From an uncultured Gammaproteobacteria bacterium (GTDB lineage: Bacteria > Patescibacteriota > Microgenomatia > Daviesbacterales > UBA10151): a DNA stretch of 32,000 bases. The notes beneath the pieces are model-generated. The model was not told the DNA's origin, did not search any database, and saw only the letters and a list, made by a program, of their open reading frames with translations. Positions 1 through 32,000 of this stretch are shown one piece after another. The stretch spans positions 12,265 through 44,264 of the forward strand of contig CAYHYM010000006.1 of the NCBI GenBank assembly GCA_964360965.1, given 5' to 3'. Each line of letters starts with the position of its first letter. Position 1 is the first letter of the stretch. Both the position numbers and the translations under genes were made by a program.

Positions 1-335
1 GTATGAAAACTGGACCATATTGGGATTGGGGTATTCCTACTGCCCTAGCTTTAATTCAAACTAGAAAAGCTACTAAATTACCTATAATTGCCACAGGTGG
101 TATAAGATCTGGCGAAGAGGTGGTTAAAGCATTGTCTCTAGGAGCTAACATTGCTGCAGCAGCTTTACCCATGCTTAGAACAGCTGCCAAAGATGAAGAG
201 GAAGTCTTCAATGAACTTCAAAGAATAGTCAGAGAGATTGGAGATATCATGTTTTTAGTGGGAGCAAAAGAAGTAAATGATCTTAAAAAGACTAAACCAA
301 TAATTACCAGAGTACTAAAAGAACTAACAGTATAA
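1..335 (+). CDS. fni: Type-2 isopentenyl-diphosphate delta-isomerase (IDI-2), C-terminal fragment; 5' end lies outside the window
   Basis: Frame is open from the window edge to TAA at 333-335. It carries an FMN/TIM-barrel C-terminal signature, PIIATGGIRSGEEVVKALSLGA. It lies 3 nt upstream of an isopentenyl phosphate kinase gene. Confidence 0.65.
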   Translation, partial: MKTGPYWDWGIPTALALIQTRKATKLPIIATGGIRSGEEVVKALSLGANIAAAALPMLRTAAKDEEEVFNELQRIVREIGDIMFLVGAKEVNDLKKTKPIITRVLKELTV

Positions 336-338
336 AAA

Positions 339-1139
339 ATGAAACTAATAATACTAAAACTAGGCGGTAGTATTCTTACTTTAAAACACAGGAACATCCC
401 CATTTTTAGAACCCGGATCGTTCACAGAATAATTAAAGAGATTAAAAGGGCACAAACTGAGAATAATTTTAAACTGATATTAATACACGGGACCGGGTCT
501 TTTGGTCATCCGGTAGCTAAATTTTATAATTTAAACAAAGGCCTACTATTTGATTCCACTGGCATGGGTTTATCAAAATCGAAGAGATTGGGTTACTTAT
601 TGAACGGGTTAATATGGCAAGTTCTTGAGCAAAATAATTTACCAGGAATTACCATTCCCCCATACTCAATTATTACTTCTATTAATGGACGAATAAGTTC
701 GATGAATTTACGGCCAATAAAAACAACTCTAGACATTAACAGGATCCCAATACTTTTTGGGGATGAGGTTATAGATCTTAAGAAGGGGTACTCTGTGTGT
801 TCAAGTGATCATATCTCTGCATATTTAGCACATAAACTAAAGCCAGATTTATTACTTTTCGCTTCAGACGTAGACGGCGTGTATGATCAAAATCCTAAAG
901 TTAACCCTGAGGCTGATAAGTTTTCAAATATAGAGCTCAAAAACATTAATCAACTCCAATCCCAAATTAAACCTTACAACTTATCCGATATTTCGGGAGA
1001 GATGGCAGGTAAATTACGATCTTTATGCGACTTTACCTTCTCTAGTAGAACCAGAATTAGGCTTTTTAGTGGCTTAACCCCTAATCAGGTTTATAAAGCA
1101 CTTAATAACCAACCAGTGGGAACACGCATCTCTTTCTAG
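339..1139 (+). CDS. ipk: Isopentenyl phosphate kinase (amino-acid-kinase fold)
   Basis: ATG at 339. Motifs ILKLGGSIL, LILIHGTGSFGHPVAKFY, SSDHISAYLAHKLKPDLLLFASDVDGVYD and a C-terminal FSG..NQVYKAL match the archaeal IPK pattern as I recall it for M. jannaschii. Confidence 0.8.
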   Translation: MKLIILKLGGSILTLKHRNIPIFRTRIVHRIIKEIKRAQTENNFKLILIHGTGSFGHPVAKFYNLNKGLLFDSTGMGLSKSKRLGYLLNGLIWQVLEQNNLPGITIPPYSIITSINGRISSMNLRPIKTTLDINRIPILFGDEVIDLKKGYSVCSSDHISAYLAHKLKPDLLLFASDVDGVYDQNPKVNPEADKFSNIELKNINQLQSQIKPYNLSDISGEMAGKLRSLCDFTFSSRTRIRLFSGLTPNQVYKALNNQPVGTRISF

Positions 1140-1141
1140 CC

Positions 1142-1918
1142 TTACCTGCCTAGTCTTTTTTCATAACCTTCAAATTGTTTAATTGTTTGAAGAAGTTTTT
1201 CTGGAGTTAAGTTAGGAAAAAGGTGAGGCAAAAATATCCAAGCAGAATTAGCAGTTTGCAGCGGCATGAAACCAGAGGTATGCGGTAGCTCATTTCTATC
1301 AACTCCTGTCCTAATGACTAAATCTACTGATGGTTGACCTGCTGTATCTAAAAAGTGGCCAATCCCCTTACTCTTATCTTGACCATTTAGCAGTAACTGC
1401 CTGACTGCCCTATCTATCTCATCTTTACCACCATAGTCTAGGGCTAAATTAAGATTATGTCTTTGAAAATGAGCAGTGGAGCGCTCTAAATCAGTAATCA
1501 CTTCAAGTAGATCTTTAGGTAACCTATCTTTGCGCCCTAGATGAATAAATCTAGCTCCAGCTTCATACAGCTCCTGCCTAAAATCAGCCCGTGATAAATG
1601 CTCCTTAGCTAAACCCATGACAAAACTAGATTGCTTACGATCTCTTCTCCAATTATCAGTGGACCAGACCCAAAAAGTTAGGGTGTGAATTCCCCAAACT
1701 CTGCCAGCTCTGGCAATACCCTTAATCACTTCTACCCCAGCCATATGCCCAAGGTATGGCAAAAGGTGCATGTTGTAAGCAGCTCTTCTATTTCCATCGC
1801 AGATAATAGCTACATGTCTAGTTTTTTGGGGATCAACTTCATATGAAGGGATTTCTGCTTTTTCCCAGGTTGAGGCGATATCATCTGCCCAACCTTGAGC
1901 TATTTCAACTCCATACAT
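1142..1918 (-). CDS. uppS: Undecaprenyl-diphosphate synthase (cis-prenyltransferase)
   Basis: ATG at 1918. HVAIICDGNRRAA matches the UppS HxAIIMDGNRRWA motif. The C-terminal RTGVDRNELPHTSGFMPLQ...FP matches the RTSGExRLSNFLLWQ-type region. Convergent with ipk across a 2-nt gap. Confidence 0.85.
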   Translation of the reverse strand: MYGVEIAQGWADDIASTWEKAEIPSYEVDPQKTRHVAIICDGNRRAAYNMHLLPYLGHMAGVEVIKGIARAGRVWGIHTLTFWVWSTDNWRRDRKQSSFVMGLAKEHLSRADFRQELYEAGARFIHLGRKDRLPKDLLEVITDLERSTAHFQRHNLNLALDYGGKDEIDRAVRQLLLNGQDKSKGIGHFLDTAGQPSVDLVIRTGVDRNELPHTSGFMPLQTANSAWIFLPHLFPNLTPEKLLQTIKQFEGYEKRLGR

Positions 1919-1932
1919 ATAAGCTGATTATA

Positions 1933-2688
1933 TTAGTGGGCTGCAGTTCCTTCAAGGGTGGAGATAGCTATAAAGACTACTAGGACGCCTAAAAGTAGCA
2001 ATACTGTTTCCCAAAAGGCCACTTTTTTATTATCTCTTGAGTGAATTTCCGGGATTAGATTGGCCAAAGCTATATAGATAAAAAAACCAGCAGTTATTGA
2101 TAACATAGCTGGTAATAAACCCTCAACAGAATCTTTATAAATGTAGGTCAAAATAGCTCCCAATAGAGCTGATAAAGCTGAAAAAAAATTAATCCACAAA
2201 ACCTTGCCCCTTTTAACACCTTTTGAAAGCATTAATCCAAAATCTGCAATTTCTTGAGGAATTTCGTGGGCGGCAACTGCAAAAGTCGTGACAATTCCCA
2301 AAGGTATACTTATTAAAAATGTGGCTGCAATTGCCACCCCGTCTATAAAGTTATGCAAAGTATCACCCACCACAATTAAAGGAACAATAGTTTTCTTCTC
2401 GCCGTAACTTTTGCTTTGATCATGATGATGTATGAACCTTTCAAGAATAAAGAAAATTAAAATTCCAACCAAAGTCCAAAGAAAAATATTGATTTCACTT
2501 GGCTCTTCAAAAGCCTCAGGTAGCAGGTCAAAAAAAGCTGTCCCCAGCAGTGCTCCGGCTGCAAATGAGGCCAAAAGATGAGAAATTTTGACCGCAAACT
2601 TCTCTTTCATCAGTAGAATAATTCCCCCAATTAAGGAAACAATGCTGCCTATAAAGGTAAACAAAATTATGTAAGCTAAAGTATCCAT
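1933..2688 (-). CDS. ZIP-family divalent metal transporter (ZupT-like)
   Basis: Polytopic membrane protein with a HHHDQ loop and the HEIPQEIADFG ZIP signature. I prefer the ATG at 2688 (MDTLAY...), 1 nt after the upstream stop. The longer track ORF begins at a TTG. Confidence 0.8.
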   Translation of the reverse strand: MDTLAYIILFTFIGSIVSLIGGIILLMKEKFAVKISHLLASFAAGALLGTAFFDLLPEAFEEPSEINIFLWTLVGILIFFILERFIHHHDQSKSYGEKKTIVPLIVVGDTLHNFIDGVAIAATFLISIPLGIVTTFAVAAHEIPQEIADFGLMLSKGVKRGKVLWINFFSALSALLGAILTYIYKDSVEGLLPAMLSITAGFFIYIALANLIPEIHSRDNKKVAFWETVLLLLGVLVVFIAISTLEGTAAH

Positions 2689-2689
2689 A

Positions 2690-3301
2690 TTACTCCATTG
2701 TACGCTCAGGGCCTTGATCTCTATATGTATCAATAAACTGTCCTATTCTGGCAGCATCTAATGAATCAAACTTATCCAAGTATGTCCAAGCTGTTAGGGC
2801 AAAATTGGTATCAAGATTTTGTCTGGGAACAACTATTAATTTTCTTTGACCTTTTTTCTCGTAAACTTGAGCCAGTTGATCTTTCCTTCCTTCACACTCG
2901 TCATTGCGAGGAGCCGCAGGCGACGTGGCCCGCTTCGCCGACTCAGCGAGGCGAGCAATCTCTTCATTTTCCGAGGAAGATTGCTTCCCCCTCGCTTCGC
3001 TCGGGGTCGCAATGACACATTTGTAACTCATGATAATATACCCATGCTCCAATGAATGAACTAAGTTTCTATCATCTTTGGGCTCATCATAAACTCCTGC
3101 CCGAATCCAGTCCTCATAATGTTTACCGGAAGTTGGAGGATTTGAATTATACTCAACTTGTTCCCCTATTGGTACATGTCCTCTGCCTAAATCATCCAGC
3201 TTGGTGCCAGGCAAAGGTTTTGAGGATTCAATAAACAGCCAAGCAAGAAAAACTACAACCAAGGCAGCTATCACCCCTGATATAACCCATTTGTTACCCA
3301 T
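2690..3301 (-). CDS. DUF3105-like membrane-anchored protein carrying a 39-codon repeat-element insertion
   Basis: N-terminal TM segment, then GHVP...YNSNPPTSGKHY...EHGYIIMSY typical of DUF3105. The ATG at 3301 overlaps the upstream stop (TAATG). Residues VIATPSEARG...APRND are encoded by the GC-rich element at 2900-3016. Confidence 0.6.
   Translation of the reverse strand: MGNKWVISGVIAALVVVFLAWLFIESSKPLPGTKLDDLGRGHVPIGEQVEYNSNPPTSGKHYEDWIRAGVYDEPKDDRNLVHSLEHGYIIMSYKCVIATPSEARGKQSSSENEEIARLAESAKRATSPAAPRNDECEGRKDQLAQVYEKKGQRKLIVVPRQNLDTNFALTAWTYLDKFDSLDAARIGQFIDTYRDQGPERTME
2900..3016. repeat. 117-bp GC-rich palindromic element (GTCATTGCGAG...TCGCAATGAC), in-frame inside the DUF3105 gene
   Basis: The terminal inverted repeats GTCATTGCGA / TCGCAATGAC match exactly. 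It is visibly GC-richer than its flanks. 117 bp equals 39 codons with no stop in the host frame. Confidence 0.75.
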
Positions 3302-4038
3302 TAGAAGATATTTTGTTGATTCTGGAAAACTAAATCATGATACTCCCAATACTTATTCTGGTCCCCGGCACATCTGGCTGCTTCTGCAGACTTTTGGGCT
3401 CCCGGGTGAATCTGGGGTAATGGAAAATCCCGATAGTAAAACTTTACTTTACCGGTATCTATATATTCCTTATTTAGTTGCTGTTCAGTTTGAGTAAAAT
3501 GCCTGGCGCAGAAAGGACACTGGTAATCAGAAAACTCCACCAAAGTCACTTTGGCAGAAGCCTTCCCCAGTGAAGGTAAATCACCATTTCCCACAGTTTC
3601 TCTTTGAACACTACCTGCTGCTGAACCAGAAAGTTCTTCTTCTATCACAGATTTAAATTGCTCAAAAGGAACTGCGCCGGAAATAAGCCTGCCATTGATA
3701 AAGAAGGCAGGAGTGCCATTAACCCCGGCTTTGGATCCCTCATCTAAATCAGCCTGAACTAAAGAGGCTTTATTACCTGAATCCAAACAAGAGTCAAATT
3801 TACCTTGATCTAATTTTAGTTGTCCTGCCAGACTCTTCAAGCCCTTAACAATGTCTGCTTCAGTCTTAGCTTGTTGAGGTGCAGCAGGTTGAGCAGCAGT
3901 AGGAGCAGCTTGTTGTGGTTGAGTTGGCTTACCCAGTTTGATAATCCCACCATGCATTAAAACAGCCACAGCCACCATCACAGATCCCAAAAGGATTGCA
4001 ACCTGGGTAGATTTTAAGGGATTTAGGGAATTTTGCAT
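3301..4038 (-). CDS. DsbA-family thiol:disulfide oxidoreductase with N-terminal TM anchor and Ala/Pro/Gln-rich linker
   Basis: ATG at 4038. CPFC redox motif (SDYQCPFCARH). GTPAFFINGRLISGAVPFEQF resembles the DsbA/thioredoxin_4 C-terminal region. Confidence 0.75.
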   Translation of the reverse strand: MQNSLNPLKSTQVAILLGSVMVAVAVLMHGGIIKLGKPTQPQQAAPTAAQPAAPQQAKTEADIVKGLKSLAGQLKLDQGKFDSCLDSGNKASLVQADLDEGSKAGVNGTPAFFINGRLISGAVPFEQFKSVIEEELSGSAAGSVQRETVGNGDLPSLGKASAKVTLVEFSDYQCPFCARHFTQTEQQLNKEYIDTGKVKFYYRDFPLPQIHPGAQKSAEAARCAGDQNKYWEYHDLVFQNQQNIF

Positions 4039-4052
4039 GTTGGCTTAGTTTA

Positions 4053-4646
4053 TCAATTGTACTGATTTTGTGCAACAGTCAAACCTTTTTCTAAAAGTAT
4101 CTGTAAAGCCTTTACTGCTTGCTTTAGCATATGTTTAACCTGCGATCTTTCTGAATGTATAAAAGGCCCTAAAACAAAATGTTCAGCATTAAAATGTATT
4201 GCTTTGTGCTCTCCGCTTTGAGACTTTAAATTGCCAATTCCAAGTCTGACTCTGATAAATTGATCAGACCCCAAAGCGCTGATTACGGATTCTACCCCAT
4301 GATGTCCTGCTGCTGCACCTCCCATTCTTACCTTAATTTTCCCCAAAGGCAAATCCAAATCATCATGAACCACAATTAGATTGGTAGGTGGCTCGCCTCG
4401 CGAAGCGGGTAGCCTGTAGTAGGTAGTAAGCAGTTTAACAGCTAGACCAGAATTATTCATGTAAGTTTGAGGACGAGCCAAAATTATCTCTTCTTTTTTT
4501 ACTATTTCCGACTTAAATTTCTCTTCCATTCCCCAATCTCCCCAATCACCCTTACTTCTAAATTCCTCCACTGCCAAAAACCCTAAATTATGTCTGACAC
4601 CTTCATATTTTTCCCCAGGATTTCCTAAACCAACTATTAATTTCAT
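4053..4646 (-). CDS. pth: Peptidyl-tRNA hydrolase
   Basis: MKLIVGLGNPGEKYEGVRHNLGF N-terminus, VVHDDLDLPLGKIKVR and GHHGVES motifs. ATGA overlap with the upstream gene. Confidence 0.9.
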   Translation of the reverse strand: MKLIVGLGNPGEKYEGVRHNLGFLAVEEFRSKGDWGDWGMEEKFKSEIVKKEEIILARPQTYMNNSGLAVKLLTTYYRLPASRGEPPTNLIVVHDDLDLPLGKIKVRMGGAAAGHHGVESVISALGSDQFIRVRLGIGNLKSQSGEHKAIHFNAEHFVLGPFIHSERSQVKHMLKQAVKALQILLEKGLTVAQNQYN

Positions 4647-5299
4647 GTTAACAATTTTACCACCTCTTCATCTAAAACAGGGTTAAATTCATTATAAAAC
4701 TGGCCAACTGCTTGAAAGTATTCCGGGGTCTCTAAAACCACCACTTCCCCAATCCGCCGGCTGGCGGACCCTAATTCCCTAACTACCCTATCTACAGCTT
4801 CTTTGCTTGCCACAGGTACAGCCAAAATTATCTTTTTAGCCATATGTCTTTTTAAATATCTAATAGCTGAAAGCATGGTGGCTCCGGTTGCTATCCCATC
4901 ATCAACTAAAATAACAGTTTTCCCCCTTACCAGCTTCACAAGGCCAGGCCTTGCGTGCCTATATTCTTTTTCTCTCCTTTTAATCTCCTCTAACTCCCTT
5001 AATACCCCTAATTTTAACTGCTCAGGCCCAATTCCAAGTTCACTTAACAATCCTTCTTCCCAAAACACCTCACCATCCGGGCCTACAGCTCCCAAAGCCA
5101 GTTCAGGCTGATTAGGGGCGCCAATTTTTCTGGTGACGACAATATCTAAAGGTAACCTAAGCTGGCTGGCCACTTCTTTGGCCACTGCCACCCCTCCTCT
5201 GGGAATACCTAAAACAATTGCATCCCCAACATTCCTAAACTCCCCAAGTCTTTGAGCCAGTAATTTTCCAGCTGCTTGTCTATCTTTGAATATCTTCAT
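4643..5299 (-). CDS. Predicted phosphoribosyltransferase (type I PRT fold)
   Basis: ATG at 5299. PRPP-binding loop VILVDDGIATGATM, and an N-terminal GIPRGGVAVA region. Confidence 0.7.
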   Translation of the reverse strand: MKIFKDRQAAGKLLAQRLGEFRNVGDAIVLGIPRGGVAVAKEVASQLRLPLDIVVTRKIGAPNQPELALGAVGPDGEVFWEEGLLSELGIGPEQLKLGVLRELEEIKRREKEYRHARPGLVKLVRGKTVILVDDGIATGATMLSAIRYLKRHMAKKIILAVPVASKEAVDRVVRELGSASRRIGEVVVLETPEYFQAVGQFYNEFNPVLDEEVVKLLT

Positions 5300-5351
5300 A
5301 ATATATCAGGAGCAGCGAAGTCACAATCCCACCCTGTGACGAGCTACGACC

Positions 5352-6740
5352 TTAATCAAAAAGCCCTAATTGTGGAGCTTCAACTTGCTCCTCTTTAGCC
5401 GGATCCACTCCATCCTGCCATATCTTCACCACTCCATAAACTCCATCATAGCCTGGGTCAATCACCAAATCTCCTAATCTTGCCTTTTCCACTCCTTCTG
5501 CTATTTTTGAGTCGGATATTTTTGTTATTTCAGAAGTTTCAATCTTAGTTAATATTTTTAGCTCATTTCCCAATATCTTTGTTAACTTTTTATACTCATT
5601 TAATACTTTTTGGCTTGTTACAGAGGACTTTAATGCTTCTGAAATAATTTGTAAAAAAGGCACCAACATTCTATATCCGGGCCTATTTGCCATTGTTTGG
5701 CTTTTTATTACCCCATTCTCCCTGATCACCCCCAACTCACTAACATCCCTAACTGCAATCTCCTCCACTCTTTCCATCACCCCCACAGTCAAACCCCGAC
5801 CGCATTTGGGGCAGGTAGCCCCTTTGGTTTTGGTATCCTCAGGAGAATATTTAATATTGCAATTTCTATGCCCGGTATAATGATACTTCCCTTCTTCAGG
5901 ATAAAACTCAATAGTTCCTGCCACCTTGTCATCCCCGCGTAGGCGGGGATCCAATTTCGAACTAGAGTTGTTTAATTGGATTCCTGCATTCGCAGGAATG
6001 ACGGTAGGGCTTTTAATTGCTCTATATAAACCATAATAGCTGAACTCTCCTTCTATGACTGTTGCCTCCCTACCCAAATTTGGTAAAGAATGAGCATCAG
6101 AAAAAGAAACAATAGATCTATTATCCAACTCCTTTATCCGCCAATTCATGGCCGGGTCGCTCGAGAGTCCTGTCTCAATTCCATAGATGTAATCTGTCAA
6201 ATCTTCAAAACAGTCTTCCAAAGAATCATACCCTGATTCTGAACCAAATATTCCAAACCAGGGAGTCCAGGCATGCGCCGGGATAAAAAGGGTCTTTTCA
6301 GATGCTTGCAAAGCTAAACTTAATAAATCTTTGGAAGAAATCCCCACAATCGGTCTTCCGTCAGAACCTAAAGTTGCCCTTCTTGATAAGAGGGCTTTTT
6401 GAAAAGCTTCAGCTGAAGCAAAATCAGGCATAAAAACCAGATTGTGAACTCTTCTTACTCTACCTTTATGAGAATAAATAGAGGCAATCTCCACAGTTAA
6501 AACAAACTTGACCTCACTTCCAGCCAAAGGCTGGTCGTCCTTTGGACGAAAAAACCCTGATCCATCTTCTTTAAGCTGGCTTTTAAGTTCTGCAAACCAG
6601 AGAGGGTGTAAAAAATCCCCTGTCCCCAAAAGATCAATTCCCTTCAGCTTTGCCCACTCTGCTAGGTTCGGAATATTCAATTGTGGCGAACATGCCCTGG
6701 AAAACCTGGAATGAATATGCAAATCAGCTACATATGCCAT
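5352..6740 (-). CDS. PHP-domain nuclease, Endonuclease Q-like (TIGR00375-type), with a 25-codon repeat-element insertion
   Basis: Preferred ATG at 6740 (MAYVADLHIHSRFSRACS), 1 nt after the ligase stop. PHP metal motifs DLHIHS and IPAHAWTPW are present. A C-terminal Zn-finger-like stretch reads KYHYTGHRNC...CPKCGRGLTVGVMERV. VIPANAGIQ...RLRGDD is encoded by the element at 5928-6002. Confidence 0.6.
   Translation of the reverse strand: MAYVADLHIHSRFSRACSPQLNIPNLAEWAKLKGIDLLGTGDFLHPLWFAELKSQLKEDGSGFFRPKDDQPLAGSEVKFVLTVEIASIYSHKGRVRRVHNLVFMPDFASAEAFQKALLSRRATLGSDGRPIVGISSKDLLSLALQASEKTLFIPAHAWTPWFGIFGSESGYDSLEDCFEDLTDYIYGIETGLSSDPAMNWRIKELDNRSIVSFSDAHSLPNLGREATVIEGEFSYYGLYRAIKSPTVIPANAGIQLNNSSSKLDPRLRGDDKVAGTIEFYPEEGKYHYTGHRNCNIKYSPEDTKTKGATCPKCGRGLTVGVMERVEEIAVRDVSELGVIRENGVIKSQTMANRPGYRMLVPFLQIISEALKSSVTSQKVLNEYKKLTKILGNELKILTKIETSEITKISDSKIAEGVEKARLGDLVIDPGYDGVYGVVKIWQDGVDPAKEEQVEAPQLGLFD
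5928..6002. repeat. 75-bp palindromic element, family A copy 1, in-frame in the EndoQ-like gene
   Basis: GTCATCCCCGCGTAGGCGGGGATCC...GGATTCCTGCATTCGCAGGAATGAC. It has two 8-bp-stem hairpins flanking a central spacer. 66 of 75 positions are identical to the copy at 15260-15334. Confidence 0.85.
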
Positions 6741-6741
6741 A

Positions 6742-8511
6742 TTATTTTTGGTATTGTTGATTATACATCTCAATTAACTCTTTAACTGTAGTGGCATCTT
6801 CAGCTTTTTTATCAGCCTCACGGAATTTAACTAAACGAGGAAACCTTAGGGCATATCCAGCCTGTCCTGAGCCTGCCGAAGGAGTTCTATCCATCCCGGC
6901 TGTATGATTTGGGGATCTGGTAATTTCATCTGCCAAAACTTCTATTACAATTTCCGGAGCTATCCAGACAGAAGGAACCAAGATAGCATTAACTCTGGCT
7001 GGTTTTTTATCTACCTTGATTTTGTCTGCTTTTTTGTGTACCTCCCTCCATTCCTCATCTGTTAAACCTGTGCCAATTTTAGACACTGTCACAAATTCAT
7101 CTTTTTTATCATCATAAACTCCTACCAATAGTGCCCCGGCACCAAAAGCAGACCTCTTTCCTTTTCCAAAAATATATCCTAAAATTACACAATCAATGGT
7201 ATCTTTTAACTCCCCGCTTGAATGTCTTTTCAGTTTTACCCAGTTAAAATTCCTGGCCCCTGCCTCATATTTGGAAGTGGGCCTTTTAACAATTAACCCC
7301 TCCAAACCTTTAGTGAGCGCATCATCAAAAAGTTCCTGTATTCTGTCTGATGAATCCGTAATCTCACCTACTTCTGGAATTAATACTTCATTACCCTTGA
7401 TTCTTGATTCTAAAAGCTTGATTCTCTCTCTTAATGGAGTATCCATTAAAGATTTACCATCCAAATACATCACATCAAATACAAAAGCTTTTAATGGAAG
7501 CTTTGCCGCCATTTCCTCAATTCCATATTTGCGACGCCTTTTAGTGGTCTCCTGAAAAGGTAAAAATTCTTCAGATACCGGATTAAAAGCCAGGGCTTCT
7601 GAATCTAAAATTGCAGTTTTTGCTTTTACTTGTGACAAAACTCCTTGGATAATATCCGGAAACATGGGGGTAGTTTCCTCTAAATTTCTGGAGAATAACC
7701 TAATTTTATCCCCGTCTTTGTGAATCTGTACTCTAAACCCGTCAAATTTTTGTTGCACATGAGCCTCCCAGCCAAATTTTTCCAGAATTGTTTTTGGATC
7801 CGGTAATCTTTCTGCCAATTGTGATCTGATGGGTCGACCTACAGTTACATCCAATCCCCGAACTCCCCGAATCCCCCGACTCCACAAAATTTCTCCAATC
7901 AAACCTAAATCAGAAACGCGGTTATAAGCAGCCTCAAGAATGGGTCGTTTGGCCCTGTCCCGAGCGAATACGAGGGCAAAAGCATCCAAAATTGTCGGGT
8001 CACCAATTCCCAATCTTGACACTCCCAAAGGAATCCTGACTAAATGCTTGGCACCTATTCCGTCTACTTTTTGTAAAAGTCCAGCCAAGCTGGATATTTT
8101 CTTTTCCACTGTTCCCTCCCCTGTGGTCTTTGCTATATTCCTAAGTGTTTCGAATACTTCATTTACTGTCATCCCGAATTTATTTCGGGATCTCTTTTGA
8201 GATTCTGAAACAAGTTCAGAATGACGTTCGGCTACCAATCCTAAATCCCCTATCCTTCCATATTCTTTGAGTACCTGCTCACGTTCTATTCCATAAGTTC
8301 TGGCCATGGCAGCTGCCACACTTTTCTCTGCCATGCCAATCTCTAATGGTTCATAAAATGGGGCCACCCTACCTTGTAGCAAATAACAAACCTTGGCTAT
8401 CTCATCAGACTTTACTTTAGAAAAAAGCTCAGCCAAAATATCAATCAGGACCAGTCTTGATGAGGTTCCTTCAAGTTTTTCAAAATACTCAGTCAGTTTT
8501 GCAAATAACAT
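6742..8511 (-). CDS. lig: ATP-dependent DNA ligase, archaeal/eukaryotic Lig1-like three-domain type
   Basis: Preferred ATG at 8511 (MLFAKLTEYFEKLEGTSSR), with AAGGAA 7 nt upstream. Adenylation motif I is QQKFDGFRVQIH (KxDG). Also present are EGLIVK, a WVKLK-type motif and a C-terminal LRFPRLVKFREADK. The track ORF starts earlier at a GTG. Confidence 0.9.
   Translation of the reverse strand: MLFAKLTEYFEKLEGTSSRLVLIDILAELFSKVKSDEIAKVCYLLQGRVAPFYEPLEIGMAEKSVAAAMARTYGIEREQVLKEYGRIGDLGLVAERHSELVSESQKRSRNKFGMTVNEVFETLRNIAKTTGEGTVEKKISSLAGLLQKVDGIGAKHLVRIPLGVSRLGIGDPTILDAFALVFARDRAKRPILEAAYNRVSDLGLIGEILWSRGIRGVRGLDVTVGRPIRSQLAERLPDPKTILEKFGWEAHVQQKFDGFRVQIHKDGDKIRLFSRNLEETTPMFPDIIQGVLSQVKAKTAILDSEALAFNPVSEEFLPFQETTKRRRKYGIEEMAAKLPLKAFVFDVMYLDGKSLMDTPLRERIKLLESRIKGNEVLIPEVGEITDSSDRIQELFDDALTKGLEGLIVKRPTSKYEAGARNFNWVKLKRHSSGELKDTIDCVILGYIFGKGKRSAFGAGALLVGVYDDKKDEFVTVSKIGTGLTDEEWREVHKKADKIKVDKKPARVNAILVPSVWIAPEIVIEVLADEITRSPNHTAGMDRTPSAGSGQAGYALRFPRLVKFREADKKAEDATTVKELIEMYNQQYQK
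8168..8225. repeat. ~58-bp palindromic element (GTCATCCCGAA...TTCAGAATGAC) inside the DNA ligase gene
   Basis: It has two hairpin arms (TCCCGAAATAAATTCGGGA-type and TTCTGAAACAAGTTCAGAA) and shares the GTCAT/ATGAC termini. It is read in a different phase from the other copies (ERHSELVSESQKRSRNKFGMT). Exact insertion boundaries are uncertain. Confidence 0.65.
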
Positions 8512-8517
8512 AAAGTT

Positions 8518-8539
8518 TCCTTGCCTTCGCAGGGACGAC
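8518..8539. repeat. Single-arm copy of family A in the ligase 5' UTR
   Basis: TCCTTGCCTTCGCAGGGACGAC matches the right arm of the copy at 15313-15334 at 20 of 22 positions, and the last 14 nt are identical. It lies 7-28 nt upstream of the ligase ATG. Confidence 0.65.
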
Positions 8540-8589
8540 ACTATGTGTCGATTGTAATAGATTAAGCAAATATTGTAAAATATGTTGCT

Positions 8590-9387
8590 ATGAGTTACCC
8601 TATAGAAGCTATGGTAGATGATGTAGAAACTGAAGTATCAACACCCGCAAATGGTGCTGACCAATTAGATGTAAGTGACCCTAGAATACGGGAACTACTT
8701 GATGCCAATCGAGTGGTGAGAAAAATTGTTAAAGAGAATGGACTATTATTTGAACAATTCCATTCTCAAGTAGACCCTAAAAAGCTTGATGAAGCCAAAT
8801 ATAGATCTGCCCTACATATTATTGAGGCTATGGGCTTAGATTCCTTAATTGAAGAAATTTACAATAAACGGGGGTTTAACACACAATTAAAAATTGAAGT
8901 TGGACGAGCTCTTAGAAATAATCTACCACTTATTGTTTTGCTTCTAGATCTGGATGATTTTAAAAAAGTTAACACAAATTATGGTCTTCTAGAGGCAGAC
9001 CAGACACTTGTTAGAATAGGTCAAGAGATTAAACAACATACCAGGATGGTTGACACGGTAGCCCGTTGGGGAGGAGATGAATTTGGTATCATCTTACAAG
9101 ATACCACAGCAGTTGAGGTTGTTGCAGTAGCGATGAGATTGCTTAGAGCTATTCCTTCTTTAGCACCAGAATACTCAGAATTAACTGCCTCAATAGGAAT
9201 AGCCCAATTTGATGCTCCCGGTGATAAAGATGGTCAAGCTCTTTTTAGTAGAGCAGAATCAGCATTACGTGCAGCTAAAGAATTTGGTAAGGATCAGATA
9301 GTTATTGCTGGAACAGCTAATCAGGATTTATCAATTGAAAGCCTTGATGCTGGAATTCAAAACAAAGTTACTTTAATACATAAGTAG
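8590..9387 (+). CDS. GGDEF-domain diguanylate cyclase with an uncharacterised ~100-aa N-terminal region
   Basis: LLLDLDDFKKVNTNYG and RWGGDEFGIIL (intact GGDEF active site). The 3' end overlaps the convergent Fic gene by 20 nt. Confidence 0.8.
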   Translation: MSYPIEAMVDDVETEVSTPANGADQLDVSDPRIRELLDANRVVRKIVKENGLLFEQFHSQVDPKKLDEAKYRSALHIIEAMGLDSLIEEIYNKRGFNTQLKIEVGRALRNNLPLIVLLLDLDDFKKVNTNYGLLEADQTLVRIGQEIKQHTRMVDTVARWGGDEFGIILQDTTAVEVVAVAMRLLRAIPSLAPEYSELTASIGIAQFDAPGDKDGQALFSRAESALRAAKEFGKDQIVIAGTANQDLSIESLDAGIQNKVTLIHK

Positions 9388-10417
9388 CTTTTTTGGTGCC
9401 GCCTACTTTTTTAATCAGGCTCTTTTGTTTTAAAAACTTCATTTCTCTCAAGACCGTATCATCGGAAAAATCAGGGAAAATTTTTCTGAAATCTTTATTC
9501 CTCATCTCTTTATGTTTGTGCAGATATTCCATGATGGCCATCTGCCGCTCATTTAACATCACCTGTCCGCCTAATTTGTCCTTGACAGCTGCATCAACAG
9601 ATATTCTTTGAACCTGCTCTTTAACCCGGTTAAGCTCAATGGCCACTCCTTCCACAAAATACTCCATCCAGGGAGTTAAATCTCGCTCATGCGTATCTAG
9701 TACGAGCTGATTTGATACAGCTTGCAGCGTTAAGTAATAGTTCATGGGATTTTGATCAAAATATTCTTCAAAGGAGAAAAATTTGCGGATATCATAGCCA
9801 TCCAAAAACATCACCAAGGTGGTCACCGCTCTGGCTACCCTGCCATTACCATCAACAAAAGGGTGAATTCTGGACAGTTCATAATGAACAATACCGGCCC
9901 TGATAACCGGATGAATAGCTTTAGCTTCATCGGAATTGATCCAGTCAACCAAATCTTCTATCAAAAATGGCACCTCGGCCGCCGGCGGAGGAGTATAGGA
10001 AATTTGACCTGTTAAACTATTGCGAATGACCACCTGACGTATTCTAAATATCCCCATCACATCCTGAGGTTGGATTTTTTCCACCACTAATCTGTGTATT
10101 TCTAAAACAGCTTCTATGGTCAGTAAGCTCACCTCATCAATAAATTTTAATACATTTCTGTAATTTAATATCTCTTGAATATCTCTGTATCGGGCTATTA
10201 CCTCTTCTCCGGATAAAACCTCTTTTACCTGTTCTTCGGATAATGGGTTTCCCTCCAAATGGGTTCCGTGATGGATACTTCTCTCCAGCGCCTCTTTTCT
10301 AAATTTAGCTTCCCAAACAGGTACCAGAGGAGCATTTATGATCACCTCACGAGCTGCATCAATTCTGCCAATATTTTTTAAAATTGAGTTAGTTATGGTA
10401 TATTTGGGCACAAACAT
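9368..10417 (-). CDS. Fic-family protein (AMPylase-type) with C-terminal winged-helix domain
   Basis: ATG at 10417. Canonical Fic motif HPFVDGNGRVAR. An N-terminal inhibitory-helix-like GTHLEGN keeps the Glu, but Gly replaces the usual S/T four residues before it. The C-terminal region is wHTH-like (MAIMEYLHKHKEMRNKDF...). Confidence 0.85.
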   Translation of the reverse strand: MFVPKYTITNSILKNIGRIDAAREVIINAPLVPVWEAKFRKEALERSIHHGTHLEGNPLSEEQVKEVLSGEEVIARYRDIQEILNYRNVLKFIDEVSLLTIEAVLEIHRLVVEKIQPQDVMGIFRIRQVVIRNSLTGQISYTPPPAAEVPFLIEDLVDWINSDEAKAIHPVIRAGIVHYELSRIHPFVDGNGRVARAVTTLVMFLDGYDIRKFFSFEEYFDQNPMNYYLTLQAVSNQLVLDTHERDLTPWMEYFVEGVAIELNRVKEQVQRISVDAAVKDKLGGQVMLNERQMAIMEYLHKHKEMRNKDFRKIFPDFSDDTVLREMKFLKQKSLIKKVGGTKKATYVLK

Positions 10418-10418
10418 G

Positions 10419-11108
10419 TTATTTCCTCAACATTCTTAAAAGCACTAAACTGGCAATAACCACAGTCACCACCAAAAAAGAATAACGGGTCAAAATAGTC
10501 AAAAAAATCTCCCCTACCGAATAAATTAAAATACCCCAAAGTGGTATCCAGAATAAAGAAGATATGGCAGCCAAAAAGAAGAAATATAAAAATTTAAATT
10601 TTAAAGTGCCTGCTCCCAATGATAAAAAAGAGGCCACATTGGGATAGGCAAATCCCAAAATTAAGCCTTTATCACCAAATTTGTCAAGCTGTCCCCGGGC
10701 TTTAGTCAGCACCCAGCCATAGCCAATTTTTTTTAAGATATCCCCAAATCCAAAATAACCCAGTAAAAAATCTATAGTATAACCTATCACTAACCCTGAA
10801 ATTGCAGCAAGAATTACCAGTGTCAACTCCAAATGGCCGGCTCTGGCAAAAATAGCCCCCAAAGACATGGCCATCAGTCCGGGCACAAAAAAATTAATCA
10901 CCACCAAAGCTTCCAGCAAGGCGCTGACAAAGATAATTTCATAACCATAGCTTTGATAAAGTTTGGTAAAATATGCCAAAATCTCCTGCGCGGTGGGGAT
11001 GACCCCTTTAACTGCCACCAAAAAAACTATATAAATGGCAATTAAGAAAAATGGAACAATCAGTTCTCCGCTTAATCTGGCAGATATGGAACTTACAAAA
11101 TTCTTCAC
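10419..11108 (-). CDS. DedA/SNARE-associated family membrane protein
   Basis: Polytopic membrane protein with a DedA-like stretch, YGYEIIFVSALLEALVVINFFVPG. The apparent start is a GTG at 11108, with no in-frame ATG nearby. Confidence 0.6.
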   Translation of the reverse strand: MKNFVSSISARLSGELIVPFFLIAIYIVFLVAVKGVIPTAQEILAYFTKLYQSYGYEIIFVSALLEALVVINFFVPGLMAMSLGAIFARAGHLELTLVILAAISGLVIGYTIDFLLGYFGFGDILKKIGYGWVLTKARGQLDKFGDKGLILGFAYPNVASFLSLGAGTLKFKFLYFFFLAAISSLFWIPLWGILIYSVGEIFLTILTRYSFLVVTVVIASLVLLRMLRK

Positions 11109-11237
11109 TTGTTAATTTTTGCACAATTCCCGCAAAAAAGAAAGACTTTAGGCAAGGAGCATCCTCAAAAGAGCCAGACATTCATCATGTAGTTTATAAG
11201 CCTTAGAGAACTTTGTCAAATATGATATTATTTAGTT

Positions 11238-11513
11238 ATGGCTAAACATACTAAAAAGGTTGAAGAGAGATCCTTTCATAGAGAGCTGATCCAACAACTA
11301 GTCACTCTTTCTACTTCTGGATTTGGTCTAGTAGCAGCGCTGGCCTGGAATGAGGTGGTACAAACCTTTGTCAAAGAGTACATTCAAAGGTTTTACCCGG
11401 ACCAAGCAGGAGTGATCTCCAAATTCATCTATGCCATCATCATTACAGCTTTTGCTGTCTTTATCACCTATCAACTGTCCCGCCTGGCATCCCGCTTTTC
11501 CAACAAGAATTAG
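11238..11513 (+). CDS. Small membrane protein, function unknown (possibly DUF5654-like)
   Basis: ATG at 11238, 91 aa, two predicted hydrophobic helices. The stop overlaps the convergent recF stop by 4 nt. Confidence 0.5.
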   Translation: MAKHTKKVEERSFHRELIQQLVTLSTSGFGLVAALAWNEVVQTFVKEYIQRFYPDQAGVISKFIYAIIITAFAVFITYQLSRLASRFSNKN

Positions 11514-12568
11514 TATTGCGTAATTCTTCCATCCTCCACCCTTAAAATCCTGGCTTGATCTAAAAAATCCTTAGGAATATTTTCCAGTTCTACTGTGGCA
11601 ATGATAGTTTGCTGTTTACCCACCACCTCCACCACATGAGCTCTATGATCAGCATCCAGCTCTGAAAAGATATCATCCAATAAAAGTATTGGTCTTTTAT
11701 CTAAAATTTTGGCCATGTATTCCAGTTGAGCCAGCTTATATGCTAAGGTGGCTGTTCTTTGTTCACCTCGGGAACCGAAATGTGCTAAATCACGACCAGA
11801 TCCCTCGACGACAAAGTCGTCTCGGTGTGGCCCAATTAATGTGGCAGCTGCTGCCACTTCCCTACCATTAGTTTCTACCAACCTCTCAACAGATATTTCA
11901 CTTTCTCTGTATTCAAACCTAAACTCTCCCAACGGGCTCTCCAGACTGTTAATAAACTCAAAAAACTCCCCTCTCCTGTCACTGATCATTTTCCCCAACT
12001 TAACCAGCTCATCTGTCCAGAAGTCTAGCTCATCCACCTTACCTTGTCCTTCTCTAATTCTTTTTAATACCCTGTTTCTTGATGACAAAAACTGCTCGTA
12101 TAAAGTCAATGACCGCTTGTACTGCGGATCAACTTGGGCCAGCGCCAGATCCAGATGCCATCTTCGCAAAGATGGAGAGCCTGTGACCATATTTATATCT
12201 GAAGGATAAAAAATTACTGCCGGCAGATTCCCTATAAAATCAACCACTCTTCTTAAGATACCATTAACCAAAACTTTCTTTCGGGCAGGATTGACCTGAT
12301 CTGCTCTATTGAGAACTGCCAAAAGTTTCCTCTCTCCACCATCCACCACAAACCCTTCCACTCTGGCAAATTCCTCACCCCTCTTTATTAACTCATCCTC
12401 ATTTTCCACTCTTTGAGACTTGCCGGTCGAGAGAAAATAAATAGATTCTAAAAGATTGGATTTACCGACTCCATTATTACCTACTAAAATGGTAGATTTT
12501 TGATCAAATGTTAACTTAATTGCAGAATAATTTCTGAAATTTACTAAATTTAAATTTTTAAGAAACAT
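11510..12568 (-). CDS. recF: DNA replication and repair protein RecF
   Basis: Preferred ATG at 12568 (MFLKNLNLVNFRNY), in TAATG overlap with the MFS gene stop. Walker A GNNGVGKSNLLESI, signature GSRGEQRT, Walker B ILLLDDIFSELD. The track start at 12580 is a TTG. Confidence 0.85.
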   Translation of the reverse strand: MFLKNLNLVNFRNYSAIKLTFDQKSTILVGNNGVGKSNLLESIYFLSTGKSQRVENEDELIKRGEEFARVEGFVVDGGERKLLAVLNRADQVNPARKKVLVNGILRRVVDFIGNLPAVIFYPSDINMVTGSPSLRRWHLDLALAQVDPQYKRSLTLYEQFLSSRNRVLKRIREGQGKVDELDFWTDELVKLGKMISDRRGEFFEFINSLESPLGEFRFEYRESEISVERLVETNGREVAAAATLIGPHRDDFVVEGSGRDLAHFGSRGEQRTATLAYKLAQLEYMAKILDKRPILLLDDIFSELDADHRAHVVEVVGKQQTIIATVELENIPKDFLDQARILRVEDGRITQY

Positions 12569-13941
12569 TACCTCTCCCAATGTCCCAAGCCCAAAAATTC
12601 TCTGATTCTAAAAGGCAGCCTGTGTTCTGCAAAAAAGATGGCCGGTTTCCCAGCCAGGATTCCTGTGATAAAAATAATCACTCCCAAGCTCATAAAAATA
12701 GGGGTAACTCCAAAAAAATCAGATAAGGCTCCTGTCAAAAGTACCGGAATGGCGGCAAAAGCATTCATGGTCACAAAAAGGGTGGCAAAAACTTTACCTC
12801 TTATTTTTTGATTGGTATTTTCCTGAAGTATTGTTTGCGAGGAAATAATAATTACCACACTGCAAACTCCCATAATAAAAGCTCCCAAACTAAAAAATGT
12901 GGAAAGAGTTGGCGCTGCATGGAAAAAACGCAACTTGGGAATTTCCAGGGGTAAATCAGCTGCTTGGATCAGTTGGGCCAAAGTCGGGGTGATTCCCGCC
13001 AAAAAAAATAACACCCCAATCAAAGTTATGGCAGGAAGAACAAAGGCTCTTTTGGGTATTCTGGCGCCAAATTTGCCTAAAAAAAGAGCCCCCAATACCA
13101 TCCCCAGTCCCAAAGGAAGCATTAAAACATATGAGGCATCAGTGGCATGAATTTTTAGCACCCTTTCCATATAAGAGGAAAATACCACTGCCAAAATGCC
13201 AATCACTCCCTGAACCGCTGACAGCAGTATGATGGACGTGACCACATTTAGCCTTCCCCTGATAAAACTTAAAGTATCTTTAGTCTCCTCCAAAACCACC
13301 CCAATTAGTTTTTTCAGATTAACTGTCAGTAAAAAGTTTTCCAAACGTCTGTTGCTTGAGGCCACAATTTTTGGCAAGTTACCGGATAAAAGAAAGGCCA
13401 GAAAAAGACATACAAAACCAATCAGGAAAATGGCATTGATACCAAAAAAAGAAAGGATTGGCCCGGCCATTGAATATCCCACCGCCACAGAGCCATACAA
13501 AGTCAGAGAAAATAAAGAATTGGCAGGCAGCAGTTGTTTTTTCTCAACCACCATGGGGATTGATGAGGATTCGGCAGGGGCAAAAAATTGAGATAAAGAG
13601 CTCATAAAAAAAGTGTTCAGTAAAATTAAAGGGTATGAATTTTTAACAAATAGAAAAATAAGCATGGAGAGAGCCAGTAAAAAATCAATCCAAAGAATAA
13701 TTTTTTTTCTGTCTGCCATATCCACAAAAACTCCTGCAAAAAAGCCAAATAAAAATGAAGGAACATAAATTGATAAAATCAGGGCAGAAACAGCAAAATT
13801 GGAATCTGTCAGTTTAAAAACCCAAATAATAAGGGCAAAGTTTAAGGTATTATAGACCAGCTGAAGCAATAGCTGATTAATCCATAAATATCTAAAGGCT
13901 TTATTTTTTAAAACATCAGTAAAAGTTGGCTGAGAGGACAT
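12568..13941 (-). CDS. MFS-type transporter
   Basis: ATG at 13941, about 12 hydrophobic segments, and an MFS-like loop motif (DMADRKKI) after TM2. Confidence 0.7.
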   Translation of the reverse strand: MSSQPTFTDVLKNKAFRYLWINQLLLQLVYNTLNFALIIWVFKLTDSNFAVSALILSIYVPSFLFGFFAGVFVDMADRKKIILWIDFLLALSMLIFLFVKNSYPLILLNTFFMSSLSQFFAPAESSSIPMVVEKKQLLPANSLFSLTLYGSVAVGYSMAGPILSFFGINAIFLIGFVCLFLAFLLSGNLPKIVASSNRRLENFLLTVNLKKLIGVVLEETKDTLSFIRGRLNVVTSIILLSAVQGVIGILAVVFSSYMERVLKIHATDASYVLMLPLGLGMVLGALFLGKFGARIPKRAFVLPAITLIGVLFFLAGITPTLAQLIQAADLPLEIPKLRFFHAAPTLSTFFSLGAFIMGVCSVVIIISSQTILQENTNQKIRGKVFATLFVTMNAFAAIPVLLTGALSDFFGVTPIFMSLGVIIFITGILAGKPAIFFAEHRLPFRIREFLGLGHWER

Positions 13942-13961
13942 AACAAGAATTATACTCTATC

Positions 13962-14603
13962 CTAAATATTTTGCCAAAAAAGATGGGGGGAGTACACAAT
14001 CCAGTCGTGTCCTTGATCCTTTAGTACTATCAATTTAGACCTTGGAATGGCTTTTTGTAGTGCTCTACCTTGCCATAAAGAGTTTAAAACATCCTTTTCA
14101 CCCCACATAATAATGGTGTAGTTTTTAATTTTAGATCCTTGTTCTTTTAAATCTACTTTAAAGGCATAACGCCCTAGTTTTATATGCATGGGAAGTTTTC
14201 TTATAAGATATCCTGAATTGGTGAAAAACTTGACTAACTTCGTATGCCCCCTGGTGAATAAATTTCGCAGCAAATTATTGGAAAGTTCAAAAATAGTCTC
14301 TTGACCATAAACTCCAGCTGAATCTACCAGATATAACTTATCAACCATTTCAGGATAGTGCATAGCAAACTCCATGGCCATAGCTCCACCTAAAGAATGT
14401 CCTATTAAACTCACCTTATTAAGATTTCTGGCTTTAAGGAAACTGACAAACTGATCTATAAAATCATCGATATTGCCAGTAGGGATAATCTCATGGTGAT
14501 TGGCGACAATCACTTTATAACCCTTGGGGGCACTATCAACTAACCTTTTATATGATCTCTCACTCCTAGTCCATCCAGGAAGAACAACTAAAATTTCTGA
14601 CAT
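13962..14603 (-). CDS. Alpha/beta-fold hydrolase
   Basis: Preferred ATG at 14603 (MSEILVVLPGW); the track start is a TTG. Nucleophile elbow GHSLGG, and a late GEKD...GHDW giving candidate Asp and His. Confidence 0.7.
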   Translation of the reverse strand: MSEILVVLPGWTRSERSYKRLVDSAPKGYKVIVANHHEIIPTGNIDDFIDQFVSFLKARNLNKVSLIGHSLGGAMAMEFAMHYPEMVDKLYLVDSAGVYGQETIFELSNNLLRNLFTRGHTKLVKFFTNSGYLIRKLPMHIKLGRYAFKVDLKEQGSKIKNYTIIMWGEKDVLNSLWQGRALQKAIPRSKLIVLKDQGHDWIVYSPHLFWQNI

Positions 14604-15556
14604 TTTGGACAAAAGTATGTTCCCCTTCCTCTCAATTGTACCTTTTTAATTTCTGTTCCACAGATCTTGCACGGATGTCTATCTCTACCATAAACAAAAG
14701 CATAGTCTAAAAAATAGCCTTTGTGACCCTCAGTATCCACAAAATGGGCCCTGGTGGAACCACCATGCTTAATACCATCCCTTAGCGCCCTGATCAACCC
14801 GTCATACAGTGCTTGAAACTGTTTATCAATCAGATTAACCACTTTAGTGCGGGGATCAATTTTGGCATTAAAACAAGCCTCGTTGGCATAAATATTTCCC
14901 ACTCCGGAAACCACTGTTTGATCCATAATCGCCACTTTCACAGGCATATTTTTATGTTTTAAAAGATTTTCTTTTAATACTTGCCAGCTAAATCCTTTTT
15001 CCAGGGGCTCTGGCCCTAAGTTTTTTAGATCCTTCGCTTCGCTCAGGATGACAGTGGGCATCACTTTAATCCAGCCGAAGCGCCGCTGGTCATTAAAATA
15101 AAGATGGGATCCATTACTGAAGCTAAAAATAACCCTGGTATGGGAATTGGGCATTTTACCCACCATATCAGGAGTTGGATGGCCACCAACAAAACGTTTG
15201 CCGTCCTCATATATGAGCTGGCCTGTCATTTTCAGATGAAAAAGTAAGGTTACCCCAACGTCATTCCCGCGGAGGCGGGAATCCAATTCCGAACTAGAGT
15301 TTTCTAATTGGATCCCTGCATTCGCAGGGACGACGTCCACTCCTATATACTTACCTTTTCTCCAGATATTGAGCACTTTCTTACCCTGTAAGCCCTGAGT
15401 GAAGCCCGCCCTGAGCGAGGCCGAAGGGTCGAAGGGTTTACCATTTTGATTTAAGAAAGATTTAGCAGAAAGTATTTGAATTTTCTTAATGATTAAACCA
15501 ACTATTTTCTTTTCTAAACCTAGTTTGATAGTTTCTACTTCAGGAAGTTCTGGCAT
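14588..15556 (-). CDS. mutM: Formamidopyrimidine-DNA glycosylase (Fpg/MutM) carrying three repeat-element insertions
   Basis: Preferred ATG at 15556 giving MPELPEVETI (catalytic Pro2). H2TH region VSGVGNIYANEACF. C-terminal zinc finger CKICGTEIKKVQLRGRGTYFCPKCQ. Extra segments relative to E. coli Fpg coincide with the elements at 15026-15052, 15260-15334 and 15384-15436. Confidence 0.85.
   Translation of the reverse strand: MPELPEVETIKLGLEKKIVGLIIKKIQILSAKSFLNQNGKPFDPSASLRAGFTQGLQGKKVLNIWRKGKYIGVDVVPANAGIQLENSSSELDSRLRGNDVGVTLLFHLKMTGQLIYEDGKRFVGGHPTPDMVGKMPNSHTRVIFSFSNGSHLYFNDQRRFGWIKVMPTVILSEAKDLKNLGPEPLEKGFSWQVLKENLLKHKNMPVKVAIMDQTVVSGVGNIYANEACFNAKIDPRTKVVNLIDKQFQALYDGLIRALRDGIKHGGSTRAHFVDTEGHKGYFLDYAFVYGRDRHPCKICGTEIKKVQLRGRGTYFCPKCQKF
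15026..15052. repeat. 27-bp single-hairpin element (GTCATCCTGAGCGAAGCGAAGGATCT on the gene strand) in Fpg
   Basis: Encodes VILSEAKDL in the inter-domain linker of Fpg. It has the same terminus and phase as the other GTCAT elements. Confidence 0.6.
15260..15334. repeat. 75-bp palindromic element, family A copy 2, in-frame in Fpg
   Basis: 88% identical to 5928-6002, with the same orientation and codon phase. Encodes VVPANAGIQLENSSSELDSRLRGND between two beta strands of the Fpg N-terminal domain. Confidence 0.85.
15384..15436. repeat. GC-rich CCCTGAG.../...CGAAGGG repeat (family D) inside Fpg
   Basis: CCCTGTAAGCCCTGAGTGAAGCCCGCCCTGAGCGAGGCCGAAGGGTCGAAGGG. It shares CCCTGAGCGA and GTCGAAGGG modules with the intergenic copy at 16722-16789. 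Encodes ...FDPSASLRAGFTQGLQG. Confidence 0.55.
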
Positions 15557-16712
15557 GTTTTTGGACAAGATCTAAAATCTCTTCCTTAAACCTTTCTTTG
15601 GAAAATTTTTGAGATTGCCTTAGGCAGTCTTCAGGTTTAAATTTGGCAGGATCAAACTTTTTTAAAGCTGCCATAAGATTGTCTGTTGTTACCGTGCCAG
15701 GACCTCCGTAAAGTAAACCAGTCTTACCATCCACCACACTTTCTAAAAACCCACCAGCCTTTGGGGCTATTACTGGAGTTCCTGTGGCCATACTCTCAAC
15801 AGGCACTATACCAAAATCCTCATCTTCGGATGCCACAATCAATGCTTTGGCATTTTGCAAAAGTCTTACTCTCTCCTGATCAGACACCCATCCTAAAAAT
15901 TCAATATTTTTGAACCCCGCGGAGCCTTGGCGAAGTGGGGCAATTTCCGGTCCATCCCCGGCAACCTTAAGTGGTAAACCCAACTTCCCACAAGCTTCCA
16001 CCACTACATCCACTCCCTTTCCCCTTACTAGTCTACTTAAAACTAAGAAATATTTTTTGTCATCCTGAGGCTTTGCCGAAGGATCTCCAGGTTTAATCTT
16101 GAGATTCTTCACGGAGTTTAGAATGACAGATATATCCACAGGTGGATATATCATCACCGAATCCCTTCTGTAAAATTTTTTAATTCTTTGGGCCACATTT
16201 TTTGAGTTAGCCACCAAAATATCAGGCCTCTGAGAGGTTTCAAAATCATAAATTCGCAAAATATGGTTGGCCAGTTCCCCAAACACCCTGGTCCACCAGT
16301 GTTTTTTATAGTTAAAAGAAGTTGCATACCCATATAAATAACGCGGTGGAGTATGGATATAGCTGATATGCAGGCTTTCTGGTTTGGTAATAACAGCCTT
16401 GGCAAAATAGGTGTTACAAGAGGAAATCACCAAGTCATATTCAGATAGATCAAAACTTTCAAACATCATTGGCGCAAATAATCTGAAGGGAGAAAGAAGT
16501 TGATTTGCAAATGGAAATTTTTGCAAACCTGATGTTCTTATATCCCAGTCTTTAAATCTCTTTCCATTTTCCCCCATTGCATCCAAATTTACATAAGCTG
16601 TATACAAAGGAGCATCCGGCCAAATCTCACGTAAGGCTTCCAAAACCCTCTCAGCGCCACCATACTCTTTTAAATAGTCATGTATCAAAGCTACTTTTAA
16701 ATTTTTATCCAT
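15540..16712 (-). CDS. Glycosyltransferase, GT4 / group 1 family
   Basis: ATG at 16712. N-terminal HDYLKEYGGAERV, and a C-terminal EDFGIVPVESMATGTPVIA (E-x7-E type motif). Contains the 23-codon element at 16059-16127. Confidence 0.8.
   Translation of the reverse strand: MDKNLKVALIHDYLKEYGGAERVLEALREIWPDAPLYTAYVNLDAMGENGKRFKDWDIRTSGLQKFPFANQLLSPFRLFAPMMFESFDLSEYDLVISSCNTYFAKAVITKPESLHISYIHTPPRYLYGYATSFNYKKHWWTRVFGELANHILRIYDFETSQRPDILVANSKNVAQRIKKFYRRDSVMIYPPVDISVILNSVKNLKIKPGDPSAKPQDDKKYFLVLSRLVRGKGVDVVVEACGKLGLPLKVAGDGPEIAPLRQGSAGFKNIEFLGWVSDQERVRLLQNAKALIVASEDEDFGIVPVESMATGTPVIAPKAGGFLESVVDGKTGLLYGGPGTVTTDNLMAALKKFDPAKFKPEDCLRQSQKFSKERFKEEILDLVQKHARTS
16059..16127. repeat. 69-bp palindromic element (family B, GTCATCCTGAGG...TTTAGAATGAC) in-frame in the glycosyltransferase gene
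   Basis: Inverted arms share the GTCAT/ATGAC termini. 69 bp equals 23 codons (VILNSVKNLKIKPGDPSAKPQDD). Confidence 0.75.
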
Positions 16713-16721
16713 AAAAATTTA

Positions 16722-16789
16722 CCCTGAGCGAAGTCGTACTTCGATTCCACTCAGTACGACCCTGAGTGTTAATCGAATGGGTCGAAGGG
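16722..16789. repeat. 68-bp GC-rich family-D repeat in the 5' UTR of the glycosyltransferase gene
   Basis: CCCTGAGCGAAGTCGTACTTCGA...GTACGACCCTGAG...CGAATGGGTCGAAGGG, lying 10 nt upstream of the ATG at 16712. Confidence 0.6.
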
Positions 16790-16794
16790 CTTCC

Positions 16795-17388
16795 TTATGA
16801 TATCATTTTTTTTCGCCATTTAGTAAGCCATAAATAGATCAGTCCATAAAGTATGGTCCCTATTACTCCTACTACCAAATCATTGACCACATCAAAAGTT
16901 CCTCTGACATTGTGAGTTTTTAAAAATACATCAGTGTAATATTCTTGGGCTTCAAGTAACAGATGAATAATATTTGCCAGCCCCACCCCACCCCAAAAAC
17001 TCCAGCCGAAAGCACCCAAAAGTACTGCTGCTAAAGCAGCTGTGGAATGAAAATGAGGGATTAAATCAAAGTAAAAGTAAGAATCATATAAATTAAAAGA
17101 GTTCCCGGCCATATCCAGCCAGAAAATGGATAAATAAAGATTATCCCACCAAAATGGATACTTGTGGTGAGCGAACTTGTGGTGAGAGTAACCGAACCAG
17201 TCGAACCATTTTTTCTTCCAAAAATACAATACAGGAAAAAGTAAACTTAAAGTGATCACAATAATAAAATTTCTAATGGGAATAGCTTTGCCGGCAAATC
17301 TGGGATCATCCGGAAAAAGCAAAACTTCTCCTAAAAAGTAAAGGATAGAAAGCCTGATGACGATGTTAATTATTAATCCCCAGTTCAT
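16795..17388 (-). CDS. Integral membrane protein, function unknown
   Basis: ATG at 17388, several hydrophobic helices, aromatic- and His-rich loops. The 49-bp family-C repeat lies inside it at 17161-17209. Confidence 0.5.
   Translation of the reverse strand: MNWGLIINIVIRLSILYFLGEVLLFPDDPRFAGKAIPIRNFIIVITLSLLFPVLYFWKKKWFDWFGYSHHKFAHHKYPFWWDNLYLSIFWLDMAGNSFNLYDSYFYFDLIPHFHSTAALAAVLLGAFGWSFWGGVGLANIIHLLLEAQEYYTDVFLKTHNVRGTFDVVNDLVVGVIGTILYGLIYLWLTKWRKKMIS
17161..17209 (+). repeat. 49-bp family-C repeat (CTTGTGGTGAGCGAAC...GTCGAACCAT) inside a membrane-protein gene
   Basis: 41 of 49 positions are identical to the reverse complement of 24399-24447. It contains internal direct repeats: CTTGTGGTGAG twice and CGAACC twice. 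Confidence 0.75.
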
Positions 17389-17424
17389 AAGTTTAGTATA
17401 TAGACTTTTTGCATGGAAACAAAA

Positions 17425-17450
17425 TATACACCCATACGTATGAGTGTATA
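17425..17450. promoter_or_regulatory. 26-bp near-perfect palindrome (candidate operator) in a divergent intergenic region
   Basis: TATACACCCATAC|GTATGAGTGTATA, with 12 of 13 positions symmetric and the centre reading ATACGTAT. It overlaps a TATAAA -10-like hexamer (17446-17451) about 40 nt upstream of the ATG at 17489. Confidence 0.45.
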
Positions 17451-17488
17451 AAAATGAACCGAAGAATAAATTGTGTTATTATTAAACC

Positions 17489-18205
17489 ATGCAAAAAGGG
17501 CAAACACAGGTTTTAATATTGGCTGGAATAGTAATTTTACTAGCTTTGGCCGGAGGGATATTTTTCCTGGGCAGACTAACTGCACCTAAAACTCAGACTC
17601 CAGTGGTTACCTCCTCTCCTCAACCATCCCCCTTGTCCACCGAAGCTTCAGCGAAGGTGGAGAATCCCACTACCAACTGGAAAACATATACAAATAGTAC
17701 TTATGGTTACTCTTTCAAGTATCCGGAAGATTGGATCTTGGATACATCTAAAGTGGAACCCGCAACATATAATAATGCTATTGCCTCCCCAAATACAAGT
17801 TCGGTTATTTTAACAAAAGATGGTTATGAATTTAGTTTTTCTTACTACTTAGAGGGAGTAGGCGGTGTATGCTCAATAGCGGCAAAAGTGGAGGAGGTGG
17901 ATATTAGTGGCAGTAAGTTTTTGAAAAAGTATGTGAATACAAAATCAAATCCTCTCTGCTTCCCAGAAGGAGCGGGCGGGGAGGGCTACAAACCAAAACA
18001 AGAGTGTTATGATCATTTCAATGTAATTTGGATAAATAGCTTTCCTGATACGTATTCTTGTGCTTCATCATTTGTGCATATAAATGGAAAAAATTCAGAA
18101 ATATCATTTAGCCTACCTAAATTAATAAAAGTAGGTGATAAAGAATTCTCTCTATATGAGGAAGCATTTAACCAAATCCTTTCCACCTTTAGATTCACCC
18201 AGTAG
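17489..18205 (+). CDS. Secreted or membrane-anchored protein, function unknown
   Basis: ATG at 17489. An N-terminal hydrophobic anchor, then a Pro/Ser/Thr linker, then NWKTYTNSTYGYSFKYPEDW, a pattern common in extracytoplasmic hypotheticals. Confidence 0.55.
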   Translation: MQKGQTQVLILAGIVILLALAGGIFFLGRLTAPKTQTPVVTSSPQPSPLSTEASAKVENPTTNWKTYTNSTYGYSFKYPEDWILDTSKVEPATYNNAIASPNTSSVILTKDGYEFSFSYYLEGVGGVCSIAAKVEEVDISGSKFLKKYVNTKSNPLCFPEGAGGEGYKPKQECYDHFNVIWINSFPDTYSCASSFVHINGKNSEISFSLPKLIKVGDKEFSLYEEAFNQILSTFRFTQ

Positions 18206-18215
18206 AAATTGTCCA

Positions 18216-18250
18216 GTTACGTAATGAGTTACGTAATGCATTACGTAATT
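18216..18250. repeat. Three tandem 12-bp units, each containing the 8-bp palindrome TTACGTAA
   Basis: GTTACGTAATGA / GTTACGTAATGC / ATTACGTAATT. Palindrome copies lie at 18217-18224, 18229-18236 and 18241-18248, an exact 12-bp period. They fill the gap between two convergent genes. Confidence 0.7.
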
Positions 18251-19061
18251 AAACAGATTTTGCCACATCCATCAGTTGTTCAAACGACAGCTTGGTTGGT
18301 TTTGCATCTGGGGCTGCTGAGGAGCCGCATAAAACCATGTGGTGAGATTGATGTAAATACCACTCTTCCTCTGGTTTAATTTCCTTAATTTTTTGATAAA
18401 TTGGTTCTAGATCTATCTCCTCTACAGGAGTAAAAAACTGAACACTACCATATTTAGGATCATACATTAAAAATAATTCCCCACCCTGTTTTTTACAGAA
18501 GGCTCTGTTTACAAAGTGAGATTTAATGGCAAAACTTTTGCCAAATTTAGATTTAAATTCTATCGCAGAATGCCAATCGATCAGCGCTTGTTGCTCTTTT
18601 TTTACAACCTCTAGAATTCTATCTAAAATAGCTGCTCCTAATTTCACTCCCTCTAGAGAATCTTCTTGATTACTTTTCATGGGTCTAATAAAAGCAGGCA
18701 CAGAAAAAGAGTCAAACTCGTAAGGAGAGATTCCCAAATCAATCATCCTGACCCATTCTACTAGTTCATTTAGGGCTAATCTTTCTATCTCATCTTTAGG
18801 TTTTAAATCACTTTCTCTAATCTCTTTCCAAAGTAAAGATGTAGCACAATCTTTTAAATCTCCTTTATGTTCATCATATTTACCTCTACCTACTCCAAAA
18901 TAAACTAGATCTCCCCTTTCTTCTAGGAACTTACCACCAGCAGTTTGAGAGATAAATTCAATCTTGGCATTAGAAAAGTCAGGATGAAATTTTTTAAAAA
19001 GCCAGATAGCTGAGATGTCATCCAGATGGGGATTAATGTGGGTTACCAGATAATTAGGCAT
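18249..19061 (-). CDS. Hypothetical protein; weak resemblance to MYG1/UPF0160-type metal-dependent hydrolases
   Basis: ATG at 19061. THINPHLDDISAIW and GVGRGKYDEHKG loosely recall the MYG1 THxGxFHxDE and DVGG.YD...DHH patterns. This is a low-confidence functional guess. Confidence 0.45.
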   Translation of the reverse strand: MPNYLVTHINPHLDDISAIWLFKKFHPDFSNAKIEFISQTAGGKFLEERGDLVYFGVGRGKYDEHKGDLKDCATSLLWKEIRESDLKPKDEIERLALNELVEWVRMIDLGISPYEFDSFSVPAFIRPMKSNQEDSLEGVKLGAAILDRILEVVKKEQQALIDWHSAIEFKSKFGKSFAIKSHFVNRAFCKKQGGELFLMYDPKYGSVQFFTPVEEIDLEPIYQKIKEIKPEEEWYLHQSHHMVLCGSSAAPDAKPTKLSFEQLMDVAKSV

Positions 19062-19116
19062 TACTTATTCTACCACAACCTGTCCAGATTCTTCTTGATG
19101 ACGACAATCATTAGGA

Positions 19117-19485
19117 TCACCGAGGTTTAATTATCTTTTTTTTATTGTCTGGCTCTTCATTACGTCTGTGAAGAGCGACAGCTACTGTCACTGCCATCCC
19201 AGTCGCTGCTACAGCTGTCGCTCCTGCTGCAATCAGTAGCGCTTTTCCATGACCAGAGACAAAAGCAAAAATATGTTTACCCTCCTTAACCTTAGCCAAA
19301 ATGCCATCATTATCTGGTCGTATTAAAAATTCAACAGCCTTATCCCTTACTCTCTCCACAGTTTCTGGCCTATCGGGGTTTAATGGAGTAGCAACATTAT
19401 CAATCAATACAATTCCAGGAATTATCTCTAAATTAGGTGGATAATCTCCCCATGATTCTGGTAAATCACTTTTTGTTTCTCTCAT
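19117..19485 (-). CDS. Hypothetical protein with C-terminal Ala/Thr/Val-rich TM anchor
   Basis: The ATG at 19485 forms an ATGA overlap with the polA stop. 122 aa, with no recognisable motifs. Confidence 0.45.
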   Translation of the reverse strand: MRETKSDLPESWGDYPPNLEIIPGIVLIDNVATPLNPDRPETVERVRDKAVEFLIRPDNDGILAKVKEGKHIFAFVSGHGKALLIAAGATAVAATGMAVTVAVALHRRNEEPDNKKKIIKPR

Positions 19486-21686
19486 AAGGGTTTCATTTCT
19501 CCCCAGTTTGGGCCTATTTTCAGGTCCACAACCACTGGCACAGATAACTTTATAGCATTTTCCATTTTGTCTTTGACCATCAAGGCCACTTTGTGGACTT
19601 GTGGTGAGCTTGTCGAACCATCACATTCAAATAACAATTCATCATGCACTTGCAGGATCATTGAACAAGATTGCTTTGCTTCGCTCGCAATGACAGAGGA
19701 GATTTCCACCATAGCTTTTTTAATAATGTCAGCTTGGGTTCCCTGTACTGGGTGATTAATAGCCATTCTCTCCCCTGCTGCCTTGATCATTCTATTGCTA
19801 GTTTTAAGTTCTGGGATATATCTTTTTCTTCCCCAAATAGTTTCTACATAGCCATTCTCATATCCAAATTCCAAAGTTTTTTGCATCCATTCTCGAACCT
19901 TTGAGAATTGTTCAAAGTATTCAGTAATATAAGTTCTTGCTTCCTCAAATGAAATTTTTAGCTGACGGGACAAAGCATGTGGACCTTGGCCATACAATGT
20001 TGCAAAGTTCATTGTTTTCCCCACCATTCTTTGCTGTTTGCTTACTTTATCAATAGGTACTTTAAAAATCTTTGAAGCTGTTGCTGCATGAATATCCAAA
20101 CCTTCATCGAATGCTCTTTTTAAATTAGTATCATCAGCCAGATGAGCCATAATCCTCAGCTCAATCTGGGAATAATCTGCTGCCAAAATTATCTTTCCTT
20201 TTGGAGCAAGGAAGGCTTTTCTAATTTCCCCACCCTCCTCCCCTTTCACGGGAATATTTTGTAAATTAGGATTTTGTGAGGAAAGTCTACCTGTAGCAGC
20301 GCCTTCAACATTAAAAGTGGAATGTATCCGACCATCCTGACCCACTGATTTAGGCAGAGCATCAATATAGGTGGATACCAGTTTAAAAAGCTGGCGATAT
20401 TCCAAAAGCATCGGCACCACAGGATGGGCCGTTGCCAATTCATGTAGTGTTTCCTCATCTGTTGATCTACCGGTTTTGGTTTTTCTAAAAACAGGTAAGT
20501 TTAGCTCATCAAAAAGCACTTCTGATAATTGCTTTGGACTGTTTAAATTAATCTGATGGCCTATTTTTGAGTAAATTTCTTTCTCAAGTTTTTGTAGTCT
20601 GCCTTTTAAATCTTTCCCTAATTTGCTTAAAAACTTCAAATCTATTAAAACTCCGGTTTTAGACATTTTCTGTAGGACTTTTTCCACTTCTTGATCTAAA
20701 TTTGTTGTTTTGTCATTCTGATCCTGAGCATTAGCCGAAGGAGAAGAATCTCTAGATTTTAAGTCTTGAGATCCTTCACTAGCGTTCAGGATGACAGAAG
20801 CACCTGGGATCCTTCCAATCAAACTTCTAAACTCCAGCTCTTCAAACAACTTAATCACCTCCTGTTTATCAAAATCGTGCACTTCACATGCTTTTAAATC
20901 CAACCTAATTGGGGCTTTCAAATCCAAAGTTGCCAGTTTTTTACTCATCACAGCTTGCTCTACTCCCTCAGCTAGTAGAGTTTGCAACCTAGTAGGCAGA
21001 GTTTTTAAATTTTTTGGTTGATAGATTTTTTCCACTGAACCAAATTGTTGGATTAACTTGGTAGCCCAAGTTTCCCCTATCCCATTCACCCCAGGGATGT
21101 TATCAGATTGATCTCCAGCTAGGCCCTTATAATCTATTAACTTACTTGGTTCAAAACCATATCTTGTCACAAACTCGCTGACTCCATAAAGCCCCACATC
21201 TTGGAGAGTTTTCCTAGGCATTAACACCTTTATATTTTTATCAATTAACTGCATAATATCTCTATCCCCCGTGATCACTATCACCTCGAGGTTTTTTTGT
21301 TTTTTGGCTTGGGTAGCTAAAGTACCTATCAAATCATCAGCTTCATATCCAGAAAGACTAAATTGAGGAATATTAAAAGCTTTGGCTACTTGATAAACTC
21401 TGTCAAATTGAGAAGATAAACCATCATCAGCTGGACCACGGGTTGCTTTATACTGAGTGTAGGCTTGATGTCTAAAGGTAGGTCCTTTTTCGTCCCAAGT
21501 TAAGCCTAAAAAGTCTGGCTTCAGATCAGCTAAAGCTTTTAAAATCATGGAGGAAAAGCCATAAACCGCATTAACCAACTCACCCTTGGAGGTGGTAAAA
21601 GGAGGAGTGGCATGATAGGCCCTGTGCAACAGAGCGTTACCATCAATCAGAACCAGTCTTCTTGTCCTGAGCAAAGCCCGATTCAT
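19482..21686 (-). CDS. polA: DNA polymerase I, two-domain form (5' nuclease + polymerase, no 3'-5' exonuclease domain)
   Basis: Preferred ATG at 21686 (MNRALL...); the track start is a TTG. 5'-nuclease LVLIDGNALLHRAYHA. Pol motif A is DYSQIELRIMAHL, motif B is RMVGKTMNFATLYG, motif C is QVHDELLFE. Only about 35 residues separate the nuclease domain from the thumb region (VEKVLQKMSKTGVLIDLKFL). Confidence 0.9.
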   Translation of the reverse strand: MNRALLRTRRLVLIDGNALLHRAYHATPPFTTSKGELVNAVYGFSSMILKALADLKPDFLGLTWDEKGPTFRHQAYTQYKATRGPADDGLSSQFDRVYQVAKAFNIPQFSLSGYEADDLIGTLATQAKKQKNLEVIVITGDRDIMQLIDKNIKVLMPRKTLQDVGLYGVSEFVTRYGFEPSKLIDYKGLAGDQSDNIPGVNGIGETWATKLIQQFGSVEKIYQPKNLKTLPTRLQTLLAEGVEQAVMSKKLATLDLKAPIRLDLKACEVHDFDKQEVIKLFEELEFRSLIGRIPGASVILNASEGSQDLKSRDSSPSANAQDQNDKTTNLDQEVEKVLQKMSKTGVLIDLKFLSKLGKDLKGRLQKLEKEIYSKIGHQINLNSPKQLSEVLFDELNLPVFRKTKTGRSTDEETLHELATAHPVVPMLLEYRQLFKLVSTYIDALPKSVGQDGRIHSTFNVEGAATGRLSSQNPNLQNIPVKGEEGGEIRKAFLAPKGKIILAADYSQIELRIMAHLADDTNLKRAFDEGLDIHAATASKIFKVPIDKVSKQQRMVGKTMNFATLYGQGPHALSRQLKISFEEARTYITEYFEQFSKVREWMQKTLEFGYENGYVETIWGRKRYIPELKTSNRMIKAAGERMAINHPVQGTQADIIKKAMVEISSVIASEAKQSCSMILQVHDELLFECDGSTSSPQVHKVALMVKDKMENAIKLSVPVVVDLKIGPNWGEMKPL
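19598..19621 (+). repeat. 24-bp internally deleted family-C repeat inside polA
   Basis: CTTGTGGTGAGC + TT + GTCGAACCAT retains both termini of the 49-bp element. 24 bp equals 8 codons. Confidence 0.6.
19668..19694. repeat. 27-bp single-hairpin element (GTCATTGCGAGCGAAGCAAAGCAATCT on the gene strand) inside polA
   Basis: Encodes VIASEAKQS. It shares the GTCATTGCGAG terminus with the element at 2900-3016. Confidence 0.6.
20712..20795. repeat. 84-bp palindromic element (family B) forming the inter-domain linker of Pol I
   Basis: GTCATTCTGATCCTGAGC...GCGTTCAGGATGAC. 84 bp equals 28 codons (VILNASEGSQDLKSRDSSPSANAQDQND), located exactly between the 5'-nuclease and polymerase domains. Confidence 0.75.
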
Positions 21687-21725
21687 GCTCAAATTGTAAC
21701 ACTACTTGGGGTTAAATTCTAATGA

Positions 21726-22523
21726 TCATTGAGCAGTTGAGGATGGAGTGGAACTGCGGCGATCTCTTTGTTGATTGATCACTTCTTCCTTGATATTCTG
21801 GCGTTTTTTTCGTAAATCCAAAATCTCATCTTTAAGCTTCTCTCTAACATTTTCCCTGCACCCTATTACTCTTTCTTTCAAAGCCTGTTTTTGATCATCA
21901 GCCAAACTTGAGGTTGTTGCTTCCCTGGTTAAGAATCTGCAGGCAAGGGCCTGATGAGCAGCAATTTTTCTGATCAGTTGCTGTTGTCTGGTAATATCCA
22001 GTTTTGTAAGAAGCTCTCTGTTGTGCTGCTCTGCCCGCTTTAAACTTTCCAATATAGCTGCCTTGGCAGAAGGATTTCCCACCTGATCATAAACCCGGGC
22101 CAAAACATCCACATGCCTGGAAATAGCTTCACCTGCTCTGACTGAACTGTCATTACCGCTTTGTGAAAACTGCCCAACTTGAGTAATATGCCTGAGATAT
22201 TTATCCAAAGTGGGCTGGATCATTTCCTGCTGTTTTACTTTGATAAGAGACTTAACCTCTCTTAGTCTTCTTTGGGCAAACTCCAGTTCTCTGTTTAATT
22301 TAGCCTCACTGCTGACAGAGAAGGCCAGTTCAATTTGCTCTCTTAAAGTTTTTAAAAAATACAGCGGGGAGGCCGGATGAACCAAAGATTCACCAATCTC
22401 CACAGCCTCAGGTTCAGGAGCTACGGCAACCAAATCTTCTTCCTGGGCATAGGCTGTTGAGCAATTGGATAAAAAGAGGGTTAAGGATAAAGCCAAAACT
22501 GCCAAGACAATGGTAACGCGCAT
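21726..22523 (-). CDS. Secreted helical protein, DUF5667-like
   Basis: Preferred ATG at 22523 gives a signal-peptide-like MRVTIVLAVLALSLTLFLSNCSTAYA. HPASPLYFLKTLREQIELAF resembles the DUF5667 N-terminal motif as I recall it. Confidence 0.55.
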   Translation of the reverse strand: MRVTIVLAVLALSLTLFLSNCSTAYAQEEDLVAVAPEPEAVEIGESLVHPASPLYFLKTLREQIELAFSVSSEAKLNRELEFAQRRLREVKSLIKVKQQEMIQPTLDKYLRHITQVGQFSQSGNDSSVRAGEAISRHVDVLARVYDQVGNPSAKAAILESLKRAEQHNRELLTKLDITRQQQLIRKIAAHQALACRFLTREATTSSLADDQKQALKERVIGCRENVREKLKDEILDLRKKRQNIKEEVINQQRDRRSSTPSSTAQ

Positions 22524-22558
22524 CTTTAACACTATATTAGTCTACCTTAAATTAAATG

Positions 22559-24400
22559 TCAACTTTTTTTCTTTCCCACCAGTTTTTCAAATTCATCAGT
22601 ATCCAGAGTTTCTTTTTCAAGCAGGGTTTTGGCCACTTTATCAAGCTTGACTCTTTCCATCTTTAAGATTTTTTGAGCTTGTTTATAACAGGCATCAATA
22701 ATCTTTTTTATTTCCACATCTATTTTTGATTGCATTGATTCGGAAACATCCCCTCCTTCATCCGACATCCTGGGCCAAAGACCAAACATGGACCGGGACT
22801 TGATATTAATCGGCCCCAAAGAAGACATGCCATACTCCACCACCATTTCTCTGGCAATGGAGGTGGCAATCTCAATGTCATTGGCAGCCCCGGTTGATAA
22901 ATCCCCAAATACCATCTCCTCTGCTGCCCGACCACCCAAAGCTGTTGATATTTGCTCCAACAGTCTTGATTTGGTTTCATTTGACCTGTCCTCTGTTGGA
23001 GGAAACATGGTGTGACCCCCGGATATACCCCTGGCCACTATGGTGATTCTATGAACCGGATCAATATTGGGCAAGTGGTGCCCTACAATGGCATGACCTG
23101 CCTCATGATAGGCTGCCAATTTTCTGTCTTTTTCAGTCTGCATCCTTTTTCGCTGTGGCCCCAGTTTAACTTTAGTGGCAGCCTCTTCCAAATCTTTAGC
23201 CTCGATTGCTTTTTTGCCCTCCCGAGCTGCTAAAATTGCTGCTTCATTTAACATGTTACTCAGATCCGCTCCGGAAAAACCAACTGTACGTCTGGCCAGT
23301 CTCTCGATGTCAACATCATCTGTAAAGGGTTTACCCTTCATATGAAGTTTGATGATATCTTTTCGCTCCTCAATATCCGGCATATTTAAAACCACCCGCC
23401 TGTCAAATCTGCCTGGACGGACCAGGGCCGGATCCAGCAGATCTGGCCTGTTGGTGGCTGCCAGCACTATCACGCTCTCATTAGGAGTAAATCCATCCAT
23501 CTCCACTAGTATCTGATTTAGGGTTTGCTCTCTCTCATCATGCCCTCCTGACATGCCAAAACCGCGCATTCTGCCAATTGATTCAATCTCATCTATAAAA
23601 ATAATGGCTGGAGCGCTCTTTTTGGCTTGAACAAACATATCACGAACGCGGGAAGCACCAACACCTACCAACATTTCCATAAACTCAGATCCGGCAATTG
23701 AATAAAATGGCACTCCGGCTTCTCCTGCTACGGCGCGCGAAATTAGCGTTTTTCCACATCCGGGTGGACCCACCAAAAGTACTCCTTTGGGCGTTCTGGC
23801 CCCAATCTCTTTATACTTTGCGGGACTTTTTAAAAAATCAACTATCTCTTCAAGTTCCTTTTTGGCCTCATCTGCTCCTGCCACATCGGAAAATTTAATC
23901 TGTGGAGCATCTTTGGTAAAAAGGCGAGCCCTGGATTGGCCAAAAGAAAAAATTCCCCCTCCTGCTTCTTTGGCGTTTCTGAAGATTAAAAAGAAAAATC
24001 CCACCATCAAAAGAATTGGTAAGATCGCCCCTAAAACATTAAGCCAGGCCTCTTGAAAAGAAATATCTTTAATCTCAACTGTGGTTAATTTGGGATCAAC
24101 TCCTGAGGAATCCAGGATTTTATAAATTGACTCACCCGCCTCTTTTCTGGACATTAGTTTTTCATCAGAATCTTTGATTTGAGCAGATACTTTATCTCCT
24201 TCCAAAGATAATTTCTCCACCTTTCCCTCTTTGATCATATTTATAATCTGTGAAATGGGTACCTCATTTGAAGGAATTGAGGAGCCTGACAATTGATAAA
24301 AAAAGATCAAGGAAGCAACAGCAATAAGTGCATAAACAGCCACTCCTTTAAGGATGGATATGATCCGACCATTAAATTTTTTTTTATGGTTATTGGCCAT
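22559..24400 (-). CDS. ftsH: ATP-dependent zinc metalloprotease FtsH
   Basis: ATG at 24400. Two N-terminal TM segments, Walker A GPPGCGKT, Walker B IIFIDEIE, second region of homology, and the HEAGHA zinc motif. Confidence 0.95.
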
Positions 24401-24447
24401 GGTTCGACTACTTCGACTATGCTCAGTACAAGTTCGCTCACCACAAG
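24399..24447 (-). repeat. 49-bp family-C repeat abutting and contributing to the ftsH start codon
   Basis: The minus strand reads CTTGTGGTGAGCGAACTTGTACTGAGCATAGTCGAAGTAGTCGAACCAT followed by G. The conserved terminal ...CCAT supplies the A and T of the ftsH ATG. Confidence 0.75.
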
Positions 24448-24467
24448 TAAAAGAATACTAACATAAA

Positions 24468-24791
24468 TTAACGGATTTTGATACCTGGAGGGACCTTTTT
24501 AGGAACAGTTAAGAAAACTGGACCATTCTTTGTATCAGCTGCAAGCATCATCCCCTGTGACTCAAGTCCTATCATAGTGCGCGGTTCTAAATTTACCACA
24601 ACTACTGCCTGTTTACCCACAAAATCTTTCGGTTTATACCACTGTTTAACTCCTGCTAAAATCTGCCTAGAATTTTCTTCTCCTAAATCAACTTCTAATT
24701 TAATTAGTTTTTCAGATCCTTCCACCTCTTCTGCTTCCAAAACAGTACCCACTCTTAATTCAACTTTGGCAAAATCATCTATAGTAATCAT
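24468..24791 (-). CDS. Stand-alone tRNA-binding domain protein (Trbp111/CsaA/EMAPII-like)
   Basis: ATG at 24791. 107 aa with DFAKVELRVGTVLEAE...KLIKLEVDLGE...VVVVNLEPRTMIGLESQGMMLAA, the OB-fold tRNA-binding domain pattern. Confidence 0.8.
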   Translation of the reverse strand: MITIDDFAKVELRVGTVLEAEEVEGSEKLIKLEVDLGEENSRQILAGVKQWYKPKDFVGKQAVVVVNLEPRTMIGLESQGMMLAADTKNGPVFLTVPKKVPPGIKIR

Positions 24792-24890
24792 GATTTATAA
24801 GTTTTCCAAGTACCAAATTACAAGATTTCTTGGAATACTTGGTACTTCTTGATTAGAAATAATCAATCTTCATAACTTTTTTAACTTTAG

Positions 24891-25232
24891 TTAAAGTTTT
24901 TTGGGTTTTTTAATTTGATGTAGTGTTACCTGAGATGAAATTTCAGATTGTTTAGGTTTCCTACCAAGTGATTTTAACTTTTCCATAATCCACATTCTGA
25001 CCATAGTTGATGGACCTACACCTAATTTAGCGCTTAGTTTTGTAAGTTGGGTCAGGGTTTTCCCATCCATTCTTACCCCTAAAATATGTTGCAAAGGTCT
25101 TACAAATTCAAGCTTAACAGGCTTAAATTCATCTTCAAATTCGGTTGTATCATGAGTATCCCACCACTCCACTTCTTCTTCATAGCTTTTGAATCTTGGG
25201 ATTCTGCTTTTTTTTCTTTTATTTGTAGTCAT
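24891..25232 (-). CDS. brnA: BrnA-like (CopG/RHH-type) antitoxin
   Basis: ATG at 25232, 2 nt after the brnT stop. IPRFKSYEEEVEWWDTHDTTEF followed by an RHH-like C-terminal region is typical of BrnA-family antitoxins. Confidence 0.6.
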   Translation of the reverse strand: MTTNKRKKSRIPRFKSYEEEVEWWDTHDTTEFEDEFKPVKLEFVRPLQHILGVRMDGKTLTQLTKLSAKLGVGPSTMVRMWIMEKLKSLGRKPKQSEISSQVTLHQIKKPKKL

Positions 25233-25234
25233 AG

Positions 25235-25507
25235 TTATTTTATCTTTTTCAAATAGAGTTTCTTTTCATTTTTAGCAGCATCTCTAGCTGTTATTGGATC
25301 AAACCAACCATAATCAGCAGGCTCAATTATAATGACTAAATAACGTCCACTACCTGTCTGCCCAATCAGTCTATACCTACCTTGCTTTGTTTTAACATCA
25401 TAATGTTTACCAAAAACAACTTCTTCTACCTCATCTGGCAAAACTCCGTGTCTTGAGATATGTTCCTCACGCCACTGATTCCAATTCAAACCTTTAATCT
25501 TAATCAT
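25235..25507 (-). CDS. brnT: BrnT-like (DUF497) ribonuclease toxin
   Basis: ATG at 25507, 90 aa. W..W...HI.RHGV..DEVEEVVFG and R..LIGQT..GRYLVIII...ITARDA...EKKLY fit the DUF497/BrnT pattern. Confidence 0.65.
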   Translation of the reverse strand: MIKIKGLNWNQWREEHISRHGVLPDEVEEVVFGKHYDVKTKQGRYRLIGQTGSGRYLVIIIEPADYGWFDPITARDAAKNEKKLYLKKIK

Positions 25508-25534
25508 TGTATAACATTGTTAAACAAAAAGCAA

Positions 25535-26533
25535 TTACCTAAAATAATCAAGTCTCATAGCCTTCTTAACCTCTAACAAAGTTTTTTGGGCTTCTGATCT
25601 GGCTTTTTCAGTTCCCTCTTTTAAGATCCGTTCGACAAGCTTAGGATCTCGCTCGAAACGAGCTCGATTTTCTCTGATAGGCTGCAGGAAATTATTTAAA
25701 ACTTTTATCAGGTACTTTTTTACCTCAATATCACCAACTTGGCCTTTTGTATAAGCCTCTTTAAATTTGCCTATCTGAGCTCTATCACTCTCAGCACCAA
25801 AGGCATCCAGATAAATAAATACAGGGTTTCCTTCCACGGTCCCCGGGTCTGTTGGGTGTATTCTTTTCGGATCTGTATACATGCTCATGACCTTCTTTTC
25901 TACCTCTTCTTCGGAATCTGTCAGGAAAATAGCATTATTCAAGGATTTTCCCATTTTTCCTTGTCCGTCAGTACCTGGTAAAGTTGGTACTTCCCCTATT
26001 AAAGGTTCTGGAATTGGAAAAACATCTCCGTATAGATTATTGAATTTGATCGCCATATCTCTGGCAAATTCTACATGAGCCTTTTGATCCTTACCCACAG
26101 GCACTAAATTTGCTCTTGGAGTCAAAATATCAGCAGCCATAAGTACCGGGTAATAGAATAATCCTACAGTGTCTTGCTCTCCATGATCCAGCTTTTCTTT
26201 TAGAGCAGGCTGTCTTTCTAAAAGTGGTCTGGGTGTTAATAAACTTAAGAAATAGGCTAATTCAACTATTTCAGGAATTTTAGACTGCAGACAAAAAGTT
26301 ACCTTATTAGGATCCAAACCAACTGATAAATATCCCAGCATTAAACCTCTGATGTTTTTCTCTAAATCAGCAGTTCTATCAAAGTGGGTTGTTAAAGCAT
26401 GTAAATCCACCACCTCTATAAAGGTTTCATATTCATCCTGCAGTTTCACTCTATTGGCAAGTGATCCAACATAGTTTCCCAAATGAAAGCTATCAGATGT
26501 AGGCCTATCCCCTGTTAAGATTCTTTTCTTCAT
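25535..26533 (-). CDS. trpS: Tryptophan--tRNA ligase
   Basis: The ATG at 26533 directly abuts the upstream TAA. Class I motifs are TGDRPTSDSFHLGNYVG (HIGH-type) and KMGKSLNN (KMSKS). Size (332 aa) and overall pattern fit TrpRS. Confidence 0.9.
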   Translation of the reverse strand: MKKRILTGDRPTSDSFHLGNYVGSLANRVKLQDEYETFIEVVDLHALTTHFDRTADLEKNIRGLMLGYLSVGLDPNKVTFCLQSKIPEIVELAYFLSLLTPRPLLERQPALKEKLDHGEQDTVGLFYYPVLMAADILTPRANLVPVGKDQKAHVEFARDMAIKFNNLYGDVFPIPEPLIGEVPTLPGTDGQGKMGKSLNNAIFLTDSEEEVEKKVMSMYTDPKRIHPTDPGTVEGNPVFIYLDAFGAESDRAQIGKFKEAYTKGQVGDIEVKKYLIKVLNNFLQPIRENRARFERDPKLVERILKEGTEKARSEAQKTLLEVKKAMRLDYFR

Positions 26534-27625
26534 TTATTTGTCTCCTGAATCTATTAAAGCATAACAGAACTGGGCTGCTTGGACAAACTCCTCAATATTT
26601 AAATATTCTCTGATGGTGTGCATGCCATAAACTCCTGTGCCCACACATACTACCTCCAAACCATGCTCATTAAAGATATTAACATCTGATCCCCCACCAG
26701 TGGGCTCCAAACTAGGTTTAATTTTTAGTTTTTTATAAATTTCTAACACCATCTGAATCACTGGATGGTCTGGCGCGAATTTATAGGGATCAAACTCCCG
26801 TTTCATATCTATTTCCAAAACAGCCTGCTCATACTGCTTGTCAAACCTATCAAAAACCTCTTGAAAATGTTGTCTGTGTTTTTCCAATTTTTCTGAATCT
26901 CGGCTTCTAATTTCCGCCTTAAAATGAGCTCTTTCCGAAACAGCGTTGCGGGCGCTACCTCCCTCAATTAAGCCCACATTAGCGGTGGTCTCTTCATCAA
27001 TTCTGCCCAATGAGAGGTTGCTAATTATTTTAGAGGCGATCTCAATAGCTGAGATACCCTTTTCCGGCTCCACTCCAGCATGAGCACTACGGCCAATGAT
27101 GGTAACATCAACTCGATAATATCCAGGAGCCGAGACATTGACATGGCCCACGTCAGCGTGCCCATCAAAAGTGACTCCTTGACGGGCCGCAATTTTGGAA
27201 TAATCAAGATTCAAAGCTCCTACAAGCCCTGCTTCTTCGCCCAAGGTCATCACCACCTCTAAAGCTTTTGAATTTAGCTTTTTCTCCTGAGCGACAGTTA
27301 AAGCCTCCAGAACCAAAGCTACCCCTGCTTTATTATCAGCTCCCAAAATGGTTGAGCCATCTGTTTTGATGATGTTACCAACCACTTTAGGCTTAATCCC
27401 CCTGCCAGGTTCCACAGTATCCAAGTGAACATTAATCATAAAGGGTTCACCATTTCCTGCAAATCTGGTAATTAAATTACCGAACTGGTCAAACTCTACC
27501 TTCCCACCCAAATCCTTTAACCTTTTAGCCACCTCCTTAGCCACAGCTCCCTCTTCCCCAGAAGGACTATCAATTCTCACTAGTTCTAAAAATGTCTTAA
27601 TTAACCTTTTTTTGTTTATCATCAT
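26534..27625 (-). CDS. M20-family metallopeptidase (PepT-like)
   Basis: Preferred ATG at 27625 or 27622; the track start is a GTG. Motifs VRIDSPSGEE, HLDTV, GADNKAG, GEEAGLVG and GGGSDVN are M20 metal and catalytic signatures. The 5' end overlaps the HIT gene tail. Confidence 0.75.
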   Translation of the reverse strand: MMINKKRLIKTFLELVRIDSPSGEEGAVAKEVAKRLKDLGGKVEFDQFGNLITRFAGNGEPFMINVHLDTVEPGRGIKPKVVGNIIKTDGSTILGADNKAGVALVLEALTVAQEKKLNSKALEVVMTLGEEAGLVGALNLDYSKIAARQGVTFDGHADVGHVNVSAPGYYRVDVTIIGRSAHAGVEPEKGISAIEIASKIISNLSLGRIDEETTANVGLIEGGSARNAVSERAHFKAEIRSRDSEKLEKHRQHFQEVFDRFDKQYEQAVLEIDMKREFDPYKFAPDHPVIQMVLEIYKKLKIKPSLEPTGGGSDVNIFNEHGLEVVCVGTGVYGMHTIREYLNIEEFVQAAQFCYALIDSGDK

Positions 27626-28064
27626 TAGATTGTACTCCACGAACCAATTTTCTCCTGATTTCCATCAATGATTCTTTGCTTGCTGGTTCATTCTTTTCCA
27701 ATAATTTCTCACCACTTTTGTAGCGAGGGATAATATGGATATGAATATGCCCCACATGCCCTTTATCGCGACTCTCTAGTTTATAGAGCATATTATTAAC
27801 TCTTAAGATATAAGCCTTAGCCCCCAGGCTATTTTGGATGTACTCAGCTTCTTTAATAGCCTCTTGAAACAAGATAGCTTGTAACTCCTTAGGTATCTCT
27901 GTTAAAGAGCTAAAATGTTTTTTAGGTATTAAAAGAGTGTGCCCTTTAGTTTGAGGATGAAGTGATAGAATCAGATAATAATCTGACTCTTCCCTTAATC
28001 TCTGTTCAGGAACTAAAATTTCATCCGAAGTCAGCTGACAAAAAATACAATCAGACGATATCAT
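27597..28064 (-). CDS. HIT-family nucleotide hydrolase/transferase
   Basis: The ATG at 28064 overlaps the upstream gene by 14 nt. N-terminal CIFC, and the histidine triad HVGHIHIHIIP. Confidence 0.85.
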   Translation of the reverse strand: MISSDCIFCQLTSDEILVPEQRLREESDYYLILSLHPQTKGHTLLIPKKHFSSLTEIPKELQAILFQEAIKEAEYIQNSLGAKAYILRVNNMLYKLESRDKGHVGHIHIHIIPRYKSGEKLLEKNEPASKESLMEIRRKLVRGVQSNDDKQKKVN

Positions 28065-29463
28065 ATCCTAACCTCCTTAGACAAAATTTAATAGCTGTTT
28101 CAAGTAAATTGAAATCATGCTGTGTCAAAGAAACAATCCGTTCTTGCTGCCTTAAAATAGATCTAATAACATTGAAAAAATAGTTATTCCGATAGAAAAG
28201 CCCTTTTTGTTGACCAGTCGCATACTCCAGAATTTTAGCATCCATCTCTTTGCCTCTGTAACCTTGTCTTTTAACTGCTAGACCAATATCCTCTGGATTT
28301 TTAAGCGGACTAAAGTTATTCATAAAATTTAAAACCTCACCTATCTTAACATTTAAGAGGGCAGCTGTTCTTTGAGGTAAAAATTGCAACCATTTATCTT
28401 CATTTTTATCTGAGACTCGGAAACTACCAACTCTGGCTCTTAAATTATCAATTAACTCATCCATCTCTCGTTTAAACTCTAATGAGAGTTTATAAGAACC
28501 CACTAAAGCATCAACTAAACTATCATTGTCTCTAAAATCATAAAGCGACAGAATAGTTCCTTTGTCTTTAGCTACCGGTGTGGTTAAAACCATCTGCCTT
28601 AAAGCTGATAACAAAGACCCAGCTGGACATTTGGCTTTGAAAGTAGCAGTCAGTTCGCTTAATGTTAGGGCTTCGCCTTGAGTACCACTAGCAATTCCTC
28701 CGGCAAATGAGACTCCTGCACCTGGTAAGAGCGCAGCCTGACCAAACTCAGGCAAAGAAGAAAAAACATTAACGCTATCTAGCGCATCAGTGGAGGCATC
28801 AATAAAGATCGGCATAGTCTTCCCACCGCTCTCTAGCACTGGCTGAGATAACCCTAGCAATGAAACTAAACTCTTGCCAGTAGCTGTTAGCCGCCCGCCT
28901 TTTTTTAGGATCTTCACGCCTTTCTCGGTTGAAAACATAAAGCCTGTATTCCTCCAGACAGGATTAACTTGTTCAATGATATCCTGACTTAAAGATAACA
29001 GCTCTGACTCAGGGGTAACCTTTACTTCAAAACCAACCTCATTTAGCTTTGATTGAACATTTTGGGCTACGGCTGCGAAAATGTCATGTTGACCTTGATC
29101 TAACAGCTCCACTGCCTGTTCAAAAATCTCCCCTTGCTCAATTCTGTTCCTGTATGCACTAATTACTTCATCTACAGGTAAGATCGCTTGAGTTAAATTT
29201 CTGGCTGCTTCTTCCAGAGGTAAATTCATCCTCTCTGTGGCTGCCACTAAAGTTCCACCAGCCCTGGGTCCGGTATTGTTATTGATTAAGTAGATTGGGC
29301 TCTCTTCTCCTAGGCCCACTTTTAATAAGTCTGCTGTTGACAAAAGCAAAGCATGGCCGGCGTGCAGCTCCTTACCCAAAGTTACGCATAAGATAATCAC
29401 TGGTTTTAAGGTAGCAGTTTCAGCTAGCTCTACTCCTTCCTCTTTTATTAATCTTTCATTCAT
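28051..29463 (-). CDS. Divergent class-I aminoacyl-tRNA-synthetase-like protein, closest by eye to arginyl-tRNA synthetase but lacking the N-terminal tRNA-binding domain
   Basis: ATG at 29463 (ATGA overlap with the upstream gene). The HIGH-type motif KELHAGH is encoded at 29353-29364. By-eye colinear matches to E. coli ArgS (recalled from memory): PIYLINNNTGPRAGG / VIRANHVGDWGTQFG; KILKKGGRLTATGKS / IIQKKDGGYLYTTTD; IFIDASTDA / LYYIDSRQHQH; GGIASGTQGEALTLSEL / KPFKTRAGGTVKLADLL; NNYFFNVIRSILRQ / YMQYAYTRVLSVFRK. The gene call is solid; the functional assignment is tentative. Confidence 0.5.
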   Translation of the reverse strand: MNERLIKEEGVELAETATLKPVIILCVTLGKELHAGHALLLSTADLLKVGLGEESPIYLINNNTGPRAGGTLVAATERMNLPLEEAARNLTQAILPVDEVISAYRNRIEQGEIFEQAVELLDQGQHDIFAAVAQNVQSKLNEVGFEVKVTPESELLSLSQDIIEQVNPVWRNTGFMFSTEKGVKILKKGGRLTATGKSLVSLLGLSQPVLESGGKTMPIFIDASTDALDSVNVFSSLPEFGQAALLPGAGVSFAGGIASGTQGEALTLSELTATFKAKCPAGSLLSALRQMVLTTPVAKDKGTILSLYDFRDNDSLVDALVGSYKLSLEFKREMDELIDNLRARVGSFRVSDKNEDKWLQFLPQRTAALLNVKIGEVLNFMNNFSPLKNPEDIGLAVKRQGYRGKEMDAKILEYATGQQKGLFYRNNYFFNVIRSILRQQERIVSLTQHDFNLLETAIKFCLRRLGYDIV

Positions 29464-30134
29464 AATGTTACTTCTTTATTGGCTACTGCCCCCAATACTT
29501 TAGGGACGTCTTTATTAACCATTGAGCCATACAATCTAACTGATATCTGCGGGTCAGCTTTTTTAAGGCCCAAGATTTCTTCCTCGCTGGCTAGCTTAAT
29601 TGAGAATCTCTCTTTGGCCACTAAATCTAGCACCTGTTGGTAGATAGGAATATAATTTTTTCTTTCCACAGTTAACCTTTTTTGTCTATATATTTCCCAG
29701 ATCATTTCATCAACCATATGCAGGTAAGAAATTAAGAAGCCCTCAATAGTGGTCGGCTGGTTATTTAACAAAAGCAGCCTCAACCTTCCTTGAGGAACTG
29801 TATCTATCATCTGTTGTAAATCCTGCTCTGGTAGCTTTTGGGTGGTAGCCACAGGCACATATATTTTATTATCTTCATCATTTACCTCACCCAGAACACA
29901 CTCTGCCTTGCCTCCCGGCCGAACGCAGATGACCAGTTTCCCCCAGGTCTTTGACCAATTCTCTGATCTGATACAATCATCAGCTAGAGTCTCAAAGATT
30001 GACTCAGTTAGATCAGCTAAATTAGGCCTGGGTGAATTTAGAGCCACATAAAGGGCATACGGGCCACTAGATAAACGGCCTTTTTGATCTTTCCAGATTT
30101 GTCCTATCATGTGTAATTTTTCTTCTTCTTTCAT
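29460..30134 (-). CDS. Hypothetical protein (224 aa), translationally coupled to the ArgRS-like gene
   Basis: Preferred ATG at 30134 (MKEEEKLHM...), with GGAAG 5 nt upstream; the track start is a TTG. The stop overlaps the next ATG (ATGA). I recognised no motif. Confidence 0.6.
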   Translation of the reverse strand: MKEEEKLHMIGQIWKDQKGRLSSGPYALYVALNSPRPNLADLTESIFETLADDCIRSENWSKTWGKLVICVRPGGKAECVLGEVNDEDNKIYVPVATTQKLPEQDLQQMIDTVPQGRLRLLLLNNQPTTIEGFLISYLHMVDEMIWEIYRQKRLTVERKNYIPIYQQVLDLVAKERFSIKLASEEEILGLKKADPQISVRLYGSMVNKDVPKVLGAVANKEVTL

Positions 30135-30154
30135 AAATTCTTCCTTTTTTCCCC

Positions 30155-30181
30155 ACAAAAAAACCGCCTCTTGCGGCGGTT
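30155..30181 (-). terminator. Rho-independent terminator (minus strand) immediately upstream of the RBS of the 224-aa/ArgRS-like operon
   Basis: Minus strand reads AACCGCC-GCAAGA-GGCGGTT followed by TTTTTGTGGGG. That is a 7-bp GC-rich stem, a 6-nt loop and a 7-U run counting the two stem U's. Confidence 0.65.
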
Positions 30182-30322
30182 CCTTGTGTTTTTAATTCTT
30201 TTGTTTTTTCTTACATAGACTTAAGGCACAGAAAAACCACCGTTTTGAGCGGTAAATTTATAATGCCAATACCTAACTACCAAATTAAATATATCCATGT
30301 ATAGCAACTTTACCATAATATC

Positions 30323-30568
30323 CTAGGATTTGTCAAATTCATCTTGAAGAGGAGACCTTGGTATAAACTCAAATCTACCTACTACTCCTCCATTTAAAAT
30401 ATCTTCTGGTTTAACAATAACAGTTTTTCTGCCATCAGGAGATAACACCACCTTATCACCATCTAAAATCTCCACTGTTAAATCCACAGGTATATTAGAA
30501 TCTTTATAAACAGCCTTAACTACGTCTCCCGGTATAATTGGAGTAATTTTTACTTCAGATTCTGTCAT
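30323..30568 (-). CDS. Small hypothetical protein (81 aa)
   Basis: Preferred ATG at 30568 (MTESEVKITPIIPGD...). The longer track ORF adds a Cys/Phe/Leu-rich extension that runs across the divergent promoter region and overlaps the acetyltransferase start. Confidence 0.5.
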   Translation of the reverse strand: MTESEVKITPIIPGDVVKAVYKDSNIPVDLTVEILDGDKVVLSPDGRKTVIVKPEDILNGGVVGRFEFIPRSPLQDEFDKS

Positions 30569-30640
30569 AAAAAAACCTGCCAGAATTATCTGTAGGTATA
30601 AAATCAGTATAACACAACAATACAAGAGGGTAATGGGTAA

Positions 30641-30649
30641 TGGTATAAT
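30641..30649 (+). promoter_or_regulatory. Extended -10 element (TGGTATAAT), candidate promoter of the tandem acetyltransferase gene
   Basis: Exact TGnTATAAT match 25 nt upstream of the ATG at 30674, within a GGGTAAT-GGGTAAT-GGTATAAT direct-repeat run. No good -35 element. Confidence 0.4.
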
Positions 30650-30673
30650 ATATTTACTTTTGAAAAAGCTATA

Positions 30674-31768
30674 ATGTCCACAAGCGAAATCAGTATGAAA
30701 ACAATTCCTGCAGAAGCAGATCAACAATCAAGCGCATTCTTTAGAAGATTCAATGAAGATTTTAGCCGGCTATACAATGCAGAAGATGAGCTTAGAGGGA
30801 TATTAGGCAAAACGGGAAAAGATATCAAGGTGGTTCCTCCCCTAGTTTGTACACATGGATCCAATACTTTTCTGGGAGACGGCGTCCACATCAATCTGGA
30901 AACCTTTTTCGACGATACCAAAAAAATCTACTTGGGAGATAGAGTCCTGACCGGTCCTTTTTTAAGCATTCTAACCATCAAAAAAGACAATGGTACAGTT
31001 TTAGATGGCGATGTGATGATCGAAGATGATGTCTGGATAGGCGGAGGGGTCACTATCTACCCGGGAGTAAGGGTTGGCAAGGGTGCTGTAATTAGTGCAG
31101 GTAGTATTGTGATGCAGGATGTAGCTCCTAATGCCTTGGTGGTGGGAGCACCAGTTCGGCAGATCAGAAAAATCGACCAGGAACAAGAGCCAGAAGGAAT
31201 AAACTCTGATACAGGAGAATCAGAGCGACATAAAATGGCCACACAAAAGGTTTTTTATAGTTCTGATCCGCAACTTAAAATGGACAAACAAAGAGCTTAT
31301 GAATTTTTCAGAAACTTTAATCTTCACGGATCAACACTATCATCAATGGAAAAAAGAGCAAGATTAAGAGAAATTTTGGGTGCAGTTGGAGAAGATATTG
31401 ATGTTAATTCTTTTTATTTTAGTTATGGTTACCAGATCTTTATGGGCAACGGAGTCACAATTGGAGAAAGATCCTTTCTGGGAGATGCCGGTAGAATAAC
31501 AATTGGCGATCATGTAGAACTTGGGCCAGAAGTACAGCTCTATACTACTAACCATTGTCTACCAATCAAGTATCGAGGCTATATAGTGGCAGAAGATATT
31601 ACGATCGGCTCCAATGCGAAGATTGGGAAAAGGACAATTATTCTTCCCGGGGTAACAGTTGGCGAAGGAGCAGTTGTGATGGAAAATAGTGTTGTCAATC
31701 ATAATGTTCCACCTTATACCAAAGCTGGCGGCATACCCGCCAAAGTTACTGGACAATTAGCCCGCTAA
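30674..31768 (+). CDS. Tandem (duplicated) maltose/galactoside O-acetyltransferase-like left-handed beta-helix protein
   Basis: ATG at 30674. Residues ~20-167 and ~188-364 each show the MAT layout of an N-terminal helical region plus hexapeptide repeats. Repeats in module 1: IEDDVWIGGGVTIYPGVRVGKGAVISAGSIV. Repeats in module 2: ITIGSNAKIGKRTIILPGVTVGEGAVVMENSVV. Module 2 keeps the YTTNH His at the position of the catalytic ATHP. Module 1 has LTIKKD there. Confidence 0.8.
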   Translation: MSTSEISMKTIPAEADQQSSAFFRRFNEDFSRLYNAEDELRGILGKTGKDIKVVPPLVCTHGSNTFLGDGVHINLETFFDDTKKIYLGDRVLTGPFLSILTIKKDNGTVLDGDVMIEDDVWIGGGVTIYPGVRVGKGAVISAGSIVMQDVAPNALVVGAPVRQIRKIDQEQEPEGINSDTGESERHKMATQKVFYSSDPQLKMDKQRAYEFFRNFNLHGSTLSSMEKRARLREILGAVGEDIDVNSFYFSYGYQIFMGNGVTIGERSFLGDAGRITIGDHVELGPEVQLYTTNHCLPIKYRGYIVAEDITIGSNAKIGKRTIILPGVTVGEGAVVMENSVVNHNVPPYTKAGGIPAKVTGQLAR

Positions 31769-31772
31769 GAAG

Positions 31773-31843
31773 TGGCAATGGGAGGAGTCGAACCTCCATC
31801 CGAGCTTTATGAGGGCTCCGCTTTGCCGTTAAGCTACACTGCC
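31773..31843 (-). tRNA. tRNA with CAT anticodon (elongator Met or lysidine-modified Ile2; cannot be distinguished here), no encoded CCA
   Basis: Hand-folded cloverleaf. Acceptor GGCAGTG/CATTGCC with one G-T pair. D arm GCTT-AACGGCA-AAGC. Anticodon arm GAGCC-CTCATAA-AGCTC with a C31-A39 mismatch. 4-nt variable loop. T arm GGAGG-TTCGACT-CCTCC. Discriminator A. Confidence 0.8.
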
Positions 31844-31869
31844 GTACGCTCAATTTTAGCATACTTTCG

Positions 31870-31898
31870 TTGACATATCATCACTTTACAGGTAAAAT
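31870..31898 (+). promoter_or_regulatory. Sigma-70-type promoter for the initiator tRNA
   Basis: TTGACA (31870-31875), exactly 17 nt of spacer, TAAAAT (31893-31898), about 20 nt upstream of the tRNA 5' end. On the opposite strand, TGCTAAAAT (extended -10-like) lies 8 nt upstream of the other tRNA. Confidence 0.55.
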
Positions 31899-31918
31899 AC
31901 TCCTGTTCTTTTAAATAT

Positions 31919-31990
31919 CGCGGGGAAGTGTAACGGTTGCACGCGAGGCTCATAATCTTGAGGCAGGGAGTCCGACTCTCCCCCCCGCAA
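31919..31990 (+). tRNA. Initiator-type tRNA-fMet (CAT) with non-canonical anticodon stem and T loop
   Basis: Acceptor CGCGGGG/CCCCGCA with the C1xA72 mismatch and discriminator A, identical to the E. coli initiator ends. D arm GTGT-AACGGTT-GCAC. Anticodon arm CGAGG-CTCATAA-TCTTG. Variable loop AGGCA. T arm GGGAG-TCCGACT-CTCCC. Followed by CC then G, so CCA is not fully encoded. Confidence 0.8.
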
Positions 31991-32000
31991 CCGATTCGAC

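Follow-up and report, generated by a model that had tools for sequence, protein, structure and literature searches.

In the REPIN/RAYT systems, doublets of GTAG-tagged REP sequences are mobilised by a Y1 HUH transposase, and REPINs are almost always extragenic. The dRS3 repeats of Neisseria cluster in intergenic mosaic arrays and are integration targets for prophages and insertion sequences. CGTC-tagged REP sequences carry an unpaired (C/T)GTC tag on a stem of 8-9 bp that has complementary A and T in its first two positions; the loop is 4-5 nt long, and the unpaired 3-nt tail has the consensus CCA (Di Nocera, De Gregorio & Rocco 2013, PMC3733652). Head-to-head dimers predominate, heterodimers occur, and no transposase is associated with them (PMC3733652). 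The survey covered five phyla, none of them CPR, and found mostly extragenic copies; family CGTC-1 was equated with RPE-6 of R. conorii and dRS3 of Neisseria, and CGTC-4 with RPE-4 (PMC3733652). The peptides of intragenic CGTC-1 copies include VIPAKAGI, LDSRFRGND and SIPAKAGIQ...DSRLRGNA (PMC3733652, supplementary table), and one such copy is a doublet in the Pol I linker of Micavibrio (PMC3733652). MITEs, in turn, have terminal inverted repeats of 15-30 bp, target-site duplications (often TA) and a length of 100-400 bp (PMC5896051, PMC10969869).

The stretch of DNA analysed here (32,000 nt, hereafter the window) belongs to a groundwater CPR bacterium, Candidatus Daviesbacteria-like, which carries many short palindromic DNA repeats. 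Their kind, "CGTC-tagged REP / Rickettsia RPE", has been described before, and most of them lie in-frame within housekeeping genes. The GTCAT...ATGAC elements are quite probably non-autonomous palindromic repeats of the CGTC-tagged REP superfamily, together with Rickettsia RPE-4 and RPE-6 and Neisseria dRS3, with surviving copies in-frame in permissive loops.

A sequence-only reading of the window had listed 14 clear copies, and all are present at or near the positions it gave. They comprise six GTCAT...ATGAC doublets (A, B, C, F, G and J), three single arms (D, E and I) and five others (H, K, L, the third Fpg element and the third Pol I element); 11 of the 14 lie within ORFs and three (D, H and L) adjoin start codons, as had been claimed (Table 1). 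The preset comparison with composition-matched shuffles bore out the motif excess: with a strict motif (GTCRT, 5-bp outer stem, then C), the detector found 14 arms, 12 of them in the six doublets, where 200 dinucleotide shuffles averaged 1.26 and never exceeded 6. At the gathering threshold, Rfam 15 matched two tRNAs in the window and none of the elements.

Table 1. Repeat elements and weaker candidates in the window (positions in window coordinates; z, folding z-score).
Feature	Position	Strand	Observations
Element A, doublet, 117 bp	2900..3016	.	ATTGCGAG...GCAAT arm family with nested inner hairpins; z = -3.4; in-frame in DUF3105 gene, aa 96-134, VIATPSEARGKQS...PRND
Weak candidate w1, GC-rich GCGAAGC-type mini-hairpin	4391..4413	.	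Peptidyl-tRNA hydrolase gene, LPASRGEPPT
Weak candidate w2, GC-rich intergenic patch	5309..5351	.	Upstream of EndoQ-like gene
Element B, CGTC-1 heterodimer, 75 bp	5928..6002	.	8-bp stems, loops GTAG and GAAT, CCA tails; in-frame in EndoQ-like gene, VIPANAGIQLNNSSSKLDPRLRGDD; z = -5.4 to -6.5
Weak candidate w3, TCCTGAGC...CGAAGGA hairpin	6864..6886	.	Ligase C-terminal domain, TPSAGSGQAG; loop longer than in most homologues
Element C, doublet, 58 bp	8168..8225	.	8-bp stems, 5-nt loops, CTC tails; ATP-dependent DNA ligase gene, phase 1 reading RHSELVSESQKRSRNKFGMT; variable loop, little net length gain
Element D, single arm GTCGTCCCTGCGAAGGCAAGG	8513..8539	-	Directly 5' of the true start codon of the ligase, ORF residue Met-11
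Element E, single arm GTCATCCTGAGCGAAGCGAAGGATC (VILSEAKDL)	15026..15052	-	Fpg inter-domain linker; takes the place of a heptamer-repeat linker, length unchanged
Element F, CGTC-1 heterodimer, 75 bp	15260..15334	.	Fpg N-terminal domain, between two predicted beta strands, VVPANAGIQLENSSSELDSRLRGND; loops GGAG and GAAT, CCA tails
Third Fpg element, CCCTTCGAC...GCTCAGGGCGGGC (FDPSASLRAGFT)	15392..15436	-	12-aa insert; 3/120 homologues
Weak candidate w4, CCCCGC...GTGGGG hairpin	15915..15940	.	GT4 gene, APLRQGSAGF
Element G, degenerate doublet, 69 bp	16059..16127	.	GT4 glycosyltransferase gene, VILNSVKNLKIKPGDPSAKPQDD
Composite H region	16722..16789 (H 16733-16760)	.	Upstream of GT4 start; units CCCTGAGCGAAG / GTCGTAC...GTACGAC / CCTGAG...TCGAAGG; z = -3.0
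Element K, 51-nt non-hairpin repeat ATGGTTCGAC...GCTCACCACAAGT	17159..17209	-	In-frame in membrane protein, WFDWFGYSHHKFAHHK; repeat match I1, 84%
Weak candidate w5	17647..17670	.	In PsbP-like ORF
Third Pol I element, K/L family, GGTTCGACAAGCTCACCACAAGT (DGSTSSPQV)	19597..19621 (approx.)	-	+4 aa; 9/119 homologues
Element I, single arm GTCATTGCGAGCGAAGCAAAGCAATC (VIASEAKQS)	19668..19694	-	Pol I loop just before QVHDE motif; hotspot within the clade
Element J, doublet, 84 bp, nested hairpin	20712..20795	.	Pol I, VILNASEGSQDLKSRDSS...QND; most of the linker joining 5'-nuclease and polymerase domains
Element L, 51-nt K/L family copy, inverted relative to K	24399..24449	+	Adjoins ftsH start codon

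The unpaired (C/T)GTC tag is found in all 15 window arms (five CGTC, ten TGTC), and the stem starts with AT in 13 of them, with GT in D and the right arm of F. In the GTCATCCTGA family, Y likewise precedes GTC in 95% of 142 viral copies. Because of this YGTC tag, the AT stem start and the head-to-head dimers, the window elements fit the CGTC-tagged REP superfamily. Judged by their stems, 4-nt loops and tails, B and F are CGTC-1 members, and the window peptides VIPANAGIQ...RLRGDD and VVPANAGIQ...SRLRGND are those published for intragenic copies, VIPAxAGI and LDSRLRGND. The Rickettsia precedent that had been invoked as an analogy is thus closer than that, as B and F have the anatomy of CGTC-1, that is of RPE-6 and dRS3, and its published peptides. 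The dRS3/NIME core, ATTCCC-N8-GGGAAT, is that of CGTC-1, whose search pattern also matched a Neisseria lactamica locus (L079).

The stems are perfect over 8 bp in the arms of B, C and F, extend over 9 positions with two mismatches in the right arms of G and J, and consist of 5 bp plus an inner stem in A, I and E. The 3-nt GAA loops of E and I and the longer inner hairpins of both A arms and the left J arm fall outside the published range of 4-5 nt. The four arms of B and F show the consensus CCA in their unpaired 3-nt tail. A, C, E, G, I and J have CTC, CTT or CTA there, and the arms of these six would be new families outside CGTC families 1-4. The arms of the ATCCTGA...GAAGGAT, ATTGCGAG...GCAAT and ATTCTGAA... 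types, with CTC/CTT tails, purine-purine stem mismatches and 3-nt GNA loops, do not fit those four families as described. The GNA/GNAB-type loops and the purine-purine mismatches are on the GTCAT strand and absent from its complement.

Folded as ssDNA, B, C and F each form three hairpins (z = -4.6 to -6.5); A also folds, J reaches z = -2.5 to -3.1 and G folds weakly. The description of the copies as hairpins does not hold for K, L or the third element of Pol I (z >= 0); these three make up a family of their own, with GGTTCGAC...GCTCACCACAAGT as its core. Nor are all copies richer in GC than their background, as C has 38% GC.

Like the RPE, the window elements are short, palindromic and in-frame in many housekeeping genes of a small, dense genome, at positions compatible with the protein fold; classical RPE-1, on the contrary, is about 150 bp long and unrelated to them in sequence (Ogata et al. 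2000/2002, as far as summarised in PMC10969869). The RPE host, Rickettsia, is an alphaproteobacterial intracellular parasite, and the window host is a CPR bacterium. We know of no RPE report of multi-family hotspots with strong same-site DNA conservation. The inverted doublet of short hairpins giving a larger ssDNA hairpin, the high copy number and the non-autonomous nature recall REPINs; the tags differ (YGTC against GTAG), and no RAYT or Y1_Tnp gene was seen in the window or the related loci. Coxiella QMITE, ERIC and Correia/NEMIS are likewise small non-coding repeats able to extend or interrupt ORFs in-frame (PMC5896051, PMC10969869). Unlike MITEs, the window elements share 5-nt termini and have units of 27-117 bp. 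They were not retained as MITEs: the doublet arms differ in stem and loop, with only the GTCAT/ATGAC and ATCC(A) junctions in common, and the element flanks show Y|...|R without a target-site duplication.

About 80% of the window elements are intragenic, whereas the published copies are mostly extragenic. Coding sequence makes up ~94% of the window, and genes are not avoided by the elements. ORFs are avoided in the other genomes sampled, which span many phyla: long ORFs hold 55 of 174 arms, where random placement would put ~127. Nine of ten intragenic doublets have a length that is a multiple of three (binomial p = 3.6e-4), and all of them, like the other copies within genes, are stop-free in the host frame, in agreement with the earlier claim of open frames. 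The claim that all lengths are multiples of three is correct for A, B, F, G and J; it had left out the exception, C, of 58 bp and in a different phase. Among CGTC-1 doublets from other phyla and viral contigs, only 10 of 35 are multiples of three, without bias. Val-Ile or Val-Val is indeed read in seven of the eight intragenic GTCAT-type copies. In each orientation the 75-bp unit is open in exactly one frame, and both are in use, so that survivorship could explain the shared phase, as had been suggested; G and J are open in a single one of the six frames, that of the host. Since nine of ten doublets are multiples of three and all are stop-free, the intragenic elements are, by these frame statistics, most likely translated. 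Element D was rejected as coding sequence, homologous ligases beginning at Met-11 of the window ORF.

Fpg and Pol I were compared with ~120 Daviesbacteria sequences each. On these alignments, the inserts are lineage-specific and accumulate in a small number of permissive loops and linkers, where at least seven element families have inserted. In Fpg, with a base protein of ~280 aa, one loop carries inserts of 9-34 aa in 49 of 120 homologues, from at least seven peptide families; the empty site is present at the related locus L123. Among Pol I orthologues, the linker varies from 26 to 77 aa and the loop before QVHDE from 25 to 75 aa. At the site of G, the orthologue at L132 has a CGTC-1 single arm. 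One and the same 75-bp unit, spacer included, is found across genomes in EndoQ, Fpg, Rho, the ATP synthase gamma subunit, a membrane protein and the Pol I linker. VIASEAKQS and SSLRGPAKQS are frame-shifted variants of one element at the same Pol I site; the conserved entity is therefore the DNA, not the peptide. The proposed placement of extra residues in turns or linkers agrees with the loop and linker siting in these alignments, except that C, E and I bring little or no extra length relative to homologues. They replace existing variable loop sequence, which the simple insertion model leaves unexplained.

Between related genomes, same-site copies share 92-96% DNA identity (84-100% at third codon positions), in host genes that are ~72% identical around them, with third positions at about 45-51% (pooled binomial p = 7e-12). 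Element F is 95% identical to the same-site copy at L122. This high conservation came unexpectedly and is not what plain decaying junk predicts. It counts against neutral selfish insertion, under which decay is expected at least as fast as at synonymous sites. Since the DNA of same-site copies changes much less than neutral sites do, these copies are also subject either to selection on the hairpin or to concerted evolution of some form.

The conservation also leaves some weight to the structured nucleic-acid system that the sequence-only reading had offered as an alternative. It is an argument for the view that the hairpins are structured DNA or RNA useful to the host and kept by selection (supercoiling or gyrase sites, mRNA structure or RBS control, recombination or uptake signals), obliged to reside inside genes by the scarcity of intergenic space. 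The differences between the window and L122 copies are all in loops and spacer, with intact stems; three copies adjoin start codons; and CGTC-1 is near-identical across more than 20 phyla, in host loci with 33-71% GC. In the GTCATCCTGA family, the inner pair covaries in 92 copies (G-C 74, A-T 13), 70% of them with GNA loops. A function for the host is nevertheless rather unlikely: close orthologues differ in the presence of elements, different families substitute for one another at one site, the position relative to gene features is not fixed, and density differs several-fold between related loci. The published survey likewise takes the uneven species distribution of CGTC elements to exclude a general function (PMC3733652).

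The stable folding of the elements would also suit intervening sequences cut from the transcript, leaving the proteins unaltered. Intervening sequences are a known feature of rRNA genes in CPR bacteria. Removal would, however, leave no selection for lengths in multiples of three or for stop-free frames, which are precisely what the doublets display, down to the single open frame of G and J, and this explanation is highly improbable. Native low-complexity linkers alike by chance, or assembly artefacts, have a negligible probability: the segments of C, E and I do match distant homologues in length, but identical DNA units stand in unrelated genes, orthologues have empty sites, and shuffled sequences contain far fewer motifs. 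Moreover, 16.5 kb recur in a second, independent assembly, at 99.96% identity and without indels.

For non-autonomous palindromic repeats, the preferred reading, the mobile unit would be the head-to-head doublet, REPIN-like, made of two different hairpin arms and a short palindromic spacer. Mobilisation would occur in trans on the single-stranded hairpin. The earlier statement that the window has no transposase was confirmed: no transposase family was found in Pfam scans of 30 window ORFs or in precomputed Pfam hits of the remaining window genes (L121), nor was any found in ~190 kb of related Daviesbacteria loci. Two points speak against this reading: no such mobilising gene turned up, and no insertion polymorphism separates two assemblies from one population. 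Insertions would land essentially anywhere; only in-frame, stop-free copies within permissive loops would survive, and these would be transcribed and translated into extra or replacement loop residues.

The sequence-only reading knew no characterised equivalent for this type of genome. The superfamily itself is characterised; the presence of CGTC-tagged REP sequences in CPR bacteria, and their mostly intragenic position there, are not reported in the literature searched. The phenomenon is a known one; here it occurs in a new lineage, within the CPR bacteria, and its density is high.

All the copies listed by the sequence-only reading were found in the window, which has 40% GC, is ~94% coding and carries its genes almost entirely on the minus strand. 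A strict arm detector, which required GTCRT, an outer stem of 5 perfect bp and then a C, returned 14 arms. Over 200 dinucleotide shuffles it averaged 1.26 arms and never exceeded 6: the motif is commoner in the window than in composition-matched sequence. Six head-to-head doublets account for 12 of the 14 arms. E and I are single arms, and D is a degenerate one. Folded as single-stranded DNA, doublets B, C and F give three hairpins (z = -4.6 to -6.5); the folding of A and J is weaker, and G is degenerate. For the single arms E and I, nearest-neighbour DNA folding was not significant and strand asymmetry was absent; the strand-specific argument is based instead on loop and mismatch composition. 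The lengths were claimed to be all multiples of three, which does not extend to C, a doublet in a different phase that was missing from the earlier list.

Nested insertions are visible within the hairpin loops of pre-existing elements, for example in the ATP synthase gamma subunit (VIPAN-AKPDLA-NAGIQ) and in J, where the ATTCT...AGAAT arm contains a ATCCTGAGC hairpin. Hairpin loops thus appear to act as sites of insertion or expansion in their own right.

Locations of the repeats, their host genes and neighbouring features (window coordinates, unless preceded by the number of a database locus)
Feature	Location	Strand	Length	Remarks
Doublet A	2900-3016		117 bp	DUF3105 gene
Doublet B	5928-6002		75 bp	EndoQ homologue
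Doublet C	8168-8225		58 bp	ATP-dependent DNA ligase
Doublet F	15260-15334		75 bp	Fpg
Doublet G	16059-16127		69 bp	GT4 glycosyltransferase
Doublet J	20712-20795		84 bp	Pol I
Nested insertions	2900-2960; 20712-20750; L126:1683-1727			
Repeat K	17159-17209			K/L family
Repeat L	24399-24449			K/L family
Short K/L copy	19597-19621			Pol I
K/L copies outside the window	L123:2424; L132:12060, 14365; L133:12192			
CGTC-1 pair, Parcubacteria	L042:6951-7037		87 bp	in-frame in Tgt-like ORF
CGTC-1 pair, Nanoarchaeota-labelled MAG	L100:1510-1583			in-frame in DNA methyltransferase ORF
DsbA/thioredoxin-like ORF	3301-4038	-		
EndoQ homologue, archaeal type	5352-6773	-		PDB 5zb8, E = 3e-44
ATP-dependent DNA ligase, archaeal/eukaryotic type	6742-8541	-		PDB 2hiv, E = 3e-129
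Early start of longest ligase ORF	8511-8541			
Fpg linker tandem repeat	15026-15100			also in L122, L123
Pol I	19482-21692	-		
tRNA-Met	31772-31843	-		
Second tRNA	31919-31990	+		Rfam 45.9 bits; missed by ARAGORN
23S_rRNA_IVP (PF05635) genes near Pol I	L131:81-443; L255:8268-8630			

With 84% identity across 51 nt, the K/L family is a true repeat; its core is GGTTCGAC...GCTCACCACAAGT, also given as GGTTCGAC...GCTCAC(C/T)ACAAGT. It does not fold (z >= 0) and is therefore kept apart from the hairpin superfamily: the description as hairpins fails for these repeats. They lie in-frame in the membrane protein and in Pol I, and directly adjoin the ftsH start. The copies frequently begin with ATG and supply start codons; in Pol I homologues, they create false N-terminal extensions (MVRLLRLRSAQVRSPQ).

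A YGTC tag precedes all 15 of 15 arms and is followed by a stem starting in AT, by a short loop and by a tail of 3 nt; each doublet consists of two unlike arms facing each other across a small palindromic spacer. This anatomy appears to match the definition of the CGTC-tagged REP superfamily given by Di Nocera et al. 2013 (PMC3733652): stems of 8-9 bp starting from AT, loops of 4-5 nt and a CCA tail, arranged mostly as head-to-head dimers, with some intragenic units and without an associated transposase. B and F satisfy everything that defines the CGTC-1 family, which its authors equate with Neisseria dRS3 and R. conorii RPE-6 (PMC3733652). Peptides of the published intragenic CGTC-1 copies are also encoded in the window; the supplementary table lists VIPAKAGI and LDSRFRGND, as well as a doublet in Micavibrio Pol I, SIPAKAGIQ...DSRLRGNA (PMC3733652). 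The other arms (ATCCTGA...GAAGGAT, ATTGCGAG...GCAAT and ATTCTGAA...TTCAGAAT) share the tag and the AT start but differ by their CTC or CTT tails, purine-purine stem mismatches and GNA loops; they are best seen as additional families within the CGTC superfamily. No family matching the window elements was found in Rfam.

The CGTC-1 arm pattern was encountered at at least 120 loci in species-representative genomes and in at least 120 IMG/VR viral contigs. Among the genome matches listed, the hosts span more than 20 phyla with 33-71% GC, including Parcubacteria, Saccharibacteria and a Nanoarchaeota-labelled MAG, whose archaeal label may be a binning error. In the species-representative genomes, again among the matches listed, only 55 of 174 arms fall in long ORFs, where ~127 are expected; this avoidance is absent in the window. 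The Parcubacteria and Nanoarchaeota-labelled copies indicate that in-frame intragenic copies exist outside Daviesbacteria as well. The GTCATCCTGA...GAAGGATC family is as common in viral contigs as the CGTC-1 arm. A pyrimidine precedes GTC in 95% of its 142 viral copies, and in the 92 copies whose inner segment measures 7 nt, covariation is seen at the inner pair (G-C 74, A-T 13) and 70% of the loops are GNA. Tag, covariation and loops support a hairpin on the GTCAT strand.

Comparison with homologues shows which loops are affected. In Fpg, with a base length of ~280 aa, 49 of 120 homologues carry 9-34 extra residues within one loop between two beta strands, belonging to at least seven peptide families, the VPANAGIQ...RGND of the window among them. 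An orthologue with an empty site was observed at the DNA level, and an AlphaFold model of mediocre quality (pTM 0.57) places F between two beta strands. Orthology of F and the copy in the related locus L122 is based on the identical left junction and orientation; the shared GTCGT terminus was rejected as a sign of common descent, as D carries the same variant arm. A neighbour-joining tree of the Fpg core, intended for counting gains, was too poorly resolved: every insert family was scattered and the window was split from its closest relative. The inter-domain linker of Fpg is, in most Daviesbacteria, a heptanucleotide tandem repeat (e.g., GTGAACA GTGAACA GGTTACA GGTGACA, read as VNSEQVTGDSS), for which arm E substitutes in the window with unchanged length.

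Among 119 Pol I homologues, the linker between nuclease and polymerase measures between 26 and 77 aa and is occupied by the same element families; in the window, J constitutes most of it. The loop that precedes QVHDE, the site of I, ranges from 25 to 75 aa. Here, one element is read in two frames (VIASEAKQS and SSLRGPAKQS), so the conserved entity is the DNA and not the peptide. At the site of G, the L132 orthologue of GT4 has another element (SFPRKRES), and B lengthens the EndoQ homologue by ~23 residues when compared with the structure of Pyrococcus furiosus EndoQ (5zb8). C, E and I bring few or no extra residues and substitute for sequence in already variable loops. D belongs to the 5' leader of the ligase gene, since homologous ligases begin at Met-11 of the window's protein. 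The longest ligase ORF starts 10 codons early, and its MSSLRRQGNF is D read as protein. The 3' stem of this arm contributes AAGGA, a potential ribosome-binding site, in front of the true ATG. A target-site duplication was discarded: one junction (GAC|GTC...GAC) resembled a 3-nt duplication, which is not shared by the other copies.

The best named homologues are from Candidatus Daviesbacteria, Microgenomates and Patescibacteria. A specificity for DNA-repair genes is suggestive in the window (6 of 8 copies, post-hoc p = 0.004); it is not claimed, because elsewhere the hosts include Rho, AtpG, GT4, a Tgt-like ORF and membrane proteins. A protein search with concatenated element peptides matched only 12 short spurious ORFs, which do not inform host range or repair enrichment. 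The archaeal-type EndoQ adjoins an archaeal/eukaryotic-type ligase in this CPR bacterium. In the clade's Pol I, the 5'-nuclease and polymerase domains are joined directly, without a 3'-5' exonuclease, and one homologue (P0229, 1153 aa) contains intein and LAGLIDADG Pfam domains. The DsbA/thioredoxin-like ORF has its Pfam halves in permuted order (aa 64-132 correspond to DSBA positions 124-190, aa 156-243 to Thioredoxin_4 positions 7-92), which could be a circular permutation or a fragment fusion. The second tRNA adjoins tRNA-Met.

Among ten intragenic doublets from the window and related loci, nine have a length divisible by three (p = 3.6e-4), and the sole intergenic doublet in the related Daviesbacteria loci measures 77 bp. 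In other phyla and in viral contigs, only 10 of 35 CGTC-1 doublets have a length divisible by three. One metagenome scan used an overly specific spacer pattern and gave only five loci, three of them in the same Rho gene. In each orientation, a single frame of the 75-bp unit is open, and both of these frames occur, as VIPANAGIQ...RLRGDD and as SS..NWIPAFAGMT; no special mechanism is thus required for the common Val-Ile phase, and survivorship alone could explain it, as the sequence-only reading had proposed.

Same-site copies in related genomes are far better conserved than the surrounding host genes. Element F matches its L122 counterpart at 71 of 75 nt and 23 of 25 third positions, compared with 72% and 51% in the rest of the gene. 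The corresponding values are 49 of 51 nt and 16 of 17 third positions for element I plus the third Pol I element against L132 (rest 73% and 50%), and 69 of 75 nt and 21 of 25 third positions for the Pol I linker doublet between the related loci L254 and L255 (rest 72% and 45%). The pooled binomial p over these three comparisons is 7e-12. In the F pair, all differences are situated in loops or spacer and none in stems.

We consider it probable that the elements are non-autonomous CGTC-type REP doublets, spread in trans and surviving in genes as translated in-frame loops. A mobilising enzyme would spread the doublets, probably through a single-stranded hairpin intermediate, and intragenic copies would persist solely when in-frame, stop-free and placed in permissive loops. 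The persisting copies would be translated, in which case peptides such as VIPANAGIQLENSSSELDSR and SVILNASEGSQDLK are expected. Neither the window, in agreement with the earlier claim, nor ~190 kb of related Daviesbacteria loci yielded a transposase family. Removal of the elements from the transcript is unlikely: of six possible frames in G and in J, only that of the host is open, as survivorship under translation predicts. An artefact is also unlikely, as an independent Hainich assembly agrees with the window at 99.96% identity across 16.5 kb with zero indels; this groundwater contig (well H51, 0.1-um fraction) also encodes an FtsH identical to the window's.

The same-site conservation is not predicted by neutral decay of junk; selection on the hairpin, concerted evolution or near-consensus copies that re-inserted repeatedly at the one permissive site could explain it. 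The main rival, that the hairpins are maintained because they are useful at the DNA or RNA level, seems rather doubtful to us. A tentative and unlikely reading is that CGTC-type doublets in Daviesbacteria, and more widely in densely coding genomes such as those of CPR and DPANN, are maintained as nucleotide sequence in essential genes and swap at a few loops via a conserved housekeeping enzyme instead of a dedicated transposase. This would explain how a ~25-nt hairpin stays nearly unchanged across more than 20 phyla, 33-71% GC and phages; if true, the tiny CPR genomes would offer the smallest candidate list for that enzyme.

This kind of element is already described and occurs here in a new lineage. 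Its presence in CPR bacteria, its mostly intragenic position, the sharing of hotspots by several families and the nucleotide conservation at orthologous sites are new. Literature searches gave no report of these elements for CPR bacteria, and a search by element peptides returned unrelated papers only. Rickettsia palindromic elements were reportedly first described in 2000. According to a 2024 review, Rickettsia is still the exceptional case for in-frame palindromic-repeat insertion (PMC10969869). The Daviesbacteria represent a second, unrelated reduced-genome lineage, with the same published superfamily responsible. For annotation, the elements mean false N-terminal extensions, like MSSLRRQGNF in the ligase and MVRL.../MNPSTSLR in Pol I homologues, inflated protein lengths and extra alignment gaps. 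In this clade, a small number of loops in Fpg, Pol I, ligase and GT4 have been rebuilt again and again out of repeat DNA; the elements thus genuinely contribute to the variation of protein lengths and loops in CPR bacteria. The same-site DNA conservation hints, in a concrete and testable manner, at function or concerted evolution; combined with the absent transposases, it recommends these small genomes for seeking the CGTC mobilising activity.

Follow-up and report, generated by a model that had tools for sequence, protein, structure and literature searches.

Two 75-bp repeats, each lying in frame within a gene, were found in a 32,000-nt window from an ultra-small groundwater bacterium (Candidatus Daviesbacteria). 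The repeats are probably NTS/dRS3-like inverted doublets of the non-autonomous REPIN/MITE type, the arms of which are kept as single-stranded DNA (ssDNA) hairpins for a hairpin-specific enzyme. The stems of the arms covaried across the arm family, and in orthologues the arms kept their nucleotide sequence, in contrast to the spacer and the silent sites next to them, which drifted. The features of the window (the whole stretch of DNA analysed) were as follows.

5352..6740, minus strand: host gene 1, Endonuclease Q-family protein, 462 aa, ATG at 6740; 100% identical to P0133
5928..6002, minus strand: element copy 1, in the Endonuclease Q-family gene, residues 247-271, peptide VIPANAGIQLNNSSSKLDPRLRGDD
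5928..5956: arm of copy 1, the 3' arm in mRNA sense, GTCAT-CCCCGC-GTAG-GCGGGG-ATCCAATT, with the 8-bp hairpin ATCCCCGC/GCGGGGAT
5957..5973: spacer of copy 1, 17 nt, variable among orthologues
5974..6002: inverted arm of copy 1, minus-strand reading GTCAT-TCCTGC-GAAT-GCAGGA-ATCCAATT
8517..8539, minus strand: degenerate solo arm of the same family, GTCGTCCCTGCGAAGGCAAGGAA, with one stem mismatch, shortly before the probable start codon (ATG) of the DNA ligase gene
14588..15556, minus strand: host gene 2, formamidopyrimidine-DNA glycosylase (Fpg/MutM), 322 aa; 100% identical to P0013
15260..15334, minus strand: element copy 2, in fpg, residues 75-99, peptide VVPANAGIQLENSSSELDSRLRGND
15260..15288: arm of copy 2, GTCAT-TCCCGC-GGAG-GCGGGA-ATCCAATT, with a perfect dRS3 core
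15289..15305: spacer of copy 2, 17 nt
15306..15334: inverted arm of copy 2, minus-strand reading GTCGT-CCCTGC-GAAT-GCAGGG-ATCCAATT

Each element consisted of two 29-nt hairpin arms in inverted orientation flanking a 17-nt spacer, and each arm read GTC, then an 8-bp stem with a 4-nt loop, then ATCC. Eight occurrences of the arm pattern were counted in the window where chance would give 0.03, which rejects a chance origin of the arms. A preliminary description of this DNA had reported both copies as exactly 75 bp long and identical at 66 of 75 positions; its coordinates and counts were reproduced and both encoded peptides were as it gave them. The differences were located at element positions 6, 13, 21, 30, 43, 45, 55, 70 and 72. 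Four of these nine formed two compensated stem pairs, as had been claimed: positions 6/21 of the left hairpin changed from C-G to T-A (ATCCCCGC/GCGGGGAT to ATTCCCGC/GCGGGAAT) and positions 55/70 of the right hairpin from T-A to C-G. Two complete pairs are expected with p ~0.003 when four differences are placed randomly among the 32 stem positions. The flanks of the two copies were unrelated (identities of 7/30 and 9/30). The copies also shared their orientation and codon phase (minus strand, phase 0), but the match in phase does not count as an independent coincidence because only two of the six element frames are free of stop codons (sense 0 and antisense 1).

Covariation was assessed on 21 distinct arms with anchors outside the inner stem, a set drawn from few genomes, partly related by descent, and small because the exact 75-bp composite is rare in the collections. 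In this set 96.4% of the cells were paired, and the cells changed on both sides outnumbered the unpaired ones by 29 to 6, so that the covariation check proposed in the preliminary description found compensated changes in excess of stem mismatches. Shuffled sets produced 7.2 ± 3.3 doubly changed cells and none of 500 shuffles reached 29; the covariation score was 0.476 compared to 0.149 in the shuffles (0/500). With anchors not touching the stem, at least nine different perfectly paired inner stems were recovered, compared to chance matches, which paired at 0-4 of 6 positions. Folding z-scores of the copies ranged from -4.7 to -6.5 with either RNA or DNA parameters. With DNA parameters, all four strands of both copies folded into three adjacent hairpins.

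A constraint at the mRNA level, in which the hairpins would act within the coding region as, for example, a target for RNase, a determinant of stability or a cause of ribosome pausing, and would be retained because they help the host protein to be expressed or to fold, was weighed against these results and appears unlikely. The sense-strand RNA did fold strongly (-33 to -34 kcal/mol, z -4.8 to -6.1), the arms were conserved within transcribed genes, and the sole wobble pair in the arm set, a G-T in the GTCGT arm, was located on the sense strand. Against it, the two copies had no common RNA fold, one forming a single long hairpin and the other three hairpins, and every doublet carries one arm per orientation. 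An Rfam search of the window returned two tRNAs only and no match for the element. In addition, the same arms occurred between genes, in both orientations, and as solo arms; one, at L005 1415-1439, ran antisense to a gene. Unrelated phyla had them as well, and contigs of 53-61% GC from outside the Candidate Phyla Radiation (CPR) carried them as doublets with other spacers. For the hairpin closest to these arms, the characterised binding partner shows no RNA binding (PMC11893778). A role at the DNA level, in nuclease recognition or mobility, is thus favoured over the RNase, processing and pausing options raised earlier, because the arms are intergenic, lie in both orientations, are found in unrelated high-GC bacteria and resemble a hairpin that is read as ssDNA.

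The product of host gene 1 was identified as an Endonuclease Q (EndoQ) homologue (PDB 5zb8, E 3e-44) and that of host gene 2 as Fpg/MutM by Pfam and PDB matches. Among 121 homologues each, 101 lacked an insert at the EndoQ site and 70 at the Fpg site. The same loops were reused by many element families, with inserts in 51/121 homologues for the Fpg loop and 20/121 for the EndoQ loop. In the EndoQ structure model pLDDT was <50 over residues 246-277, spanning copy 1; in the Fpg model copy 2 was placed between strands E70-77 and E102-107, with a mean pLDDT of 54-55 over residues 81-100. The elements occupy tolerant surface loops of EndoQ and Fpg and are read through as 25 extra residues, translation that the intact frames suggest. 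The association with DNA-repair genes is probably incidental, because genes for carbamoyl-phosphate synthetase also contained relatives of the element and a glycosyltransferase gene contained other hairpin families; a specific DNA-repair link was rejected.

Comparison of the four EndoQ-site copies, with host proteins 72-77% identical, showed that 57 of 58 arm bases were invariant compared to 7 of 17 spacer bases. The arm at 5974..6002 was invariant at 29/29 bases across the four lineages, and the arm at 5928..5956 was identical in L005 and L008 and differed by one loop base in L006. At amino-acid-invariant sites, identical codons were used at 18/21 positions within the element and at 51/249 in the EndoQ gene (p 2e-9). 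The 21 codons directly downstream of the element gave 4/19 (p 8e-5 against the element), a contrast that rejects selection on the peptide alone with pairing as a by-product of a palindromic coding sequence. That explanation is extremely improbable, even though both copies occupy the same open frame and the spacer showed silent changes at serine codons (TCT/TCA, TCG/TCA) that fit translation. The compensated pair 55/70, which lies in the 5' arm as read in mRNA sense (the hairpin on the right of the plus strand), left the amino acid unchanged at both positions (ATT/ATC Ile, GGA/GGG Gly), and the region was of low confidence in both structure models. The claim of the preliminary description that selection acts on nucleic-acid pairing and not on the peptide alone is therefore upheld by the covariation together with the frozen silent sites of the orthologues. 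Within one locus, the sequence itself is conserved beyond mere pairing.

The Fpg site showed the same persistence. The arm at 15306..15334 was identical in L009, GTCGT variant included, the arm at 15260..15288 had the same stem in L009 and L015, and the Fpg-site arm variants, again with GTCGT, recurred in L009 and L015. The compensated changes that separate the window copies are old and locus-specific and did not originate in this genome; the stem differences are compensated because each copy carries old arm variants of its own locus, which orthologues in other lineages share.

On the EndoQ neighbour-joining tree, which was too star-like for dating the insertion, the element carriers were patchy. 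Sister pairs with and without the insert on this tree led to an analysis of replacement tracts. L005 and L018 shared ~93% nucleotide identity apart from one stretch of ~150 nt with sharp boundaries that encloses the element; replacement of this ~150-nt tract accounts for the change between an occupied and an unoccupied EndoQ site. A clean transposition event, an empty-site pair and a target duplication were not seen, and the one resolvable gain or loss was a recombination tract. The patchy carriers and the clear tract would suit an origin of the pattern with no selection in place, whether the copies had spread recently, had been converted by one another or had regained pairing automatically through repair templated by the hairpin, and palindromes are able in principle to self-correct. 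This origin is nevertheless improbable. The spacer and the abutting codons of the element had diverged to the same degree as the remainder of the gene, against 98-100% identity of the arms, whereas a recent transfer would bring spacer and flanks along; recent transfer of the whole element was rejected on these grounds. The persistence of locus-specific arm variants across lineages is against homogenisation between loci, and self-templated repair predicts many compensated changes between orthologues, of which none was seen.

A scan with the spacer motif CCAATTNCGAACTAGAGTT across viral, genome and metagenome collections returned one further real copy, a Daviesbacteria intergenic variant (L002 = L003), and two chance matches. 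A search with the joined peptides returned only 12 short spurious ORFs, among which DP..GDD and DS..GND covaried. The literature search found neither the peptide motifs of the element nor relevant MITEs in Patescibacteria.

The arms most resembled the dRS3/NTS repeats of Neisseria. The best window arm (15260..15288) matched the 28-nt Neisseria NTS at 26/28 positions. Overall, the four window arms had 2, 4, 5 and 7 mismatches to the NTS CGTCATTCCCGCGMAVGCGGGAATCYRG, the extra mismatches being mostly compensated stem changes, and all four exceeded the ≤1 mismatch allowed when searching for NTS copies (PMC11893778). The dRS3 core ATTCCC-N8-GGGAAT was present in one of the four arms (15263-15282) and the other arms differed from it by compensated pairs. 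The pattern for Ssn-related motifs (SRM), HGTCWYN(0-2)YYVSBRHN(0-5)WNVSBRGN(0-2)RNCYNB, had no match in the window (0.06 expected by chance); manual parsing showed that the arms miss it solely at the last position (A, not B), the GTCGT arm also at W. Related arms with a match were present in L005, L015, L012 and L014. SsnA, a GIY-YIG nuclease of Neisseria, acts on ssDNA only, does not bind RNA and recognises sequence as well as structure; the GTC upstream of the palindrome and the C after it are critical for cleavage and binding, and cleavage occurs a few bases 5' of the GTC (Chenal et al. 2025, PMC11893778). Both the GTC before the palindrome and the C after it were kept in 4/4 window arms. 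The elements share with dRS3, NTS and SRM the layout of GTC, an ATTCCC-N8-GGGAAT-type palindrome and ATC-C, and in both cases sequence matters besides shape. Raised local diversity or recombination is a further common point, reported for dRS3 (PMC11893778) and seen here as the bounded tract. The elements differ in being fixed 75-bp inverted doublets in frame within CPR core genes, and neither intragenic copies nor Patescibacteria are mentioned in the main text of PMC11893778. They also differ in that no ssn gene was found near the window copies.

Pfam analysis of 34 of the ~36 main window ORFs showed no transposase and no GIY-YIG domain, and Pfam together with an Ssn-like motif scan revealed neither an Ssn/GIY-YIG nor a transposase gene across the window and ~190 kb of related loci; for this reason the trans-acting factor is one that we infer. 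REPINs are built of two inverted repeats with a less conserved spacer, are predicted to form ssDNA or RNA hairpins with common compensatory changes, are associated with a Y1 transposase and lie nearly always outside genes (PMC3116915). The elements share the two inverted repeats, the spacer less conserved than the arms, the hairpin and the compensatory changes. They differ from REPINs in being intragenic and in frame, as both window copies lay inside ORFs, and in their 5' motif GTCAT. Mobilisation of a REPIN-type doublet by a Y1 (RAYT/IS200-IS605-like) transposase, with the hairpins as its ssDNA recognition sites instead of those of Ssn, was considered. This explanation would account for the matched REPIN architecture (PMC3116915). 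The terminal inverted repeats of the element (29 nt, 83% complementary) were not accompanied by a consistent MITE-type target-site duplication around the ~10 copies inspected, in keeping with the Y1 transposase family. Mobilisation by a Y1 transposase is judged about as unlikely as the mRNA-level constraint, given that no Y1 transposase or RAYT was found in the window or related loci, that the 5' motif is GTCAT and not the GTAG typical of REPs, that the arms are far closer to the Ssn-associated NTS, and that REPINs are almost always extragenic.

Under the favoured reading of NTS/dRS3-like doublets, the constraint on the arms would arise because each arm folds as an ssDNA hairpin that is recognised by both sequence and shape by a hairpin-specific DNA enzyme, most likely an Ssn-type GIY-YIG single-strand nuclease. 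A doublet would be cut just beyond both ends, once per strand, and these cuts would define the spreading unit. Additional spread between lineages may occur by homologous replacement of short element-bearing tracts. A bolder and more doubtful proposal, offered tentatively, is that the intragenic doublets are host-maintained ssDNA recognition sites that punctuate core genes and are swapped between Daviesbacteria lineages as ~150 bp cassettes, possibly steering recombination, with hairpin families competing for the few permissive loops.

Rickettsia is the genus from which coding palindromes in frame are chiefly known. According to the account in PMC10969869, the Rickettsia palindromic elements lie in frame in unrelated housekeeping genes, are read through at fold-compatible positions and were ~150 bp long as first reported (summarising Ogata et al. 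2000, 2002). The present elements resemble them as palindromic repeats in frame in protein genes, with retention in the product deduced from intact frames, and differ in length (75 bp versus ~150 bp) and in host (Patescibacteria versus Alphaproteobacteria). Arms frozen at silent sites and a single loop reused by many families are absent from the descriptions in that account, and the two systems are likened by description only.

These results extend in-frame coding palindromes to the Candidate Phyla Radiation and link them to a hairpin type with a known sequence-specific single-strand nuclease, which provides a testable enzyme for a ~25-year-old phenomenon. Arms frozen at silent sites beside saturated codons, which ordinary decaying mobile debris would not show, indicate that intragenic elements can be under strong nucleotide-level constraint. 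Finally, the reused Fpg and EndoQ loops and the bounded replacement tract point to recombination-linked protein remodelling in bacteria with tiny genomes.

Both copies of the element (copy 1, 5928-6002; copy 2, 15260-15334) were 75 bp long and shared 66 of 75 positions, and their flanking DNA was unrelated. Each copy was located within a DNA repair gene:

5352-6773, minus strand: Endonuclease Q (EndoQ) homologue (PDB 5zb8, E 3e-44), carrying copy 1
14588-15568, minus strand: Fpg/MutM, carrying copy 2

The best matches to the host proteins were 100% identical proteins of one 44-kb contig, followed by proteins of Candidatus Daviesbacteria (Microgenomates, Candidate Phyla Radiation), and the host genes were also present on Hainich groundwater contigs. 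Both copies started at codon phase 0 and gave the translations reported in the preliminary description. This common phase was forced since the element is free of stops in only two of its six frames. The nine differences between the copies were found at element positions 6, 13, 21, 30, 43, 45, 55, 70 and 72. Positions 6/21 pair with each other in the left hairpin and positions 55/70 in the right hairpin, and both pairs were compensated, as had been claimed; the probability of two complete pairs from four randomly placed stem differences was ~0.003.

Each copy was an imperfect palindrome in which two 29-nt arms of opposite orientation flanked a 17-nt spacer. From its outer end, the arm comprised GTCAT, or GTCGT in a single case, then a variable inner stem of 6 bp with a 4-nt loop, then CCAATT; the AT of GTCAT and the AT after the inner stem lengthened this stem to 8 bp. 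Between the two arms, CCAATT was complementary to AATTGG. Chance alone predicts 0.03 occurrences of the arm pattern in the window, and 8 were counted. Folding with DNA parameters showed three adjacent hairpins on all four strands (z -4.9 to -6.5) while with RNA parameters the copies switched between the three-hairpin fold and a single long hairpin. The compensated changes kept the local hairpins paired but did not do so for the long hairpin. A role of the arms at the RNA level is less likely, as it fits poorly with the presence of arms in intergenic DNA, in either orientation and in different phyla.

Since the spacer motif was nearly unique in public data, arms for covariation analysis were gathered instead from ~118 kb of Daviesbacteria loci using anchors (GT[CG][AG]T...ATCC) outside the inner stem. 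All six inner pairs were formed in every family arm except two or three degenerate ones, over at least nine different inner stems (TCCTGC, CCCCGC, CCCTGC, TCCCGC, CCCGCC, CCCGCA, CCCGTA, CCCGAC and TCCGAA), compared to 0-4 inner pairs in chance matches. For 21 distinct arms, four of them with one middle loop base removed to hold register, 96.4% of the cells were paired and 4 of 8 pairs covaried. Cells changed on both sides numbered 29 against 7.2 ± 3.3 after shuffling (0/500 shuffles), only 6 cells were unpaired, and pairing dropped to 18-53% in slid controls. Selection on pairing, as first proposed from two copies, was supported in the family, where compensated changes were commoner than stem mismatches. 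The protein level showed this pattern too: short ORFs recovered with a peptide query encoded DPRLRGDD or DSRLRGND, plus one decayed DSRVRGSD, and none of them had a mixed P/N or S/D form.

The strongest evidence for constraint at the nucleotide level came from orthologous copies. The EndoQ-site element was present at the identical position in three more lineages (loci L005, L006 and L008) and the Fpg-site element in two (L009, and L015 with the centre deleted). The host proteins of the EndoQ-site copies were only 72-77% identical.

Conservation among the four EndoQ copies
Invariant arm bases: 57/58
Invariant spacer bases: 7/17
Same codon at amino acid-invariant sites, element: 18/21
Same codon at amino acid-invariant sites, whole gene: 51/249 (p 2e-9)
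Same codon, 21 codons directly downstream: 4/19 (p 8e-5)
Pairwise identity of arms, spacer and flanks: 98-100%, 47-76% and 55-81%

Every lineage with an EndoQ copy had TCCTGC and CCCCGC stems, and every lineage with an Fpg copy had GTCGT-CCCTGC and TCCCGC stems. The recurrence of these locus-specific variants across lineages indicates an old origin for the compensated differences between the window copies; since that time, both copies have stayed constant in sequence as well as in pairing. Constant arms in orthologous copies excluded selection on the peptide only, the contrast between arms, spacer and flanks excluded recent transfer of the whole element, and the orthologous copies argue against homogenisation between loci. 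Together with the covariation, the silent-site constancy of the arms supported and sharpened the earlier interpretation of selection beyond the encoded peptide.

The insert site was empty in 101/121 aligned EndoQ homologues and 70/121 Fpg homologues. In AlphaFold models of both host proteins, the 25 element-encoded residues were low-confidence excursions, between two beta strands in Fpg (residues 75-99) and after a helix in EndoQ (residues 247-271, pLDDT <50). Both copies were therefore inserted into loops that tolerate additional residues. Inserts at the same loop were found in 51/121 Fpg and 20/121 EndoQ homologues, belonging to many hairpin-repeat families and reading frames, some cut to half elements. 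The many other hairpin families in these two loops nearly all ended with ...ATGAC. Fpg had further repeat-like inserts at 15026-15052 and 15383-15436, one a solo hairpin GTCATCCTGAGCGAAGCGAAGGATC (VILSEAKDL) and the other a GC-rich stretch (PFDPSASLRAGFTQGLQG), which with the 75-bp copy would explain ~46 surplus residues in the 116-position Pfam N-terminal domain match.

Other repeats were also identified. The gene for ATP-dependent DNA ligase (6742-8541, minus) contained an inverted doublet of 58 bp from a second GTCAT-hairpin family (8168-8225; stems ATCCCGAA/TTCGGGAT and ATTCTGAA/TTCAGAAT), translated as ..HSELVSESQKRSRNKFGMT.., and a GT4 glycosyltransferase gene (15540-16712, minus) contained, in frame, a decayed element of 69 bp (~16059-16127; peptide VILNSVKNLKIKPGDPSAKPQDD) similar in general type. 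A 51-nt repeat of a different family occurred in inverted orientation (17159-17209 and 24399-24449, 84% complementary), with one copy read in frame within an ORF for a membrane protein (16795-17388, minus; ..WFDWFGYSHHKFAHHKY..) and the other intergenic, upstream of ftsH. In L005, two further members of the family of the 75-bp element, an in-frame enlarged-loop doublet (3484-3606) and an antisense solo arm (1415-1439), were found in the carbamoyl-phosphate synthetase large and small chains, respectively. A toxin-antitoxin pair (BrnT-like and CopG-type, 24891-25507) was adjoined by direct repeats of 52 nt (24857-24908 and 25542-25593, 75% identical). In the thioredoxin/DsbA-like protein (3301-4038), the Pfam matches placed a C-terminal DSBA part (residues 64-132) before an N-terminal Thioredoxin_4 part (residues 156-243), an unusual order suggestive of a fold that is permuted or duplicated; the double match was also present in the L008, L016 and L017 orthologues.

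Carriers of the element were scattered over the EndoQ tree. L005, a carrier, and its sister L018, which lacks the element (protein 93.5%, DNA ~93% identical), differed by a sharply bounded unalignable tract of ~150 nt (L005 10675-10820) comprising ~57 nt upstream, the element and ~18 nt downstream. Most carriers, whatever their backbone, had a common left-flank haplotype with a two-residue deletion and Pro-Ser/Thr before the element; L016, with a different element family, also had it and L008 (protein P0136) deviated. The bounded tract and shared haplotype indicate that presence or absence at the EndoQ site changed by allelic tract replacement rather than by clean transposition. One genome had the EndoQ copy without the Fpg copy and another the opposite.

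A full-text literature search with the arm sequence identified the Neisseria hairpin repeats dRS3 (ATTCCC-N8-GGGAAT) and its longer form NTS (CGTCATTCCCGCGMAVGCGGGAATCYRG) (Chenal et al. 2025, PMC11893778). These hairpins are targets of the small GIY-YIG nuclease SsnA, which binds them solely as single-stranded DNA and cleaves a few bases upstream. Binding depends most on the C following the palindrome and cleavage on the three upstream bases, loop identity is dispensable, and swapping the stem sequence with pairing intact abolished activity (PMC11893778). Ssn-related motifs (SRM) border ssn genes in different phyla, and the main text mentions neither intragenic copies nor Patescibacteria (PMC11893778). 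The window arm at 15259-15286 matched 26/28 NTS positions with a perfect dRS3 core, whereas the remaining three had 4-7 deviations, owed for the most part to compensated changes in the stems. GTC and C were retained in all four arms. The arms differed from the published SRM pattern at the last position and so fall outside a strict definition of SRM. Near-canonical NTS doublets with other spacers were found on non-CPR contigs of 53-61% GC, one of them (L012 2281-2347, 67 bp, 61% GC) in frame within a mutL ORF.

We infer that an enzyme specific for both sequence and shape, most likely an Ssn-type nuclease, recognises the arms as hairpins in single-stranded DNA. Intact arms may bring a benefit. 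No Ssn-type nuclease gene was found in the window or related loci, and the literature reports GIY-YIG proteins in Patescibacteria only in general terms. The main alternative is a Y1 transposase as the reader, the enzyme associated with REPINs, which the element resembles in its doublet architecture. An Ssn-type nuclease would cut immediately beyond the arms, on opposite strands at the two ends, and thereby delimit a mobile unit. In-frame insertion in coding genes resembles Rickettsia palindromic elements (RPEs). Overall, the element combines an NTS/SRM-like hairpin, a REPIN-like doublet and an RPE-like coding insertion, each of a kind already known.

What the first reader, a model, noticed from the sequence alone, without database searches (positions are those of the whole stretch)
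25535..30134. Tightly overlapped five-gene string built around a truncated, highly divergent ArgRS-like protein (unknown 224 aa, aaRS-like, HIT, M20 peptidase, TrpRS)
Every junction in this string is overlapping or abutting: ATGA at 29460-29463, a 14-nt overlap at 28051-28064, a ~29-nt overlap at 27597-27625, and TAAATG at 26531-26536. The 470-aa protein keeps a class-I HIGH motif (KELHAGH) and is colinear by eye with arginyl-tRNA synthetase through the Rossmann fold and the C-terminal helical domain. It starts only ~30 residues before HIGH, so the N-terminal tRNA D-loop-binding domain is absent. Several blocks that I recall as conserved in canonical ArgRS (GDWGTQ, DSRQHQH, the KTRxGG-type loop) are replaced. 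Its partners are suggestive. HIT proteins hydrolyse or transfer aminoacyl- and acyl-adenylates. M20 enzymes cleave small peptides or N-acyl amino acids. The upstream 224-aa protein has no recognisable family. One possibility is that this is the organism's only, extremely derived ArgRS, with the 224-aa protein supplying the missing function in trans. The other is an aaRS paralogue repurposed for a non-translational aminoacyl-adenylate or aminoacyl-transfer reaction with HIT and M20 as proofreading or processing partners. Either outcome would be new biology.
Basis: partly seen in the sequence, partly recalled or inferred. Interest (0 to 1): 0.7.

Follow-up and report, generated by a model that had tools for sequence, protein, structure and literature searches.

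The report
Split ArgRS-like enzyme with HIT partner
The "divergent ArgRS" is one half of a two-piece, unannotated relative of arginyl-tRNA synthetase found in CPR/Patescibacteria; it keeps the ATP-binding motif, has lost arginine-binding residues, almost always sits next to a HIT nucleotide hydrolase, and in a relative sits beside a normal ArgRS, so it is probably a repurposed synthetase, not the cell's ArgRS.

Summary
The five-gene minus-strand string and all four junctions are as described. HIT, the PepT-like M20 peptidase and TrpRS are conventional.

The 470-aa protein matches no Pfam, NCBIfam or PDB sequence. A confident AlphaFold model (pLDDT 87) nevertheless hits ArgRS structures first (Foldseek E ~1e-8), then CysRS, MetRS and GluRS. 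It belongs to a rare family of about 110 clusters at 50% identity, labelled "hypothetical" where named.

Most members are single ~750-aa proteins. Their first ~250 residues correspond to the upstream 224-aa protein, so the window holds a split gene.

K-x-x-H-x-G-H is essentially invariant. Two arginine-binding positions of ArgRS (E. coli D118 and N123) are replaced by a hydrophobic residue and Thr.

A relative (40% identity) has the same N–core–HIT trio directly upstream of a canonical ArgRS, so "sole, derived ArgRS" is not supported.

Across 14 contexts, HIT is adjacent in 13, TrpRS in 5 (including a member 27% identical to the window protein), M20 in 3, an APH-type kinase in 3 and ArgRS in 1.

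Best reading: an accessory, ATP-dependent adenylate-forming ArgRS paralogue that works with HIT. Substrate and acceptor are unknown.

The parts
29460..30134 (-). N-module gene (224 aa). It is the split-off N-terminal domain of the family and an alpha/beta domain of unidentified fold. Invariant residues: W60, N124, W146, R200, Y202, G203, G215.
   Evidence: It is fused to the synthetase-like core in P0009 and in most of the 110 family representatives. Alignment A3 gives the invariant residues. It has no Pfam, NCBIfam or PDB sequence match. The start has an AAAGGAAG ribosome-binding site.
28051..29463 (-). Class-Ia synthetase-like core (470 aa) with an ArgRS-like fold.
   Evidence: The AlphaFold2 model has pLDDT 86.9 and pTM 0.87. 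Foldseek top hits are ArgRS 1f7u, 3fnr, 5yym and 1iq0 at E 1e-8 to 1e-7. No sequence-family match was found.
29353..29373 (-). K-E-L-H-A-G-H: the HIGH signature with the upstream Lys typical of ArgRS.
   Evidence: K(-3) is present in 58/58 family sequences, H in 57/58, G in 57/58 and the second H in 58/58. hhalign aligns this region to KEFHIGH of ArgRS (probability 59%, E 9e-5).
29263..29283 (-). NNNTGPR motif (N[N/D]TG[P/D/E]R family-wide), in the position of the ArgRS GDxGxQ/H block.
   Evidence: It also aligns with DDTGRQ of T. thermophilus ArgRS.
28669..28695 (-). IASGTQGEA loop, colinear with the ArgRS 'GKMSSRTG' loop (the KMSKS equivalent). It carries no basic residue.
   Evidence: hhalign gives this as a second colinear match (E 0.096). 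An HMM alignment to 1iq0 covers the same loop. S259, G260 and G263 are invariant in A1.
27597..28064 (-). HIT (Hint-like) nucleotide hydrolase/transferase, 155 aa, with the triad HIHIHII at 27729-27749.
   Evidence: PF01230 matches at 54 bits. The triad is conserved in all neighbouring HITs. A HIT gene is adjacent to the family gene in 13 of 14 contexts.
26534..27625 (-). PepT-like M20 metallopeptidase/deacylase. It is a clade-specific neighbour.
   Evidence: TIGR01883 matches at 316.6 bits, above the 274 cut-off. The same position is occupied only in L013 and L020.
25535..26533 (-). Conventional bacterial TrpRS (332 aa) with HLGN and KMGKS motifs.
   Evidence: TIGR00233 matches at 298 bits. 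The motifs were located. A TrpRS lies downstream of the module in L011, L012, L013 and L021.
30135..30336 (-). Structured upstream leader: a promoter-like site (30336-30307) followed by two terminator-like hairpins (30255-30237 and 30177-30163) just before the N-module start.
   Evidence: The fold has z = -3.95. There is no Rfam match. Its function is not established.

Best explanation
The 224-aa and 470-aa genes encode the two halves of one enzyme. This enzyme belongs to an unannotated family, recovered here from CPR/Patescibacteria-labelled records and metagenome contigs, that descends from (or is sister to) ArgRS-type class-Ia aminoacyl-tRNA synthetases.

The core keeps the ATP-binding apparatus: the Rossmann fold, an invariant K-x-x-H-x-G-H, a conserved Asp at the end of the strand that opens the second half of the fold, and a Ser-Gly loop in the KMSKS position. 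Its amino-acid pocket has been remodelled, so arginine is not its substrate.

The most likely mechanism is as follows. The enzyme uses ATP to activate a non-arginine carboxylate, most likely an amino acid or a derivative of one, as an acyl-adenylate. It then transfers the acyl group to an acceptor. The N-module, which sits where ArgRS has its tRNA-binding Add1 domain, supplies acceptor binding or a second activity. The adjacent HIT enzyme hydrolyses or re-routes the AMP-linked species, either as clearance of stray adenylate or as AMP transfer.

Shown: the split/fusion relationship, the fold, motif conservation, loss of two Arg-binding positions, coexistence with a canonical ArgRS in a relative, and HIT linkage.

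Inferred: that adenylation actually occurs, the identity of substrate and acceptor, and the role of HIT.

M20 and TrpRS in the window are clade-level neighbours. The recurrent TrpRS/ArgRS linkage suggests the reaction is connected to tRNA charging.
For: Fusion: P0009 (790 aa) and most of the 110 representatives are 680-810 aa, with the core match starting near residue 250. The fused model has pLDDT 91.2 and pTM 0.89.

Fold: ArgRS is the top Foldseek hit for both models in PDB and in BFVD, at E 4e-8 to 1e-8.

Motifs: HIGH plus the upstream Lys is invariant in 58 sequences. Two colinear motif matches to ArgRS were found by hhalign.

Lost Arg pocket: positions -11 and -6 from HIGH are E and N in 39/39 canonical CPR ArgRS. 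They correspond to E. coli D118 and N123 (PMC3956977). In the family they are V/I/L-dominated, never acidic (-11), and Thr in 50/58 (-6).

Coexistence: in L004-L006 the order is N 225 aa, core 491 aa (40% identity), HIT, then a canonical 552-aa ArgRS.

HIT linkage: 13 of 14 distinct contexts, including members only 20-27% identical and in both orientations. All these HITs keep HxHxHxx.

Known biochemistry (from my own knowledge): Hint-type HIT enzymes hydrolyse aminoacyl-adenylates and nucleoside phosphoramidates.
Against: There is no biochemical evidence. No coordinates were available to map pocket residues by superposition, so only the two Arg-binding positions next to HIGH were tested.

The KMSKS-equivalent loop lacks any Lys or Arg, which could mean weak catalysis or none.

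The N-module fold could not be identified.

The canonical argS of the window's own genome could not be looked for. Only 32 kb of a 44-kb contig was seen, and there is no ArgRS among the other large ORFs that were scanned.

L011 has the pair without HIT.

HIT genes are common housekeeping genes, so part of the linkage could be inherited synteny within related lineages.
Confidence: 0.5

Rival explanations
1. It is a genuine tRNA-acting enzyme. It could be a non-canonical aaRS for an amino acid other than Arg, replacing or duplicating a standard one in these lineages. Alternatively it could be a tRNA-modifying aminoacyl-transferase in the manner of GluQRS. HIT would then be an adenylate-proofreading helper.
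For: The ArgRS-like alignment spans the full length, including the C-terminal helical region (552 alignment columns for a 470-aa query). The N-module sits in the position of Add1. The module is repeatedly co-transcribed with tRNA-charging genes: TrpRS in the window, L011, L012 and L013; two TrpRS genes flanking the member in L021 that is 27% identical to the window protein; and ArgRS in L004. A tRNA_bind protein lies 0.7 kb downstream of TrpRS in the window.
Against: The family is rare and patchy: 110 clusters at 50% identity among 1.84 billion representatives. That fits an accessory function better than an essential one. Distant members sit with an APH kinase and HIT and have no aaRS nearby. 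No dedicated tRNA gene is adjacent. No DALR or anticodon-binding model matches.
Confidence: 0.25
2. It is the organism's only ArgRS, extremely derived, with the 224-aa protein providing the missing tRNA D-loop-binding function in trans.
For: ArgRS is the closest fold. The Lys upstream of HIGH is an ArgRS trait. No argS was found among the large ORFs scanned in the 32-kb window. The N-module occupies the Add1 position.
Against: A canonical ArgRS is encoded right next to the same trio in L004-L006. The E/D(-11) and N(-6) arginine-binding positions are lost in the whole family sample. No ArgRS HMM matches any of 41 members. The N-module shows no similarity to the ArgRS N-terminal domain.
Confidence: 0.03
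3. It is a catalytically inactive synthetase-like scaffold or regulator, for example a sensor or decoy for aminoacyl-adenylate-type toxins. HIT, and the APH kinase in distant members, would be the detoxifying enzymes, making this an antibiotic-resistance or conflict module.
For: The KMSKS-position loop has no basic residue. HIT hydrolases (MccH-type) and phosphotransferases are known immunity functions against aaRS-targeting Trojan-horse antibiotics (background in 10.64898/2025.12.02.691738, and my own knowledge). L017 lies among Abi_C, UvrD and ParB-methylase genes. The HIT gives a weak PADLOC ThsC match.
Against: The strict conservation of K-x-x-H-x-G-H, R67, Y104/R107 and D222 down to about 20% identity argues for a working active site. 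PADLOC finds nothing for the core or the N-module. The family is absent from viral contigs. Most contexts are housekeeping.
Confidence: 0.1
4. The co-location is only dense co-directional packing, and the five genes are functionally unrelated.
For: The whole window is tightly packed on the minus strand. M20 is present in only 3 of 14 contexts. The TrpRS-FtsH-polymerase/exonuclease-glycosyltransferase synteny is shared with L011 and looks like lineage inheritance.
Against: The N + core pair is fused in most relatives. HIT adjacency survives to 20-27% identity and through changes of orientation and flanks.
Confidence: 0.1

Closest known systems
Arginyl-tRNA synthetase (class Ia; Pfam PF03485 + PF00750 + PF05746)
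   Same: It is the best structural match in every fold search. Both have HIGH with a Lys three residues upstream, a block in the GDxGxQ position (N[N/D]TGxR), an 'xxS-G/R-x-G' loop in place of KMSKS, a helical C-terminal domain and an extra N-terminal module.
   Different: No sequence model matches and identity is about 12%. The arginine-binding E/D(-11) and N(-6) are replaced. The N-module is about 230-250 aa with no detectable similarity to Add1. The gene is often split. It coexists with a canonical ArgRS in a relative.
CysRS and its paralogue MshC (Cys:GlcN-Ins ligase)
   Same: They are the next-best fold matches (CysRS E ~1e-5, MshC ~1e-3). They share a G-x-T pattern at -8/-6 before HIGH. 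MshC is the precedent for a class-I synthetase paralogue that adenylates an amino acid and transfers it to a non-tRNA acceptor.
   Different: The zinc-ligand Cys at -9 is not conserved (C in 7/58). There is no PF01406 match. The family has Lys, not Asp, at -3.
GluQRS (YadB), the truncated GluRS paralogue that glutamylates queuosine in tRNA-Asp
   Same: It is a class-I aaRS paralogue that keeps the adenylation site and has a non-canonical tRNA-linked role. It is a model for the tRNA-modifier rival explanation.
   Different: GluQRS is clearly GluRS-like in sequence and lacks the anticodon-binding domain. This family has no detectable sequence relative and keeps a C-terminal helical domain plus an added N-module.
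Hint-type HIT hydrolases acting on aaRS-generated aminoacyl-adenylates (e.g. the LysRS/Hint relationship; MccH-type immunity hydrolases)
   Same: The neighbour is a small HIT protein with an intact HxHxHxx triad, encoded next to an adenylate-forming synthetase-type protein.
   Different: The known cases are not a conserved operonic pair with a dedicated synthetase paralogue. Substrates here are unknown. Some family members add an APH-type kinase.

Membership tests
Arginyl-tRNA synthetase (ArgRS) | Sequence match to the ArgRS catalytic-core models (PF00750 / NCBIfam argS) above threshold | tested here: not met
   No aaRS family matches the 470-aa protein at E<=1. None matches any of 41 family members at E<=10. 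BLASTP against a CPR ArgRS finds only KE[LF]H[AI]GH.
Arginyl-tRNA synthetase (ArgRS) | Class-I Rossmann fold with a HIGH motif and ArgRS-type overall architecture | tested here: met
   The models have pLDDT 87 and 91. ArgRS is the top Foldseek hit at E 1e-8 to 4e-8 with probability 1.00, but TM is only 0.4-0.5. HxGH is invariant.
Arginyl-tRNA synthetase (ArgRS) | Arginine-binding residues next to HIGH (E. coli D118 and N123; PMC3956977) | tested here: not met
   Canonical CPR ArgRS has E(-11) in 39/39 and N(-6) in 39/39. The family has V/I/L-dominated residues, never acidic, at -11 and Thr in 50/58 at -6. The register was taken ungapped from HIGH.
Arginyl-tRNA synthetase (ArgRS) | Arginine-binding Y313/D317/Q341 equivalents in the second half of the fold | not testable with these tools
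   Model coordinates and residue-level structural alignments are not returned. hhalign does not align this region.
Arginyl-tRNA synthetase (ArgRS) | N-terminal Add1 domain (PF03485) that reads the tRNA D-loop | tested here: not met
   It is absent from the 470-aa protein, where HIGH is at residue 34. The 224-aa N-module has no PF03485 match and no hhalign similarity to the ArgRS alignment.
Arginyl-tRNA synthetase (ArgRS) | DALR anticodon-binding domain (PF05746) | tested here: inconclusive
   There is no PF05746 match. Foldseek alignments to ArgRS span about the full length of the query (552 columns), and the C-terminal 150 residues are helical.
Arginyl-tRNA synthetase (ArgRS) | Being the genome's arginine-charging enzyme (no other argS) | tested here: not met
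   In relative L004-L006, a canonical 552-aa ArgRS is encoded immediately downstream of the same trio. This could not be tested for the window's own genome.
HIT superfamily, Hint branch | HIT domain with an HxHxHxx histidine triad | tested here: met
   PF01230 matches at 54 bits. HIHIHII is at residues 106-112.
M20 peptidase, PepT-like (TIGR01883) | Full-length match above the curated cut-off, with M20 catalytic and dimerisation domains | tested here: met
   The match is 316.6 bits against a cut-off of 274.25. PF01546 and PF07687 both match.
Tryptophanyl-tRNA synthetase (bacterial type) | TIGR00233 above cut-off, with HIGH-type and KMSKS motifs | tested here: met
   The match is 298.3 bits against a cut-off of 176.75. 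HLGN is at residue 17 and KMGKS at residue 193.
CysRS / MshC | PF01406 match and a conserved zinc-binding Cys in the CGxT motif before HIGH | tested here: not met
   There is no Pfam match. Position -9 is Cys in only 7/58 sequences. Fold matches are weaker than to ArgRS.

The most novel reading that the evidence does not exclude
The N-module + ArgRS-like core + HIT (± APH kinase) is a previously unrecognised class-I synthetase system of CPR bacteria that performs a new tRNA-linked reaction. That reaction could be a new aminoacylation specificity, or an aminoacyl/adenylyl modification functionally coupled to TrpRS/ArgRS. This would differ from a simple small-molecule ligase.
Probability: 0.25. 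Interest if true: 0.85.

Novelty: new variant of a known kind. Interest (0 to 1): 0.62.

Why it matters
Synthetase paralogues such as MshC, GluQRS, HisZ, EpmA and the cyclodipeptide synthases have repeatedly revealed new chemistry built on the aminoacyl-adenylate reaction.

This family is invisible to Pfam and NCBIfam and is labelled "hypothetical" where it is named. Yet it is a confidently modelled ArgRS-fold protein with an intact ATP motif, a new 230-aa module and a conserved HIT partner. It is found in organisms with minimal genomes, where retained accessory enzymes are likely to matter.

Identifying its substrate would add a new branch to class-I synthetase evolution. It could also explain a conserved synthetase-HIT partnership, a pairing for which I know of no operonic example.

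Tried and rejected
- **Sole-ArgRS reading.** Rejected because of L004-L006 and the lost Arg-binding positions.
- **Split as frameshift or assembly artefact.** Rejected. The N|core split with overlapping stop/start recurs on at least 8 independent contigs at 34-79% identity. L019 alone shows a broken core gene.
- **Sequence-level identification of the core.** phmmer and a profile against PDB gave only a non-significant 1iq0 hit at E 0.81. Global hhalign failed.
- **Genome collection scans.** Both genome-contig scans found no relative, only one presumed chance hit, L010 (not inspected). One metagenome pattern scan found nothing. The viral contig scan found nothing.
- **Defence-system membership.** There is no PADLOC match for the core or the N-module.
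- **T-box or riboswitch in the leader.** There is no Rfam match.
- **Dedicated tRNA next to the module.** None is adjacent. tRNA(CAT) genes lie 1.6-4.5 kb upstream in three loci, but their sequences differ.
- **Literature.** No paper describing an ArgRS paralogue with a HIT partner was found.

Full report
**Observation.** The region holds five co-directional minus-strand genes at the stated coordinates. I read the junctions directly:
- ATGA at 29460-29463.
- A 14-nt overlap at 28051-28064.
- A 29-nt overlap at 27597-27625, if the M20 gene starts at the ATG at 27625. A GTG at 27640 is also open.
- TAAATG at 26531-26536.

The 224-aa gene starts at the ATG at 30134, behind an AAAGGAAG ribosome-binding site. 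Upstream lies a 190-nt structured leader with a promoter-like site and two terminator-like hairpins. It has no Rfam match.

**The conventional genes.** Three of the five are ordinary.
- The 155-aa protein is a HIT protein: PF01230 at 54 bits, with the triad HIHIHII.
- The 363/368-aa protein is a PepT-like M20 enzyme: TIGR01883 at 317 bits against a cut-off of 274.
- The 332-aa protein is a standard bacterial TrpRS: TIGR00233 at 298 bits against a cut-off of 177, with HLGN and KMGKS motifs.

**The 470-aa protein.** It matches no Pfam or NCBIfam model and no PDB sequence.

A database search found 14 relatives, none with a Pfam domain. A profile search of 1.84 billion cluster representatives found 110 at E<=1e-3 and 49 at E<=1e-30.

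An AlphaFold2 model built on the 14-sequence alignment is confident (pLDDT 86.9, pTM 0.87). Foldseek against the PDB ranks ArgRS structures first: 1f7u at 9.5e-9, then 3fnr, 5yym, 1iq0 and 1bs2. MetRS, CysRS, GluRS and MshC follow. Identity is about 12% and TM-scores are 0.4-0.5. A second model of a fused relative gives the same order in the PDB and in BFVD.

At the sequence level only motifs survive. A family profile aligns to T. thermophilus ArgRS at HIGH, and at the 'MSGRKG' loop, with E 0.81. A local hhalign of 58 family sequences against 39 CPR ArgRS aligns K-E-L-H-A-G-H…NNNTGPR with K-E-F-H-I-G-H…GDVGLH (probability 59%, E 9e-5). It then aligns, colinearly, 'GgIaSGTkGea' with 'GKMSSRTG' (E 0.096).

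The protein is nevertheless not an ArgRS by any sequence criterion.

**The 224-aa protein is the other half of the same enzyme.** In P0009 (790 aa) the N-terminal 250 residues align with the 224-aa protein and the remainder aligns with the 470-aa protein. Most of the 110 representatives are 680-810 aa, with the core match starting near residue 250. The fused form is therefore the common one, and the window's clade has a split gene.

The split, with overlapping stop and start codons, recurs on independent contigs (L002, L004, L011, L012, L013, L019, L020). It is not an assembly artefact.

The fused model has pLDDT 91.2 and pTM 0.89, with only the linker (residues 253-270) disordered. I infer from this that the two parts dock on each other.

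The N-module is an alpha/beta domain with invariant W60, N124, W146, R200, Y202 and G203. It has no match in Pfam, NCBIfam, PADLOC or PDB sequences, and no hhalign similarity to ArgRS. Its fold remains unidentified.

**Active-site reading.** I compared 58 family sequences spanning about 20-100% identity.

| Position relative to first His of HIGH | Family (58 sequences) | Canonical CPR ArgRS (39 sequences) |
|---|---|---|
| -11 | V/I/L-dominated, never acidic | E in 39/39 |
| -6 | Thr in 50/58 | N in 39/39 |
| -3 | Lys in 58/58 | Lys in 39/39 |
| 0, +2, +3 (HxGH) | 57/58, 57/58, 58/58 | conserved |

The upstream Lys is an ArgRS hallmark (my own knowledge). R67, Y104, R107, G174-F175, D222 and S259-G260 are also conserved family-wide.

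In E. coli ArgRS the arginine side chain and backbone are held by D118 and N123 just before HIGH, together with Y313, D317 and Q341 (PMC3956977). Positions -11 and -6 in the table are the D118 and N123 equivalents. The ATP site therefore looks intact, while at least two arginine-binding positions are gone. I could not map the Y313, D317 and Q341 equivalents without model coordinates.

**Genomic context.** I assembled 14 distinct contexts.

| Locus | Gene order |
|---|---|
| window | N, core, HIT, M20, TrpRS |
| L013 | N, core, HIT, M20, TrpRS |
| L020 | N, core, HIT, M20, unknown 233 aa |
| L012 | N, core, HIT, TrpRS |
| L011 | N, core, TrpRS |
| L004-L006 | N, core, HIT, canonical ArgRS (PF03485 + PF00750 + PF05746) |
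| L002/L003 | N, core, HIT |
| L019 | N, core, HIT |
| L001 | fused, HIT |
| L021 | archaeal-type TrpRS-like, fused, HIT, YbaK-TrpRS fusion; all overlapping |
| L014 | fused, then a convergent 260-aa HIT-domain protein |
| L015/L016 | fused, then convergent HIT and an APH-type kinase |
| L017 | fused, APH kinase, convergent HIT |
| L018 | fused, APH kinase, HIT as a tight operon |

The core in L004-L006 is 40% identical to the window protein. The fused protein in L021 is 27% identical to it.

The tally is HIT in 13 of 14, TrpRS in 5, M20 in 3, APH kinase in 3 and ArgRS in 1. All the neighbouring HITs keep the histidine triad.

Where named, hosts are Patescibacteria or Candidatus Komeilibacteria, and the proteins are "hypothetical". 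The ArgRS of L004 is of the Microgenomates type.

**Interpretation.** The conserved unit is [N-module + ArgRS-like core] + HIT. M20 is a clade-specific addition.

TrpRS linkage recurs deeply enough (27% identity) to suggest a connection with tRNA charging. It is absent from the APH-type contexts.

The "sole, derived ArgRS" reading is contradicted by the canonical ArgRS next to the trio in L004-L006 and by the lost Arg-binding positions. I could not search the window's own genome for argS. None lies among the large ORFs scanned in the 32-kb window.

I favour (0.5) an accessory ATP-dependent adenylate-forming ligase with a remodelled substrate pocket, whose AMP-linked intermediate or by-product is handled by HIT. 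Whether the acceptor is a tRNA (rival, 0.25) or something else cannot be decided here. A catalytically dead scaffold or decoy within a detoxification module (0.1) is made less likely by the strict conservation of catalytic-type residues.

**Comparison with what is known.** The nearest families are ArgRS (fold, Lys-HIGH, loop pattern), CysRS/MshC (next-best fold matches and a G-x-T pattern before HIGH, but no conserved zinc-ligand Cys) and, functionally, synthetase paralogues such as MshC and GluQRS. The protein fails the ArgRS membership tests on sequence model, Add1 domain, two arginine-binding positions and uniqueness in the genome. Three literature searches found no description of an ArgRS paralogue with a HIT partner.

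I rate it a new variant of a known kind: an undescribed class-I synthetase paralogue family with a new N-module and a conserved HIT partner.

**Limits.** There are no experimental data. The N-module fold is unidentified. There was no residue-level structural superposition. Contexts come mostly from short metagenomic contigs of related groundwater CPR lineages, so the counts are not phylogenetically independent. Both genome-collection scans were empty, so no complete-genome census was possible.

Noticed in passing
window 24891-25507 (-): A BrnT-like toxin (90 aa, PF04365 below threshold) and a CopG-antitoxin-domain protein (113 aa, PF12441) sit between TrpRS and the tRNA-binding protein. L011, which is otherwise syntenic, has no such pair there, only an unassigned 105-aa ORF. 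The pair therefore looks like an inserted toxin-antitoxin cassette.
   Followed up: partly
window 24468-24791 (-): A stand-alone 107-aa tRNA-binding domain protein (PF01588, Trbp111/CsaA-like) lies 0.7 kb downstream of TrpRS and just upstream of FtsH.
   Followed up: partly
window 30135-30336 (-): The leader upstream of the N-module gene has a promoter-like site followed by two tandem terminator-like hairpins. Its fold z-score is -3.95 and it has no Rfam match. It could be simply the terminators of the upstream 81-aa gene, or it could be an attenuator.
   Followed up: partly
L021 836-1903 and 4559-5989: One operon carries two TrpRS genes flanking the fused family member and HIT. One is an archaeal/eukaryotic-type TrpRS-like protein (355 aa, at the TIGR00233 cut-off). 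The other is a bacterial TrpRS fused to an N-terminal YbaK-type tRNA_edit domain (476 aa). I do not know of such an editing-domain fusion in TrpRS.
   Followed up: partly
L019 435-1837: The closest metagenomic relative of the core gene (79% identity) is broken into 324-aa and 76-aa ORFs with a stop near the 5' end. This is either a sequencing error or a pseudogene.
   Followed up: no
L015 4332-5393, L017 10624-11478, L018 12235-13302: An APH/choline-kinase-like phosphotransferase (PF01636) accompanies the fused gene and HIT in three distant family members. No NCBIfam subfamily could be assigned.
   Followed up: partly
L017 1-7208: The Komeilibacteria member lies next to SNase, ParB-N6/N4 methyltransferase, UvrD-like helicase and Abi_C genes, which looks like a defence island.
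   Followed up: no
window 31772-31843 (-); L020 1090-1162; L001 1042-1119: A tRNA with a CAT anticodon lies 1.6-4.5 kb upstream of the module, on the same strand, in three loci. The three sequences differ and the intervening genes differ, so this may be coincidence.
   Followed up: partly
window 6742-8541 (-), 9368-10417 (-): The same small-genome contig carries an ATP-dependent (archaeal/eukaryotic-type) DNA ligase and a Fic-domain protein.
   Followed up: no
window 30674-31768 (+): A 364-aa protein with two hexapeptide-repeat (LbH) acetyltransferase halves, the second preceded by a Mac capping motif, is transcribed divergently from the string.
   Followed up: no
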